DNA of 64,000 nt, from the NCBI GenBank assembly GCA_907165135.1, contig OU015566.1, positions 6,076,001 through 6,140,000 on the forward strand, read 5' to 3'. The DNA is from Oikopleura dioica. Taxonomy: Eukaryota > Animalia > Chordata. The notes under the pieces were generated by a model. It was not told the origin of the DNA. It was given only the letters and a program-made list of their open reading frames with translations, and did no database searches. Shown here piece by piece: positions 1-64,000 of the stretch. A program made the position numbers and the translations under genes. How positions within the stretch are numbered: the stretch's first letter is position 1; the number at the start of each line of letters is the position of its first letter.

Positions 1-1
1 A

Positions 2-3000
2 AGCGAACTTCATGAACTCGCCCTTCGTTGTGTCCAGTATGAAGACGTCTTTGGAAGTTCTACTGACGAGCTTGGCCTGTTCTACAGACCCGTCCGAATC
101 CCGACAAATGGTGAATCTGTCAGCCGCAAGCAGCACCAGATCCCAGTCAACTTCAGAGGCTCAATGGACACGCACGTCCAAGAAATGCTCGATACTGGCG
201 TCACTGAGCTCTGCTCCGATCCACGTGGATTCAACTCGCCTCTGTTCTGCGTCCCGAAAAAGGATGGCTCCGCGCGTCCTGTGGCTAACTTCAAGAACAC
301 GCTCAACCGAGTCCTCGTCGACCCCGACCCGTATCACATGCCCAACCTGCGCGAGCTCTTCAACGAAATGCGCCCGGGCTACAAGTACCTTGCCGGCCTC
401 GATCTGAAGAGTGGCTACTGGCAAGTGGAAATCCACCCCGACGACAGGCACAAAACTGCCTTTTCATGGAACGGTCGCACCTTCCAATATCGTCGGCTCC
501 CATTTGGCCTCGCCACCGCAGGCCAAATTTTTCAAGGTGCGTTGGCGAGGCCCTAGAATCTCTCCCCGACACTTCTGGCATATTCTGCTACATCGACGAC
601 GTCTTGGTGGCAGCCAAATCCTTCTCCGACTACCTGGCGAAGCTTACCAGCCTGTTCGAAGCTGCCAGGCGATTTGGACTGCGTCTACACCCGAAAAAGT
701 GCGAGTTTTTGGCGCCCCAGGTGAAATTCCTGGGTAGAATCGTCTCGCCTAAGGGCATGTCCGTGGACCCAGAATATGTCGCTGGAGTTGATGCCTTTGT
801 TCAACCCACAAATCGCACTGAACTACGCGCACTTCTCGGCAAGCTCACCTTCATCCGAGAATTCCTCGAAACTCGAATGTCCGAGCGGATCGACACAAGT
901 TGCTTCTCGCAGCTTGTTTTTCAGCTCAACCAGCTCAACAAAGATGGCGATTTCACGTGGACCACAAAAGCCCAGGAAGCTTTTGAGCGCGTGAAAAAGC
1001 GGCTCCGTACAAGCCCAGTCATCTCGTTTCCCGATCCCTCACTCGACTTTCTTCTCTGCACTGATGCTTCTGCAGTTGCCGTCGGCGCCGTCCTACTTCA
1101 ACAGCAAGATGGATTCGATAGAATCGTCGGCGTCGCTTCTCAAACTCTCACTTCCGTCGAGCAGCGCTGGAGCTGCACGGAACGCGAGGCCTATGGCATT
1201 TTGTTTGGCGTCCGCAGATTTCAGTACTTCCTACGCGGCAAGCCCTTTGTGGTGAAAACCGACCATCGAGCTCTTCAATATATTGACTCGGTTGACCACA
1301 AGAACGCAAAACTGGCTCGCTGGATGGACGAACTGAGCGCGTACAGATTCATCGTCGAGTATCTCCCTGGCGAGCAAAACGTCTGGGCAGATCTCTTCTC
1401 GCGGCCCTTCGGTGTCAAAAAGGACCCTCCGTCTGACAATCAGAAGTCAGCCGGTAAATTCGTCGACTTCGGTGGCCTCCGCGCTTACATCCCCAGCTGG
1501 TGTACTAAGGATACTGTTATCCCGCCGAAATCCTCTCCCTCGAAACCGCTCCGCGAAGGTCTCACTCGCGCACTTACATGCTCCACTGGCGACGAGTTCA
1601 CCCTCAACCAGAATGTCGAGGATCTACTTCAACTTGCTAATGCCCAGCGCGCCGACTCGGGTTTGGCAAAGCTCATTGATGCTCTTGAAAAGCACAAACG
1701 CGACCCAAAGCAAGTTCTACTCGACAAACGCGATTCTAACTACGAATTGTATCGCGTCAACTGGCAGCATTTCCGCATTTGTTCCCGTACAAATGTACTT
1801 CTCCACGTGCGCAATGGTAAAAAGCGCCAAGTTTTACCGCCTAAACTCGCGATCGAGCAACTTCGAAAAGCTCATGACAACTCAGCTCACCCTGGTGTAC
1901 CTCGAGTTATTGAAGCTCTCAGCAGCTACTGGTGGCCTCGCTACATGGAAGATGCACAAAACTACGTGCAGAGCTGCATGATTTGCGCGAAGCGTAAAGG
2001 TAACCAAGGGCAAGTGGCTCTACCTCAAATGCAACATGTTCCCCGCGGCTCTAAGCCCTTCGAAACGATCATGATCGACTTCACCGTCTTCCCCAACTGT
2101 GCTGGCAAACGCTTCTGCTGCACCGTGCTCGACACATTCACGCGATTTTTCGTCGCTCGAGCTTGCACTGGGGAGCGAGCGATCGATGCTGCACGCACAA
2201 TCGTCGAAGAGGTGGTTCTACGGCATCAAGTTGTGCCAAAAATCGTCAGTTCTGACCGTGGTACCGCATTCGTCTCTGCTACTATGAAGGAACTCTATTC
2301 TCAACTTGGTATCACGCCGCAGTATCACACCGCTTATCGCCCTGAATCTACTGGTAATCTTGAAAGGTCCCACAGAACCTTCAAGGACATGATTTTCATG
2401 TTGACTCATGAGCGAAACATGACTTGGGTTGATGCTGTCCCTTACTGCGTCGCCTTCATGAACTCTCACAGGAACAGATCTACTGGTCAGGTACCTCATA
2501 CTCTCGTTACTGGCCGTCGTCCTAACTTCACAGTTCCTGAAACTCTACACGACCCCGATGTACGCTCTAACTCGCCTGAAACTTACGGCAAAATCGTCAA
2601 GAAGCGGATTCAAATGCTCTCGAAATTGGCGAAAATCGCCAACCGCTCCGCTGACCTGGCTCTAGAACGCCAACATAAGCGTCTTCATCGCGCTCGCCTT
2701 CTTAAATACGGCGACATGGTTCATCTCTACAGACCCGTCACTAAGGCTGCCAAGGACTCCAACTGTAACTGGATAGGCCCTTACAAAGTCGTAAAAGCCT
2801 CCGAATCTGTGGTGAAAATCGTCGACGGAGCCGACTTTTGTGACTGGGTTCACCGATCTCATCTGCGTCTGGTACCTCCGCGCAAGGATCATCTAAAATC
2901 TCCCTCCGACCGCGCTTTAGAACAAGAGCTCATCTGTGGCGATGATCTTGATTCTCCTCAAAATCGACCGGTTGGCGCTTCTGGTTCATATTCTGAACCT

Positions 3001-3420
3001 CTAGCAAAATTACCAAAGGTTGGGAGGCCGGCTGCTGAAAAGCAAAAAACAACCTCTGGCAAGTCTACTAGAAAAAAGAGGAAAAGAGCGAGTCCCGACT
3101 CGTCACCTGATCCGAAGCGTCAAAATACTGCTTCAATTCCTCCCTCGACTGCTAGAAATTCGACCGCGCCCGCCCCATCAACGTCAACTTCAACTACGCC
3201 TCGCTCGACCGACTTGGTAGAAAATGATGTTCAAGATTTACCTGTTGAGACGACTTCCGCTCCTCGTTGTAGTGCGGCAGACTCTCTAAATGGGCATCAT
3301 TTGTCTTCTTCGTCAGCTGATCTTTCTTCTATCTTCGAAAATCTCACCGTCCGTGGCGGTCGGATCAGGAAAAAACCTTCTCCGATACAAGTTGATCCAA
3401 CTCGCAAGAGTTACTCGTAG
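2..3420 (+). CDS. pol: Ty3/gypsy pol (RT-RNase H-integrase), 5'-truncated by the window edge, with a 1-nt frameshift in RT at ~528-532
   Basis: Frame 2 is open from base 2 (FNSPLFCVPKKDG, LDLKSGYWQV, YRRLPFGL). ORF 466-3420 carries YIDD, RNase H (TDAS..AVGAVL, EREAYGI), the integrase zinc finger (AHDNSAHPG..C..C) and DDE core (IMIDF, SDRGTAF, GNLERSHRTFK), then GPY and an S/T/P-rich basic tail. Confidence 0.95.
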
Positions 3421-3430
3421 AAAGGAGAAG
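3419..3430 (+). other. Putative polypurine tract of gypsy element 1
   Basis: AGAAAGGAGAAG immediately at and after the pol stop codon. Confidence 0.5.
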
Positions 3431-4072
3431 TTTTCTTCAAAAGAAAACTCGTCTCGCGCGAGTCTACTTCTTCTCGCACTCTGATTGGCTGTCGCTGTCC
3501 GGAAATGGTTCGATCTTCGTCCGACATTTCTCGACTTTTCGTCTCTACGCTGGTGCAATTCCGACGCCGCGCTGTGCTGATTGGCCGCCTTTCCTTTCTC
3601 CTTTCCCTTCTGCTCAACTACGATGACTCATCTCTCCGACTTCAACTCTTCAACTGAAGATTCTCGAAACGTCTCTAGAATCTGGGGAGCTGTGAGGTCT
3701 AAGTGCTTAAGTCGGTTAGAGATCTGATCTGGATCTCGCGCCGCGCTCTTCTCTGCCACTTTTACGTTCACTGCTTCAGTCCGCGCACAGTAAAAGTGCA
3801 GAATACACGCTTTCTCGGAAACTACTTTCCTTGTGTTTTTATTGAAGATACAACAGAGGCTACGACTAGCTGCAAGAGAACCGTCTAGTATAGAGAGCAC
3901 TACAGCAGTACTTAGACGCTTACAATGATCTCATAATTTTTTATTATATTCTAGTGCCAAGAAATTCGTCCTCACAATCATATTCAAAACTACGGGTTCT
4001 TCTTCTTGAAGATAATTTCAGAAGGAAATAACAGTTGATTAGATTTGGTAGACCCTACTTGATATTAGAACT
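3429..4072 (+). mobile_element. Putative 3' LTR of gypsy element 1 (boundaries tentative)
   Basis: Non-coding sequence following the PPT, with CCAAT-type boxes (ctgattggc at ~3481 and ~3578) and possible AGTT...AACT ends. No second LTR is in the window to confirm. Confidence 0.35.
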
Positions 4073-4089
4073 CAATGAATCAGACTTCA

Positions 4090-4349
4090 GAGCCAGAAAA
4101 GACGCGACTGCCAGAAAGAACGCGATGCCAGAAAAGACGCATTTCTCAAAAGTGCCAGAAAAAACGCGCACCCGAACTGAGCTGAGCTAGCTGAGCTGAG
4201 GTTCAAATTGAGCTAGCTGAGCTGAGCTCGCTCTTATCGAAGAACCATTGAGCTGAACTGAGCTAGCTTTCTTCAGAAAAAATGAGCTGAGCTGACCCTC
4301 ACCTCAAAATCGCTGAGCTGAGCTACAGCTCACAAAATTTGCAACTCTG
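4090..4349. mobile_element. Right end of an (AGCTG)n-rich hAT-like MITE, preceded by ~17-bp GCCAGAAAAGACGCG tandem repeats
   Basis: Ends in AAATTTGCAACTCTG, the same terminus as the complete copy at 37107-37531. No left TIR found. Confidence 0.6.
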
Positions 4350-5895
4350 GTTAAAGGCAAAAAGGTTTTACAGATTTTTATGCTTGTTCGCGATAAAGGT
4401 TGTCTTTTCCCCGTTTTCTTCGAACCTAATTAAACTTCCTCTTGCATCCACTAGGTAGTGTTCGCCGTTGAGAAAAGATGCACCAATTGCCTTTTTTGTT
4501 TTTCCCTGACTGAAATTATTTGAAGCAAGTTTCATTATTGATGGAGAGAAAAACGTTCATGAGGCAGGAAATAATTTTTCCCAAAGTTGACCTCTTGTCT
4601 CGTTAGATTGACGCTTGTGAAATCGGTTAAAAGAAGTGTGAAAGCTTTGACTTCTGCCTCGCGATCTTTGCGGCGCCCAGTGATAGCTCTGAATTTTGAC
4701 TTTTCATCTTTGTCTTCTTCTTTTTTATCTTCGAATGGAGGCTTCAAATTTGTATATATTCCGATGAACATCATCGTTCTAGGAAGTTTTGAAAGAAAGT
4801 AAGTATGAAAGATTATTCATAAAATATATCAATAAAAAGTTGAAGCTTCCTGAAAGCTCCAGCTCTTCAATTTTTATTGTCTCATATTTTTCAAGATCGA
4901 AAACGGGAATCATTTTTTGGTTGTCCCTCAGTTTCTCGCACTTGTAGTACGGACAAGGGCATCCATTTTTGCAGTACTTCTCAGTCGGGCAAACAGCCCC
5001 AGCAGACTCGAAAGAACGAGTGAGCTGAAAGCAAATTGACTCACAAGGCGAAATCGGCTTATTTCTGCTTGAATCCAAGACAAGTGTTTTGGAACAGAAA
5101 AAACGACAAGCTTTCTGATCGTAAAACTTTTTCTTTTTGCAGCGGCGCAGGTTTACTTCGTTTTCTTCTTTTGAAAATTTATCGGGCTCTTTACTTATTT
5201 CGTCGATTTTGGAAACTGGAGTTGGAAGTTTGAACTGTTTTGTTTCATAACATTGCTTTTTCAGAGTTTGACGTAACGGATAAATAGCCCCTTTTTGAGG
5301 AATTTAAAACTCTTTCTTCATGAGATGTCCGCAAAAATCCATAGTCTCTATCCGCACGCAAATTTTATAGTTACGATGACAAGTGGTCGTCAGATAAGTT
5401 CTGACTGCTCTTGATTTTTCCAGAGATCGTAAATTCGCTTTAAGAATCTTCAATAAATTGTAATAACTTGATGCTTTTCGAAAGCCAGAAAGCGCCCGCG
5501 CACAAGTTTACTCCACTATTTATCTAACTTTGAAGAATGAACCGTACCGAGGAGCATGATCGTAATCCAGAAAATTGAACCCAATCCAAGATAGGTCCCC
5601 ATTTGCGGCATGGTTGAAAAGCCGTGCTCAGCAAAGCTCAATTTCCCAGTCATCTTTTTCTTCCATGTTTTCTCCTTTTTCAAATCTTCTTCTTGAGTTC
5701 GAATGCTTCGGGTTGTCAAAACTTCTTCCGGAAATAAAAACACCTCTTTGCCCTTTTTTCTCAAAACGCCAAAACAATCACAATCGAGGCACTTGGTTTT
5801 AAAAAGTTATTTTTTATTATTTGCCTTGAAATTACCCGAATTTTAGTTTTGAAAAAAAGTTTTTTAACTCTCTCATTTTCGCCTTCGTTTTCCAT
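4350..5895 (-). pseudogene. Multi-exon type-II membrane protein gene with Cys-rich segment (CPTEKYCKNGCPCPYYKCEK) and the start of Kelch-like repeats; 3' end apparently cut by the TE block
   Basis: ORFs 5516-5764 (one TM segment), 4779-5078 and 4535-4774 can be joined through short introns. The last readable frame (SFLNGEHYLVD...) runs into the MITE terminus at 4349. Confidence 0.4.
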
Positions 5896-6074
5896 AGCGA
5901 GTGATTTGAAAAAGCAAAAAAAGCAACTTCATACCGGCGAAAAATACGGGAAGATCTCTCGTTTACGAGCTTGTCGAGAACTGCGACAGTTTAATGCCAC
6001 TTCGGAGATAAGCTAATGAAGCAAGAGTGATACAGTGAAAATTCAAATTTCCCCGCTTTGAATTTCCGCCGCTT

Positions 6075-6160
6075 TTTCAAAAATCACTGAGCGGAGCTGG
6101 GCGACTGCTAAACTCACTCAGCTAGCTCAGCTTACTCAGCTCAGCAAAGTTGCAACTTTG
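6075..6160 (-). mobile_element. Fragment of the left arm of the 37107 hAT-like MITE family
   Basis: Reverse complement aligns by eye with 37107-37195 (CA(A/G)AGTTGCAA..TTGCTGAGCTGAG...AGTGATTTT). Confidence 0.6.
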
Positions 6161-6203
6161 AGTAAAAGTGATGTGAGTAAAATGAAATGCTTCTCCTTAT
6201 TAT

Positions 6204-7333
6204 TTATTTCTGCTGCAATACTCCTGAATAAACAGTACCTTCGAACTCAACAGTAACTTTCACTTTCTTTTCGCAAGTTAAAGGAATTTCAGAAGTCCAT
6301 GGAAGCGATCTTTTTCCATTTTGGAAACTCGGAATCGGACGATACAAAGAACTAAACGAATCTATTTCCTTCTCTTTCGAACAAACCAACCTAAAGGGTT
6401 GATGCAGTCGCAACACATGAGGAATTATTTGCGACTGAAAAGGGTTGATGAGCGGTTCTAATGAGCGATCGTTGTTTCTTCTGTTGTCTCTTTTGTTCCC
6501 GTCGATGGCATTTTGTAAATCTTCGAATGATGAGAGATTTTCCTTGTGACATTCAAATGGGTACAAATATTTCATGTACTTTTGAAAGCCTAATAATTTG
6601 AAGAAAAACGAAACCATCCCTCTTTTGGCTTTTTTCCTGAGTTCTGAGCGTAAAAGCCGCAGAAGTAATGGAATTCGGGAGCTTCAATCCTTTTGTTATC
6701 TCTCGCCAGATTTTTCTCTGGATAACTTCTACCAGTCCTCCTCTTTCTACCACAAGCGTGTACAAGCTGAACAGGTCCAGGACTTGCTTCGCCATCACTT
6801 TATGAAGATTTTCAAACGCTAAGAAAGATGACTAGATGACCTGGAACACGAGCAATCGGAGTCCTTCTTTTAGTCATGAATTCAAAAAGTTCAGTAAGAA
6901 ATTTTCTTCTCTCTTCGCTATCGTCCAGTTTATACAGCTCCTGAAAAAATATCTCCCTAATTTTTTTTCACTAGAGTTTTGGGGGTGGCGTCAGGAAGCG
7001 ACAAAAAAATTTCGACAAATTTTGTGTGGGCGGCTACTTAGCTGCTGATTGGCCGGTAGGCTGAATCCAGGCTTCCGATTGGTTCAAAATTTCCACGCAA
7101 AATTTGTCAAAATTTTTTGTCCGTTCCTGCTTCCTCCCCAGTCTGCGTACTACGCAGTGCGTAGGCTAAACCTGGTAAGGCAAAAATCATACCCGAAATT
7201 GATCTTCGTAAATCGACTCGTTTTTCGTGGAATCATCCCTTGTTATCTTATTAAAAGCGTTTGTTTGTCCACTTTGTTTCGAAAAGAATCTTACCTTGTC
7301 GACAGAATGCGAAATGCTCTCTTTCGGCTCCAT
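6204..7333 (-). CDS. ARID3: ARID3/dead ringer-like transcription factor (ARID domain plus REKLES-beta-like C-terminus)
   Basis: Spliced translation ELYKLDDSEERRKFLTELFEFMTKRRTPIARVP|VMAKQVLDLFSLYTLVVERGGLVEVIQRKIWREITKGLKLPNSITSAAFTLRTQ|YMKYLYPFEC matches the Dri/ARID3 ARID from recall. C-terminal VTVEFEGTVYSGVL. Exon 1 (7295-7333) is tentative. Confidence 0.9.
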
Positions 7334-7866
7334 AATACCAAATTGAAATACTAAGTAGCGGATTAGCTATTTCAAGCAATCCTGGAAAATGGAGATCGTC
7401 ACTCTTGACGGCCCTCTGAAGATGATTGTAAAAATCAGAGATGAGGATCGACAAGCTCAAAGGACAGCTATTGTCAAAACATCCAAAGTGTGTTCAACAA
7501 GCGCCGCTGAAAAGATACTCAATATCATATTTACCAAATATCCGCCAGCATTTTTATTTTTCGCCAATAATAAAAATAACCCTCAAAGCCCAGGGATTCC
7601 ACAACCGAAGCCCAAGCGTTGTCTTATTTGGAAAAGATGTCTTGGAAACGTGGCGGAGATGCGAAGATTGATTGCGGAACGAATGCCGAGGAGATATCTA
7701 AAATTATGATTAGCAACAAAATTTTAGATAGTTTCACGTTCAATACGTATCTGAATATCTTTTCGAAGCGAAAAATATACAAGTCTGCAAGCCAATAATT
7801 CAAGGGATTTCAATCGAAAACCAAGCGTCTAGCTTATTATTATCACAAGCCATTTTTAGGGTTATC

Positions 7867-7997
7867 CTGAGCACGGCAACCTGTGTAGAAAACCACGATT
7901 AAGATCTGAAAGGTTACGCCAGAATACAAAAATTGATTAGAATGGTTATTATGCGAAAATTTTTAAATGACCCTGACTCAGATTTAATTCACAGGTT
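7867..7997. mobile_element. Degenerate copy of the CTGGGCTCGGCAACC MITE family with an interrupted right TIR
   Basis: Left arm CTGAGCACGGCAACCTGTGTAGAAAACC; right arm GACCCTGACTCAG...CACAGGTT, then telomere-like repeats. Confidence 0.55.
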
Positions 7998-8909
7998 AGG
8001 GTTAGGGTTACGTGAACGAGGGGACGAGTACCCCCGTTCGCCGATTTCCTTGAACAAGGGTACCAGTATCCCCGTTCGCTCTTTTTCTCGAAAAATCAAG
8101 GAAGCATTTTACCTGGGGAACTCCGATGATCAACGAATCTGAGTGCCCTGGATTAGCAATAGAAGAACACATGCGATCAGTGCAAGAGAGGGACAGATAG
8201 ATCGAGTCATGTGACACTTGCGAGTTGAAAAATCCGGAAAAAACCCTACTGACCCGGTAATTAAAGGCCCGGAAATCCAATATGCCCAAGATGGCCCAGA
8301 TTCTACGAATTCTCAACTCGTGAATAGAAAAGGAAAAAAGATGCCATTCGCAACAATAACTCAATTAGCCACACTCAAACAGGAAGATTTAAATTTTATA
8401 TAAGAAGGCTCTGACGCTTTATGACTAATTTTTGCGTGCGTTTTTACGCTCGTTTGTGTTTATTGAAATCCTTGTTATGAGGCTCGCCGGAAGTGTTGCG
8501 TGAGATATTTCCCTTGATGATTTGGCCAATTTAGCATTATTAAACTTGCGAATCGGTGAAAACCAGCGCCGTAAGAATTTAGTCATACATTTCTAATTCT
8601 GAAGGTTAAGTTTGATTTACTGACTTATCGGGTACCCTCATTCATGATGGAAAGCAAACAAGGGTACGGTACCCTCATGACCGCATACCACCACCTGAAG
8701 AAGTCAATGCTTTGGTGCTGAAAGTAACCTTCACCGTTGAACAAATCTTATGTAGAGCTTACATTTTTAGAGTAGTCGGGGGCCCCGACTCGGGGGTAAT
8801 CATTCGAGCAGCCCCTAACCCTAATCCTAAACAAGGTGGCAAACGCCCCCAGGACTCCACAGCTTTGGCCTAAACCAGGGGGCTTCGACCCTAGTCCCTA
8901 AACCTAACC
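7994..8909. repeat. ~0.9-kb non-coding segment bounded by inverted telomere-like repeats
   Basis: GGTTAGGGTTAGGG at 7994-8007, CCCTAACCCTAATCCTAA at 8813-8830, CCCTAAACCTAACC at 8896-8909, and a GC-rich palindrome GTCGGGGGCCCCGAC at ~8774-8788. Confidence 0.4.
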
Positions 8910-9489
8910 ACTAGCCCAGATCCTAGAGATATTGGATGGCTCGAATCATAGGCTCGAATAAAAACCCCTCTTTACGATTTTTACCGCCACTGAACTCCAG
9001 TTACTTCTGTTTATTCTGAAGAGAAACAGATCGAATGAATTATGGCAAGAATTGATAAAGAATTAATGACGCTACGCCATCGAATTTTCACGAGTTTTCA
9101 AAAACCGGCAAGAAGATTGAAGCTTTCCAATTCTTTTTAAACTCTTTAATTTCAAGTGGTCTAATCAGCTGCCTCCAAAAAGCAGTCAGCATCCGTCAAA
9201 ATCGCCACCGCGATTAGGTTCCAGCCACTTAAAAATTCTTAATTTTCTGACGTCAATTGAAGAGTTTATCTTGTTTACCTATAGAATTGATAATTCTTTC
9301 TAAAATCTTTAGCTAATTCGCCGCTTCGCCTAAGTTCTACTCAGCGATAATGACGCAACCCAAAACAGAACAGCGCCGATAAAGCTTTTTTTCACGCGAT
9401 GGCGCTCAAAAATTCAATGCTATAAATACCGCCGGATTTTTGTCCGTGGCTCATAATCTTTTTCAAGAGAGAAAAAAGACCTGCAAAAA

Positions 9490-10680
9490 ATGAAGCTCTC
9501 CAGCCTCGTTGTTATTTCCGCCGCCACAGCTGGTCGAATCGACAAATGCAACAACATCATTTCCTTTTTGGAAACTCAGGGGATCTCCGCTGAAAACAGG
9601 GTCCACAGAAGAATTCAGGAATTCAAGGAGGTGCTCTACCCGATCGTCAAGGATCGAGCGCAATTCTGCGGCACCGAAGACGTCAACGAGCGAGTCGAGA
9701 TGGAAGAACTCGACGAGGTTGAGCAGAGAATGACTTTTGACAACGTCGATAACAAGGTAAACCCCCTTAATTTTTTCTCTCCCTCATGAAATTTCTAGAT
9801 CCAAGTCTGCTTCGACCTCTGGGACGAGTACATCAACCGGAAACTCCCCGCCGACGCGTGCCCGAATCTCAACTCGAAAGCAAACCGCAAGCTTCGAAAA
9901 TTCACTGATCAGCTCCAACGAGGCGCTGAAAAAGCCCAGCTCCGAGCTACCGGTCTTTTCCGATCAGGTGAATTTAAAGTGGAAAAACTCGCTTTTAACT
10001 CGTTTCCAGGCCGGCGGCCAAAATTGACCGAGGAAGAAAAAGCCGTCAGAGATGAAAATCGCGAGGCAAAGCAAGCTAGAAAAGCAGAGAAACAAGAGCG
10101 AAAACGTATGGTTCTAAATTTATGCTCATTTTCTGAAAAAAATTCTTAGAAACTCGACTTACAGTCAAAGAAGCGAACGAAGCTCAGCGAAAATTGAAGC
10201 AAGACAAAAAGAAGAAGTCTCAGGATAAGAAACAAGCTTCCCAGGACAAGAAAGCCGAGAAACAGGCGAAAAAGGTAAACAAATTTAGTTGAAGCGGATT
10301 CATTAATTTTCTAGAGCGACAAAGCAAGCAAGCCAAAGAAGAACAAGAAGCCTTCTAAGGAAGAGCCAGTCGTTGAAGAACCAGTTGCTGAGGAGCCAGT
10401 TATTGATGGGGTTCTCGTAGAAGCTGTTGTTGTTGAGGAGGTCGTCGACGACGTTGTCGTGGAAGAAGAAGCTGCTGATGAGGAGCCAGTTGCTTACGAA
10501 TACGTCTATGATGGTGCTGCCAGCTCAAGTGTCGAAGAAACAGTCGCCGAAGCTGCCGCTGAGGAAGCTGCTACCGAAGAAGCTGCCGTAGCAGAAGACG
10601 AAGACAAATCCTCTGAGGACTCCAAAAAGAAGAAAAAGTTTGGCGGTAAAAAGAAGGGCAAGAAGAACAAAGAAGAATAA
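9490..10680 (+). CDS. Secreted protein (~340 aa, 5 exons): 4-Cys helical N-domain, Lys-rich block, Glu/Ala/Val-rich acidic block, basic tail
   Basis: Exons 9490-9756, 9799-9967, 10010-10105, 10150-10274 and 10315-10680 sum to 1023 nt with GT-AG introns of 40-44 bp. Signal peptide MKLSSLVVISAATA; TATAAATA at ~9420. Confidence 0.85.
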
Positions 10681-10892
10681 AGCTTTTGAAATCTTTCCTT
10701 TCAATTATCTGACAACAATCCTGCATCAATAACTTTTTAATGCTTTCTAAGTTCAACTTGCTTTGCCCCCGATATTTTGCTTTCTGTATAATAAAATTTA
10801 TAACAAATATTTTATTCGATTTTTTATTGAAATAAATAGAAGCAAGGGATTTTATTTACAGAGAACACAATTTTACGGTAATTTTTTTCAAA

Positions 10893-13800
10893 TTAAACGT
10901 CTGGGTATTTTTCGTAAGAGAAGATTCTGATTTCAAAGGTAGAAGCAGCGTCGGCAGCTTCGTTGGAGATCCAGACGTTCATCTGCTCGCCGTCGAGGAC
11001 TGGATAGTCGTTGTCGTTAAATCGCTTGGCGTCGATTTTTACTCCATCGATGGAAAGTTTGTGCCAGATCCATTGAGGCTGGTTGGGTGCCTGTTGCCAT
11101 TGTTCAAAAGTGTATGTGTTCCATTCTCCATCGTTGCAGTGGAAGTAATTTCTCGAGTAACCAGCAGCTGCTTTTGGATTCGCCCAAGTGATGTGCATTT
11201 TGTTCTCATTGCTCGATCTCCAGATCGCAAACTGGCGAGAACCGTAGACGCCGTCGTTGGGGCCTGTGGTCACGTGGAAGATGTTTTTAAAGCCGTTGAA
11301 GGGGAGAGAGTGGTCGCACTTGATGTCGATCGAGAATTTGTAGTTCTTGACGGCGGTGATTGTGGCGGCAAGATTGCCCTGGACGGGAGAGACGGAATCA
11401 ACACCGACGATCACGCAGTTGTCCACGTCGTTGCAGTTCTGGGGGCCGAGAGGGATGTCATCAAAGAATTGATAGCTGAAGTTTCTGATTTCGTAATTGA
11501 TTGCTGGGTGCCATCGACCAGCGTAGACTTTGATGTCATCATTTCGGAAAACATCAGCAGTTGGCACTTGGCGGGTGTGTTTGGTGACCCCATCAATGGT
11601 GAAAACAATGTCCGTGAGTGCAGGATCGCCGGCGTTTTGTCGCTGAGAGAGTTTGTAGGTGTTCCAGTCGCCTTAAAATAAGAATAACCCTCTTTCATTA
11701 TTCAAATGATAAAAAAATATGAGTTTTCATACCATCGTTGCAATCGAACCAGAATCCGGTATCGTTTTTGACTCCAGTCGGATCAGCAACATTGATTAAC
11801 AGTTTTCCTGGTCGACCAATTGGCGCTTCCCAAATCATGAAAACTCGCTCTCCAAGGACGCCTCTAGCGGCGCCACTGGTGATCTCGACAATGCTGTTGT
11901 GCACGTTGTCGTTCATCGTTCCGCATTTAATATCAACCGAGATCTCGTTGTTGGCGTGAGCAGTGATTGTGGCTTTTCGGAGGTTTAGTTCTGGAACAAC
12001 AGGTACTGAGCCAACGAATTCGAAGCAGTTTTCTCGCCCGTCAGAGCAGGGAGCGGCAGTTGGCTCTTCGTATGGAAGCTCGGCGAAAGTTTGGTAGAAG
12101 AAATTTCGGATTTGAAAAGCGGCAGCTGGGAGACCTTTGGAAAGAAAGACTTTGATGGGAACGTCCTTGAGGATTTCGCTCGTTTCAGCGCGGACAGAAT
12201 GGACATTGACTCCATCAATGTAGACCGTGGAAGTGGTCATGAAAGGTTTATCAATATCCTGCCGCTGCTCGAGAGTGTAAGTATTCCACTCGCCAGGAAC
12301 GCAATCCCAGAAGCGACCGGTCTCGCCCCACTGATTGCCGATAGGAGAAGCGTAGTTGATGAGTATTTCTTGGCTCGTATGCCTTCGCCAGAAAGAAAAG
12401 AAACGATCTCCAAGAGTTCTTGTTCCATCATCTTTGGTCATGTGGAGAAGCTGGTAATGGACGCCGGCAATAGGCATGTCATGATTGCAGAGAATTTCGA
12501 CTGATGTTTTGTGGTTGACAGCGGCTGTGACAGTTGCGATCTGGTTGTTTTCTGAGGGTGAGATTGAAGAAGCATCGATGAAAGTGGTGCAGTTTTCTTT
12601 GTCAAAACAAGGGTCGCCATGGAAAATTGCTTGGTGATAGAAGTTTCGGACGAGATGATCGTAAGCAGCTGGCCAGACAAATGCATTTGATGCTTCAACA
12701 AACAGAGGACCCTGATAGGTTTCTGTTTTTCGAACTTCTTGGGACGCTACGACTGATCCGTCCATAAGAATTTCAAGAAGCATATGGTTCTTGCCAGATT
12801 CTGTTTGCTGCACAGTAAAAGTATGCCAGCCAGGAAGGCAGGAAACGTAGGCATTTAGTTCGTGATTTGCATTTTCAAAAGCAGGCGCGACAATTCTAAT
12901 TCCATCGGGTTTGTTGGCTTCTTTCCAGATTGTGAAATATCGATCACCAAAGTTCTCTCGGTTGGTGCCAGTGTGAACGTGGAGAACATTTTCCCAAGAA
13001 GGAGCGACTCGGTCAGTGCACTGAACTTCAGCGGAGATTTTGAATCCAAGATGTCCGTTCGATTCGCCAAGTCGGTTTCCTCTGAATGGAGCGACTAAGC
13101 AGCTGTCCTGGAAAGTCTCGCAGTTCTCGAGTCCTTCGCATGGATCGATTGTTTCGTCACATGATTCAGGCTCGTAAGGCCGCGATGAGTGGATAAAATT
13201 TTTAATTTTGAAGAAACTGGCGGGCTCGAACCAGCTGTTTCCGGACCAGACTTCGACTGGGCCGACGAAGGCATCGGTGTGATGGATGATGTTGGAGCCG
13301 AGAGCGTTTCCATCTTGGAAGACGGTGAGTTCGAGTCGGCCAAAATCAACCTGAGTTTGCTTGACAGCGATGTTAGTCCAGGAGTTATCTTCGCAGTCGA
13401 CGAAGTATTCGACCTCGTCGAATTGAGTGTTGCCCTTGAGAGGAGCGTTGATTTTGAGTTTTCCATCGTCTCGCTGCCAGATAGTGAAGTATCTGTCTCC
13501 AAAGTTCTCTCTGTATCCACCTTGAGTCATGTGGACGACGCTCTGCCAAGAGTGCCCTTCACTTCGACGGCAGAAGACGTCAACGCTGGCGCTATAGACA
13601 GCATTACCGTCGACTGATCCGATTTGAGTGCTGTGCTGAGGTCGGATGCTGCAGCTGTCGACAAGGGTATCGCAGTTATCTCGTTCCTCGCATGGGTCAA
13701 CAGGCTGGCAAGGTTCAGCTTCGGGGAAAGTCTGGTGGTAGAAGTTTCTCACTTTGAATCCAGTGGCAGAATCGTGGAAGTCGTTGGAGACATCGACAAA

Positions 13801-15261
13801 GAGATCACCGCTGTAGACATCATCCACGTCCACGATTCTAGTGAGGACAACTTCATCATCGATCGACATGGTCAGCTCAAGAGTGTCTTTAGCGTCGGTA
13901 TATTGTTGTTCAATTTGATATTTGTTCCATTTGCCGGGAGTACAGGTTGGGTAGTGGTTGACCATGAAGTTTCCGCCACCGGAGTTTTTGAGTGGAGCGC
14001 TTAATTTCATAGTCTCAGCTCCGGCAAAGAGAGCAAAATATCTGTCTCCGAAAACCTCTCTGCTGGTGCCAGTGTGCATGTGGATGATATTCTGCCAATC
14101 GTTTGGCGTTTCGCCGCATTTGACTTCAGCGGAGACCTTGAAAGCGGGCGAACCGTTTGTTGTGGCGATACTGTTGTTTTTGGATGGACGAATTCCGCAG
14201 CTGTCGACAAAAGCTTCGCAGTTTTCTCGTCCAGTGCAGGGATCAGCTGGAACACAAACGTTTGGATCAGGGCCGGGTTTGCATCTGCAGGATTGAGCGG
14301 AGTCGATGATCCACTGACCGTCGACCCAAAGGGCGAGATCGGAAGTGATGAGTTCAGCGTCAAACATCATCCCAGAGACAAAGTTGCCGTCATTTTTGAA
14401 GTTCATTTTCCAGTGGTGCTTGTTACTTCCTGCGATTTCAGCTGGCTCAGTAAGTGGATGGTTCCATTTCTGAAAGAAGACTGGCTCGGTGAACTTAATG
14501 CTGACAAAATCGCCCTTCGAAGGGTCGAAATTGAAGCCGCCGCCGGTTCCGTAGTAGGCTCTGATTCGAAAGCAGTTTCGGCAGGTCCATTCGTTTTCGA
14601 AGAATATCTCCGAGTTGCCGAGACTTCTGCATTTAGCATGTCTGTTCTTGCCACAGACACTTTTCACTGGAGCAAGAGTTGTTGGTTCCTCGGTCGGGGC
14701 TGGTTCCGTGGTCGCAATGGACGTATCGCATCGTCCAGCTCGACGAGCGACATTTTTGAGCTTATGAGAGCGTATGCTCACTCTTTCCAAAACTTCCGCT
14801 TCGGAAATCCTTCAACACACCCAAATGTTCTAGCGTAGCTTCGGATCATCGATGCAACTTTCAGAGAGTCCTCGCATAGATTGTCAATTGTTTCGATTTC
14901 GTCGGCAAATTTGTCTTCTTCTGCTGGTGGAGGACATTTGGAAGTGTCGATATTGTTGAGGTCTTCAAGAACTCTGCCAACCCATTTTTCAACGCCATCT
15001 TTTTGTTTCTGAGTAGATCGGGGGTAGGACTGGACGAAGGCATTGAGCTCAGTTGCTCGAGCTGTGATCTTCTCGAGTCGCCTTTCGGCACTAGAATTTT
15101 TGATCTTATTAATGAATAAACAGAATTGGGGATGAAGTTAAAAAAAAACGAAAATTATCAAAAAAATTTCAAAAAAATTTTTAAAATAAACTTCGCAAAA
15201 ATACTTACTCTGGCTCTCTGGCAGCTAAAGCTGAAGAAATGACTGCTGACAACAGCTTCAT
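10893..15261 (-). CDS. Lectin-array gene A: secreted, N-terminal helical domain, beta-domain, 6 LamG/ConA-like repeats; 1-nt frameshift at ~14789-14792
   Basis: Exons 15209-15261, 11733-15090 and 10893-11671. Signal peptide MKLLSAVISSALAA; ~185-aa repeats DPC..NC...DS..I.P..N...W..IIH...GDRYF...W..Y...Q...IDG...RNF.YQ. The total length is 1 nt short of a multiple of 3. Confidence 0.9.
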
Positions 15262-15892
15262 TTCTTCTCTTTTTTTTCTCTGTAGTCAGATTATGGCCTC
15301 AAAAGGGACCAAATCCTCGCTTATATTGAAAACTGGGTCGCCAGGTGGCATCTATTGCGAGTCAGAAATCGTTGGTGGTGGTGGTGCACGTTGGTGCTCG
15401 TGATGCATCGAAGGCCACGCACGTTGAGCTTCGTTGTGCTTTGTCCGGCCTTGAATAAATCTTTGTCCTCTGGTTGATCCTTTTTCTGAGCCCCGAAAAT
15501 CCGAGTCAATTGAACGTTACGGTTTTTTATCATGTTTTTCTTTTCAGACTCAGAGGAAAGTTCTATTATTTGGAATTTTTTTAATTTTTTTTTTAATATT
15601 TTGAAATAGAAATTTTATAGATACAAGAATTCTGAAACTGTTTGACCTTGCTTTTCACCGATTCTGCTTTTTTCTATAGAACTAAACTTCGAATGTGGTT
15701 TTCATCGAGCTTTTTTGTACTTTGATTCTTCCGAGGAGTCCAAGTGTGCGTAAATTGATGCTCTTCTGATTGGAATCAATCAAAGTGGGTAGCCCCGGTT
15801 TTCTAGCAAGTTAAGCGTTTATTTTTGTCAGGCGTGAGCATGGTTTTAATTATTGCCCGCTGGTTGAATAACTGAGACAGATCAGAGGTAGC

Positions 15893-15915
15893 GGGTTGAC
15901 GTTTATGCATTGGCC
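15893..15915 (-). promoter_or_regulatory. Conserved upstream element shared with gene C (38677-38699)
   Basis: 23 identical bases GGCCAATGCATAAACGTCAACCC in a gene-relative orientation, with similar flanks. Confidence 0.6.
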
Positions 15916-16732
15916 AAGTGGCAGCCTTGACTCGATGACTTAGATTTAGGAGTTCAAAGTTTTCAACTCTCATTAGAAAAGAGTGACTGTAGGATCGTTT
16001 GAGCGTCATTCCGCTCAAACCGTTATGAATTTAGTTTTTAAAAGGTATGAGCAGGGTATTTTTGGGGTATTTGCTGCTCAGTTTTAATAACTGAATGCAA
16101 TTAACGCCGGAAATAACGCAAAGAAGAAAAATGCTCGCTTCAATTCTTTTTCATTTCTCAACTCTTTTATTCGAGCATTGGCCAAACTAAGAGTCCTTGA
16201 TTTTTTCAAAACGCTGGATTCACTAACTGGTTAGTAAGAGGTTATTCGATTGAAGAACATCCTTCAAAGTGATTGTTGAGTGAAGAGCTAAAAATGCCCA
16301 GAAGTATTCCTTGAGTTGGATTCTACTGTATCATTTCATTTTAGAACAAAGTGTTTTGACTCAGGTTGTTGTGGGTATCAACGATCTTGGATGATTTGAT
16401 ATTAGATAAAGAGAACTCTAACACGACGTAACGGAAGTAGCAGGAATTTGGACATCCGCATTACGCGAGTCCCAAAATTTTGGAACATGAATTTTTAATT
16501 TTGGCCGAAATAGTTTTTCTGAAAAAGGGAAGTATTAGAGGTCATTTTTATAATATAGCTTGAAATAATCGCGGATTATTTTCGCGGCATAATTTTTTTT
16601 TTCTACTTTGAGGAATGAGAATGACGATATTTTATTTTTTGATTTTATTGATAAAAATTGTTAGCAGGGGATGTTATTTACAGAGAATTGAAAAAAAAAA
16701 ATTCTTGGACAGACCATAATTTATAAAATTTC

Positions 16733-19700
16733 TCAAACTTCATCAAAGAATTGATAGCTGAAATTTCTGATTTCGTAGTTGGTGGCTGGGTGCCATCGAC
16801 CAGCGTAGACGTGGATGTCGTCGTCTCGGAGGACGTCAGCGGAGGGCACTTGGCGAGTGTGTTTGGTTACTCCGTCAATGGTGAAAACAATGTCGGTGAG
16901 TGAAGAATCACCGGCGTTCTGTCGCTGGGAGAGTTTGTAGGTGTTCCAGTCGCCTTAAAGATATATTATCAAAGGATTATCTTTAGTATCTTCGCGATGG
17001 TTTAAATAAAATCTGACTTTTCTTACCTTCATTGCAATCGAACCAGAATCCGGTATCGCTGTTAACTCCAGTTGGATCAGCAACATTGATCAACAGTTTT
17101 CCTGGTCGACCAGTTGGAGCTTCCCAAATCATGAAAACTCGTTCTCCGAGGACTCCTCGAGCGGCGCCATTGGTGATTTCAACGATGCTGTTGTGCACGT
17201 TGTCGTTCATAGCTCCGCACTTGATGTCAACAGAGATTTCATTGTTGGCGTGAGCAGTGATTGTTGCTTTTCGGAGGTTCAGTTGTGGAGCAGCTGGGGT
17301 CGAACCGACGAATTCGAAGCAGTTTACTCGTCCGTCAGAGCAAGGAACAGCAGTTGGCTCCTCGTATGTAAGCTCGGGGAAAGTTTGGTAGAAGAAATTT
17401 CGGATTTGGAAAGCATTAGCTGGAAGACCTTTGGAAGCAAAGACCTTAATTGGAACATCCTTGAGGATCTCGCTGGTTTCGGCGCGGACAGAATGAACAT
17501 TGACTCCATCAATTTTGACCGTAGAAGTGGTCATGTGAGGAGCTTCACTGTCTTGGAATTGCTCGAGAGTGTAAGTGTTCCACTCGCCAGGAGTGCAATC
17601 CCAGAAGCGGCCGGTTTCACCCCACTGGTTGCCCATTGGAGAAGCGTAGTTGATGAGAATCTCTTGGCTCGTGTGTCTTCGCCAGAAGGAGAAGAATCGA
17701 TCTCCAAGGCTTCTTGTTCCGTCATCTTTAGTCATGTGGAGAATCTGGTAGTGAACGCCGGCAATAGGCATGTCATGTGTGCAGAGGATGTCGACTGATG
17801 TAATGTGATTGACGGAAGCAGTGACAGTTGCGATCTGGTTGTTTTCTGAGGGCGACATTGGAGCAGCATTAATGAAGGTCTCGCAGTTAGGTCTTGAGCG
17901 AACATAACCGTCGGCTGCGCATGGATCAGTCTGCATTTTCGGGTAAGTCTGATAGAAGAAGTTTCGGATGGCGTAGGCGGATCCAGCATCGTTCCATCTG
18001 TTCGACAAGTAGACATCAAGATCTGCCTCGGCGTAGACTTCGTGAGTGGCAACAGAGTTGGAGTAAACAACGACGTCATCGAGAGAAACAGAGAGATCAA
18101 CAATTGTTGGGTTGTCGGAATTCTGTTGTCGCTCGAATCGCCAAGTCTGCCACTCGCCAGGAACGCAATCAAACCAGCCGCTTTGGGCCCAGAATCCGTC
18201 GGTTGAAGGGTCAGCGACGGCCAATTGAAGCTTCTGATTGTCCTTGTGTCGGTTGAGCATGAAGAATCGTTGTCCGGGGTTTCCGTCGAGCTGCATCGAG
18301 GTCATCTGGAGGATATTCGTCCAATCGCCAAGTTCCATGTCGTGAGAGCATTGGACTTCGGCGCTGACGACGCTGTTGAATTCAGCTCTGACTGTAGCAA
18401 CTTTGTTTTTGTTTTCAGGTCGGATGTCACAGGAGTCGACAAAAGTGGTGCAGTCAGCCTGGCCTTCACAAGGATCGACAGCAACGCATGGCTCGTAGTC
18501 GACTTCGTCGAAGGTCTTGTAGAAGAAGTTTCGGACTTCGTAGTCAGCAGCAGCGTCGTTCCATTTATTCGAAGCGTAAACTCTGAGCTCATCTCCTTTT
18601 AAAACTCGGTGAGTGGCGACAACTCGTTCGGCGACAATGTCGTCGTTAACGCTGACGACGATGTTGGTCAGAGCTGGGTTGCTTTCGTCCTGTCTTTGCT
18701 CGAGTTTGTAAGTGTTCCATTCGCCTGGGACGCAGTCAAAATCACCGGCATTCGAAAAGTACTTGAAAGTTTCGGGGTTTGCAAAGCCAAGTGTGATCGC
18801 CTGAGAGTCTGGTCTGCGGTTGAGCATAAAGAATCGCTGGCCGGGGTTGCCATCAAGAGCCATGCTTGTCAGTTGAACAAAGTTCATGTAGGAGCTAAAT
18901 TCAACGTGAGTGCAGAGGACATCGACAGATGTGACGTGGTTGACGGAGGCGACGACGTTGGTGATTCGGTTGTTCTTGACGGGGTTGATGGCGCAGGAAT
19001 CGATGAAAGTCTCGCAGTTGTCTTCGCCGTGGCATGGATCGACACAAGTGATATCCTGGTGGTAGAAGTTTCGGACGACGTGATCGTAAGCAGCTGGCCA
19101 AGCGAATTCATTGGATGCTTCGACAAAGAGTGGTCCTTGGTAAGTATCAGTTTTTCGGACTTCCTGAGATTCGACGACAACTCCGTCCATCAAAATTTCG
19201 AGAAGCATATAATTCTTGCTGGACTCGGATTGTTGGACGGTGAATGTGTGCCAGCCGGGAGCGCAGGAAACGTAAGCGTTGAGTTCGTAAAGAGGGTTTT
19301 CAAAGGCAGGGGCGACGATTCTGATTCCATCGGGTTTGTTGGCTTCCTTCCAGATTGTGAAATATCGATCACCGAAGTTCTCTCGGTTGGTGCCAGTGTG
19401 GACGTGGAGAACGTTTTCCCAAGAAGGAGCAACTCGGTCAGTGCACTGAACTTCAGCGGAGATTTTGAATCCGAGATGTCCGTTCGATTCTCCAAGTCGG
19501 TTTCCTCTGAATGGAGCGACTCCGCAGCTGTCCTGGAAAGTCTCGCAGTTCTCGAGTCCTTCGCATGGATCAATAGCATCGCATGGCTCAGGTTCGTAGG
19601 GTTGCGATGAGTGGATAAAATTCTTGATCTTGAAGAAACTGGCGGGCTCGAACCAGCTGTTTCCAGACCAGACCTCAACTGGGCCGACAAAGGCGTCGGT

Positions 19701-21776
19701 GTGGTGGATAATGTTGGAGCCGAGAGCGTTTCCATCTTGGAAGACGGTGAGTTCGAGTCGGCCAAAATCAATCTGAGTTTGCTTGACAGCGATGTTAGTC
19801 CAGGAGTTATCTTCGCAGTCGACAAAGTATTCGACCTCGTCGAATTGAGTGTTGCCCTTGAGTGGAGCGTTGATTTTGAGTTTACCATCGTCTCGTTGCC
19901 AGATGGTGAAATATCTGTCTCCAAAGTTTTCTCTGTATCCACCTTGAGTCATGTGGACGACGCTCTGCCAGGAGTGGCCTTCAGTTCGGCGACAGAAGAC
20001 ATCAACGCTGGCGCTGTAGACAGCATTACCATCGACGGATCCGATTTGAGTGCTGTGCTGAGGTCGGATGCTGCAGCTGTCGACGAGAGTGTCGCAGTTG
20101 TCTCGTCCCTCGCATGGATCAACTGGGTCGCAAGGTTCAGCTTCGGGGAAAGTCTGGTGGTAGAAGTTTCTGACCTCGAAGCCAGTGGCAGAATCGTGGT
20201 AGTCGTTGGAGACATCGACAAAGAGATCACCGCTGAAGGCATCGGCTACGTCGACGATTCGAGTGACAAAGACTTCATCATCGATTGACATGGTGAGCTC
20301 GAGAGTGTCTTCAGCGTCGGTATATCGCTGCTCGACTTGGTATTTGTTCCACTCGCCAGGAGTGCAGCTCGGGTAGTGGTTGACCATGAAGTTTCCGCCG
20401 CCAGCTACGTTGCCGGAGTTTTTGAGTGGAGCGCTGAATTTCATCGTCTCAGGGCCAGCGAAAAGAGCAAAGTATCTGTCGCCAAGGACGTCCCATCTGC
20501 TGCCAGCGTTGATGTGGATGATGTTTTGCCAATCATCAGGAATCTCTCCGCATTTGACTTCAGCGGAGACCTTGAAAGCAGGCGAGCCTGTTGTAGTGGC
20601 AATATTGTTGTTTCTTGATGGAGTGATTCCGCAGCTATCGACGAAAGCTTCGCAGTTTTCTCTTCCGCTGCATGGATCAGCTGGTTCGCATTCGGGTGGA
20701 GGTGGAGGGCCAGGTTTGCATCTGCAAGACTGGGCAGAGTCGATGATCCACTGACCATCAACCCAGAGGTCAAGATCGGAAGTGATGAGTTCAGCGTCGA
20801 ACATCATTCCAGAAAGGAAGTTGCCGTCTTCCTTGAAGTTCATCTTCCAGTGGTGCTTGTTGCTTCCTGCAACTTCAACTGGTCCGTCCGGATGGATTGG
20901 ATGATTCCATTTCTGGAAGTAGACGGGCTCGGTGAACTTGATGCTGACGAAATCCTTCTTTGGGTTAAAAGTGAAGCCGCCGCCAGTGCCGTAGAAGGCT
21001 CTGATTCGGAAGCAGTTTCGGCAGGTCCATTCGTTTTCGAAGAAAATCTCCGAGTTTCCGAGACTACTGCAGACGGCATGCTGGTCTGCGTCACAGACGC
21101 CCGTCACTGGAGCCATAGTTGTTGGAGCCTCGGTCGGAGCTGGTTCCGTCGTCACTTCGGGCTTGTCGCATCGTCCAGCTCGGCGGGCGACCTTTTTCAG
21201 CTTATGGGATCGCTTGATCACCTTCTCCAAGAATTTTCGCTTCGGGAATCCTTCCACGCAGCCGAATTTTCGAGCGTAGCTTCGGATCATCGAGGGAACT
21301 CGTTCAGCGCCGGAGCAGAGATCTTCGATCGTGTCGATTTCGTCGGCGAATTTGTCTTCTTCGGCTGGAAGGGGACACTTGGAAGTGTCGATGTTGTTGA
21401 GATCCTGGAGGAGTCGGTTGACCCATCTGTCGACGTTGTCTTTTTGCTTCTGGGATGATTTGTCATAGGATTGGACGAAGGCATTGAGCTCAGTTGCTCG
21501 AGCTGTGATCTTCTCGAGTCGCCTTTCGGCACTATAATTTTCGATCAGATTTATAAATATTTTTTAAATAATTATTTCGATAAATAATTATTTATAAAAT
21601 AATTTTAGTAATTTTTTTCAATGAAGATTTTCGATAGAAATTTTAATAAAATAATCAATTTGATTCAAAAATTTGAAAATAATTTTATAAAAAATCATCT
21701 AAAAAAAGCTGATAAAGACTTACTCGGGCTCTCTGGCCGCCAAAGCCGAAGAAATGACAGCTGCCAACAGCTTCAT
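16733..21776 (-). CDS. Lectin-array gene B (~1592 aa): secreted, 7 LamG/ConA-like repeats
   Basis: Exons 21724-21776, 17027-21531 and 16733-16953 sum to 4779 nt. Ends YQFFDEV*, followed by an AATAAA signal. Confidence 0.9.
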
Positions 21777-21858
21777 TTCTATTTCTCTTTAGCTTTTAGC
21801 TTTTGAAGCGTGAGCTGGATTACAATTTACTTTTATTCTTTTCTGGGCCACACGGTGG
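21610..21858. repeat. Left copy of the ~249-bp direct duplication flanking gypsy element 2 (contains gene B exon 1)
   Basis: Matches 28681-28930 except for one A in a homopolymer. Confidence 0.95.
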
Positions 21859-22125
21859 TGACACGACTGTAGAAAAACTTTACATTTTGTAAATATCTTA
21901 TATATGAATTTTACGCCTATTGCAGCAACCTTTCTTATTCTTTTATCTACGCGCTGACCTGATTCCAATCGAGGGAGTGACGACCCGCTGATTCGAATCA
22001 TTGACCAACTGACCCACTTTACCCAGCTGATTTTACGCTTGACACAGTTCTGACCCTTTATAAGCGACTCTGCCAAGACAAAATTATTCAATTTCACAAT
22101 AAAACCAATCGAAAGGTTCAATTTT
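21859..22125 (+). repeat. 5' LTR(-derived) repeat of element 2
   Basis: Starts TGACAC; contains TTTATAAG and AATAAA; repeated at 28420-28686. Confidence 0.9.
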
Positions 22126-22150
22126 CTCTTTGCTTTTCTACAGACGCATC

Positions 22151-23239
22151 ATGGTGACCAACTTTGTGATCCGACACCCCTTCGAGCTTCTTGAGGACTT
22201 TACAAATAATACGACGCCAGAGACAAAGATAACGACAAGGACTTCTAAGACACAGCTCAAGAGAATCGAGAACGAACTCAAAGAGAAATTGGAACGAATG
22301 GGCTTGATCTTTAGAGCATCAATGACAGAGCATAAGATCAACGAAGAAACAAAGACTGCACTTGAGGCACAATTCAAGAATACACGTCGACGAATCTGTC
22401 TTTCTCATCTGGACAAAACATTCCGGGAACGATACGAGGACGAGTTCGAAGACATCAAAGGCTCAACAGATTTCTACGCTCTATTGCACCAGATTATTGG
22501 AGAGGAGAAACCAGAAGAACTTGCAAAAGAAGCACGTCAAAAACTCTCGACGATATCCAGACGCACAGACGAGGAGGAAACCTTTACACGATTCTATACA
22601 AGAATTGAAAAACTCGCCATTTTAGCAAGTAAAGGTAAAGATGTGCTGAAGGAACATTTTCTAGAGGAATCATTCAATTCCAATCTGACGCCAGATCTCA
22701 AACGTTACATTCTGGACCAGGGACAATCATCAAAAACGCCAAAAGAAATCGCAAACTACCTGGACAAGATGAAAAAATTCAAACGACGAGTCGAAATAAG
22801 TGCCGTCAGCCTGGAGAACAATCTTCTTAAAGAAGAAGTCTCCGCATTACGACTTGAATCTGCTTCCTTTTCTCAGCTACTTGCGAAAATGGATGCAAAG
22901 ATGGATGCCCTCAAAATCGAACTCGCTGAGGTAAATAAGATTAAGGCGACGACCCGAGAACAACCACGGGAAAGTTTCAACCAATCCCGACAGACAACCG
23001 AACAGCAAAACGCGATTCATACCACGGCCCGATTCACTGCTCCTTCTGGAAACTCGTTCAACCCGGAACGGCCAAGAACACAACTCGAACGACGACGTGA
23101 CGGCTCAATTATCACCTGCTTTTCTTGCGGAATGAAGGGCCACTCCAAGAAGAACTGCCGAGGAACTGTCATCTGCCACATTTGCAATCAACGCGGCCAT
23201 ATCAAGGACATCTGCCCATCGCGACAGCCAAAAAACTAA
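22151..23239 (+). CDS. gag: Gag with two CCHC zinc knuckles
   Basis: CFSCGMKGHSKKNC and CHICNQRGHIKDIC near the C-terminus; helical capsid-like region upstream. Confidence 0.9.
   Translation: MVTNFVIRHPFELLEDFTNNTTPETKITTRTSKTQLKRIENELKEKLERMGLIFRASMTEHKINEETKTALEAQFKNTRRRICLSHLDKTFRERYEDEFEDIKGSTDFYALLHQIIGEEKPEELAKEARQKLSTISRRTDEEETFTRFYTRIEKLAILASKGKDVLKEHFLEESFNSNLTPDLKRYILDQGQSSKTPKEIANYLDKMKKFKRRVEISAVSLENNLLKEEVSALRLESASFSQLLAKMDAKMDALKIELAEVNKIKATTREQPRESFNQSRQTTEQQNAIHTTARFTAPSGNSFNPERPRTQLERRRDGSIITCFSCGMKGHSKKNCRGTVICHICNQRGHIKDICPSRQPKN
22152..22170 (+). other. Putative primer-binding site (tRNA-Trp-like), overlapping the gag ATG
   Basis: CA|TGGTGACCAACTTTGTGAT resembles the tRNA-Trp PBS TGGTGACCCCGACGTGAT recalled from vertebrates. 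Confidence 0.5.
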
Positions 23240-26200
23240 GAAATGGACTTTATCAATCGTCAGATAGAGTCCATGCTTCCGTCTCATCAATCATGGATCG
23301 AGTCGGTCCAAAACTTCTTACAAAAGCAACAATCTACGGTCAGCAAACAAATTTTCAACTCGACACCGGCGCTCAGGTGTCCTGTATTCCTCGATCTCTT
23401 ATCCCGCCATCAATGTACAAAGACATTATCCCATCATCTATTCAGCTCCAGTCATACAACGGAAACGAAATCAAAGTTTACGGCTGCCTTTCCGCGCCCT
23501 TAGAAATCGGAAAAATTTCACTCAAGAACTGTATATTTCAAATTGTAGGAGACCACTGCTCGCCGATCCTTGGAACCCCTGAGCTCTCCGAAAACAATCT
23601 TCTGATAGATTTGCGAGCAAGCTGCCTTCGTCAAGACAACACAACTGAGCCGATTATCATCTGCAGAAGCCCAGCAGCTGGTATCAAAGCAGTCACGAAG
23701 TCTCAGTTCTTCTCCACTTCAGCAACATCCGTTTCTCAAATCACCATCAAACCAAACTCATCAGCTTTCATTGACGTCTGCCTCTCCGAATCATCGTCAA
23801 GCTATATCTGTGCCCTTCCAGAAAAGACATTTAGGAATAAAAACTTCGAAATTTACGACCAGTGCATCCAACTTAGCAGTCTGCAGAACAAGGCAAGAAT
23901 CCACGTTGCAAATAAGTCAGCGATCCCGATCTACATTGGTAAAAATGCGGTTATCTGCCACATTAACGAGGTGGAAGTAAAATTGCCTGAAAAAGCAAAA
24001 GAAGGAAAATTCGAAAATGTTATCAAAGAACTATCTATAGGAGAAGTTCCTTTAGAAATACGACAAAAATTATTGGACCTTATCTTCTACTTCATCGATG
24101 TATTTGCAGTAGAAGATGAGAAACTTGGGACGACCGATGCGATGTCCTATAGTATCGACACAGGCGATGCAGCACCCGTCGCATCCCAGCGATATCGATC
24201 GCCGTATTACCTACGGAAGGAGATGAAACGAATAATCGAAGAAAACGTTTCATCCGGACTCCTGGAACCCTGTTCGAGCCCATGGGCTGCTCCTGTTCTT
24301 CTCGTCAAAAAACCAAATGGAAAATGGCGGCTCGTGTGCGATTACAGGAAGCTGAACCAGGTTACCATAGCTAATCAGTACCCTCTACCGGAGATAGATG
24401 GATTAATTGATCAGATGTCAGAATCTACGGTTTTTTCAACAGCGGATCTCTTTACTGGCTTTCATCAAATCCCTTGTGATGCTGATACAAAACAAAAAGT
24501 GGCCATAACAACTGACTTTGGTCAATTTACTTGGACTGCGATGCCTATGGGGGGAAAAAACGCGCCTGCCGTCTTCCAAATGATGATGGACAAGATATTT
24601 AAGGACGTCCCAAGCAGCGAGCTTGCAATCTATTTGGACGACTTATGTTTACATTCGAAGTCATATGGAGACAATCTGAAGACAATCGAAAAAGTATTAT
24701 CGATACTTCGGCGAAACAATTTGAAAATACGCGCCGCGAAAACCGAGTTTCTTAAACCAAGAGTGAAGTTCTGCGGAGCAATAATCGAAAACGGTTTCCG
24801 TTTTCCGAACCCTCTCAAAACAAAAGCCGTTCGAGAGATTGCCCAGCCAACTACAAAATCAGAAGCTGCAAGTATCTTTGGACTACTTAACTACCACCGC
24901 AACTTCATCCCGCACTTCGCCTCAAAAGCTGCTCCAATAAACATAGCGATGAGCAAAGGATTCAAATGGACAGATGAAGCAGCAGTTGCCTTAGACAGAT
25001 TAAAAAGCGAAATTTGTGGCATTGTTGACGCGCTAAAAATCCCGAATCCAAATATTGGAGAATTCGCTATCGAAACAGATGCAAGCGAAATTGGAATCGG
25101 AGCGGCACTCTTCTACAGGAAGACAAAGAAAGACAAATTCTGTCCTGTGGCCTACCTATCCCAAAAATTCGATGACGCACAACGAAACTACAACATAAGT
25201 GAGAAGGAGCTCCTGGCTGGTAAGCGAGCGATGGAGAAATGGAGTCATTATCTCCTCGGCCGGAAATTTACCTGGTTTACGGACAATTCATGTGTCAACT
25301 GGGCGCACAAAATAATGAGCCGAAAACTAAAGATCGCTAAGTGGCTGGCCGAGATAAGTGAATTCGACTTCCAAACTATCATGAAACCGTCTAAGGAAAT
25401 GAAAATTTCCGACTGTCTTTCTCGCCAAATCAACGAGCTTCAAAAACCAACGATCAGTATTGTTAAACCCCGCGACTTCCTCTTCCTTCAAGAATCAGAT
25501 GGAATCCTTCGAGATGTTATCAAATTTCAGAAAGCTGATCGTTGGCCAGGGGAGACGGACTCAGACACCAAAGAACTTAAGCGACACCGGGGCCTTCTTT
25601 GCTTCGGAGACAATGGAGAGCTCGGCATAGACAAAAACGGATTCAAAGCAATACCACCCGTTTCAATTCACCGAGAAATAATGGAGGAGTACCACGACAG
25701 GTCGGGCCACCCTGGGATCACTCAAACGCTTAAAAGTATCGAGGAGAAATACTTTTACCCAAACCTTAAAGCAACGGTGACTAACTTCATTCGATCGTGT
25801 CGAAAATGCCAGCTGATGAAGCCGACAACAAATCCACTCAATGCCCCACTTGGACATGTGACTGCACCACTCCAGCCATTCGAGAAGTATTCGATTGATC
25901 TCATTGGACCCCTACCGATAACTGACAGCTATAAAAGATTCATTTGTGTCTCCACCGATCTCTTTAGTAAGAGAACGAATGCCTCTGCACTACGCTCAAA
26001 GAAACCAGAAGAAGTCCTCGACGCGCTCCGATCAGAATGGCTCCGTAACCCTCACCTACCGAGAGAGATTCTTATGGATAATGGAGGAGAGTTCAAAGCA
26101 GTCAGAGAATTTGCAGAAGAAAAAGGACTGCGGGTTCGACTTTCGCCAGCATACCACCCGCAAACTAACGGTGAAGTTGAGAATAGGAACCGTACAATCA

Positions 26201-27441
26201 AATCCCGGCTGAAACTTGCCTGTGGCATGGAAAATTGGGACGCTTGGTTACCAACAGTCATTCATCAGATGAATTCAGCACAGCACTCAGTAACGATGGC
26301 CTCTCCGTTCGAAATCGAAACAGGCTTCAAGGGAGAAAATTCAAACGACAAGTACCGCCAGAGGCAGACAAGAAACACCATCAACTTTGAGTCAATTCGA
26401 GAGAAGATTCAAGCGAATCATGATAAACGACGATCCTCAGACGAGAAAATTCACGAGTTCAAGCTAAACGACCTTGTTCTCTGCAAGAATGTCGACCCAC
26501 TCGAAAAAATCTTCAAATGGTCCGGACCCTTGAAGATAACGGCAATCAAAAACCAGGGACTTAGTTTCGACCTATTAAATCCGCAAACGGGACGCGACAT
26601 GACAAGGCACATCAGCCACCTAAAGCCATTTATCAGCAGACCTGAAGACGACCAACCAAAGGACGAAAAACCAGAAGATCAAAAGCAACAGACGAACGAC
26701 GCGAAACCAAAACCGAGGAAATTCAACAGAAGAACTTCCTACTTCATCCAGACAAGAAGCCAGTCTGCCATTGACCGAGAGGAGAGCAATAACGCATTAC
26801 GGGAAAACGCCGTTGAGGAATCGAATAAGCAGATGCCGGCGGAACAACAAATAGAACCAACAATCTCAGATGAAGCGGGGCCTGCAGACGAGACTATTTT
26901 CTACGAACTGGAAACATCAAATACCCAACAGGAAGATAACAGTTCAATCGACAGCCAGTCAACTGAAGTTGCCGAGCTAACAAACAATCATGAACCTAAA
27001 GCAGAACCGCGGAAGCTTGTTTCCCCTGTCGTACAACGAATGGCCGACCTCCACGAAAGAGCCCTCGACAAATTCATTAAAGAATACAATTGTGGAGTAA
27101 AACTTGGAGCATGGGCGACATTGAAAAACTCGAAAGCAAAGAAGATTGAAAAAATAAATGAATGGATACAAGTTCACCATCCTAACTGGGAAAAAGACGC
27201 CGAAGGATTCTACTTGGTCAAACACAATGCACTTATGCTCGAGAAAAAGTGCTACCTAAGCAATTTTACAATCCTTGAGATGAAAGTCCTTGCGAAACAT
27301 ATGGGCTTGGAAATCGACATCACAGGGAAGACAAAAACAGCAATCACCGAGGAGATAACGAAAAAAGCAAAAAAGAAATACCCGTTTATGAAAACGACAG
27401 CAAGCGGAAACTTGGTCATCGATCCAGCTCATTTTACATAG
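23230..27441 (+). CDS. pol: Pol (protease-RT-RNase H-integrase plus C-terminal extension), in the -1 frame relative to gag
   Basis: LDTGA protease; RT (WAAPVLLVKK, ADLFTGFHQI, YLDD); RNase H (ETDAS, EKELLA); integrase (H..GHPG..C..C, SIDLIGPLP, DNGGEF, NGEVENRNRTIK). Confidence 0.97.
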   Translation, partial: KKLRNGLYQSSDRVHASVSSIMDRVGPKLLTKATIYGQQTNFQLDTGAQVSCIPRSLIPPSMYKDIIPSSIQLQSYNGNEIKVYGCLSAPLEIGKISLKNCIFQIVGDHCSPILGTPELSENNLLIDLRASCLRQDNTTEPIIICRSPAAGIKAVTKSQFFSTSATSVSQITIKPNSSAFIDVCLSESSSSYICALPEKTFRNKNFEIYDQCIQLSSLQNKARIHVANKSAIPIYIGKNAVICHINEVEVKLPEKAKEGKFENVIKELSIGEVPLEIRQKLLDLIFYFIDVFAVEDEKLGTTDAMSYSIDTGDAAPVASQRYRSPYYLRKEMKRIIEENVSSGLLEPCSSPWAAPVLLVKKPNGKWRLVCDYRKLNQVTIANQYPLPEIDGLIDQMSESTVFSTADLFTGFHQIPCDADTKQKVAITTDFGQFTWTAMPMGGKNAPAVFQMMMDKIFKDVPSSELAIYLDDLCLHSKSYGDNLKTIEKVLSILRRNNLKIRAAKTEFLKPRVKFCGAIIENGFRFPNPLKTKAVREIAQPTTKSEAASIFGLLNYHRNFIPHFASKAAPINIAMSKGFKWTDEAAVALDRLKSEICGIVDALKIPNPNIGEFAIETDASEIGIGAALFYRKTKKDKFCPVAYLSQKFDDAQRNYNISEKELLAGKRAMEKWSHYLLGRKFTWFTDNSCVNWAHKIMSRKLKIAKWLAEISEFDFQTIMKPSKEMKISDCLSRQINELQKPTISIVKPRDFLFLQESDGILRDVIKFQKADRWPGETDSDTKELKRHRGLLCFGDNGELGIDKNGFKAIPPVSIHREIMEEYHDRSGHPGITQTLKSIEEKYFYPNLKATVTNFIRSCRKCQLMKPTTNPLNAPLGHVTAPLQPFEKYSIDLIGPLPITDSYKRFICVSTDLFSKRTNASALRSKKPEEVLDALRSEWLRNPHLPREILMDNGGEFKAVREFAEEKGLRVRLSPAYHPQTNGEVENRNRTIKSRLKLACGMENWDAWLPTVIHQMNSAQHSVTMASPFEIETGFKGENSNDKYRQRQTRNTINFESIREKIQANHDKRRSSDEKIHEFKLNDLVLCKNVDPLEKIFKWSGPLKITAIKNQGLSFDLLNPQTGRDMTRHISHLKPFISRPEDDQPKDEKPEDQKQQTNDAKPKPRKFNRRTSYFIQTRSQSAIDREESNNALRENAVEESNKQMPAEQQIEPTISDEAGPADETIFYELETSNTQQEDNSSIDSQSTEVAELTNNHEPKAEPRKLVSPVVQRMADLHERALDKFIKEYNCGVKLGAWATLKNSKAKKIEKINEWIQVHHPNWEKDAEGFYLVKHNALMLEKKCYLSNFTILEMKVLAKHMGLEIDITGKTKTAITEEITKKAKKKYPFMKTTASGNLVIDPAHFT

Positions 27442-27452
27442 CCGTGCCTGAT

Positions 27453-27998
27453 AGTGTATATCAATATACACTTTTTTGCAAAACGCATAAAATCGCCCCT
27501 AAAGGTCGCCTGGACAATCCGAAACGCTCAAACGAGTCCCCGGAAAATGGTTCTTCAGTCAAACAGTCTGCCGAAATACCGCGATGACTCACTCATGTTC
27601 TAGAAACTTTTGAACATCTTGAAATTTCATTACCATAATTCGGCCAAAATCTCAAACTTCGACCGACGATAAAAAGTAAACGAGCAATGGGAACTAATTT
27701 CTGCAAAGAGGACCTGCGGGACATCGACAATAGGAACATTTCGAGCTATCACCCAGCTTGTTGCAATGATTCATCACTGTTCTAGAAGATTTTGCAGTTC
27801 CGAAAAAATTGTCCGGACAAAATTTTCGAAAATAAGTGTATATCAATATACACTTTTTTTTTTTTTTGCAAACCGCATAAAATCGCCCCTAGAGGTCGCC
27901 TGGACAATCCGAAACGCTCAAACGAATCCCCGGAAAATGGTTCTTCACTCAAACAATCTGCCGAAATACCACGATGACTCACTCATGTTCTAGAAACT
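27453..27998 (+). repeat. ~160-bp direct repeat pair in the 3' non-coding region of element 2
   Basis: 27453-27608 and 27835-27998; each starts with the hairpin AGTGTATA-TCAA-TATACACT followed by a T run. Confidence 0.85.
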
Positions 27999-28419
27999 CT
28001 CGCATATTTCGAAATTTCCGATTCTGGGAAAATTGTCCGGACAAAATTTTTGAAAATTCATCCGCTTCTCACTCGAAAACGAAGAAAGCAAATAACAATC
28101 CGTAAAATGATCTGGAAACAGCTCACGATAAGCGTTAATTTGGACCCCTCGGCTTTGTCATAACTCATATGGACGAAAACTTCTGCCGGAAATACTTTTC
28201 GATTCATGGAATAATTACGATTTTTCAACTACTCGACCTTTGTTTAGCCAGAAAAGAAAGACTACTTGACCAATTGACTTTGCCAAGCCCGCATACGACA
28301 GAACTAGCAGCGACTGACGAGATTCGCCCTTAACAACCTCATGACAATGACTCACTACATCGGCATTCTGGAATTTTTTTTCTTCAATTCATTTTCAAAA
28401 CCCGCCGATGACTGATGGC

Positions 28420-28686
28420 TGACACGACTGTAGAAAAACTTTACATTTTGTAAATATCTTATATATGAATTTTACGCCTATTGCAGCAACCTTTCTTATT
28501 CTTTTATCTACGCGCTGACCTGATTCCAATCGAGGGAGTGACGACCCGCTGATTCGAATCATTGACCAACTGACCCACTTTACCCAGCTGATTTTACGCT
28601 TGACACAGTTCTGACCCTTTATAAGCGACTCTGCCAAGACAAAATTATTCAATTTCACAATAAAACCAATCGAAAGGTTCAATTTT
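28420..28686 (+). repeat. 3' LTR(-derived) repeat of element 2
   Basis: Copy of 21859-22125; no polypurine tract immediately upstream. Confidence 0.9.
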
Positions 28687-28930
28687 TTTCAATGAAGATT
28701 TTCGATAGAAATTTTAATAAAATAATCAATTTGATTCAAAAATTTGAAAATAATTTTATAAAAAATCATCTAAAAAAAAGCTGATAAAGACTTACTCGGG
28801 CTCTCTGGCCGCCAAAGCCGAAGAAATGACAGCTGCCAACAGCTTCATTTCTATTTCTCTTTAGCTTTTAGCTTTTGAAGCGTGAGCTGGATTACAATTT
28901 ACTTTTATTCTTTTCTGGGCCACACGGTGG
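28681..28930. repeat. Right copy of the flanking duplication; contains a second gene B exon 1 (28796-28848, minus strand) still attached to the native upstream promoter
   Basis: Direct match to 21610-21858. Confidence 0.95.
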
Positions 28931-31046
28931 CACTTTGCCCATGTCAAAGGGTCGATGGTGGAGGAGCGCTGTGGGACCACGTGCGTGCATTTTTCTAGAG
29001 CCGCGCCCAGAACGGAAGAAAAACGGACCAAGGGACCTCCGGATGAACTTGATAGCGATCTGAAATTGGCATTTTCGAGGGTTAAGAATTTCTAAAGGAA
29101 GTTAGAAGCTATCTGCCTCCGACAATTAATCAATAAATCATAAAAAAATCTATAAATAATCTGTTTAAAAAATAACCGGAAGGGGCGGTATTTTCTCAGG
29201 GTAGCTTTGGTCACAGAGAACGGAGCCTGCAATTCCGAAATCATCACGAGATCTTCTTCATTTTTTTCTTGTAAACAACAATCGAAACCCCTGCCTTCCG
29301 GATTAATTGTCGGCCCATATGGTTGATTGAAAGCCAGGAGAATCTCGACAAAGCAATTTGAGACAGTTCGCACTTTAGTTAAAAAAGTCGATTTGGAAAT
29401 TCGCTTTCGTTTTGCAAGGACAGCATTTTTTATGAAGCGAGTGAAGTGGGTCCTATTTGGCCCACGTGCGAGTAAATCCGATTCTCCTTGTATAGACGCT
29501 TTCAGCACACTGTCATTTTAGAATTCATTTTTGAATTTTGAGGATAAGTTGCCAGTTGTTGTGACAAAATATGCATGATTTCATGAAGAGGAGTCAAAAA
29601 TCGATAAAAAAATCCAATAATTTTTCAAGAAATTTTGGTCAAAGTAAAGACCAATCAGATTTCGGCACTAGGCGAGTTAACCAATCAGATTTCAGAAAAA
29701 AAAATTTCACAAAAATTCGAATTTATTTTCTCCCTTTTTTCTCTTTTCTTGCGATCTTCCCAATTTTAATTTGAACACGTGAGAAAACGACTAATTTTTT
29801 TCTTTTTGAAATTTATTTGTAAAATAAGCTTTTTGACGAAAAAATATGTTTATTTCTAGCTTTCCGAAAAAGGTGCACGATTCGATAATTTAAATGAAAT
29901 CTAAATTCTGTGTTATGATGACATCCGTCTAAGCCCAAACTTTCCATCCATGCGGCAGTGTTTTGGGACTCGTGTAATGCGGACCTCAATTTACAACTAC
30001 CTCCGTTACGTCTTGATAGCGCGCCGTTTATCCAACATCAAGTGATCCAAAAAAGACAGATAACTGCAATTATCTGAGTCAGAGCACTTCCTTCTATCAA
30101 ACAGCGATAAGGAAAGGTTCCCTATGAGTATTTTTTGGAACTCCTAAGAAACATGGGAGTTACTGGCCGAAATAAACGGGAAAATTTTTCGCGAAAATTA
30201 AGGTCATTTATTAAACGGTTTTCCTGATATTTTAGACATGAAAAGTTTTAGGCTGGAAAACCCGTTAAAATAGGGACCCCGATTTTTCTATCGGAAGTGA
30301 AATGGACTGCTGAGAGCACTGGAATTTCAAGGATCTAACAAGTGCGTCGCTTTGGGCGTCTATGAGGGCTGAATTTGTTCTGACTCAAACTGGTGCTAAA
30401 ATTGTCGAAAATTCGGGTCCCGAATTTGACCTGTTTAGTCTAAGAGGTAGACTCAGGCTCATATTTTTAGACTCAGGAAATTATTGAGTAAGGAATGCTT
30501 TAAGAATTCCAAGTTAGATACCTTTCTTTGAAATTAAACAGGAATTCTTATTGATCATTCTTTTAGACTTTTCAATTTGACATCTTCAAATAAGAAGGAG
30601 AATTTCTTATTAATAAAAGTTTGAACTTTGAGTTCCGATCTGCGGCTCGTTTTTAAAAGTCGGAAGGGGCGAATCCGTCCAAGAAAAACAAAAGAGAAGA
30701 TATAACCGAAAGCGAGAGAAACAGAACTTTGTTATTCTTCCCCTATGCGACCTCTAATTAAAACGAACGCGAAAATTCGGCACGTTGAAAACCTCAACGG
30801 ACGAAAACCTAGTTATTTCGAAGGATGAAGAATTCAAGACATTTTTAACGGTTTCCGAGCACCCGTGAAGCTGATTCATAATCTCGATTTTATAAAACAG
30901 TATTTTCGCGTTTTTGCTTCAAGTCATAATTCTAGAGCAAGACGGATAAGTTGGATAAGAGTTCGCGAGTAGTGACCGTGTTATTGCTGATAAATACGCG
31001 CTTGTTTTTGGACACAAATATTCTTCAGGAAAGTGTAGCTTTTTAA

Positions 31047-31724
31047 GGAGGTGTGGGGCAAATTTCGGCAAATTGACCATTTTCAAACAGCCCTCAGGCT
31101 CAGATGGGTAATAAAATTTTTAAAAACTCTTCTTCTATTTATAGATTGCACCCTAAACTAGAGTTGAAATTTTTTCAGAAAAAATGATTAAGGGATTCTG
31201 GCCATAATGACCTCGACTCCATGTCATGTCCGTGAAAATCGTCATTTTGCGTCATTTTCGAACGCGATTTTTTAATGAAAATATTTTAATTTTTCAAAAC
31301 TTAGATGCTGAAAAGAAAGTTCAAACGCTGTTCTCGGGTTGAATTGAAGGAATTTAATTTTTCGCGAAAATTGCTTATTTAAAAACTTCAATCGAAAATT
31401 GGGTTTCAAATTGTCAAAAAAATGAAATTTAAAATTGCACTAACTCGTAATACAGTTAGATAAGTGAGTCACTGTAATGAATAAAAATACTCAGCGAGTC
31501 GTAAGCTTTCTAAAAATATTAAAATAATTGCATTTAAACGATTTTAAAAATCTAATTTCACGAATTTTCATAGAAATGCCAATTTTCAATCCCGTTTTTC
31601 ACCAACTTTTGTTGACATTGAGAAAAAAAGCTAGGGACCTTTTTTGATGCTCTTGATGTGGGCTTTCTAAAAATGGAAAGAAAATTTTAAAATTCGAATT
31701 TTCGCCAAGTCGCCCAACACCTCC
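31047..31724. mobile_element. Non-autonomous TIR element with TTAA TSD and GG termini (Kolobok-like)
   Basis: TTAA|GGAGGTGTGGGGC ... GCCCAACACCTCC|TTAA. Confidence 0.75.
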
Positions 31725-31826
31725 TTAACTTCAGGTAATTATTTTTCAATTTGCAAATTTTATCAGGAGAGACCTATTTTTTTAAATAAGAAGTAAACTG
31801 TTAACAGCTTATATCAGTGAAGAGCC

Positions 31827-34800
31827 TTATTGATAAATTGTAATATTCCATCTTACGAAGCCCCAGCATGCACCGTACTCGTTGCAATCTGCTTTATATT
31901 TTACAAGACCGTCGTGATCTGGTCGCAATTTTTCAACTTTCTTGTTCATTAAGCCAACGAAACCAATATCTTCTCCAATAACTTCACAATCGACCGGATT
32001 TCCTGTAAATTTATCAAGGTAAAATAGGGTACTACCTTAATCGTCGTTAAAACGTTGCATCGGCTGCTTTAGTCGTCGTCAACTTGTTGCATAGGACTAC
32101 TTTAGTCGTCGTTAAAACGTTGCATTGGACTGCTCTAGTCGTCGTTAATTTGTTGCATTTGGCTGCCGTAGTCGTCGTCTGAGTCATCTTGCCTTTTTCA
32201 ATTTCAAGATAGGTAGGCGCGAGCCAACCAGCGCTTTCAGAGTGTTTCTAGACTTTCCAGATTCTCCCAAAACGACGACTAAGGCAGTCCAATGCAACGT
32301 TTTAACGACGGCTAAAGTAGTCCTATGCAACAAGTTGACGACGACTAAAGCAGCCGATGCAACGTTTTAACGACGATTAAGGATATAAGCTATGAATTTG
32401 AACTTTCGTAGCGCCTAAATGCGAAGTAGGATCATTTTCATTTCAAAAGCAATCCTACTTAAAAATGCACACATAATTCAAATCTGGTATTTTTAAAAAA
32501 TTTTTTATAGAAAATTTTATTTTTAGAGCGTTTTCAAATCTTACGATCGCGATTCCTCGAAATTTTTCCACTAAATCGGTCGAGTTTTTTCGATAAATAA
32601 CTTCTCTTAACCCTTATCTACAATATTGACGGATTAATTTTTCCTAATTCCGACAGAAACCGATTTTAGAGCCATTTCCATGAGGCTTACCCAGCGCGTG
32701 AATAGTGTAAAAAGCGGCGCGCTGGGCGCTCGCTCTCTCGACTCCTCTTTTCCGTGAGAGTGGCGCGGTTGAGGGGAGCGCTTTGATTGGTTGCACGAGA
32801 AAAAGCACAAAAAGAAGAAAAACACGAGAAAGGAAGAGGAAAGCGCTAGAATGAAAATTTGAGGAAGTTTCAGAATAAAATCCCGTCAATTTTCTAGCTT
32901 AACATCATTGAAATAATAGACACGGTTCAGTTTTAGCGATTCAATGGAAAAATTTCGAGAAATCGAGATCGTAAGATTTGAAAACGCTCTAAAAGAAAAT
33001 TTTCTATAAAAAATTTTTAAAAGTACCAGATTTGAGTTTTGCGTGCATTTTTAGGTAGGATTGCTTTTGAAATGAAAATGATCCTACAACGCATTTAGGC
33101 GCTACGAAAGTTCAAATTCATAGCTTATATCCTTAAGGCAGTCCCCTATTTTACGAATATAAAAAAACTCACCGTTATGCGTTAGCCATAATCGACAGAA
33201 ATCATCACCACCATATCCCTTCCAACTCGATTGATTTCGAATCCGCCAACCTCCTTCTGAGACATCTAATCCTATTTTTTCATTGTTAAACTCATTTTGG
33301 GATTTTATTGAGTCGAAAAATAAATACGATATTAATAGTGACGAAAATCATTTTCTCCGATTCCTTTAAATTAAATTTAGTGAATCCTGCAGCCATTGCT
33401 TTTAAAACTCGTCGCACAGCAGCCTCGTCGTGTTCTTTTCGGACTGAGTTGGAGTCTTTTCCCCGAAAATGACCAAAGCCATTCATTGCAGGATTTGAAA
33501 ATCCGAAAGAGCGTTCTATTTCAGATCGATAAGCTTCTTTCTTTTTCTTGGAAGCATCTTCTTTGTTTTTTATCGCTTCCAGATCATGGTTCAGTTTCTG
33601 GTTGATTCGCCTGACTTCATTGAGATCTTTTTTCAGAGAATCGTTTTGTGCTTTCAAATTTTCATTTTCTTCTTTCAAATTTTCATTTTTCTTTTTCGCC
33701 AAATCACGTTCTCGAGAAAATATCTCATTCTCATTTTTCAGTCTGATATTTTCTCGATTGAGCAGCTCATTGATTTTCATCGTGGTATCAATTTTCGTCA
33801 ATCCAAAAGTCAGGTCTCTCGGCAAGACTCTATTCTTTAGCTGCTCAATCAGACTCGACAAGGTCGGATGGTTCATCAAAGCTACAGCACTTTCAGCTCG
33901 CTCACCGACTTCAACAACCAAGCATCGTTGAATCAACGACTCCATTGCGGGAAAGATGACTTCTGCTGGATTTCGAACGTTTTGGACGATGTTCATCATC
34001 GTTTGAAAGTGATCTCCAGCAGTAAAGGGGTGTCTGTTGAGATTTCATAAGCAAATGTTCATACAATTTCGAAATAAATTTGAAATCTTCCCTAAATGTA
34101 CATAACATTTGAAGCGTTATTCCGAGAGCCCATATATCTTGAGAAAATGAGGCTGGCGCATTTCCTTGATTTCGAATCATCTCTGGCGCTAAATACTCCA
34201 TTGATCCAGCAATACCAGTATGAAGCGTAGCTTCGGCAACCCGCGATATGTTGAAGTCCGCTATTTTCACCTGAACTCAAATATATCATCAGTTCTGAGT
34301 CTTCATTGCACCTGTTGTCCATCAGCGGACATGAGAATGTTTTCGGGCTTTATGTCTCGGTGCATGATGTTCTTTCCATGAATGTAGCCTAAGATTTGAT
34401 TATTTGGTTTGTTTATTTCATGAAACTACCTAAAGCAAGAACCAGCTGGGCAGATATTCGTAAAGCATCGTTTTGAGCCCAAGGTAGCTCGTTTTCACCA
34501 CCTTCTGAAGGATTCTTATTGTACTGTTGAAAGTAAACGCTTACCATTGTTGAGCATTTTCTCGAAAAACTGAGCCAGGTCTCCGCCTGGTAGATATTCA
34601 AGAATCAAGGCATGGTATGGGACTCCATTGGGTGCAGTGAACTTAAAGTTGTCAAAAAGCTTGACAACGTAGTCATGATCTTCCGAAGTTTCTTAGCCGT
34701 GCGTAGATTTTAGCTAGATGGAAAGTAAAAGTACCCGCTTAGAAACATCCCTAGTTGCTGAAGCAAGTTTATTTCTAAGTTGGCATCGTGTTCTTCTTTT

Positions 34801-35014
34801 TGACCGAGAAGGCCGATTCCTTTGAGCATCTTCAACTCGTTTTCTTAAAAAATCATCATCATCGACACTCACCATATACCACGGTAATATCGCTATTCAA
34901 ACAATCCTCCTTACCATTTTCTTGTTCTTCGACAACGTAGTAAATTTTCCCCTCTCTGGCTTCTTTAAGTTCCCTAAGGACTTTATACTTTCCATTCAGC
35001 ACCTGCCCAATCAT
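31827..35014 (-). CDS. Divergent Ser/Thr protein kinase with coiled coil and an unrecognised C-terminal domain (3' exons tentative)
   Basis: Spliced motifs: YVVKLFDNF, LILEYLPGGDL, HRDIKPENILM, KIADFN, GSMEYLAPE, DIWALG, HPF. Coiled coil in ORF 33292-33999. The join to the last two exons is not fully resolved. Confidence 0.85.
32019..33154. mobile_element. Foldback-like palindromic element with ~33-bp internal tandem repeats, interrupted by a nested TTAA element
   Basis: Arms GTAAAATAGGG.ACT.CCTTAATCGTCGTTAAAACGTTGCAT... are inverted. About 4 units on the left and 3 on the right. No TSD recognised. Confidence 0.75.
32381..33132. mobile_element. Kolobok-like MITE with ~200-bp TIRs and TTAA TSD
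   Basis: TTAA|GGATATAAGCTATGAATTTGAAC...GTTCAAATTCATAGCTTATATCC|TTAA. Confidence 0.85.
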
Positions 35015-35640
35015 GGTACAGTTGCGAACCTATGGACAAAAAACTGTAGCTCCCAGTATTTTGAATTTCTAAAAGGGAAAAGTGATGGTGGGCTAGCGCG
35101 GGCATGGCATTTTTATTATTTGCATTTTCTCAAATCGCAATTCAAATATTTCCAAAATCAAAAATCAAAATCACCGTTAATTGAATTGAACAAATTTTCA
35201 AACTGATTCTCAAAAACTAATGAGTAACTAATGACGTTGAAGAAGCATCTGCTTTAGATTCTAAAGTTTAGAAATATCAAATTTATGTACGACACAGAAA
35301 TGATTTTGGAAATCACGAGCGACTTCGTTTTGAATGCTTTTCCAAAAACAGACTCAGTAGAAATTTTTGACATTTGACTTGACAAATTATCTAATCCAAG
35401 AAAATCTATTTGATTTGGAAAGATACCGTAAATTCGAAATCGAGGGTCATGTTTTCTAAAACGCTTGGAAAAAAATAGTGTTTGGAATAAGCACACGTGG
35501 CGGGCTTGCTTTCTTTATCGCTTGATTACGGAAATAAATTTCGAATAAGAGTGTGCAGCAAATTTAATTTGCTCATTTTTCATATGTACAATTTATCAAA
35601 TTTGCTGATGGAAAAGGAAAAACAGCAGCTGTCTTGAAGA

Positions 35641-35807
35641 CTGCGCTTTGCAACCTGTGTATAAAACCTGAGTCAGGATTTGAATATCTTAAATGAAAAG
35701 CTAAGCGGCTTCGCACGTAGATAAAAAAAGACTGTAATAGTAATATCGCGAAGCCGTAAGATCTTCAAATCCTGACTCAGGTTTAATACACAGGTTGCCG
35801 AGTCAAG
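35641..35807. mobile_element. Intergenic copy of the CTGGGCTCGGCAACC MITE family
   Basis: Inverted arms GCAACCTGTGTAT.AAACCTGAGTCAGGATTTGAA; TSD not recognisable. Confidence 0.75.
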
Positions 35808-37106
35808 CTGACGTTTTTTTCAACGAAAAAGTCGTCAAATCCCCTTTTTTCCCTTAATTTTCTTAAAAAGGAAGGAGACACGTACCGAGTTTTTGTCGAG
35901 TTTATTTTCAAGTGTCATGAGCCGGATGGAACCGCCTTAAATCTTGTGCGGATTTCCTAAAATTCAACCGCAAGGAATAAAATAATGCATGTTACGACCC
36001 TCAAATTACAAGTCGCATATCTTCACTGTAGCTACTGTAGCGATAACTAGTTTTGAAGCTTTCAAGATTAGAATTCTTCAATAAAAATCCGCTTGCTACT
36101 TGGAAGTCTAAAAATGAAGCACGATGTAATTACAGCTCTGATAAAGTCAGGGCATTCCTTCAACTTTTCGCGAACTTTCTAAAAACTAAAGCGTCTGAGA
36201 TAGATGGCTTCCGCATTATGACAAGAAAAGAAAGAACGCCTAAATCTTTCTAAAAAAATGAAGTCCAAAGCATTTTTTTTCGGGGAATTTCTATCCATTT
36301 TTAGACCAATCAGATGTACAGTGAAACCCTAACTTAAGGCCAAGCAACTTAAGGCCACTTTTTTGAAAAATCCCCAAAATCTGTCATTCGCCTTAACGGC
36401 CAATCAGACATCAGAAAAATATTATAACACCGTTCAAAAAAGGAGGGTTGGAAATTTACCTTTTTTTATCGATTTTCTCTGATATTTGATTGGCCTATTA
36501 GTTAAACAACTAAATGCAAACATCTGATACTATCAGACTGATAGGTCGAAAATTTGACCAAAATTTTCCGGAATTCATGCTTGTAGTCTCATTTTTCAAA
36601 AGGCTAAAATTTATAAATTTATAATTTTATAATTTATAAATTATAAAAAAATCAAAGAAGTGAGTCAATGAGCAGCAAAATTGCCAGTTCATACAGTCAT
36701 ATTTTTCAGGAGATAAATTCATTACGGTTTTTGCGGAATGACGTAAATATTTTCTTTTGAAATACCATTCCCCAGATTACATTCGTATCTATCCGGACCT
36801 AACTTCAGGTTTGCGGTATTTTGATCCAAGGGTTCTAATAAGGCAAAAGCAGGAATCGTTAGAAGTTCAGAAAGTCACCGCTTTCGGAAAATCGTTGTTG
36901 CAAACAATGTCAAGCGGCGAGTCAGATAATGAATACTGCTACGTTCGCAACCTCTATCTGTCAAAGCGAAAAAAATTTTATTCAAGTGGAATCACCTTTT
37001 GTGCTCTCGCTCTAGAGAAAGTGCAACTTTGCTTATTCAAAATACCGCATTTTCATTTTACCGAAAATATATTGACGGTGATTTTGATAAATATGATTTC
37101 CCTGAC

Positions 37107-37531
37107 CAGAGTTGCAAATTTGCTGAGCTGAGTGAGCTGAGCTGGCTGTGTGAGCTGAGCAGTCGCTCAGCTCAGCTCAGCTCAGTGATTTTGGAAAATG
37201 ATCTGATCTGCTCAGCTCAGACAATTTTCACTCAGCTCAGCTCAGCTCAGCTCAATTATTTTCGAGCATGATCTGTTCTGCTCAGCTCAGCTAAGCTCAG
37301 ACAACTATCATTTAGCTTAGCTCAGCTCAGCTCAATGATTTGAGTACAATTTTACTACCAAAAAACAGTAAAAAACAGCTCAGCTCAGCTCAATCAGCTC
37401 AGCTCAGCTCAGCTCCGCTCCGCTCAATGACCTCCGAAAAAGGCCAGCTCAGCTCAGCTCAGTAACCTCCGAAATAGGCAAGCTCAGCTCAGAGAAATTT
37501 TTACTCAGGTCAGCTCAAATTTGCAACTCTG
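37107..37531. mobile_element. hAT-type MITE rich in (CTCAG)n
   Basis: 16-bp TIR CAGAGTTGCAAATTTG; perfect 8-bp TSD TCCCTGAC (37099-37106 and 37532-37539). Confidence 0.9.
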
Positions 37532-37989
37532 TCCCTGACCGACTTTTTTTGTCTTCTGAGAATCGTTGCTTCTTGGAAGTGAGCAAAAGTCTTGAATAAT
37601 AAGAGCAAAAGAAAACCAGTTATTTCCTCTTCGGCAGAAGCCCTCCCTTTCTAGCACTAGAATCGAAGAATAGGGGCTTGTCGTTTTTGCCCAGTTCACA
37701 GAAAAAGGAACCAATTTTTCTGAAAAGAGTTTTGATTGTTCGGTAGGCAAAATAGAGCAATCTTATTGGTCTTCAAAAACATACTTCTTTTTCTTGGTTT
37801 TTGCCAAAGAAACGGGAAGAACCAATTTTCGGAACAGATTTTAATGAGTAGGGTTTTGATTGGCCGGTAGGCCAAATACAGCAATCTTATTGGTAATCGA
37901 AAAATTCACTTCCAAATATTTGTTTAGTCTGAAAATCGACGTTAAAGTACGCTCTAAATTTGCATTTTCTCGATTTTCCGGACTGTATA

Positions 37990-38383
37990 CAGTAAAAACC
38001 CAAAAATTTGCCGGTTTTCAGATGTAAATTCCCGAAAAAGCGGCCAAATTCTGGGTTTTTTGCCGGGTAGCCAAGTTTCCCCTTCAAAAAGCAAAAATTC
38101 GAAATTTTTGAAAATCGGCATGATTTTCACATTTTTGATGAATTTTGTTCAAATTTTTGCTTGTTTGAAGACATTCTTATTAAAATTTAGTCATTTTTAA
38201 TGATTCAAACACTTTAAAAAAGCTAAAAATGATCAGGAATAGCATGATTTGGGCCGAATTCTGATTAAAAATTTTTTATTTTTGGAAAAGCGGCCAAATT
38301 TAGGGTTGATTTCAGGTTCCAAAAAGGCGGATTTAGAGAAAAAGCGGCCAAATTTTGGGTGGGCAATTTTTGGGTTTTCACTG
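37990..38383. mobile_element. Tc1/mariner-type MITE
   Basis: TA|CAGT(A/G)AAAACCCAAAAA...TTTTTGGGTTTTCACTG|TA. Confidence 0.8.
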
Positions 38384-38676
38384 TATACAATATGCTTCTA
38401 ATCTTAACCCTAACTGTAATCTCAACCTCTTCAATCAGCTCCTGATCAAGTTAGAATGAAATCATAGAGTTACAAAATTTTAAATATTATTATTGAAAAA
38501 GATGTGTCCTTGAATTTAACGCGGTGTTCTGAAAAAACATCAATGTTGTTTTTTTATATCTGCTTAGAAGAAGAAAACGCTCTATTTTTCTATTCCTACT
38601 CTGAATAAAATCAATTGGAAACTTTTCTTGGAAGTTTGAACTTTTGAATCGCAGTCAACAAATAAGGCCGCCACGG

Positions 38677-38699
38677 GGCCAATGCATAAACGTCAACCC
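38677..38699 (+). promoter_or_regulatory. Conserved upstream element shared with gene A
   Basis: Identical 23-mer to the reverse complement of 15893-15915. Confidence 0.6.
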
Positions 38700-39579
38700 T
38701 CTAGCCTTATTCTGTCTGAGTTATTCGAGCGGCGTCTAAAGCGGGGCAGAGAACAAACTCTCGCTTACGCTGATCTCTGACCCAAAATACTTTACGAGCG
38801 CGATTGCTTTTTTACCGGAGTTGCTCACTTTGGCGGCTTCTACGCTCAAGCACGTAAATAGGAAAAGTCAATGAATGCATACTCGAACCGAGCGGGGAGT
38901 ACCAAGTCAAGTGCTCGCTAAATGGCTTTTGGAAAGTATAATTTTGAGCACAAGAAATTTGAATTTTTCTTCGAAACAATCAATTTAAAATTATTGAATC
39001 TTGCAACAACAATTACGACTGACTAAAAAAGAAACTAAAACAATTTATGGAAGTGGATGTCTGGATAACCAATAAGATAGCTGTCTTTAGCCTACCGGCC
39101 AATCAAAACCCTGATGCTTAAAATCATTTCCATAAATTGGTTAAGCCCTAAAAAATACAGTTTACTTCACTGATTTGTCTAATGTTATTTTAAAGATATA
39201 TAATAATATAAATAAATATTGTTTTAATAGATAATACAGCAGGTCAAATACAGTAGGTCAAATACAGCAATCTTATTGGTATCCAGAGATGACATTTCCT
39301 TTTTGCATTTGCCTTAAAAAATGTGGCTCTATTATCATTTTCTATTTTTGCTTTGACCCATATTTTTGAGCTCAACCAAAAATTCAGGCGACGACATGAA
39401 AATACAGCAACGTTAATCTAATCGAAAATTTCCAGGGCTAAAGAATGAGATCAATCAGAGGAAGCGGACTTATCCTGGGCTGGGCGGCGCGCAAAAGTAG
39501 CTTTACGCGCGGCGTAAACGAACTCGCGCGCACCACCGTGCACCATGCACCGCCAACGACGACCCATTGACATGAGCTG

Positions 39580-39615
39580 GATGCCACCTTGCGACCCAGT
39601 TTCCAATATAAGCGC
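39580..39615 (+). promoter_or_regulatory. Core promoter of gene C with a TATA-like box, conserved in gene A
   Basis: GATGCCACCT(T/G)GCGACCCAGTTT(C/T)CAATATAAGCG is present upstream of both C and A (~15328-15361, minus strand). Confidence 0.65.
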
Positions 39616-39666
39616 GTTTATGGCCCTTGCTCAAATCATACTCAGCCAAAGAGAAAAAACGAAGAA

Positions 39667-42600
39667 ATGAAGCTGTTGTCAGCAGTCATTTCTTCAGCTT
39701 TAGCTGCCAGAGAGCCAGAGTAAGTATTTTTGCGAATTTTATTTTTTATTTTTTTTTGCAATTTTTTTACCAATTTATAGTTTTTTTGGGAAAATTTCAT
39801 CCCCTATTCTGTTTATTCATAAATCTGATCGAAAATTCTAGTGCCGAAAGGCGACTCGAGAAGATCACAGCTCGAGCAACTGAGCTCAATGCATTCGTCC
39901 AGTCCTACGACAAATCATCCCAGAAGCAAAAAGACTCCGTTGACAAATGGGTGACCCGACTCCTCGCCGACCTCAACAACATCGACACGTCCAAATGCCC
40001 CCTTCCAGCGGAAGAAGATCGATACAACGACGAAATCGACACGATCGAAGATCTCTGCTCCGGCGCTGAACGAGTTCCCTCGATGATTCGAAGCTACGCT
40101 AGAAGATTCGGCTGCGTGGAAGGATTCCCAAAGCGAAAATTCTTGGAGAAGGTGATCAAGCGATCCCATAAGCTGAAAAAGGTCGCCCTCCGAGCTGGAC
40201 GATGCAACAAGCCCGCTCCGACCACCGAACCAACTCCAACCGAGGAGCCATCAACTCTCGCCCCAGTGACTGGCGTCTGTGACGCGGACCAACACGCTGT
40301 CTGCAGCAGTCTCGGAAACTCGGAGATTTTCTTCGAAAACGAATGGACTTGCCGAAACTGCTTCCGAATCAGAGCCTACTACGGAACTGGCGGTGGCTTC
40401 ACGTTCAACCCAAGAAAGGATTTCGTCAGCATCAAGTTCACCGAGCCAGTCTACTTCCAGAAATGGAACCATCCAATCCATCCGGACGGACCAGTTGAAG
40501 TTGCAGGAAGCAACAAGCACCACTGGAAGATGAACTTCAAGGAAGACGGCAACTTCCTTTCTGGAATGATGTTCGACGCTGAACTCATCACTTCCGATCT
40601 TGACCTCTGGGTTGATGGCCAGTGGATCATCGACTCTGCCCAGTCCTGCAGATGCAAAGACGGCCCTCCACCACCACCCGAATGCGTTCCAGCTGATCCA
40701 TGCAGCGGACGAGAAAACTGCGAAGCCTTCGTCGATAGCTGCGGAATCACTCCATCCAGAAACAACAATATTGCCACAACTACTGGTTCGCCAGCTTTCA
40801 AGGTTTCCGCTGAAGTCAAATGCGGAGAGATTCCTGATGATTGGCAAAACATCATCCACATCAACGCTGGCAGCAGATGGGACGTCCTTGGCGACAGATA
40901 CTTTGCTCTTTTCGCTGGCCCTGAGACGATGAAATTCAGCGCTCCACTCAAAAACTCTGGAAACGTCCCCGGCGGCGGAAACTTCATGGTCAACCACTAC
41001 CCGAGCTGCACTCCTGGCGAGTGGAACAAATACCAAGTCGAGCAGCGATATACCGACGCTGAAGACACTCTCGAGCTCACCATGTCGATCGATGATGAAG
41101 TCTTTGTCACTCGAATTGTCGACGTAGCTGATGCTTACAGCGGTGATCTCTTTGTCGATGTCTCCAACGACTATCACGATTCTGCGACTGGCTTTGAAGT
41201 CAGAAACTTCTACCACCAGACCTTCCCTGAAGCTGAACCTTGCGACCCAGTTGACCCATGCGAGGGACGAGACAACTGCGATACTCTTGTAGATAGCTGC
41301 AGCATCCGACCTCAGCACAGCACTCAAATCGGATCAGTCGAAGGAAACGCTGTCTACAGCGCTAGCGTTGATGTTTTCTGCCGCCGAACTGAAGGTCACT
41401 CCTGGCAGAGCGTCGTCCACATGACTCAAGGTGGATACAGAGAGAACTTCGGAGACAGATACTTCACTATCTGGCAACGAGATGATGGAAAGCTCAAAAT
41501 CAACGCTCCTCTCAAGGGCAACACTCAATTCGACGAGGTCGAATACTTTGTCGACTGCGAAGATAACTCCTGGACTAACATCGCTGTCAAGCAAACTCAG
41601 ATCGATTTTGGCCGACTCGAACTCACCGTCTTCCAAGATGAAAACGCTCTCGGCTCCAACATCATCCACCACACTGATGCCTTCGTCGGCCCAGTTGAGG
41701 TCTGGTCCGGAAACAGCTGGTTCGAACCTGCCAGTTTCTTCAAGATCAAGAACTTTGTCCACTCATCCCGACCCTATGAACCTGAGCCATGCGATGCAAC
41801 TGATCCATGCGAAGGTCTTGAAAGCTGCGAGACCTTCCAGGACAGCTGCGGAGTCGCTCCATTCAGAGGAAACCGACTTGCCGAGTCTAACGGACATCTC
41901 GGATTCAAAATCTCCGCTGAGGTTCAGTGCACTGACCGAGTTGCTCCTTCCTGGGAAAACGTTCTCCACGTTCACACTGGCACCAACCGAGAGAACTTCG
42001 GTGATCGGTACTTCACAATCTGGAAGGAAGCCAACAAACCCGACGGAATCAGAATCGTCGCTCCGGCCTTTGAAAACCCTCTTTACGAACTCAACGCTTA
42101 CGTTTCCTGCTCTCCCGGCTGGCATACGTTCACCGTCCAACAATCTGAGTCCAGCAAGAACTACATGCTCCTCGAAATTTTGATGGACGGAGTTGTTGTC
42201 GAATCTCAGGAAGTCCGAAAAACTGATACATACCAGGGCCCACTCTTTGTCGAAGCATCCAATGAATTTGCTTGGCCGGCTGCCTATGATCACGTCGTCC
42301 GAAACTTCTACCACCAGGACATCACCTGCTACGATCCATGTGAGGGCAAAGATAACTGCGAGACCTTCATCGATTCTTGTGCCATCAACCCCGTTCGAAA
42401 CAACCGCCTCACTAACATCGTCGCTTCCGTCAACCACGTCACATCTGTCGATGTCCTCTGCACTTACGTCGAGTCCAGCAGCTACATGAACTTTGTGCAG
42501 ATTACAAACGAGTCCATGGACGGAAACCCAGGAAACCGATTCTTCGTTGTCAACCGACGACCTGACTCTCAAGGAATCACAGTCACCTTCAACAACCCCG

Positions 42601-45092
42601 ATGCGTCCAGATACATGTCCGGAACAACTCCCTTCGAATGTGTCCCCGGCGAATGGTACACCTTCCAACTCGAACAAAGACAAGACGAAGCCAACCCAGC
42701 TGTCACCAACATGGTTGTCACCATCAACGGCGACGTTGTCAAGGAAGTCTCCACTGCCACCAGCGGAGTTATCAATGGCGGCGAATTCAAAGTCATGGCT
42801 TCGAACAAGTGGAACAGCGCTGCTGAGGACTACTCAATCCGAAATTTCTACTACCAGACCTTTGAAGAAGTTCCTTATTGCTTTGATCCATGCGACGGAG
42901 AAGATGGCAACTGCCAGACTCTTGTCGACTCTTGCGAAATCAATCCATCCCAAAACAACCAGCTCGATTCAATCACCGCTTCTGTGAATTTCGACTTGTC
43001 TTTCGATCTTCTCTGCTCAAACAACATGGCGCACGGAGAATGGACCAACATCCTCTGGATCGTACGAGCCAGGGATAACCAACGAATGATGGGTCTCTTC
43101 AAGAACAGTGATGATCACCGACTCCGCCTGAATACTGCTAACCCAGAAGTCACCGGCACCGCCAATCCCTTTTTGTCTAAAGGATGGAGTGAATGTACCG
43201 ATGGAGAATGGTCAACTATTCGATATCACCAACAACAGAACGCTGCTAATCCAGCTGTCACTGACGTCACTGTAACCAACAACGACGAAGTTGTTATTTC
43301 AGCTAGCTTTGCCACTGGACTCGTGACCAAGGATGAGGAACTCGAAGTCTTCGTCTCCAACCATTTCAACCCATCTGGTTCTGACTACGCTATCCGAAAC
43401 TTTGTCTACAAGACTTCTGAAGAAAATCTCGGCTCTGATCCATGTGATGGCAAAGCCAACTGCGTCACTTTGATCAATTCTTACGCCCAAACCCCGGCGA
43501 AGAACAACCAGATCGGCTCAATCACCGCTGCAATCAACTTTGAAGTTGCTGCTAACGTCCTCTGCACCGACGAAATGGATGTTGATGAGTGGTACAATCT
43601 CATCCACATGACCATAGGCGGCAATAATGGTGAACTCGGTGATCGATTTTTCAAGATCTCGCAGAAGAGAGGTTCTCATGAGCTGATGATCAACATGGCC
43701 AGCCCCGAAGAGGATAACGGAACTCGAGGTACTTTCCACATTTGCACACCAGGTGAATGGAACGAATACAAGCTCGTCCAGGCGCAAAATCCTGACTGGC
43801 CATCGCACACCTACTCGACCGTTTATGTCGACGGAGTTGAGATCTTCCAGATTCGATCTGACACCCACGAAGTCCTTAATGGAGATAATATCGACGTCTT
43901 CTTCTCTGATAACTGGCATCAGTCCGCTGACGCTTATCACGTCCAGAACTTCTACTACCAGACCTTTGCTGATATCGACTATGGAATCATCCCGTTGAAA
44001 GACTGCCGAGAAGAAACTCTCTGCGAAATCGTCGGTGATGACTCTCAAGCCGCCATCAAGGACTACCATGTTGCCACTGTGACAGCTGCAGTCAACTTCG
44101 GAATCTCCGTTGATGTCCTTTGTGAGGCAATGCCTGTTGGCAACTGGTACAATCTCATCCACATGACTATGGACGGTAACAATGCTGTTCTTGGCGACCG
44201 ATTTTTCCTCGTCTCCCAGCACACTTCAACTGAAGAACTCCTCATCGACGTTGCTGATCCAAACCAGCCAAACGGAAGCTCCGGCCGACGCGCCGCATGC
44301 CCAGCTGGCGAGTGGATAACCATCGAAGTCGATCAGTCTCAGGACGCATCTGACCCAAGTGTCACTACTTTCACAGTCAACGTCGATGGCGTCGAGATTT
44401 ACTCTCGATCGGCTGCTACAGAAGCTGTTCTTGCAAGCGGAGAAGTCCAGGTCTACGTTTCTGACCCATGGCACCGAGCTGCTAGCTCCTACCAGATCAA
44501 GAGATTCGTCTACGAGCGATTCGCTGATGTCCCCCTCGGTCCCCAGAACTGCAACGACGTCGACAACTGCGTCATCGTCGGTGCTGATTCCGTCTCTCCC
44601 GTCCAGGGCAATCTTGCCGCCACAATCACCGCTGTCAAGAACTACAAATTCTCGATCGACATCAAGTGCGACCACTCTCTCCCCTTCGACGGCTTCAAAA
44701 ACATCTTCCACGTAACCACTGGCCCCAACGACGGCGTCTACGGTTCTCGCCAGTTTGCCATCTGGAGATCGAGCAACGAGAACAAAATGCACATCACTAC
44801 CGCTAATCCAAAGGCAGCAGGTGGTCACTCGAGAAATTACTTCAACTGCATCGACGGAGAATGGAACACCTACACTTTCGAGCAGCACCAACAGGCTCCC
44901 AACCGACGCCAATGGATCTGGTTTAAACTCTCCATCGACGGAGTCAGACAATACTCCAAACGATTCAACGACGACGACTATCCAGTCCTCGACGGCGAGC
45001 AGATGAACGTCTGGATTTCCAACGAAGCTGCCGACGCTGCTTCCACCTTTGAAATCAGAAACTTTTCTTACGAAAAATACCCAGATCTTTAA
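39667..45092 (+). CDS. Lectin-array gene C (~1767 aa): secreted, 8 LamG/ConA-like repeats
   Basis: Exons 39667-39719 and 39842-45092 sum to 5304 nt. Same 53-bp exon 1 as genes A and B. Confidence 0.93.
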
Positions 45093-46479
45093 ATCGAAAA
45101 AACTCCTTATGAAATTATTTCAAATTTTGCTACTCCTTCTGTAAATAACAACCCATTCTTCTCTATCTATCTTTATTAATAAAAAAATCAAAAAAACATC
45201 GGTCTTCTATCTTTAGCAGGGTAAAAAGCATTCAGTCATTCCGCATTGTCGTAAAAAGAATAAAATTTGCAAAAAGCTTGTTTTTAAACCAAACGGACAT
45301 TGTTTTACGTGACAATTTTGATGACAAACCTACCGAGTGGTATAAACATTAATTTTGCAATCGAGCCCGTTGGAAGATCTAAAAAGCTATTTTGATTAAA
45401 TCATCTTATCCAGCCAGTTGCTAAAAACTGACATTTTGACCCACGTCATCATAAAAAGAAAGAAAACGCGACATAACCTCTAGTAGAGGTCCTCTACAGA
45501 ACTAGGCGGGGTTTATGAAAGGTTCAGAATTTGCACTGTCACTCGGGAAGCCAAGTCAAGTGCCCCCACTTAATATGCGTTCTCCCAGCCTAGTTTTCTT
45601 AAAATATTCGACTTGCAAAAAGACACTGGTCATTTTAAGTGCACGCCCTCCAAAGTTTACAAATTGACATACTTGTTGCTTTCAAGAAAATGAACAATTT
45701 ACACGTCAGAATTTTAAGTTTTCAATTATCTCCAAAGATGCGGACTGTCCTCGTTTAAGGAGACCCCCCCCCCGTCAGCTTTTTCTTCGAAAAATAAAAT
45801 TTTTTTAAAACACCATATTTTTGGTTCTTCATGCGTCCTCAGGTTAAATTTGCTTCAAAAACTTGATAAGAAGAATTTTTGACCAAGAAAAATCAATATT
45901 CTCGCCAAAATTAGGGAAATTCGTCAATTTTCGGCAAAAAGTCCAATTTTCAAATGCGATTTTAAAATTGCGATATTTGATTTTTCGAAATAGCTGATCT
46001 TAATTTCTTTGAGCAGTCTTTTTTGCCTTTTGTTTTATGATTTATAATTTTTATTAATCTCAATAAGCACCAGTTTATTATCACGTCCAGAAGCAAAAAT
46101 GAACCTGACTGGCCTTTTTTGTAGGAAGAATACAAAAGATAGAAAACGACCTTTTGGGGCAGATTAGAGAAGAAGTTCAGCTGTTCCGAAACTGTCAGGC
46201 CTAGCCAATTGAACCCGGCCTATTCCCAACAGCGATAGAGCAGGAGTGAAGATGAACGAAGATTCTTTTATTTTTCTCGAGTAGCGAAATTTTATTGCAT
46301 TGTTTTTTTAAATCCCCTGACTTGAGAAATAATTATGGGCTCTCATTATCGGAACATTGACGCCTCTCTTCGGTACTCTTCTTTAGAGAAAGGAATCGGC
46401 TAGACGTTCATTATTCTTATTTGACACTGTCTAAGATAGTCTGCATGATCTATTTTCTTAAATATTTTGGCCGATTCTA

Positions 46480-49400
46480 ACCCTGGAAAAAGAGGACATA
46501 ATGAAGGAGACAGAGGACGACCCGGAATATGACTAGGGTGAATTTACAAAAAAATCAACTTTTTCCCTATGAATGCTGTCTCGTTGAAACTTGGCATGGT
46601 GAAAGATCATGCCCGAGTTTCTTCACAAAATTTTTTCTTTTAAATTTTTTTCGTTTTTCAACCCTTTTCGCCCCCATAAAAGGCTATCTTTTGAGCGCCT
46701 CAAGTGTCGGTGCTCTTTTTGGCCGGAATCGAAGCGCGGTCGGCTTCTGATCATCTTCCGAAAAAAATTTAGTGAAGCTATCACCGATGACTCAGAATCG
46801 GCATTTTAGTGTTACGTAACACTGTTATGTAACATAACTACTAAATGACAATAAGTCCTCCACTAGAATAATTGATGGTAATTTGGTGAAATTTTGGGAC
46901 GGTAGGTATTGGCCCCAACTAAAAAAATTGTAATTGAAAATTTTTTGGTCTGACCACGTGATCACGCGATACTGGCGATTCTTCTTAAAAGGAAGACTCG
47001 ATTTAAAATATAAATTATTAAAAAATAAGAATGCTATTTATGGCAATATTTTTGGCCCCGTTCCTTGGTTTTTTAATTTAAGGGGCTTGACGGCCCTTCG
47101 GGCCGTCTCAGCCCCGTTCCTTGGTTTTAATTTAAGGGCTTGACGGCCCTTCGGGCCGTCTCAGCCCCGTTCCTTGGTTTTAATTTAAGGGCTTGACGGC
47201 CCTTCGGGCCGTCTCAGCCCCGTTCCTTGGTTTTTAATTTAAGGGGCTTGACGGCCCTTCGGGCCGTCTCAGCCCCGTTCCTTGGTTTTAATTTAAGGGC
47301 TTGACGGCCCTTCGGGCCGTCTCAGCCCCGTTCCTTGGTTTTAATTTAAGGGCTTGACGGCCCTTCGGGCCGTCTCAGCCCCGTTCCTTGGTTTTAATTT
47401 AAGGGGCTTGACGGCCCTTCGGGCCGTCTCAGCCCCGTTCCTTGGTTTTTAATTTAAGGGGCTTGACGGCCCTTCGGGCCGTCTCAGCCCCGTTCCTTGG
47501 TTTTAATTTAAGGGGCTTGACGGCCCTTCGGGCCGTCTCAGCCCCGTTCCTTGGTTTTAATTTAAGGGCTTGACGGCCCTTCGGGCCGTCTCAGCCCCGT
47601 TCCTTGGTTTTAATTTAAGGGGCTTGACGGCCCTTCGGGCCGTCTCAGCCCCGTTCCTTGGTTTTAATTTAAGGGGCTTGACGGCCCTTCGGGCCGTCTC
47701 AGCCCCGTTCCTTGGTTTTAATTTAAGGGCTTGACGGCCCTTCGGGCCGTCTCAGCCCCGTTCCTTGGTTTTAATTTAAGGGGCTTGACGGCCCTTCGGG
47801 CCGTCTCAGCCCCGTTCCTTGGTTTTAATTTAAGGGCTTGACGGCCCTTCGGGCCGTCTCAGCCCCGTTCCTTGGTTTTTTAATTTAAGGGGCTTGACGG
47901 CCCTTCGGGCCGTCTCAGCCCCGTTCCTTGGTTTTTTAATTTAAGGGGCTTGACGGCCCTTCGGGCCGTCTCAGCCCCGTTCCTTGGTTTTTTAATTTAA
48001 GGGGCTTGACGGCCCTTCGGGCCGTCTCAGCCCCGTTCCTTGGTTTTTTAATTTAAGGGGCTTGACGGCCCTTCGGGCCGTCTCAGCCCCGTTCCTTGGT
48101 TTTTTAATTTAAGGGGCTTGACGGCCCTTCGGGCCGTCTCAGCCCCGTTCCTTGGTTTTTTAATTTAAGGGGCTTGACAAAGGCCTGGAAATCTGAGTTG
48201 ATCAGTCTCAGTTTCGTCCCCAACCCCTCCCACCTCCATCCAATGTAAAAATTTATATTTTTCATTTTTAAAGTCTAGTTATGGTTTTTATTGATAATTA
48301 AAAAAAACTTCTCTAACGAGAATTTACTTAGAATTTTATGAATCCAAAATAAAAATTGAAAAAAAATTAATATTCGGGCTCCGGAGCCAAAAAACCGAAA
48401 AAAATTGGAAAAAAATCGGTTTTTCGGAGGCTCCACCCTTAAAATTTTTATTAATTATATTTTTACGGGGAAGCTTTGGACCAGCCCTTTTTATGATCTA
48501 TTACAATGCAAAGAATTATTTGTCTTCCACCAAGTTATTTTCTTCCACCGGCTTTAAAAAAGGTCCTCCGGGTCATTCCTGATCGATCTGAAAGAGCTTC
48601 ACTAAATTTTTTTATTTCAAAATGATCAGTTTTTTCAGGCGCTTCGAATGAGCCTAGTCACGTTCTCGTAACTTGAGGCGCTCAAAAGTTGAGTTTTTCG
48701 GCTATTTTAGAGGGCGCTAGAAGAAAATCACGTGACATATTTAAAGAAAAACTCTTCGATATGAGATTCATATGCATGGGAAAAATTGCATACAAAATTT
48801 GAAAGCCGTACGACCCCTAGATTAAAAGTTGATTTTTGTAAATTCACCCTAAATATGACCTCACGCAAATTTATACAGAACTTTATAGGTGATCTCCGAA
48901 CATGATTGAATTTATCGATAGTTTTATTCAGCAAAGTTGGGCAAGGAAAAATCGCCGACATCAGCTTTACTGACGAGTTTTCTGAGCTTTCTTACCAGAC
49001 GAATATCGACAAATATTTAGACTTAGCAACGGATCAAAAATTAAAGATAATTTTTTCAAAAGCCTTTCCATCTTTTCGATCCAAAATTCAGTGCTTCTCG
49101 TACACTGCCAAAAACTCTACCACCTAGACGAGATCTTAGAAAAGAAGCGCGCAAGTGAACTCGCTATCCGAGCTGAGCTTAAGGCGCTTTTGCCGCCGAA
49201 AATCGCCAAATTTGTCGTTCCAACTTTGGAGGTCAAGCAAGTGCTTCTCAACCCCGTCAAGTTTATCAACAATCTCGAGGACGAGTACAAGGATTTTCGC
49301 GAAACAAATAAAGGTGTGGAGGAAGAAGACTCGTTGGAGTATCTTTTCAGAGCTATTCTAGGAAAGCGGCTTTCCTACAGCGATTGAAGAACAACTCATT

Positions 49401-52400
49401 AGTAGTTATCAACAAAAAGAAAGCCAATAAAAGCGTCGTTAATTTTACGAATGAATGGCGTTTACTTGAAAAACTACAGTTTCCACAATGCAGCTCGATT
49501 CTGCAAAGAACTGGCAATGAACAGACTGGAGGGCTTTGCCATTCAAGTCTTTCAAGGGATGAAGGCAAAAGGCTTCGAATATTTGACCTCGATCGTCGAC
49601 AAAGAAGGATATCGCCGCGTACCGTTGATCCGAATCGCCCAGCGAGCTGGTCTTTTTGAATTGCTCTCCCAAGATCTTGTGCAGCGTCAGCTCGATATTA
49701 TCTATGCTGGTGGATTAAAGAAGAGCTCTTCAAATTTCTTCAGCCAGTCGACAATAGGTATCTAATGCCAGCCAATTTATTCCCAAATGTGCGTTCTTTC
49801 AGTTTATATCCTTGGATTGGCGACGATGGGACTTTTTCCAGCAATTTTCTGCCCCGATTTCATCAAATTTGACAAAACAAAGTACTTTCTCAGGAACTAG
49901 GGTGGGCCAATTTACTAATCATAAGAGGCAAAATTGGAATTCGCTTGCCAATCAAAAGTCGATTCTGGTTGATCTTGGGGCAAGGGGTTCTTCGGCCAAT
50001 AAGAGTCCAGTATTTGCTCGATGAGCCAATAAATGAATATCTCTTTATAGTTTTGCCCACCCTAGGTCAGAAAGTTCTGGCGGGACATTTTCGGACCAGG
50101 CTATGTAACATTCGAAGGCGGTTCGCTCAAAAGATTCAACATTTCAACAACCTCCATGACCAAAACTACTTCAAAACACCGGCCGATTCAAAAGCAGTTC
50201 TCAATTTCCGAAGAGTCAAACACTTCTTCCAGCCCCGACGATTGCATCATCGTCTCCAAGGGCGAAAAAGTCAACCATTCCTTTTCCGACAAATTCCGCG
50301 ACTTCCTCTACCGCTGGCTCACCTGGAACTTTTCGACAAAAGTGATCATGCTCAACAACCTGATCACCGACTGCATCATTCTCTTCTTTCTCATGTACCT
50401 TGCCGTGGCGAAGCTCAGCTATCACTCGAACCAGTGGGACTTTGTTTTCATCGCGATCTTCGGTTGTCGGATTTTCCACCGGTTGCGGACTTGGTTTGCC
50501 AGAAAAATCTTCTTCGACTCTGAACACGCTTGGACAGTGCCAATTCGAATCGGTTTCGTCGAAAAAGTCAACATCTTCGCGATCTTGATTTCCATCCTTT
50601 TCATAACTACGAGATGGGAATTTGTCAATCAAACGCCTCGCTACGTTATGGGCCCCCTTCTTCAAGACGACGCGAGTTTTTACATTGGAAACTACACGAA
50701 AGACATTGAAACATTCCAAGCTGGGCTCGGCAAATTGACTAGAGAGCCTAGGTCAGGGTCTGAAAGAGCTAAAATGAAAAGCCGCGCAGCTTTGCTAATA
50801 TAATCATTGAAATCTATCAAAAATTCTGGCGAAGCGGCTTTTCTCATTTTAGTCTTTCAGACCCTGACTCAGGTTTTCTACTCAGGTTGCTAAGCCCAGA
50901 TTCCAAGGCTCCAATCAAAAGGCGGTTCGAGAAAAATCCGACTTTGTCATGGAGTTTTACAACGATTTTAAAAACAACGATACAAGATCGTTCAACTACT
51001 ACGAAAAACTGTACGATGGAATCAAATACATGCCCTTCCGTAGCCCTCAGAATTTCAACAACGCGATCAACAACTACTTTTTCGTCCTGCCGCCTTTTAT
51101 GGTCGGTTCTTTGTACAAAACTCCGCTTGGAAATTCGACTGTTGAAGATAGAGAGTGCAGGGGCAACATCACTCACAGAATGAGAAATAACAAAGAAGAC
51201 AAGGAAGAAGACTACCACTTTGCAGAGTGCTGCGAAAACAGGAATGTTAGCTGAAATTATTCACCAAGAAGTGTCTTTTTTTTGCCTAGCATTTTCAAGA
51301 TCGATTCGGACTCTTACCGACGGTCAAACGGTCAAAGATCAAGGAACGAATGTTGTCATCAAGCTGCTGAAATCATCAGAGAACGCTACAGTTCCAATCT
51401 GCTACTTTAGCAGAGTCAAGAATATTTCATATCTTTCATTTGTCTGGAACGTTGTTTTTCTAAATGAAATGCACTTCATAATGTTGCTCGAAAACAACCT
51501 CCGAAAGCATCAACATTATGATTTTCTTTTCAATTTTCAACTTGCTTCGATTCGCCCGTTTGTCCGTCTTTATCGGTCCTCTGATTTATGCTCTTTACAG
51601 GACTCTTTTCGACGTCCTCAAATTTGTGCCGATTTTTTTGCTCTTATTCCTCGCCTATGGAATCATTCAAAACAACCTTCTTTTTCCCAATCAACAGGTA
51701 ATTCTTCTCTAAATACAATGTTATAAGATGGCCATTTTTAGACAGAACGGGATGATGTTGCTTCTTGGGTTTTCACAGAATTTACGAATATCTTTAACCG
51801 GCCGTTTTTCCATGTTTTTGGAGAAATTTTCATCGCAGAAACAACTACTCATCGATACTACCACATCGAGGTCAGTTTTTTTCTTCGAAAATAATGCTAG
51901 AATTAAACCAAGGCGCCCTGCACGCATGCTTTCGGAGACATAAACTTGGAAGACAAAGTCCGCTGCCCAGAACGTAATGAAATTTCATCCTTTATCATGT
52001 CGGCCTATATGCTGGCTACGAATATTGTGATGGTGAATATGCTCATCGCCATGTTCAACGAAACGTATTTGAAGATGAAAAACGTAAGGACCAAAGGATT
52101 TCTTTTTAGAGCTTCTTTAGAACTCGAAATTGATCTGGGCGACAGACAGATACAAGTTCATTTTGGAAGAGTATCATTATTTCCCAAATATTTTTATTGG
52201 AGGAATTTTTCAATTTATCTTGTGCATCTGGTTCCTCATTTGCTTATTGATCCGATTCCCCGGTAAGTTTTTCAGAAGAAATTTTTCGTAATAAATTCAG
52301 TTTGGTTGGTCGTGAAAATAAAACGAAGAAAGGAAAATGCCAAGTCTCAAACAATTTTGTTTGACCAGCGCCTCGTCGGGCGAATTCTCCCAAGAAGGCC

Positions 52401-52450
52401 TGTTCATTCTGATCCTTTCGTTTTCCGAAGAAGGACGAAGGAATTTGTCA
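46480..52450 (+). CDS. TRPM-like cation channel (multi-exon; ends approximate), interrupted by two DNA transposons
   Basis: MHR4-like segments (LEYLFRAILGK; PLIRIAQRAG..LLSQDLVQRQLDIIYAG), S1-S3 in ORF 50156, S4-S5 (LLRFARLSVFIGPLIYALYRTLFDVLKF...LAYG) and S6 (AYMLATNIVMVNMLIAMFNETY). Confidence 0.8.
46534..48851. mobile_element. 2.3-kb non-autonomous hAT-type element
   Basis: TIR TAGGGTGAATTTACAAAAA..TCAACTTTT with long imperfect inverted arms; perfect 8-bp TSD AATATGAC (46526-46533 and 48852-48859). Confidence 0.88.
47055..48178. repeat. Minisatellite: 20 full units of 53-56 bp plus partial units, each with a GC-rich hairpin
   Basis: Unit TTAAGGG(G)CTTGACGGCCCTTCGGGCCGTCTCAGCCCCGTTCCTTGGTTTT(TT)AAT; units differ only in homopolymer length. 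Confidence 0.98.
50721..50899. mobile_element. Palindromic MITE (CTGGGCTCGGCAA family) inside TRP coding sequence
   Basis: TIRs CTGGGCTCGGCAA / TTGCTAAGCCCAG; perfect 8-bp TSD ATTCCAAG (50713-50720 and 50900-50907). Confidence 0.92.
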
Positions 52451-52785
52451 TAAGCGACGAAGACGGCCCAGAAGAAAATCCAGCTTTTGAAATATTACAC
52501 TAGAATATCAAATAAAAATGCAAGATATAATTCGCCTTCAATATATAAGACAAAGAACAAAGCCAACAGTACCGAGCTTTGAAAAATACCTAGAAAAAGT
52601 AGGTTTTTGAAGCTGAAAATTGTGTCATGGACCGTTTAAGTTGTCAAACAAAAGCCAATCTAATTGAATATATCTTTGAAAATAGCCTTTCACAACAAGC
52701 AAGTTCAACTTTGTTCAAATAATTGACAAGAGAAGTTTATTCGCGAATGTTGTAAATCGAAGATTTGAATACCGATAGGCCAACG

Positions 52786-53524
52786 ATGAAACTTGCTCTT
52801 TCTCTTTTTGCGCTTTCAAAAGCCAACCCATTAAATGAGAGGGTCTTTCGCGATGCCGTGGACAAAATTGCCCGTGAGAGCAGCAAGGACCGCGAGGATT
52901 TCGCTAGATTTGTCAACAATCGTGATGACACGTAAGATAGTTTCCTGATTTATCTTTGCTCATAAAGTTTTAACCGTTTTTCGACAAGTTTAGTCTTTTC
53001 GAGTTCGCTTGGGAATACTGCCATGAAGTTAACGAGCTCGAATTTGACGCAGGTCTTGACATTGATGAGCTTGCTCATTGTGGAACAGCTCTATGGGATG
53101 AGATCGGAGCTCTGATGTACGAAGACAAATATCCTCATTTAGGACAGGTTCTCTTCAGCCTCTGGGATGTAGCCGATTGGGATGGAAGCGGCTTGGTCGA
53201 CTTTGATGAATTCCGCTTCGCGGAAACCATGCTTGCCGGTGTTTACGCTCTTGTCGCTTTCGACCGACACGATCGCAACGGAGATCGAGATTTGGACCTT
53301 GACGAGGTTTCTGAGTTCGAACATGACCGTGAGAAAGAGAATTATTCATCTAGATTAGATATTTTCCAGTGATGCCCGAGGGCGAGGAGTTCGGTAATGA
53401 GAGAGCAAAAACCTTTCACGAACTCTGGGAAGAAGCAGAGCTGTTCGGCGGCTACGAGAAAACTTACATTCCCGAGGTTGCCCTCTTCTTCCTTGAACTC
53501 TGGCGAATGGTGTTTGACAATTAA
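52786..53524 (+). CDS. Secreted acidic EF-hand protein (3 exons)
   Basis: Signal peptide MKLALSLFALSKA; EF loops DWDGSGLVDFDEF and DRNGDRDLDLDEV. Confidence 0.75.
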
Positions 53525-53678
53525 GGCTATTCTTAAGAATTTTTCGACAATATCGAATAAAAAAACTTACATCTTATTCAAATTTTAAAGAGACTTTTTT
53601 ATTGATAATAAGGTGACAATTGGTTTCTAAAGAAAGTTGATCGTTGAGAAAAGAACTTTCGAAAAGCAAGCAATCAGT

Positions 53679-54168
53679 TTAGAGGAATTCGGGGAGTCCC
53701 TTGTAGACCTCAGCGGGGCACTTTGTGCCGACTTCGCAGACGTCACATTCTTCGCCATCCTTGAGGCACTTGGCGCAGGAAACGCAGTTGTAGACATCGT
53801 GGTCTTAAAAAAATATTCAAAAACGATGATACGGAGGCATTGTTTTTACCAGGATACTGAGTCTGCCAGTAGGCGAGACCGATGGATTTTTGGCCTTGAA
53901 CGAAGGCAAACTCTTCCTTAGTGCAGTGCTTGATGCACTCGCAAGCAGCGCAGCAGGTGATGCTGAAAGTGCAGCAAAAGCAGGGGGCTTTTTCGTCGGC
54001 GAAGACTGAGGACTCACCAACCAAGGCGTTGGCAGAGGCGGCAGCGACAATTGCAAGAAGGAGCTAAAATAATCATTTTAAAACAATAATTTTGGAGAAT
54101 TTTGGAGCTTTTTTTTGGATTAATCCATCAGATGTACTGTCAAAATTTTATCTGATTGTTACCTTCAT
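53679..54168 (-). CDS. Small secreted Cys-rich peptide (114 aa, 14 Cys, 3 exons)
   Basis: Exons 54163-54168, 53850-54063 and 53679-53803 sum to 345 nt with GT-AG introns. Signal peptide MKLLLAIVAAASA; TATA-like CATATATAAT upstream. Confidence 0.85.
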
Positions 54169-54988
54169 TTTTCCGATTTTTTCAATTAATGATATTTTCA
54201 GCAGATTTCAGCCGATTATATATGGGCGCGCATCTGCGTTTTCCTCCATACTGGCTCCACCTCTTTATGGGAATGCAAATTTAAATTTCGAAATATCATT
54301 GACATCGAAGAATGATACCGTATCAAATACTTTACGGCTTGGCAACCTCTGAAAAAAACCTGTGTCTGATTCAAAAAAGCTGACTTTAGAACCTAACTCA
54401 GACTTTCCACAGAGTTTCCTGTGCGCAGAGTAAGGATATCCGCCAAAAACATTGTCTAAATTGGTTCTATGAGGATAGAGTTTTATGAAAAATCAGCAAT
54501 TGCAATAAAATGCAACAAAAGTGCCAGAAAAGATCTGTTTAAAATCCCGTGTTACCCGCGTATGAGCCTCAAGGATCTCAAAATTTATGACACCGACAGG
54601 ATGGCTGTTTGCCTTCCTTATTGAAATTTTGAAAAGCTCATAAAGATGATAGAAAGTGCAAATGCCGCGCACGAATCTTGGCATCAATTTCGCCAAACAT
54701 GAAGTATGTTTTTTCGAGTTTCCAAGACCTCGCCCATAAGAGTCAATATTATCAATTCTTACCAAATGAACATTTGTAAAGGAAGGACACGTGTGGCGTC
54801 TTCATTGAAGACTCTTCAATACTGCATAATAACGTATAATATGATCATCTTATGGGAAAATTCCAACAGAAAAACCGAACTTTTACTCTTTGTTCTTCTT
54901 GTTGTGTCTTAAATACTGTGTGTCCATCTTATTTCAGCCAAGTCTCCTTATCAAGTGACTTTGAACTTGAGGTCATTTTGACTATTAA

Positions 54989-55604
54989 CAGTAGGGGTGG
55001 TCAATTTGGGAGGTTTTTTTCGGCCAATTTCTTTGAAAACTCCCAAATTGACCACCCAGCTGAAAATGATCAGATTTTCAAGAATACAAATTCTCTGGGG
55101 TGCTAAATTTTGCCGCAAAAGGCTAGCTAGGCTCTAGCCTTTTCGCCTGAATTCCCCTTAAATTTTTCGCCTTACTTCTAGGCTAGGCGAAATTTTTCCC
55201 CTTGGAAATTTTTCACGCGAAGGCTAGACTTTCTAGGCGAATACGCCTAACCTCGCATAGCCTAGCCTTTTAGGCGAATTCGCCTGGACATTTGGAACCC
55301 GGGTTCCAACCAGATCTCAGCTTATCAAATTATGATCGAGGAAACACTAGCCGTCATAAGGCGGTTCATTCTGGTAACTCTAGTGTGGCACCGTGTAGGG
55401 TTAGTCAAAAAAAGGTGAAGATATAAGTCAAACCTTCTGAAGGCTCCCGTAAAAAACTAAATATACTCGATATTCGATGCAATTTTGAATCTGAAAAGCG
55501 GTGGAATTGCGGATTCATTAAAAAATTCCATTTTTTTTTTGTTGGCTGATTTTCAAAATTTTTCGGAATTCGACCAAAAACTCCCAAATTGACCACCCCT
55601 ACTG
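54989..55604. mobile_element. Tc1/mariner-like MITE with internal repeats
   Basis: 24-bp TIR CAGTAGGGGTGGTCAATTTGGGAG; TA on the right, AA on the left. Confidence 0.7.
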
Positions 55605-56270
55605 TATTTCGCCTCAAAAGTCTCAAAAATAGAGTAATTTCGGAAAAAGGATTAGAAAGGGGTCTGTCGGGAAACATCAGAAGACGCAACCATTTTGCAG
55701 TTAATGCTCTTGCGATTCGGAATCTGTATAGAAACCCTTTATTACTTCCGCATTCTAGAGGTGGTAGAAGAGAGTTGTGCAATTACTTATTGCCAATTAG
55801 CCTTGGTACAGACCAAGGTAATCCTGGCAAAATACTTGCCTACCATAGGAAATGTAAATTACATCTGGAAATTTTCCCAAATGTCAGTCAAATAATCCTT
55901 CCCACAATTTAAGACTTTGCTCATCGCGTTCCATTTGTACTCCTTCAAAAGTTAAAAATATTGATCCAGAAGAGCAGGTCTTGCGCAACGGAAGTAAAAA
56001 TTGATGCGCGACATTTGTCATCGCCTCTTTTCGTTCCCCCCTGGTCAATTGAGCAAACAGCCAAGCCATGTCTTAAAATATCAGGCCATCTTTTGAGCAA
56101 GTCTTACCGTCTTATCCTTCTTCAAATTCCTGCGTCCGTCTTTATCACAACCGCTGAACTTTCATAAAAAGCTTATTTTTCCTTTATAAGAAAGGCTCCA
56201 TTTCAATTTGGCTCAGTAAGGAAAAATTTTTTCCTACAAAACCTGAACTATTTATGAGGTAGAGAACTAT

Positions 56271-56395
56271 ATTATATTATATTATATTATATTATATTAT
56301 ATTATATTATATTATATTATATTATATTATATTATATTATATTATATTATATTATATTATATTATATTATATTATATTATATTATATTATATTAT
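56271..56395. repeat. (ATTAT)25 microsatellite
   Basis: Perfect pentamer array ending 25 bp before the ATG at 56421. Confidence 0.98.
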
Positions 56396-56420
56396 AGAAG
56401 AATCGTCCGAAAAGCTGGAT

Positions 56421-58230
56421 ATGTGGAAAAATCTATTGCTGAGTTCATCGGTTTTCCACTCTTCATGGGCATTGAACTGCTATGAATGCGAGGTGCTCCT
56501 CGACCACCTTGGAAACATGGTCGGTTCTGGCTACGCTTCTTGCTTCGACGACCCGAGTGCAGGGAAGAGCGTCGAGTGTGAGAGCGATGCGACTCGATGT
56601 AAAACGGAGATGACAGTTGAATGGTACTTCATGGGCGAGCAGATGGTTCATATGAAGCGCGGGTGTGCCGCGAAAGGAACGGATAAGATAGAATAACTTT
56701 TATCATAATGATTTTGTTATAAATCCGATGACAGAGGATCAAACTGACAAAGACTGCGGCGATGGTGAGTTCGAAGACATCGTCAAATGGCGAACTTGCG
56801 AGGACACTTGCCAAACCAACAACTGCAACAACGAAAATCACGGCGATGCGGTCAAGGCGCTTTTCGACAGTGGCAATCGAAACCTTCAATGCCACTCCTG
56901 CACATACGCAAAGGATGCTTTCGGAAACATCATCGGCGGCTCGAACGAAGCTTGCACAAAAGAGGACGTTTCTGATGAAAACTTCCTGGTGACGTGCCCG
57001 ATTTACGCAAACGCTGCTTGCTTTACTGCTGCATCGTGGCATTTCGAAGGGTCGATCGAGGTAGAGGAGGACTACAAAGGATGTTCGACGTTTAATTACG
57101 AGTTTTCAATTTTGCAAATATATTTTTGATAGACATATTTTTTGATGATTTTTTCTCAAATCAAAATTTACGACAAAAATGAACAGTTAAAATCTCCAAA
57201 AAGACTCAAGGATGAAGAGCCAGTGTGCTTAGAGTGGGATTTCGACGAACTTGCCTACACGTCATGCAAAAACACTTGCAGTTCAAACGGATGCAATGCA
57301 AAGACCCCGGAAAGGACCAACTCCTGCTACAAGTGCGAAGCGATGATTGATCATGCCGGCAACATTGTTGGCACTGGAGACAAAGACTGCTTCGATAGCC
57401 CGAGAGAGGACATGATGGTCGACTGTGGAGTCCACGCCACATGCAGAACAGATTTTGCCGTGGAAATGTCTTTTAGTGGAGCGCAAGTTGCAAGAGTCAA
57501 ACGAGAATGCTCGCCTAAAGGAAGAATTACAAAAAAAAAATAGAAAAAAAGTTTTGCCAACTTATTTGTTAATCTTTTAAAAGGAGTTTTCGAGAGCAAC
57601 AAATGTACCCAAGGCGAAATTCCCTTCCTCGACTGGACAGGATACAAGTGGAAGGTGTGTCACGACGATTGCGAAGGCCAAGGATGCAACGATCGAGCTC
57701 ATTCAAATCAAGTTCAATCACTGTTTGATCAACGCGGCGGGGAGAAACTGAAATGCCACTCGTGCATTTTTGCGAAAGACCAGGACGGCGCCATCATTGG
57801 CGGTTCAAAACAAGAGTGTCAAAAGCCTGATACTTCCGAAGAAGGCTTCCTCGTCGAATGTCCAATCTATGCGAATGCGGCTTGCTATGCCGCTTCCTCA
57901 TGGCACTACGAGGGGCCTTTGGAAGTCGAGGAAGATTACAAAGGATGCTCGCCATTTAAAATCCCTGTTGAAGAAGAATGCAAGCCTTGGACAATGGCCA
58001 AGGATTTTAAATGAAAAATAATGTTATAAAATAATCTTTTAAAGTAATGAAAAGGTGATAAATTGACGCAAAGTTTCGAAATCCTTTTGAAAGAAAACAG
58101 TGATTACGAGACTTGTCTATCTTCCTGCGATTCTGATGGCTGTAACTCGAAAACTGCAGACAAGCCTTCTTCCGCCACCGACTTAACTTTGCAGTTCGGT
58201 TTCTTACTGTTCTCTTACTTCATGCTCTAA
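56421..58230 (+). CDS. Secreted, probably GPI-anchored protein with four Ly6/uPAR-like (three-finger) Cys domains in A-B-A-B order
   Basis: Signal peptide; repeats C..C ... C....CN; hydrophobic C-terminus FGFLLFSLLML*. Confidence 0.8.
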
Positions 58231-58503
58231 ATTTGATTAAACTTTCTTCTTGATTTTTGCGTTCTCTTTCATTACCTGAGACTTCATGCAAGGGCACTTG
58301 TTTTAAAAATTTCAGTTCGAACTTATCGCAAATTCATTCCCACTTGATACTTTCTTTTATCTGAATAATTATGTTATTTTTATTTTATACGGAAGATATA
58401 TTTATTATTTTATACAAAAGCACCCTTTCCGGTCTCACGAAGAATACAATCATATCAAAAAGTATGTATTTATCTTATCCTTTCTGTTAGGATAAAAGCA
58501 GAG

Positions 58504-60558
58504 ATGATTTCGCAAATAAATCGGATACAAGCGATATGGGGACTGATTCTCTTCATTTTGTAAGCGCCTCTTTAAGTTACTAATTGATTCATAATGGCGA
58601 TTCTAGTCTTGTTCTGGCTGTTGTTCTTCCAACGACGCTGATCCCCCGACAAAAAGATAAACTCCAGTGCGAAAATAGCGAGAATGGAAAAGCCCGGGCA
58701 GTTTCTTTGGACAAAAGGCCATTGGGGGACGCAATCAGTTACTGCTCTGATTGCGAAGGGTTCAACTCTTATATATGTGGGGGGAGACTTCCCGAGGTAA
58801 TCTTGGGATAAAAGTAGGGACTATAAAAGATTACTAGATCGAATCGGATGAGTACTGGAATGGGTGCGTCAATAATGCAACTCCAGCAGGTAGAACAAAA
58901 TCAGATTGCAGCGACGTTGATGAACTCAAGTACTTCATTTGCGAGTATGATTTCAACTGTGACGAATGGAAGCTTCTGTTCAAGTAAGATCGAGATAAGC
59001 ATACAGGTGAACGAGTCTAAAATATCAACGTTAAGTTTCAACGAGACAACAAGTACAACATCCTCTACTCCCACAATAACCTCAGTCGAAGGCTTGCCGG
59101 AGTGGATTGAGCCTTCTTTTGACTAGCTAGCTCATACTTTTACGTCTCTGATCTGAAAGCTAGAAAAGAGAGGATAATTGATTCCTGTAAGCCTTCTCCT
59201 CCGCATCTTCTTCAACCACTAGCTCAACTACAACGACGACAACAAAGTCAACTACGATGACAACAACGACGACGACTACATCAACGACAACAACAATAAC
59301 GACAACTCCAGCGACGACAACGACAGCGTCGACAACACCAACAACAACAACAACGACTACTACTTCTACTACAACTACCACAGCAAGTACCACAACAACA
59401 ACTACAACTACTTCTTCTACAACTACGACTACAGACAAAAGACAACCGGTAAAATTCTTCTTGCTTACTTCGATCGACTTCACTATTACAATAATCATAA
59501 AATTTGAACTTAGAGCGGCGTCAATATTATGCTTCTCGCCCCGACTTTAACGCAATCACACGTCATTTCTGGCGATGGACTGAAGAAATCAACTCCAGTC
59601 ATCAGTGCGCCATCTGAAAACTACGCTCAAAATAGCATTTTTGCCGTTGTTAAGGGAGTATTTTTCATTTTCGGAGGAGAATCTGATGATAAAAAGGTCA
59701 TTTTTGTGAAAATATTAAATTATCGAAGACAATTATTAAAGATAGCAAGACTAAGTGGGTGTAGCCTGGTTGACACTGGCTTGAAAACAGGAGGAAGATA
59801 TAATTCTGGATCGACTTCTTCCGCAATCGAAATCAATAACGGGGAGCAAGGTTTAAATTCGATCATTTCATTGTTCCAATATTTTAAGCTTTACTTTGCT
59901 TCGATGTTGAATCTTCAAAAGACTGCGAAATTTTTGATACAACCAGTATCGCATCGACACATTCAACCCAGTTCACGCATCAGAGAGGATCTCTTGGCTA
60001 CTACCTCGGCCAGCCAACGACTGTAGGAAGCGTTCAAAGTGACGGACAGAACAAAGTCGAAACCTTCTCAGCTACAGGGTGGACGAGCTTGCCTGATAGC
60101 CCGAGGTAGACTACAAAATAATTCAGTCGTTATTCTGCTATAGAAATACTCACAACAACTGTTTGGTTGGCTTAGAAAGTGGAGCGATGCTAATGCTCGG
60201 CGGCTATCGTTACGATGGTTTTAAAACTCTCGTTCGAGGTATTTGGCGATTGAAAGAAGGAAGTTGGTCGAAAGTAGGAAGCCTTCCAGAAGTAAGACGA
60301 TAAATTTAGAAAAAGACTTTATCATCATTAATTAAGCGTTCTTCTCGAGTCTCCTTCATGAAATTTGGCAATTTCATCTACCTCTTTAATGGCGCCGGGA
60401 CTGCTTCAAACAATAAATATCCTGAGCAGCGAGTAGAAATCCTCGACGACGAAGTTGTTGCAACTGAAGTTATCGGCCACCACACTTTCTCTTCTAGTTT
60501 TCCCGTGCTCGTTGAAGTCTCTGCTGACTTCTGTGCCCCCGAAAGTGTATTCTTTTAA
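58504..60558 (+). CDS. Membrane-anchored protein: C-type-lectin-like domain, Thr-rich mucin stalk and Kelch-like beta-propeller region
   Basis: N-terminal hydrophobic segment; ...AISYC...GGRLP..., KYFICEY; poly-Thr at 59220-59430; Kelch-like motifs FFIFGG, MLMLGGY, WSKVGSL, IYLFNG. Confidence 0.7.
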
Positions 60559-60684
60559 TTTTCATGCTAAAGCTACTCTGACTTCTCCTGACTTGCATAA
60601 AAACGATTAAAAACTTTCAAAAATAAATAATATGTCACTGATTTTCGTTGTCAGGATTGATTGAATTTCTTTCAGAAGGATCGG

Positions 60685-62800
60685 TTAAATTTTCGGTTTT
60701 ATCATTTTTTCTTGACTTTCTTCTTCTTCATTGTTGTCGCCATTGCTTGTCAGGCAGCAGTAAGATTTGAGTTTGATGAGCGAGAGAGGCGGCAAATTGG
60801 AGAAAATACCGGTGGAAATAAGAGTTGATGCAGCGATGATTCCAAGAGTAAAATACATGATGAAGAATTCACTTTTGAGCATGCACTCTGCTCTGAAAGG
60901 ATGAACAATCATCTGGTAGCTTCTGAAGTCGGATTCATGTAGCTTTTCTTCGAAGCAATTTCCTTCAATTTTGACTCGGTCTTTCAAAATCTGGAAAAAT
61001 ATTGAAACGTCGAATTTAATATTCTCTTACTGATAAGGAGCTGTCATCCACCCGTGCGCAAATGCTGTTGTTTATTTTGTTTTCCTGGTTGACTTGATCG
61101 ATGCAGAAGTCGATGATTAAATCGTTGAGAGAAATCATCAACGCGCATAAAACTTAAAAATAAAAAGTGGTTTTGACAAATTTCTTACTTAATGACAATT
61201 GAGTGATACCAAGCAAGATAGTCAATATTCCCTGAGCTACTGGGGCGCAAAAATATTCGGCTGCCTTTTGCTCAATAATTTTTTGATTTTCGGCGAAGTC
61301 GATGTTTTCCTTCACGCAGCCGGTCTTCAACAAAATGTTCAGTACCAGCATCATCATTTTGATAATCGTGGGTAGGTAGGTAATGAATGAGCAAAGGGGA
61401 GATATACAGGAGATGTATAGGTAGATTTCGATACAGGACCTGGGTTCGGCAACCTGTATAGAAAACCTGAGTCAGGGTTTTAAAAAGACGCGAGAATTTT
61501 GATTTTCAGACCCTGACTCAGGTAATCCAAAAGGTTGACGAGCCCATCACAGGACTTCCATGAACTAGAGTAACTCAGCTAGATTCTGAATTGATATTGC
61601 GAAAAAACTTACCAAGAAATCTTGAAAAGTAAAAATAAACAAGCATTACTTCGAAGGCCTTGAGAAAAAAGCTATCAAGAATTTTATGCTCGACAATTAA
61701 TTTGAATATTTTCGTCAACATCCTTCTCTCTCCGCTTCTCTCCGTTCTCATGAGCAGGAAAATCGTTATCATATGGCTAAGAAGCTTCAACGAGGCACAA
61801 ATTATCAGCGAAATCGAGACCCAATGAACAGGGTCAACTGCGAGGGTGGAACCAGTGTTGTACTCGTACCAGACAAAAACTGGGGGAAGAATTTCGATTA
61901 TTGGAATTAGCGCAAAAATCAAAGATGAAAATATGGACAGCTTTCCGTTGAATTTTGAGTTGACGATGACAAATGCCAAACTACAAGAAATAGTCGCGAT
62001 GAGAAAACACTGTTGAGTCCAAAAGTAAAAGGTTGTGTCGGGATCATATGGAATCATTTTGATTAGATTCAGTCTGTATCGCATTCTTTCCTCGGTCTCC
62101 TTTGCAAAAGATTTCTTGTCAAATATCGTTTTTGTAACTAGCCGTACAGTGAGCATGACAATGTTCATTTCTTGCTCATCAGAAATACTCTCTTCGGATG
62201 ATTCTCTCCGTTTCATGATTCGTCCATTTTCTCGTCCGAAGTAGCTTCTGCAGTTTCCATCAATTACTTCCCTATCACTTTGACCGTTACCATAAAAATC
62301 ACATATATTCGCCGCTTCATCATCAGTCACATTTATTTGCGCCGTTGTTTGGGAAGACGAATCCATGAACAAAAGTTCATCCCCGATTCCAAATTTGAAC
62401 TTCAGTATTGACTTCAATTCTTCTTCAAACTTTCAATCGGATATATATTTTAGAATAAAAATTCGAATTTACCCAACTGACTTCAATTTCTTCAGCTTGC
62501 CAGACAGTCTGAAATCGTGAAAGAACTCTGTTCATTCTCTCTGCTCTTGAGTCCGCTTGGAATGACCGAGCTAGAAGCAACAAAAGTAAAAATCGCATGA
62601 CTTCACTTGATTCTCTAAAAATGAGAATGACAGCTGACGAAACTCCAATTTGTTGAAGGTGTGTAGGCCGGTTACTCTACTGCCCTGATTTTCAAAAGCT
62701 GCAGCCGGAAATTCAGCGTTTCGATGACAATTGAAGTCTTGTTTGAATGATAACAACTTAATTATTCGGAACAAACCGAGTTGAAAGAGACCGATGAACA
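60685..62800 (-). CDS. Multi-pass membrane protein of unknown family (multi-exon, 5' end uncertain)
   Basis: ORFs 62571-62801, 61575-62417, 61154-61357 and 60685-60987 contain several hydrophobic segments and can be joined through short introns. Confidence 0.55.
61440..61547. mobile_element. Short copy of the CTGGGCTCGGCAACC MITE family
   Basis: Arms CTGGGTTCGGCAACC / GGTTGACGAGCCCAT; TSD TACAGGAC (61432-61439) / CACAGGAC (61548-61555), 7/8 match. Confidence 0.82.
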
Positions 62801-62950
62801 ATGATTTCAGAGAGAACTTTTCTTGATTATATATTATAATTTATAATAAAAAATCAGCATCGAATAAATTTCTGTCAAGGCTCAATTTTAAAATATATTC
62901 TTAATTATTTTCTTTTATTATCCGTCAATATATATAAAAACTTGCACCGT

Positions 62951-63460
62951 TCATACGAATAACAGTTGCACAGAATTATTTCTAAACCAAGAAAGCGCAG
63001 AATCTTTCCACGAAGGAACGAGTTTAACAGTATTTGCCGCGTGAACCATAAACAGTAAATATGCCTGACTCTCTGGAGCGAGTTCTTTTCCAAGCTCAAG
63101 GACTTTGTTCAGAGGATCAGTGTTTGAGGAACAGCTTTTCATCGCCAATTCAAAGTCGTTGAAAACAGGCTCGAACTTTTCATCCTCAGTGATTTTTTTC
63201 AACCCGGAAACAATATCGTTTATTGCGTTTTCTCTTGAATTTTGTTGATCCGGACCGTCTGTGACGGAAATCCCCATCTTTCCTCTTTCCTTTCTTTTCG
63301 GCTTTTTCTTTGTTTTCTTTTTCGTTTTTATTTTGCCGCAGAAAAAGTTCGGCAGGCAGCTCTTTTTTCCATTCTCTTTGAGAAGCTCAGTTATAGTCTC
63401 TTCAGTATCAGGTGCCTCGCTCATCAGAAGCTCTTCAAAAAGTTCAGCTGACGATTTCAT
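62951..63460 (-). CDS. Hypothetical protein (169 aa) with a Lys-rich, NLS-like segment
   Basis: ATG-initiated ORF with protein-like composition; no recognised domain. Confidence 0.45.
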   Translation of the reverse strand: MKSSAELFEELLMSEAPDTEETITELLKENGKKSCLPNFFCGKIKTKKKTKKKPKRKERGKMGISVTDGPDQQNSRENAINDIVSGLKKITEDEKFEPVFNDFELAMKSCSSNTDPLNKVLELGKELAPESQAYLLFMVHAANTVKLVPSWKDSALSWFRNNSVQLLFV

Positions 63461-64000
63461 GCGCGTTTTTCTCTTTCAATAATTTTGCTATTGAGTAAGT
63501 CTTGTTACTGAGTCTTGTGATCTACGACTGTAACTTATTTCCAAGCGTGTTTTTTGTGTGTTTAATTACGCACGAGACTCGATGGAAAAAAATCCACACG
63601 CTCTTGTCACGGTTTTTCTTCATAAAGTCAAACAAGTCTTCAAACGAGGCCTTTACAATTGAACAAGTCGTTTCTTCAGCCTCTTCTGAAGAACATGAGC
63701 GTTAAAATAGATATTATTTATTTACAAGTTCCTTTTTGCATTTGTGCAAGAAGAAAGAACTTTCAGCAGAAGAAAAGAAGCATTTATCCAAAGTAATTAT
63801 GCAAAGGCTTCTTTGCAAGCTCTTGGCTCACTCGTTCTTCTTCTCTTCTTCGCAATTCGCGCAAAAGCACTAGAAGAGATTAGAGAAATTTTGAACAGGA
63901 AACTGGCTTACTTTTGATGGCTGAGCTTTCACTTTCGGATCCAGATAAGACCTGCTGGCCGACGGTTGGAGGCAAATGGCTGGGGTCGGCAACTCAACTC

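Follow-up and report, generated by a model that had tools for sequence, protein, structure and literature searches.

A MITE copy in a coding exon of an Oikopleura dioica TRP-like channel gene, probably acting as an intron, and the splice-like features of its family

Results

Copies of the family in the window

The window, which is the whole stretch of 64,000 nt analysed here (Oikopleura dioica OKI2018_I69, chromosome 1; GCA_907165135.1), contains four clear copies of one MITE, here c1 to c4, together with one copy that is cut by the window end and one that has decayed (Table 1). An earlier sequence-only reading had named four copies; all four were found, and at least two more lie in the window. 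With an 18-nt terminal motif, seven arms were matched at up to three mismatches, as against 0.03 matches expected by chance in the window, and the motif had no further matches there beyond the MITE copies. Another copy lies about 260 kb away (L034:4889-5006), with GTCAGG at position 32 of both arms and no recognisable target duplication, which is also the case at the flanks of c2. Copies measure 108-179 nt; six belong to the window, and this one is the seventh.

Table 1. Positions of the MITE copies, the channel gene and the candidate splice sites in the window
Feature	Position	Strand	Remarks
MITE copy c1	7867-7996		right arm without outer 12 nt; left arm without GTCAGG; TTAGGG-like repeats on both sides
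MITE copy c2	35641-35807		GTCAGG at +32 in both arms; about 600 nt upstream of a kinase-like gene (minus strand)
Gene Oidioi.mRNA.OKI2018_I69.chr1.g1602	49451-53524	+	TRP-like channel, 827 aa; model spans c3
Target-site duplication of c3, left copy	50713-50720	+	ATTCCAAG
MITE copy c3	50721-50899	+	179 nt; within a coding exon of the TRP-like gene g1602
GTCAGG at element position 32 of c3	50752-50757	+	context TAG/GTCAGG; donor of the deposited model
Terminal CAG of c3	50897-50899	+	candidate acceptor, proposed in the sequence-only reading
Target-site duplication of c3, right copy	50900-50907	+	ATTCCAAG; perfect 8 bp
AG acceptor of the deposited model of g1602	50985-50986	+	87 nt beyond c3, in the old exon
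Decayed short copy of the same MITE	54333-54418		about 165 nt upstream of the minus-strand gene at 53679-54168
MITE copy c4 with 7/8 target duplication	61432-61555		element 61440-61547, 108 nt
Further MITE copy, start only	63980-64000		begins CTGGGGTCGGCAAC...; cut by window end

The arms resemble one another over about 45 nt in all copies, while the pairing in c3 reaches about 67 nt per arm and its predicted fold is a single long hairpin (-98 kcal/mol, z = -11). Terminal inverted repeats, an 8-bp target duplication, a short non-coding body and many copies with different flanks are the marks of a MITE, and all of them are found here. In a DNA run from a second lineage (X4), 1271 contigs fell on the 5-kb stretch, piled on the element arms and continuing into many different flanks, which indicates that the family is present in high copy number in that lineage as well. 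A scan of metagenomes with the arm motif gave 26 hits, every one of them a chance match, and Rfam contained no known RNA family for any part of the window.

As candidate superfamilies, hAT, P and Merlin had been named. An 8-bp duplication is shared with hAT-type MITEs, and the c3 target ATTCCAAG fits the pattern nTnnnnAn. The termini of hAT elements are usually YARNG (CAG/TAG); those of this family (CTGGGCTCGGCAACC; consensus CTGGGCTCGG) read CTGGG and differ from that type. P and Merlin are further candidates. The 64,000-nt window holds no transposase partner for the MITE.

A conserved palindromic motif and the ends of the arms

GTCAGG starts at position 32 in the five window arms for which this had been claimed (left and right arms of c2 and c3, left arm of c4). 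It stands at position 31 in the right arm of c4, which has a 1-nt deletion, and at position 20 in the right arm of c1, where the truncation noted in Table 1 makes it equivalent to 32; the left arm of c1 lacks it. In the window and the distant copy taken together, nine arms retain their outer ends; seven of these have GTCAGG at +32 and one more has it at +31. No other block of the arm is as well conserved: over 10 arms GTCAGG reaches 95%, and the remaining blocks 80-88%. The hexamer sits within an 11-bp palindrome, CCTGAGTCAGG, which makes an explanation of its conservation at the DNA level possible; the palindrome could be a protein-binding site. On the complementary arm, a CTGAC that resembles a branch point precedes the terminal CAG by about 32 nt. 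This placement and the conservation of GTCAGG could also be explained if the family were adapted to splicing.

The arm ends had been read as acceptors in CAG or AAG, and this applies to the left arms of c1 to c4 and the right arm of c3 (CAG) and to the right arm of c2 (AAG), but not to the right arm of c4, which ends in CAT. The arithmetic by which 31 retained nt plus the 8-nt duplication give 39, a multiple of three, is correct, and such a sum is divisible by three in one case out of three by chance. As had been stated, the consensus arm is free of stops in two frames (1 and 3 open, 2 closed). At least two open frames occur in 55% of random 31-mers of similar composition, which makes this property unremarkable, and the features that suggest design in the family make a weak case for it. 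In c4, read on the minus strand, a GT starts the duplication and a CAG ends the element; this copy lies outside any annotated gene, and all three minus-strand frames just upstream are closed.

The copy within the channel gene

Among the seven copies only c3 is genic, the other six lying outside annotated genes. The sequence-only reading had proposed exonic enrichment as a check; one exonic copy was found, but one in seven allows no claim of enrichment. Deletion of c3 with one copy of the duplication (187 nt) restores the exon frame of g1602, and the homologue in a related species (L004:2718-3062) has this exon in one piece and keeps the spacing of 17 residues over the place of c3. The pore and TRP-box segments of g1602 are still open and similar to those of this homologue. 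Read-through of the exon stops 27 codons into c3, and prokaryote-style ORF calls on Tara contigs correspond exactly to this 215-aa read-through product. When empty-site or spliced versions of the exon were sought by protein search, only the read-through ORF of the Tara contigs came up, and the downstream-exon ORF had no exact match on record.

The c3 insertion, including its peculiar left arm, is also present on two Tara Oceans contigs from another O. dioica lineage, and an X4 contig has the same 2-nt deletion within c3. Judged by this shared sequence, c3 was inserted before the two O. dioica lineages split, and these now differ at 27% of 4-fold sites. In the upstream exon of g1602, codon differences between the lineages are 36 synonymous against 2 non-synonymous, and in the downstream exons the X4 differences listed fall, in eight cases out of eight, at third positions of the inferred codon frames. 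Third-position differences and synonymous excess indicate a gene that is still functional, and by this sequence comparison g1602 is under purifying selection on both sides of c3. Since the insertion is shared and selection acts on both sides of it, c3 is most probably removed in frame, as a transposon-born intron.

Candidate splice sites at c3

Among canonical donors at c3 the GT at element position 32 ranks best, and the deposited model takes it, in line with what had been proposed for GTCAGG. Joined to the terminal CAG, as the sequence-only reading had it, this donor would give a 148-nt intron (50752 to 50899) with 39 nt retained, in frame and free of stops; of the three frames of the left arm of c3, just the one in use is open. 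The deposited model instead places an intron of 235 nt at 50752-50986 and so ends up 48 nt short of the uninterrupted exon (net -48 nt), as can be read from the deposited protein, in which ...ETFQAGLGKLTREPR is joined to SFNYYEK... Of the proposal of a symmetric MITE built for frame-preserving splicing, the symmetric family, the 8-bp duplication and one exonic copy that would need in-frame removal stand, whereas the acceptor of the model is not the terminal CAG (+39 nt). That CAG lacks a pyrimidine tract. The acceptor with the best tract is the AG at 50885, which would retain 53 nt and shift the frame, and several more in-frame donor and acceptor pairs are present. A GAG/GTCAGT donor is also present at an ordinary intron of g1602 (51871).

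AUGUSTUS is not known to take GA-AG introns unless given RNA-seq hints. The deposited model of g1602 has two such introns, but it passes over segments that are conserved in the L004 homologue and runs on into an EF-hand region further downstream, and we therefore rejected it as RNA evidence; being unreliable elsewhere, it may have made its choice at c3 ab initio. Three oligo-dT RNA runs contained no usable reads on g1602. In RNA run X11, 22 reads with 90-95% likeness, only partly on the stretch, are probably derived from a paralogue.

Discussion

Most ancestral introns of O. dioica have been replaced. Where the new ones came from is a matter of debate; in 2010, reverse splicing was reportedly proposed as their source. 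A dated and shared MITE insertion that appears, from selection and gene model, to act as an intron in a selected gene would give this species a tangible example of an intron gained from a transposon. Events of this kind are already well described in algae, dinoflagellates and Fritillaria. At present we have one clear case and, for the family as a whole, a hypothesis of design.

The explanation that we favour, with a probability of roughly 60%, is that the family is an ordinary cut-and-paste MITE, that c3 is a transposon-born intron, and that the splice-like features of the family are by-products. The family is a non-autonomous DNA transposon that duplicates 8 bp of its target. Its terminal inverted repeats are long, its core varies, and each genome has many copies, most of which lie in intergenic DNA and 5' flanks. 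The copy c3 landed in the coding exon of g1602 before the two lineages separated, and would have survived because the spliceosome removes it in frame, as selection and the gene model suggest. The donor would most likely be the GT at element position 32, to which a GA-to-AG change may have given its TAG/GTCAGG context; for the acceptor, the terminal CAG at 50899, the model's AG at 50986 and other sites come into question. The family's splice-like traits would then follow from a conserved palindromic motif in the inverted repeat, which a permissive spliceosome could exploit, rather than from adaptation of the family, and this by-product reading is the most economical.

It is possible, though we consider it doubtful, that the family consists of introners with a built-in geometry that holds in either orientation: splicing would run from the GT at +32 to the terminal AG and leave 39 nt in frame, such that copies enter exons cheaply and seed introns genome-wide. 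The position and conservation of GTCAGG speak for this, as do the CAG with which most intact arms end, the donor choice of the deposited model, the pairing of donor 50752 with acceptor 50899, which is in frame and free of stops, and the left arm of c3, which is open in no frame but the one used. The lone substitution between lineages within the 31 nt of c3, TTG to CTG, is likewise synonymous in the frame used. A precedent for the arithmetic exists in Aureococcus, where 4 nt of the element and an 8-bp duplication make 12 nt (Gozashti et al., 2022; PMC9860276). However, the terminal CAG is passed over by the deposited model and is a poorer acceptor by its pyrimidine tract than the AG at 50885, only one copy in seven is exonic, the 39-nt sum and the two open frames are close to what chance would give, GTCAGG belongs to a palindrome, and the predicted hairpin has the donor base-paired at the foot of a long and almost perfect stem. 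The family-wide geometry, if true, would be a testable mechanism of intron gain.

A more specific version, which seems to us quite unlikely, is that the single palindromic motif CCTGAGTCAGG supplies both the 5' splice site GTCAG at +32 and the CTGAC that precedes the terminal CAG, so that a copy in either orientation becomes an intron leaving 39 in-frame nt. Whole copies would then be under strong selection, and the family would be an active source of the intron gains known in O. dioica. It would explain a peculiarity of c3, the interior of which is about 10x less diverged between the lineages than 4-fold sites or a neighbouring intron.

Distinctly unlikely is the removal of c3 by non-canonical or structure-guided splicing at or near the element ends, with the original mRNA restored or changed by a few nt, after the manner of the MITE-derived non-canonical introns of Fritillaria borealis or of the introns with hairpins known from euglenids. 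In O. dioica, 11-12% of introns are not GT-AG, these are enriched among new introns, and the non-canonical class is G[A/C/G]-AG (PMC4122922, PMC8008620). The g1602 model itself has its two GA-AG introns, the predicted hairpin would bring the ends of c3 together, and in-frame G[A/C/G]-AG pairs with a small net change are available, for example GG at 50724 with AG at 50907 (+3 nt). Exact excision, however, would need AT-AG or CT-AG ends, outside the types reported for O. dioica, and the deposited model chose a GT donor. Highly improbable, finally, is that c3 is not productively spliced and the channel is truncated, leaving a pseudogene or an N-terminal fragment only: the stop within c3, the 215-aa Tara ORF calls and the three RNA runs would agree with this, but the insertion predates a split of 27% 4-fold divergence across which the upstream exon kept its synonymous excess, the listed downstream differences are all in third positions, and the pore and TRP-box segments are open and L004-like.

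Huff and colleagues are said to have described introners as DNA-transposon-derived introns in 2016. Spliceosomal introns of such origin occur in Micromonas, Aureococcus, dinoflagellates and others, and their splice sites may lie in the element, in its duplication or in exon sequence (Gozashti et al., 2022; PMC9860276). The element studied here resembles them in being short and non-autonomous, in its terminal inverted repeats and target duplication, in its place within a coding exon and in its probable removal by the spliceosome. As in Aureococcus, the 8-bp duplication and element nucleotides would add up to a multiple of three, although the retained piece (31 + 8) would be far longer; the present family differs further in that one of seven copies would be an intron and most are intergenic, and in that it is found in a chordate animal. 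Gozashti et al. also screened O. dioica, which in the text of their supplement appears only in the genome list, and they report two small introner families in an Oikopleura sp. Arctic Tara MAG, for which their list leaves target duplication and inverted repeats undetermined (PMC9860276). A parallel from the same animal class is Fritillaria borealis, also an appendicularian, in which introns of MITE origin stand at lineage-specific positions and carry target duplications and inverted repeats (Henriet et al., 2019, as summarised in PMC11282704). Most of these introns are of the AG-AC or AG-AT type and depend on modified U2AF and snRNA components, whereas the only splice modelled for c3 is GT-AG.

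Two observations concern the low divergence of c3. Recent introgression is an unlikely cause, since the flanking exon is normally diverged up to 31 nt from c3. A divergence about 10x lower is not what simple neutral decay would produce in a tolerated insertion, and this counts against the explanation that we favour.

MITE family: copies, arms and surroundings

The four copies that a sequence-only reading had recognised (c1 to c4, with an 8-bp target duplication) are present, and the window holds two additional ones. In a motif search of the window, the terminal 18-mer CTGGGCTCGGCAACCTGT matched 7 arms at ≤3 mismatches, against 0.03 expected. The same reading placed a GTCAGG block at arm position 32 (+32) in five arms, which was borne out (both arms of c2 and c3, left arm of c4) and extends to a copy elsewhere on the chromosome (L034). 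The block starts at 31 in the right arm of c4, owing to a 1-nt deletion, and at position 20 in the right arm of c1, which is without its 12 outer nt; the left arm of c1 has lost it. The target duplication is perfect in c3 (ATTCCAAG) and 7/8 in c4, and none was recognisable at the element ends of c2 and the L034 copy. From X4, a DNA run of another O. dioica lineage, 1271 contigs were placed on the 5-kb stretch around c3, stacked at the MITE arms; their loose ends carry the arm consensus TGGGCTCGGCAACCTGTGTAGAAAACCTGA directly before GTCAGG, with diverse flanks beyond the terminal CAG. The family is therefore high-copy, and +32 belongs to its consensus.

MITE copies and giant open reading frames (window positions unless prefixed)
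Feature	Position	Strand	Remark
MITE copy c1	7867-7996
MITE copy c2	35641-35807
MITE copy c3	50721-50899
MITE copy c4	61440-61547
Further MITE copy	starts 63980		continues past window end
Short decayed MITE copy	~54333-54418
MITE copy, L034	L034:4889-5006		~260 kb off, same chromosome; GTCAGG at +32, both arms
Giant ORF, g1597	11698-14790	-
Giant ORF, g1598	16983-21290	-
Giant ORF, g1601	39627-45092	+	1821 aa

Among the 7 copies examined, only c3 is contained in an annotated gene. The decayed copy, c2 and c4 lie 150-600 nt upstream of minus-strand genes, and c1 and the L034 copy directly adjoin interstitial telomere-like repeats, TTAGGG or CCCTAA (7846-7866, 7997-8010; L034:4840-4880), such a repeat standing in c1 in place of the right arm's outer 12 nt. 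On the minus strand, the duplication of c4 starts with GT and c4 itself finishes in CAG; since the sequence just upstream is closed in all three minus-strand frames and carries no annotated gene, no coding role hangs on c4. It sits 30 nt past the stop codon of a 285-codon open frame (61578-62432, minus strand) with membrane-protein-like segments, no annotated gene and no Pfam match.

c3 as an insertion into a channel exon

The plus-strand frame open from 50066 enters c3 and meets a stop 27 codons in, and a second, different frame is open over 50868-51251. Deleting c3 with one duplication (187 nt) fuses the two in frame (...KDIETFQ/GSNQKAV...). The homologue on L004, a Tara Oceans scaffold from a related species, is a single uninterrupted ORF over the insertion site, and the spacing from TK(D/H)(I/L)E to (E/Q)FY(N/D)(D/E)DF is exactly 17 residues both there and in the window after clean removal of c3. 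Thus c3 inserted into what was ancestrally a coding exon of a TRP-like channel gene (g1602, 49451-53524), whose pore, S6 and TRP-box segments lie downstream. The gene is closely preceded by a tandem array (47055-48178; 20.6 copies of a 53-54-bp unit, 98% matches).

Two Tara Oceans contigs of another O. dioica lineage (L001, L002) cover 49702-50872 at 92-93% identity and carry the c3 insertion, its unusual left arm included; an X4 contig has the same 2-nt deletion within c3, and most exon differences are common to X4. Between the window and L001, 36 codons of the upstream exon differ synonymously and 2 non-synonymously, with 23 of 85 4-fold sites (27%) changed. The downstream-exon differences listed for X4 (51149, 51318, 51804, 51837, 51840, 52446, 52455, 52464) are third positions in 8/8 cases, in frames inferred from ORFs and homology. 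Purifying selection has therefore continued to act on g1602 both before and beyond c3, whose insertion predates the lineage split. Given such selection, c3 must leave the mRNA in frame; we infer that it is removed in frame, and its reading as a transposon-born intron is, on comparative sequence grounds, well supported.

The visible part of c3 itself (50721-50862 versus L001:1020-1150) differs between lineages at 3/140 aligned nt (~2%) and by one 2-nt indel, which makes the stem perfect, compared with 20% in a 177-nt intron of g1602 (Fisher P about 5e-7) and with the 4-fold sites (Fisher P about 1e-8). A 45-nt intron (49758-49802) likewise shows no change. Selection on the entire c3, as an awkward yet essential intron, would be the simplest idea to explain this low divergence. 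A recently introgressed tract is unlikely, since exon divergence is normal to within 31 nt of c3, and gene conversion from other MITE copies does not explain it, because the hairpin loop, particular to c3, is likewise conserved.

Candidate splice sites and the deposited gene model

Placing sequencing reads on g1602 gave no usable RNA. Exact excision of c3 would require AT-AG or CT-AG ends. Within c3, the canonical pairs that keep the frame and avoid stops are 50752-50899 (+39 nt), which is the pair of the sequence-only reading, 50752-50872 (+66) and 2 that use 50758, a weaker donor; admitting the G(A/C/G)-AG class of O. dioica adds many more, for example 50724-50907 (+3). TAG/GTCAGG at 50752 is the best candidate donor. 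In both lineages, arm positions 30-31 of c3 have changed from GA to AG, which gives this donor an AG/GT context, and the g1602 model has GAG/GTCAGT as donor at an ordinary intron of 42 nt. Among the acceptors, TTTTCTACTCAG at 50885 (18 nt past a CTGAC motif) has the best pyrimidine tract and would, with the donor at 50752, retain 53 nt, out of frame; no such tract precedes the terminal CAG. In structure prediction, c3 RNA folds as a single hairpin (-98.3 kcal/mol, z = -11) with the +32 donor paired with CTGAC in the opposite arm, a pairing that could impede access by U1 and U2 or could bring both sites together.

Looking up the protein cluster that holds the read-through ORF led to the deposited protein of g1602 (CAG5104850.1, 827 aa), which reads ...ETFQAGLGKLTREPR/SFNYYEKLYDG... 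across c3. Its model thus uses the proposed +32 GT at 50752 as donor but, instead of the terminal CAG, an acceptor at 50986, within the old exon and 87 nt past c3 (intron 235 nt, net change -48 nt). The segment so removed (MEFYNDFKNNDTR...) is similar to the L004 homologue. The model also omits two segments conserved in L004, S4-S5 (frame 1, ~51520-51600) and, after the TRP box, NSKLIWATDRYKF (52121-52177), and attaches a downstream EF-hand region via a 905-nt intron; it looks faulty. Near 51480-51520, where frame 0 switches to frame 1, the only GT-AG intron on offer is 25 nt long and not usable, so an assembly indel or non-canonical splicing may account for the switch. Two model introns are GA-AG (49894-50070 and 51242-51299), each in the context CAG/GAA; for the latter, L004 homology is equally consistent with a GG-AG variant (51241-51289). 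AUGUSTUS is not known to accept such introns except via RNA-seq hints. The OKI2018_I69 annotation is hint-based (PMC8008620). The GA-AG introns would thus speak for RNA behind the model, and the omitted conserved segments speak against it.

Proposed family-level geometry

The sequence-only reading had further proposed a frame-preserving design common to the family. Its sum, 31 + 8 = 39, is indeed a multiple of 3, but has a prior of 1 in 3; an arm open in two of three frames is unremarkable, as 55% of random 31-mers are so too. GTCAGG is the best-conserved arm block (95% versus 80-88% for other blocks, n=10 arms only) and forms the right half of an 11-bp palindrome, CCTGAGTCAGG, the conserved core of the arms (35667-35677, 50863-50873, 61466-61476 and others), and might equally serve the transposon as a binding site for a protein. 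The palindrome includes TGAGTCA, the AP-1/TRE consensus heptamer, and several copies lie 150-600 nt upstream of genes. With 1/7 copies genic, near-chance frame properties, the palindrome and the hairpin, a built-in splice geometry is rated possible only; the proposal holds in part, with one well-supported transposon-born intron, c3, beside a hypothesis for the family.

Relation to described introns

The massive intron turnover invoked for this lineage fits O. dioica, where new positions account for 76% of mapped introns and 11-12% of introns depart from GT-AG (PMC4122922, PMC8008620). Introners are transposon-born introns with inverted repeats and target duplications, which may take splice sites from element, duplication or exon; in Aureococcus, elements that duplicate 8 bp lengthen the mRNA by 4 + 8 = 12 nt, or four codons (PMC9860276), the same idea as the 31 + 8 = 39 proposed here. 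That survey gives two small introner families for an Oikopleura sp. MAG from the Arctic, their target duplication and inverted repeats being entered as undetermined; in the accessible supplement text, O. dioica is named only among the screened genomes. Oikopleura figures in an older review as one of the species that acquired introns through transposon insertion (PMC3443670), and MITE-derived introns of the appendicularian Fritillaria are mostly AG-AC or AG-AT (PMC11282704). Our literature search found no paper describing this O. dioica MITE family; c3 would be another case of the introner type already described.

Other elements in the window

The window also encodes a Gypsy polyprotein. The three giant ORFs, without significant Pfam domain, represent a repeated gene or element. 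They are paralogous (51-72% identity to the g1601 ORF), with a fourth paralogue at g1535 and relatives on JGI metagenome contigs.

Follow-up and report, generated by a model that had tools for sequence, protein, structure and literature searches.

The window, by which we mean the whole 64,000-nucleotide stretch of Oikopleura dioica DNA analyzed here, carries on its plus strand a gene for a TRPM-like channel, one large exon of which is interrupted by a palindromic MITE. The window is a 100% match to the O. dioica OKI2018_I69 chr1 gene g1602: the 827 residues of the public protein CAG5104850.1 map to it with zero mismatches, and this entry (Oidioi.mRNA.OKI2018_I69.chr1.g1602.t1.cds) was found in the 90% cluster of the ORF that terminates inside the element. 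The gene and the insertion comprise the following features, with positions counted from the first letter of the window:

49451-53521, plus strand: TRPM-like channel gene as annotated in O. dioica OKI2018_I69 (chr1 g1602.t1), whose annotated 3' end holds EF-hand exons
50071-50720, plus strand: upstream part of the interrupted exon
50713-50720, no strand assigned: left TSD copy, ATTCCAAG, 8 bp
50721-50899, no strand assigned: palindromic MITE of 179 bp, with the termini CTGGGC...GCCCAG
50721-50766, no strand assigned: left inverted-repeat arm
50801-50803, plus strand: in-frame TAA met if the element is retained
50854-50899, no strand assigned: right inverted-repeat arm, differing from the family consensus at 3 of 46 positions
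50900-50907, no strand assigned: right TSD copy, ATTCCAAG
50900-51241, plus strand: remainder of the interrupted exon, downstream of the element, which encodes a loop with many N-glycosylation motifs

We use "TRPM-like" as the safe wording for an assignment made by sequence similarity. The S6 exon of the window matches the structures of TRPM2/3/1/7/8 (E = 3e-5), and a more distant, largely intronless homologue (L003) matches TRPM2/1/5/3/8/4/7 from S4 to the TRP box (E = 2e-17). The Pfam Ion_trans model scored 21.2 bits, below its gathering cut-off of 25 (elsewhere 16.7 bits), and the N-terminal TRPM homology region (MHR) was not detected in the annotated protein, whose N-terminus is short. The insertion site lies just before S4, in a long loop that is 58 to 70% identical among homologues, compared with 98% for the S4-S5 exon, and that is probably extracellular.

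The two TSD copies, 187 bp apart, are identical at 8 of 8 positions and directly abut the inverted-repeat arms, which are 76% complementary over 63 nt. A stretch of 195 nt covering the insertion folds into a single long hairpin, both as DNA (-49.5 kcal/mol, z -10) and as RNA (-98.3 kcal/mol, z -11). A BLAST search of the element against the window identified related copies at 35641-35805, 61440-61547, and 7867-7997 (three to four further copies in all), and the copy at 61440-61547 is flanked by an 8-bp repeat matching at 7 of 8 positions (TACAGGAC and CACAGGAC). Contigs that derive from other copies part from the window right after 50899, where their loose ends stop, and their flanks differ. 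In two DNA runs, contigs over the right arm reach a summed depth about 1,000-fold that of the flanks, showing that this MITE family is high-copy, with roughly a thousand members. The locus therefore combines terminal inverted repeats, an adjoining TSD, short non-coding dispersed copies, and an empty site in related sequence. This bears out the sequence-only reading of a MITE with a TSD, here of 8 bp, within a TRP exon. Only the length of the TSD would point to the hAT superfamily; 8-bp TSDs are also made by P, Merlin, and Zisupton elements and are thus not exclusive to hAT, and the usual hAT termini are (C/T)A(G/A)NG, of which CTGGGC is not the typical start. A search of the element for known RNA families returned a sub-threshold match to an miRNA hairpin only.

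The element sits in coding sequence. If it is retained, the ORF that opens at 50156 terminates at the TAA at 50801-50803, which is where an unspliced reading had been said to stop. A deletion of 187 bp, corresponding to the element plus one TSD, fuses the frame-2 ORF 50066-50800 in frame with the frame-0 ORF 50868-51251, so that the flanking reading frames rejoin as had been claimed. We compared the site with two sequences that are homologues at 40 to 70% identity rather than alleles. One of them (L008, from a marine-metagenome contig) is a single ORF that aligns without gaps, with its residues up to 40 corresponding to the upstream piece and those from 41/42 corresponding to the downstream piece, and the more distant L003 keeps the same 22-residue spacing from YTK to FY. 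Given that both ORFs are unbroken and equally spaced, alignment to these homologues identifies the insertion site as exonic and ancestrally uninterrupted.

The same insertion at the same site is found in two independent wild metagenome contigs, L001 (Tara Oceans) and L002, whose haplotype and the window disagree at 39 of 655 exon positions. It is also present in two DNA runs, one with the same species label (X2) and one labeled as a different organism (X4), in which contigs span the junctions between element and exon and extend at least 45 nt into the element. No joint skipping the 187 bp was found among the joints listed for these two runs. Protein searches for an empty allele with the two coding pieces that flank the element retrieved ORFs with the filled site or more distant homologues only, and two scans of JGI metagenome contigs, targeting the gene flank and the family consensus respectively, gave no hits. 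Furthermore, an exon-anchored contig of X4 carries A at 50744 and G at 50750, which are the states of the family consensus, indicating that alleles of the element have already diverged. The sequence-only reading had described the locus as an intron gain in progress and had pointed to alleles lacking the insertion as a check. The insertion is present in all five samples (the window, L001, L002, X2, and X4), no empty allele appeared in the metagenome contigs or among the DNA-run joints listed, and the element arms differ between alleles, all of which speaks against that description.

The coding sequence flanking the element is under strong constraint. Between the window and the wild haplotypes, the upstream exons show 65 synonymous and 3 non-synonymous differences in total, divided into 37:2 for the interrupted exon (50072-50719, compared with L001), 24:1, and 4:0. 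For the interrupted exon this corresponds to a dS of 0.33 and a dN/dS of 0.012, and non-coding DNA nearby differs by 18 to 27%. Downstream, the exons between 50907 and 52262, which include S4 and S6, retain intact ORFs and TRPM motifs, and all six of the variants listed there are synonymous third-position changes (probability by chance, ~0.001). Selection on both sides of the element argues that it is spliced out. Given that the stop-bearing allele is the sole one in five samples and that the constraint is strong, removal of the stop from the mRNA is the best explanation.

The divergence between haplotypes is very high and mosaic, as seen at 49700-50720 in comparison with L001 and L002 and at 52911-54224 in comparison with two other wild contigs, L009 and L010. 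Both haplotypes are present in run X2, and the 44-nt intron at 49758-49801 shows zero differences from the wild haplotypes. Because the haplotypes are mosaic, some of the excess of synonymous changes may be older than the insertion. Within the element itself, the window and L001 differ by 3 substitutions and one 2-bp indel in ~140 nt (about 3%). We considered whether this low divergence, set against the dS of 0.33, points to a young insertion or to selection on the element, and we make no firm claim, since the haplotypes are mosaic and the left arm in X4 seems more different.

The sequence-only reading had proposed an intron running from a donor inside the left arm to the terminus of the element. 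We therefore list the candidate splice sites, with a slash marking the boundary between exon and intron in the motifs given here and below:

50752-50757, plus strand: candidate 5' splice site AG/GTCAGG in the left arm, identical in L001 and L002
50868-50872, plus strand: alternative in-frame acceptor CTCAG, giving a 121-nt intron and 22 additional residues
50895-50899, plus strand: element terminus CCCAG, candidate 3' splice site, giving a 148-nt intron and 13 additional residues
50982-50986, plus strand: acceptor ACAAG of the public gene model, giving a 235-nt intron (50752-50986)

Among GT-AG pairs that are in frame and free of stops, the element offers donors at 50752 (tag/GTCAGG) and 50758, and acceptors lie at 50872, 50899, and 50986. 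The proposed solution from 50752 to 50899 (148 nt, GT-AG) thus exists, its computed product contains exactly the 13-residue insert put forward earlier and no stops, and the second in-frame acceptor at 50872 is likewise present, with a stop-free intron of 121 nt. The donor at 50752 is also the one used by the public gene model g1602.t1, in which it is joined to an acceptor at 50986 rather than at 50899. The annotated donors of g1602 include GTCAGT, GTATCT, GTTTGT, and two GA donors; given that another intron of the gene starts with GTCAGT, GTCAGG is not an unusual donor here. We also attempted to derive genome-specific splice-site matrices from GT-AG candidates that join ORFs in the window, and these were dominated by false positives, with flat length distributions and flat matrices, so the annotated introns of the gene were used instead.

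Two features of the left arm change at the candidate donor. The 31 nt upstream of 50752 hold 8 differences from the family consensus, whereas the remaining 61 positions of the arms hold 3 (Fisher p = 0.006), and the family consensus CCTGA/GTCAGG reads CCTAG/GTCAGG in the exonic copy. In addition, the similarity to other MITE copies breaks exactly at 50752, which is compatible with a border between sequence that is kept and sequence that is spliced away, without proving one. As for the 3' end of the intron, an X4 contig covering 50872-51077 differs from the window at 12 of 206 nt, which is exon-level divergence and lies below the neutral-intron expectation for 50900-50986 (Poisson p = 0.007). 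This comparison mildly favors an acceptor no further downstream than 50899 over the one annotated at 50986.

The element is already intronic in the public annotation. The model g1602.t1 reads ETFQAGLGKLTREPR/SFNYY across its 235-nt GT-AG intron at 50752-50986, losing 27 ancestral residues and keeping 11 encoded by the element. The same model contains two GA-AG introns, of which the one at 49894-50070 agrees with the homologue P0002 and the one at 51242-51299 agrees with the homologues L005 and L003. Next to the first of these, a TAG at 50063-50065 is replaced by TAA in the wild haplotypes L001 and L002, and the GTCAG/ acceptor at 50070 is kept. AUGUSTUS is not known to take donors other than GT or GC unless they are hinted by RNA; given that the GA-AG introns of g1602.t1 would depend on such hints, transcripts probably exist on both sides of the element, and spliced RNA is inferred there from this use of hints. 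The OKI2018_I69 annotation was produced by AUGUSTUS with RNA-seq intron hints (PMC8008620). Elsewhere, the public model misses conserved frames: it reads 51301-51558 out of the conserved S4/S4-S5 frame (MIFFSIFNLLRFARL..., 98% identical in L005), and it passes directly from 52083 to 52989, leaving out the TRP-box exon at 52121-52177. Since the model is wrong in these places, its MITE intron may be an ab initio repair. A representative search for annotated full-length orthologues returned P0001 and P0002 only, and a search with residues 100-520 of P0006 returned none.

We propose that a non-autonomous MITE inserted into the large TRPM-like exon, in the loop just before S4, in the Okinawa lineage of O. 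dioica. The insertion carries an in-frame stop, and it would be tolerated because the spliceosome removes most of the element as a new intron beginning at the GT at 50752 in the left arm. The 3' splice site would be either the CCCAG of the element (50899, adding 13 residues) or the exonic ACAAG (50986, with 27 residues swapped for 11). We consider intronization of the element through the donor at 50752 somewhat probable, with the splicing and its sites being predicted. As to the acceptor, a junction to 50899 or 50872 is a tentative proposal, and a junction to 50986 appears doubtful.

An alternative is that the copy bearing the insertion is null or decaying, in which case translation stops at 50801-50803, the product lacks S4 to S6, and the gene is dispensable, for example, through paralogues. 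Besides the stop within the element, the RNA data are compatible with this idea, given that none of the RNA runs listed contains the stretch. Run X14 gave zero reads, and X13 gave 22 partial reads that are 90 to 95% alike and have loose ends resembling an L005-type homologue; the latter reads derive either from a paralogue or from a diverged lineage, and they reflect low expression of a related gene, so they are no test of the window allele. The failure to find another annotated full-length orthologue in our searches also fits a dispensable gene, as does the burial of the splice sites in a very stable hairpin, with the donor at 50752 and the acceptor at 50899 both base-paired in the structure of -98 kcal/mol. 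The same holds for the 3' EF-hand exons (52986-53521), which show 10 synonymous and 16 non-synonymous differences from the wild contigs L009 and L010 and thus a dN/dS of ~0.5, compared with 0.012 in the upstream exon; however, these exons may be a separate gene that the model fused to the channel, or a fast-evolving tail. A null state of a gene with a dN/dS of 0.012 would hardly be expected as the sole allele when a hyperdiverse species is sampled five times independently. Moreover, the downstream exons are intact with all of their listed variants synonymous, and the annotated GA-AG introns imply transcription, which together make a null allele unlikely in our view.

A further alternative, very unlikely in our analysis, is exact or near-exact removal of the element plus one TSD through non-canonical sites joined by the hairpin, which would restore the ancestral protein: the hairpin does juxtapose the element ends, O. 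dioica does tolerate non-GT donors, with ~11% of its introns being non-canonical (PMC8008620) and two GA-AG introns in g1602 itself, and MITE-derived non-canonical introns are described for Fritillaria (PMC11282704), but exact removal requires AT-AG or CT-AG ends, which are not among the G*-AG types known from O. dioica, none of the many more in-frame pairs obtained when G*-AG donors are allowed gives exact removal, and this solution is absent from the public model.

Removal of the element as an intron starting in its left arm has counterparts in other eukaryotes. Huff et al., in 2016, are said to have treated introners as transposon-derived spliceosomal introns. Introners and other transposon-derived introns have been found in Micromonas, Aureococcus, dinoflagellates, and others (Gozashti et al. 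2022, PMC9860276), and, as in these systems, the element studied here is a short non-autonomous transposon with TIRs and a TSD that lies in coding sequence unbroken in relatives and offers candidate splice sites of its own. In Aureococcus, the introners carry both splice sites and leave 4 bp plus an 8-bp TSD in the transcript, i.e., 12 nt or 4 residues (PMC9860276). The candidate described here would leave 31 nt plus the 8-bp TSD (39 nt, 13 residues), which follows the same logic, although the retained piece is much longer. The host also differs, being an animal and a chordate, and the intron here, like any intron role for many copies of the family, is putative; Oikopleura and tunicates are not mentioned in the text of PMC9860276.

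Another comparison is offered by Fritillaria borealis, also a larvacean tunicate. According to the summary of Henriet et al. 2019 in PMC11282704, this species has numerous MITE-derived introns at species-specific gene positions, and the TIR hairpin joins the intron ends. Both cases involve a MITE with hairpin-forming TIRs within a gene. In Fritillaria, the intron ends are mostly AG-AC or AG-AT and depend on a modified spliceosome (PMC11282704), in contrast to the canonical GT-AG candidates at our locus, which lie within the stem rather than at its base. For O. dioica itself, transposon insertion is listed as a source of new introns in the entry for Denoeud et al. 2010 in Table 1 of PMC3443670, and, as far as that entry goes, the cases share with ours the species and the proposed route of intron gain. 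A further comparison is with g1602.t1 itself (CAG5104850.1), which, like our proposal, makes the element intronic from the donor at 50752, uses the acceptor at 50986 instead of 50899, and misses conserved frames elsewhere.

Among animals, O. dioica is the textbook example of massive intron turnover, and where its new introns come from is still debated. We regard this locus as a clean but not unprecedented example of a transposon-made intron, with the element probably removed as an intron. The mechanism is already known from algae, dinoflagellates, and Fritillaria and has been hinted at for Oikopleura, and the intron is already part of the public model. The locus is nevertheless clean and datable, in that relatives display the exon in its ancestral state, both the element and its TSD are preserved intact, and selection on the host gene is strong. 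If the donor at 50752 is genuine, a high-copy MITE supplies a working chordate splice donor and may lengthen a channel loop or exchange some of its residues. A broader suggestion, which we consider quite unlikely, is that the whole MITE family is a true chordate introner, with a donor at element position 32 and an acceptor at the terminal CCCAG. Were this so, exonic insertions would leave 31 nt plus the 8-bp TSD, and these 39 nt, or 13 codons, would be frame-neutral in any phase; the family would then explain a share of the massive intron gain in Oikopleura dioica.

Further observations concern the surroundings of the insertion and other members of the family. Four homologues (L005 to L008) have a 45-nt phase-1 intron at the codon matching an N of the window (50994-50996), with GT-AG ends in L008 and GC-AG ends in L006. 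The window gene has none at this position, so that it and these homologues differ in intron presence 90 nt away from the MITE. On the minus strand, the copy at 61440-61547, whose TSD reads GTCCTGTG and GTCCTGTA (7 of 8 positions), sits just downstream of a perfect TTG/GTAAGT donor at ~61606-61611, and it may lie inside an intron of a minus-strand gene or be part of one. Finally, a degenerate MITE copy with a truncated right end occupies 7860-8015 of the window and has TTAGGG-type telomere-like repeats on both sides (TAGGGTTA on the left and TAGGGTTAGGGTTA on the right).

Follow-up and report, generated by a model that had tools for sequence, protein, structure and literature searches.

The question raised by this locus is whether a MITE lying within a protein-coding gene of Oikopleura dioica is removed from the transcript as a newly gained spliceosomal intron, one splice site being taken from its target-site duplication (TSD) and the other from the end of the element itself. 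Oikopleura is a classic animal case of massive intron turnover, and the source of its many new introns is at issue. The window analysed here is a stretch of 64,000 nucleotides (OU015566.1, 6076001-6140000); positions are counted from its first letter, and the gene is read from the minus strand. The original prediction held that the upstream TSD copy supplies the GT and the element end the AG of an exact 116-bp intron, while allowing that the element might instead have landed at the boundary of an existing one. Introner-type intron gain is the most likely reading of the locus, with both the splicing and the sites used predicted from the genomic sequence; that the spliceosome does take the MITE out as a gained intron, at least in the haplotype of the type found in the DNA run X27, is judged fairly probable. 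The features discussed below are collected in Table 1.

Table 1. Features of the host gene and of the inserted element, from 5' to 3' along the minus strand
Feature	Position	Strand	Basis
Putative exon 1, inferred, with a signal-peptide-like start	62473..62598	minus	tblastx conservation with L004
Exon 2, protein ending ...VYFYFSRFL	61613..62429	minus	protein alignment
Conserved phase-1 intron, 48 nt, GTAAGT...CTCTAG	61565..61612	minus	same codon in L002-L006
9-nt micro-exon TTCATGGAA, V-H-G codons with flanking bases	61556..61564	minus	VHG/VNG in all orthologues
Upstream TSD copy, GTCCTGTG on the minus strand	61548..61555	minus	direct repeat at 116-nt spacing
MITE body, 108 bp	61440..61547	minus	repeat finder, blastn, motif count
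Downstream TSD copy, GTCCTGTA, exonic, coding for part of S-P-V	61432..61439	minus	orthologue comparison
Exon 3 remainder, in frame after the 11-nt insertion as ISPLCSFITYLPTIIKMMM...	61189..61439	minus	alignment to P0026, P0024
Derived 11-nt gain within exon 3, 24 nt past the MITE acceptor	61405..61415	minus	comparison with X27 and Okinawa
Exon 4	61031..61152	minus	alignment-based gene model
Exon 5, closing with a stop codon	60685..60990	minus	alignment-based gene model

The element and the ends of the candidate intron

The element belongs to a multi-copy family: the window has 11 occurrences of its core motif, where 1.0 would be expected. Using blastn, five family copies have been identified there, at approximately 7867-7997, 35641-35802, 50721-50899, 54333-54440 and 61440-61547. 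In the DNA runs, word depth summed over 61438-61511 reaches about 1e5, the flanks having about 50, and several hundred family contigs from two such runs lose similarity exactly at 61440. The copy at 50721-50899 has a perfect 8-bp TSD (ATTCCAAG) and the termini CTGGG...CCCAG, which fixes both the family ends and the TSD length; taken together with the break in similarity at 61440, these ends identify AG as the element's true last dinucleotide.

Two of the five window copies of the family sit within long ORFs. The copy at 50721-50899 (region 50713-50907) lies in a plus-strand ORF, where the removal of 187 nt gives a continuous DIETFQ-GSNQKAVREKSDFVMEFYN; no GT-AG pair restores that frame exactly, and only AT-AG or CT-AG boundaries fit. 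A truncated copy at 7867-8010 adjoins GGTTAGGGTTAGGGTTA, a short interstitial telomere-like (TTAGGG) repeat. Other repeats of the window include long tandem arrays at 47059-48214, with periods of 53-56 nt, 14 and at least 6 copies and up to 98% identity between some of them; exact direct repeats of 267 bp and 158 bp at 21701-22125 and 28420-28930; and a multi-exon gene region, rich in repeats, that forms a large inverted duplication (10883-21559 against 39654-45102, with arms of, for example, 2806 nt at 92%) and also has direct copies about 6.4 kb apart.

The copy at 61440-61547 has inverted ends of about 45 nt that have decayed; the repeat finder reports arms at 61441-61455/61532-61546 that are 87% complementary and at 61465-61485/61503-61523 that are 90% complementary. 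Its plus-strand termini are CTGGG...CCCAT, where the family consensus ends ...CCCAG, so that on the minus strand the element, read from 61547 to 61440, terminates in ...GAACCCAG. A direct repeat, ACAGGAC, is found at 61433-39 and 61549-55 with a spacing of exactly 116 nt, and the full TSD is 8 bp long with one mismatch (TACAGGAC/CACAGGAC on the plus strand). The candidate donor GT, at 61555-61554, is formed by the first two bases of the upstream TSD copy, within which a further GT lies at 61550-61549, and the candidate acceptor AG, at 61441-61440, by the last two bases of the MITE; one TSD copy plus the element thus makes up a 116-nt GT...AG unit, just as had been predicted. The placing of the TSD mismatch on the would-be intronic side is likewise borne out, since the closest relative, L002, reads GTCCTGTA, the form of the exonic copy. 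As a GT is expected to open a random TSD in about 1/16 of insertions, the geometry of this single copy is not improbable in itself. The 116-nt RNA folds as one long hairpin of -50.1 kcal/mol, against a mean of -24.2 for shuffled sequences (z = -8.2). The exon flank at 61426-61437 (TTTCGATACAGG) is 92% complementary to the segment 61453-61464 of a MITE arm.

The host gene and its uninterrupted orthologues

The gene that carries the element encodes an uncharacterised multi-pass membrane protein which, in HMMER searches, belongs to a small family; no Pfam family matches the protein or its relatives. In the Okinawa O. dioica assembly (OKI2018_I69) the corresponding gene is g4331 of chr2, whose protein (P0019, with isoform P0026) is 85% identical over exon 2. 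A second useful relative is P0024, a 410-aa protein from a JGI metagenome contig, which aligns colinearly with the Okinawa protein through the exon boundaries; in the region of interest the two have ...YFYFSRFL-VHGSPVSN(S/A)TYIS(L/I)LC... in common. Searches of protein collections found no annotated or transcript-derived protein from the window's own lineage.

Exon 2 of the window ends in ...TTTCTTG, encoding ...LVYFYFSRFL plus one base, so that the intron which follows is of phase 1. Removing that 48-nt intron leads into V-H-G, and removing 61555-61440 as well leads on into S-P-V-S-K-S-T-Y. Judged by these alignments, the true frame over the junction is VHG|SPVSKSTY. It had originally been proposed that splicing out the 116 bp restores SWKSCIEIYLYISC exactly, which proves wrong on the upstream side, where the frame assumed meets a stop 7 codons before its W and runs across the conserved intron. 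The upstream frame SWKSCIEIY is ruled out by that same stop and intron; it is the frame of the downstream exons, a mismatch which the 11-nt insertion in exon 3 explains.

The site of the insertion was compared in L004 (the Okinawa gene) and in the metagenome contigs L003, L005 and L006, from other Oikopleura lineages, and it is an uninterrupted coding exon in all four. The conserved phase-1 intron lies at the same codon in each of these and in L002. Colinearity between L004 and the window extends along the entire gene; at the site L004 reads ...TTTTAG|TTCATGGCA-GTCCGGTT-TCCAAC..., without any element; in the blastn comparison with it, the alignment jumps from 61549 to 61405 of the window over only 16 nt of L004. 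After the conserved intron the exon reads VNGTPVSDATYV in L003, VHGSPVSNATYV in L005, where the empty site is GTCCTGTC, and VHGTPVSDSTYL in L006. The contig of L002, a Tara contig with 94% amino-acid identity to the window, stops exactly at the insertion point (...GGAAGTCCTGTAT), and its last base fits an empty site, which amounts to one base of evidence. Excision of the 116 nt of TSD and element from the window recreates the conserved peptide VHGSPVS(K/N)STY.

By this comparison of orthologues, the MITE is a lineage-specific, exonic insertion that splits the codons of a conserved peptide. The genomic alignments establish that it has been inserted, that it lies in an exon, that the orthologues lack it and that its removal brings back the ancestral codons. 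The earlier caveat is thereby disposed of, and the intron-less orthologous locus that had been proposed as a check was found four times over. Insertion of the MITE into an intron that was already there, or beside its boundary, without any part in intron gain, is a reading invited by the conserved intron, which ends only 9 nt upstream; with VHG-SPVS continuous and free of any intron at that point in four element-free lineages, it is extremely improbable.

A contig from the DNA run X26 is identical to the window over 61280-61475, including the MITE junction, and two contigs from X27 (61229-61489 and 61460-61669) bridge both ends of the MITE at about 92-96% identity. With the site empty in the Okinawa lineage and filled in X27, the insertion is placed after the split from Okinawa and before that between the window and X27 haplotypes, which differ by about 5-10% in the region of the MITE. 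At 60550-60913, X26 itself contains two haplotypes, one identical to the window (depth about 35) and one of the X27 variant (depth about 16); haplotypes about 9% apart coexist within this one run or population.

Reading frame and splice signals in two haplotypes

The 11 nt at 61405-61415 are present in the X26 contig and absent from the X27 contig, from Okinawa and from all other lineages, which makes their insertion the derived state. By eye, they look like an inexact tandem duplicate of the 11-mer beside them (8/11 matches). The motif ATACAGGA, from the exon flank next to the MITE, recurs at 61404-11, inside or beside them. Removal of exactly 116 nt from the window haplotype would give ...VHGSPVSKSTYTSPVYLPFAHSLPTYPRLSK and a stop at 61356-61354, and about 250 codons downstream of the 11 nt remain open there in another frame; with the 11 nt deleted, as in X27, the same splice would give an ORF of 539 codons that is colinear with the Okinawa protein and P0024 and has no gap at the junction. 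The 11 extra nucleotides therefore put the exact GT-AG splice out of frame in the window haplotype, and the exact-splice model, on these conceptual translations, would work in the X27 haplotype and not in the window, for which it had been put forward.

Three shorter introns would keep the window in frame. One, of 97 nt, is the canonical GT61550-AG61454, whose pyrimidine tract is better; the others are GT61539-AG61440 (100 nt) and GA61548-AG61440 (109 nt). The last has non-canonical GA-AG boundaries; non-canonical introns make up about 11-12% of those of O. dioica (PMC8008620). Each of these alternatives is predicted to swap SKSTY for a longer hydrophobic stretch. By frame arithmetic, no single canonical intron running from 61612 to any AG is in frame with the downstream exons. 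The window allele would be either a null or reliant on other in-frame sites inside the TSD or TIR.

The splice signals themselves are weak. The candidate donor, GTCCTG, bears little resemblance to the GTAAG at which all four conserved introns of this gene begin; the pyrimidine tract of the candidate acceptor is poor, and the site is base-paired within the -50 kcal/mol hairpin; and the exact splice would require the recognition of a 9-nt micro-exon. An exon of that size is hard to define, and the old donor at 61612, GTAAGT, is far better than GTCCTG at 61555, which lends some weight to a reading in which the old intron is simply extended, its donor being joined to the MITE's AG at 61440 in a 173-nt splice that skips the micro-exon and turns VHG into G. 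The 173 nt differ by 9 nt from the 48 + 116 nt of two separate introns, and both arrangements would be in frame in the X27 haplotype. VHG or VNG is nevertheless kept in every orthologue, the window preserves the old acceptor, CTCTAG at 61565, and the 173-nt splice is likewise out of frame in the window haplotype; such an extension is regarded as quite unlikely.

The same weak signals and strong hairpin, together with the frameshift that follows exact splicing in the window, bear on a further possibility, which is that the MITE is kept in the transcript or uselessly removed from a recently disabled allele, a null or pseudogene whose downstream frame is open only for want of time to decay. Transcripts of the gene from this lineage were not found in the RNA runs and protein collections searched. 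Only 15 partial reads on the gene, all below 90% identity, came from the RNA runs X4 and X5, and probably these derive from another cryptic lineage or the gene was not expressed in those runs; the host gene is in none of the indexed RNA runs, and no sampled word of it occurs in the older RNA contig sets. Exons 4-5 of the window and X27 differ in 12 non-synonymous and 5 synonymous codons among the differences listed (7/33 and 8/13 for the two contigs), which makes the 12:5 ratio only a hint in the direction of disablement. The corresponding counts for exon 2 against L002 are 10 non-synonymous and 26 synonymous codons (Fisher p = 0.006 between the two sets). Exons 4-5 are also less conserved between the MITE-free lineages, and the ratio could reflect either relaxed constraint downstream of the element or just a less constrained C-terminus.

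Several observations stand against a disabled allele. The insertion is common to two haplotypes that are about 5-10% apart, and in both of them the frame is intact apart from the 11 nt. Just one further indel seen between the window and X27 is exonic, an in-frame one of 3 nt (GTC); other small indels, of 1-4 nt, lie in intron or UTR. Exons 3-5 have no excess divergence from the outgroup, with a similarity to P0024 of about 0.41 in the window against 0.40 in Okinawa, a comparison of low power. Exon 2 is strongly constrained (dS 0.31 and omega 0.088 against L002), and several canonical GT-AG alternatives are available in frame. The open downstream codons, the in-frame indels and the retained similarity to P0024 are counted as support for continued function, and a disabled allele is considered unlikely, though it deserves to be kept in mind.

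Under the preferred reading, that of a gained intron, a non-autonomous DNA transposon (a hAT-like MITE with an 8-bp TSD) would have entered a conserved appendicularian membrane-protein gene in its coding exon 3, where 9 nt separate the target site from the end of an older phase-1 intron, after the Okinawa lineage had branched off but before the X27 haplotype did. The family end, ...CCCAG, and a target site that happened to begin with GT would together have created the 116-nt GT...AG unit, the removal of which gives back the ancestral coding sequence, and the transcript would have survived through the spliceosomal removal of the element. The later 11-nt insertion in the window haplotype would then have left the exact splice with a truncated product. 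The proposed correspondence with the introner mechanism holds for the exonic insertion, the origin of the candidate GT and AG in TSD and TIR and the restored ancestral codons; it fails for the window's own frame, which is broken after the exact splice.

Recurrent insertions and known transposon-derived introns

The host gene has taken up other MITEs in other lineages. The last coding exon of the Okinawa gene holds an unrelated one of 364 bp at 5189-5552 of L004 (within the region 5170-5560), with 51-nt arms that are 92% complementary, the TIR CAGGGCTGCTGAATTCGG... and a perfect 8-bp TSD (ATCATGGC); no interruption exists there in the window. Isoform P0026, as annotated, is reproduced only when 5170-5544 is removed from L004, as a 375-nt GT...AG intron that covers most of the element, running from a cryptic exonic GT 19 nt upstream of it to an AG 8 nt inside the far TIR and replacing SEFFIMY by TALIMA. 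According to the gene model, this is an imprecise intronisation of a MITE; the Okinawa models were built with RNA-seq hints (PMC8008620). A third, different MITE is found in L003, from another Oikopleura species (an ENA metagenome contig), at 1168-1534 in the region 1160-1542, with the TIR CAGGGGTGAGGG and the 8-bp TSD GTGTTGAC; it is placed exactly at the acceptor and start of exon 4, the first G of its TSD being the G of the old AG. Three independent exonic MITEs in one gene in three lineages suggest, from their positions in these sequences, that such insertions are common and often survivable, and their recurrence, including an annotated intron that removes a MITE, suggests a process frequent enough for population-level study.

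A broader version of the introner reading can be put forward tentatively, and is perhaps rather doubtful as it stands: that O. dioica lineages carry abundant MITE families with 8-bp TSDs and ...CCCAG ends that act as true introners and are a major, ongoing source of lineage-specific introns. Insertions into exons would be tolerated because the element end would in each case give the acceptor, and the TSD or a nearby cryptic site the donor. The three independent MITEs in coding exons of this one gene, in the window, Okinawa and L003 lineages, speak for this version; on that view, the 11 nt gained in the window might compensate for a shifted splice site by restoring its frame.

In its 8-bp TSD and short TIRs, the window family resembles MITEs of the hAT superfamily. 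Its first bases are CTGGG rather than CAGGG or TAGGG; they are close to, though not identical with, the CAGGG that opens the Okinawa and L003 MITEs, as it does Ac-type hAT ends.

The closest parallels in mechanism are the introners of Micromonas and Aureococcus (Huff et al. 2016, as reviewed in PMC11282704; surveys in PMC9860276 and PMC12130899). In the accounts these sources give, introners are short, non-autonomous, multi-copy DNA transposons with TIRs and a TSD, in which element and TSD contribute one splice site each, and excision of the element with one TSD copy brings back the original coding sequence; the candidate intron of the window is likewise made up of an element plus one TSD copy. 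The window MITE is a member of a multi-copy family, it has TIRs and a TSD at the intron boundaries, and its position is intron-less in relatives, all of which are marks of an introner. It differs from the Micromonas example, where the element carries the donor and the TSD provides the AG (PMC11282704), in having the arrangement reversed, with the donor in the TSD and the acceptor in the element; its TSD is also of 8 bp rather than the 3 bp of the Micromonas and Aureococcus introners, and splicing at the window locus is predicted from sequence. Among tunicates, introners have been validated in Styela clava (PMC12130899).

Within the appendicularians there are two precedents. Intron gains by transposon insertion have been credited to Oikopleura dioica itself (Denoeud 2010, as cited in PMC3296678 and PMC3443670), and, as those citations present them, they share with the present case both the species complex and the proposed mechanism, that of a transposon in an exon which is then spliced. 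In Fritillaria borealis, MITE-derived non-canonical introns have been described (Henriet et al. 2019, as summarised in PMC11282704); according to that summary, these too are lineage-specific introns carrying TIRs and TSDs, though they mostly have AG-AC or AG-AT boundaries and need an altered spliceosome. The window candidate, with GT and AG at its ends, has no such Fritillaria-type boundaries. What the locus adds to these systems is a dated before-and-after example, empty in four relatives and filled in two haplotypes, with boundaries at a TSD and a TIR end; it is a well-bracketed new and probable case of transposon-derived intron gain, of a kind that is already known.
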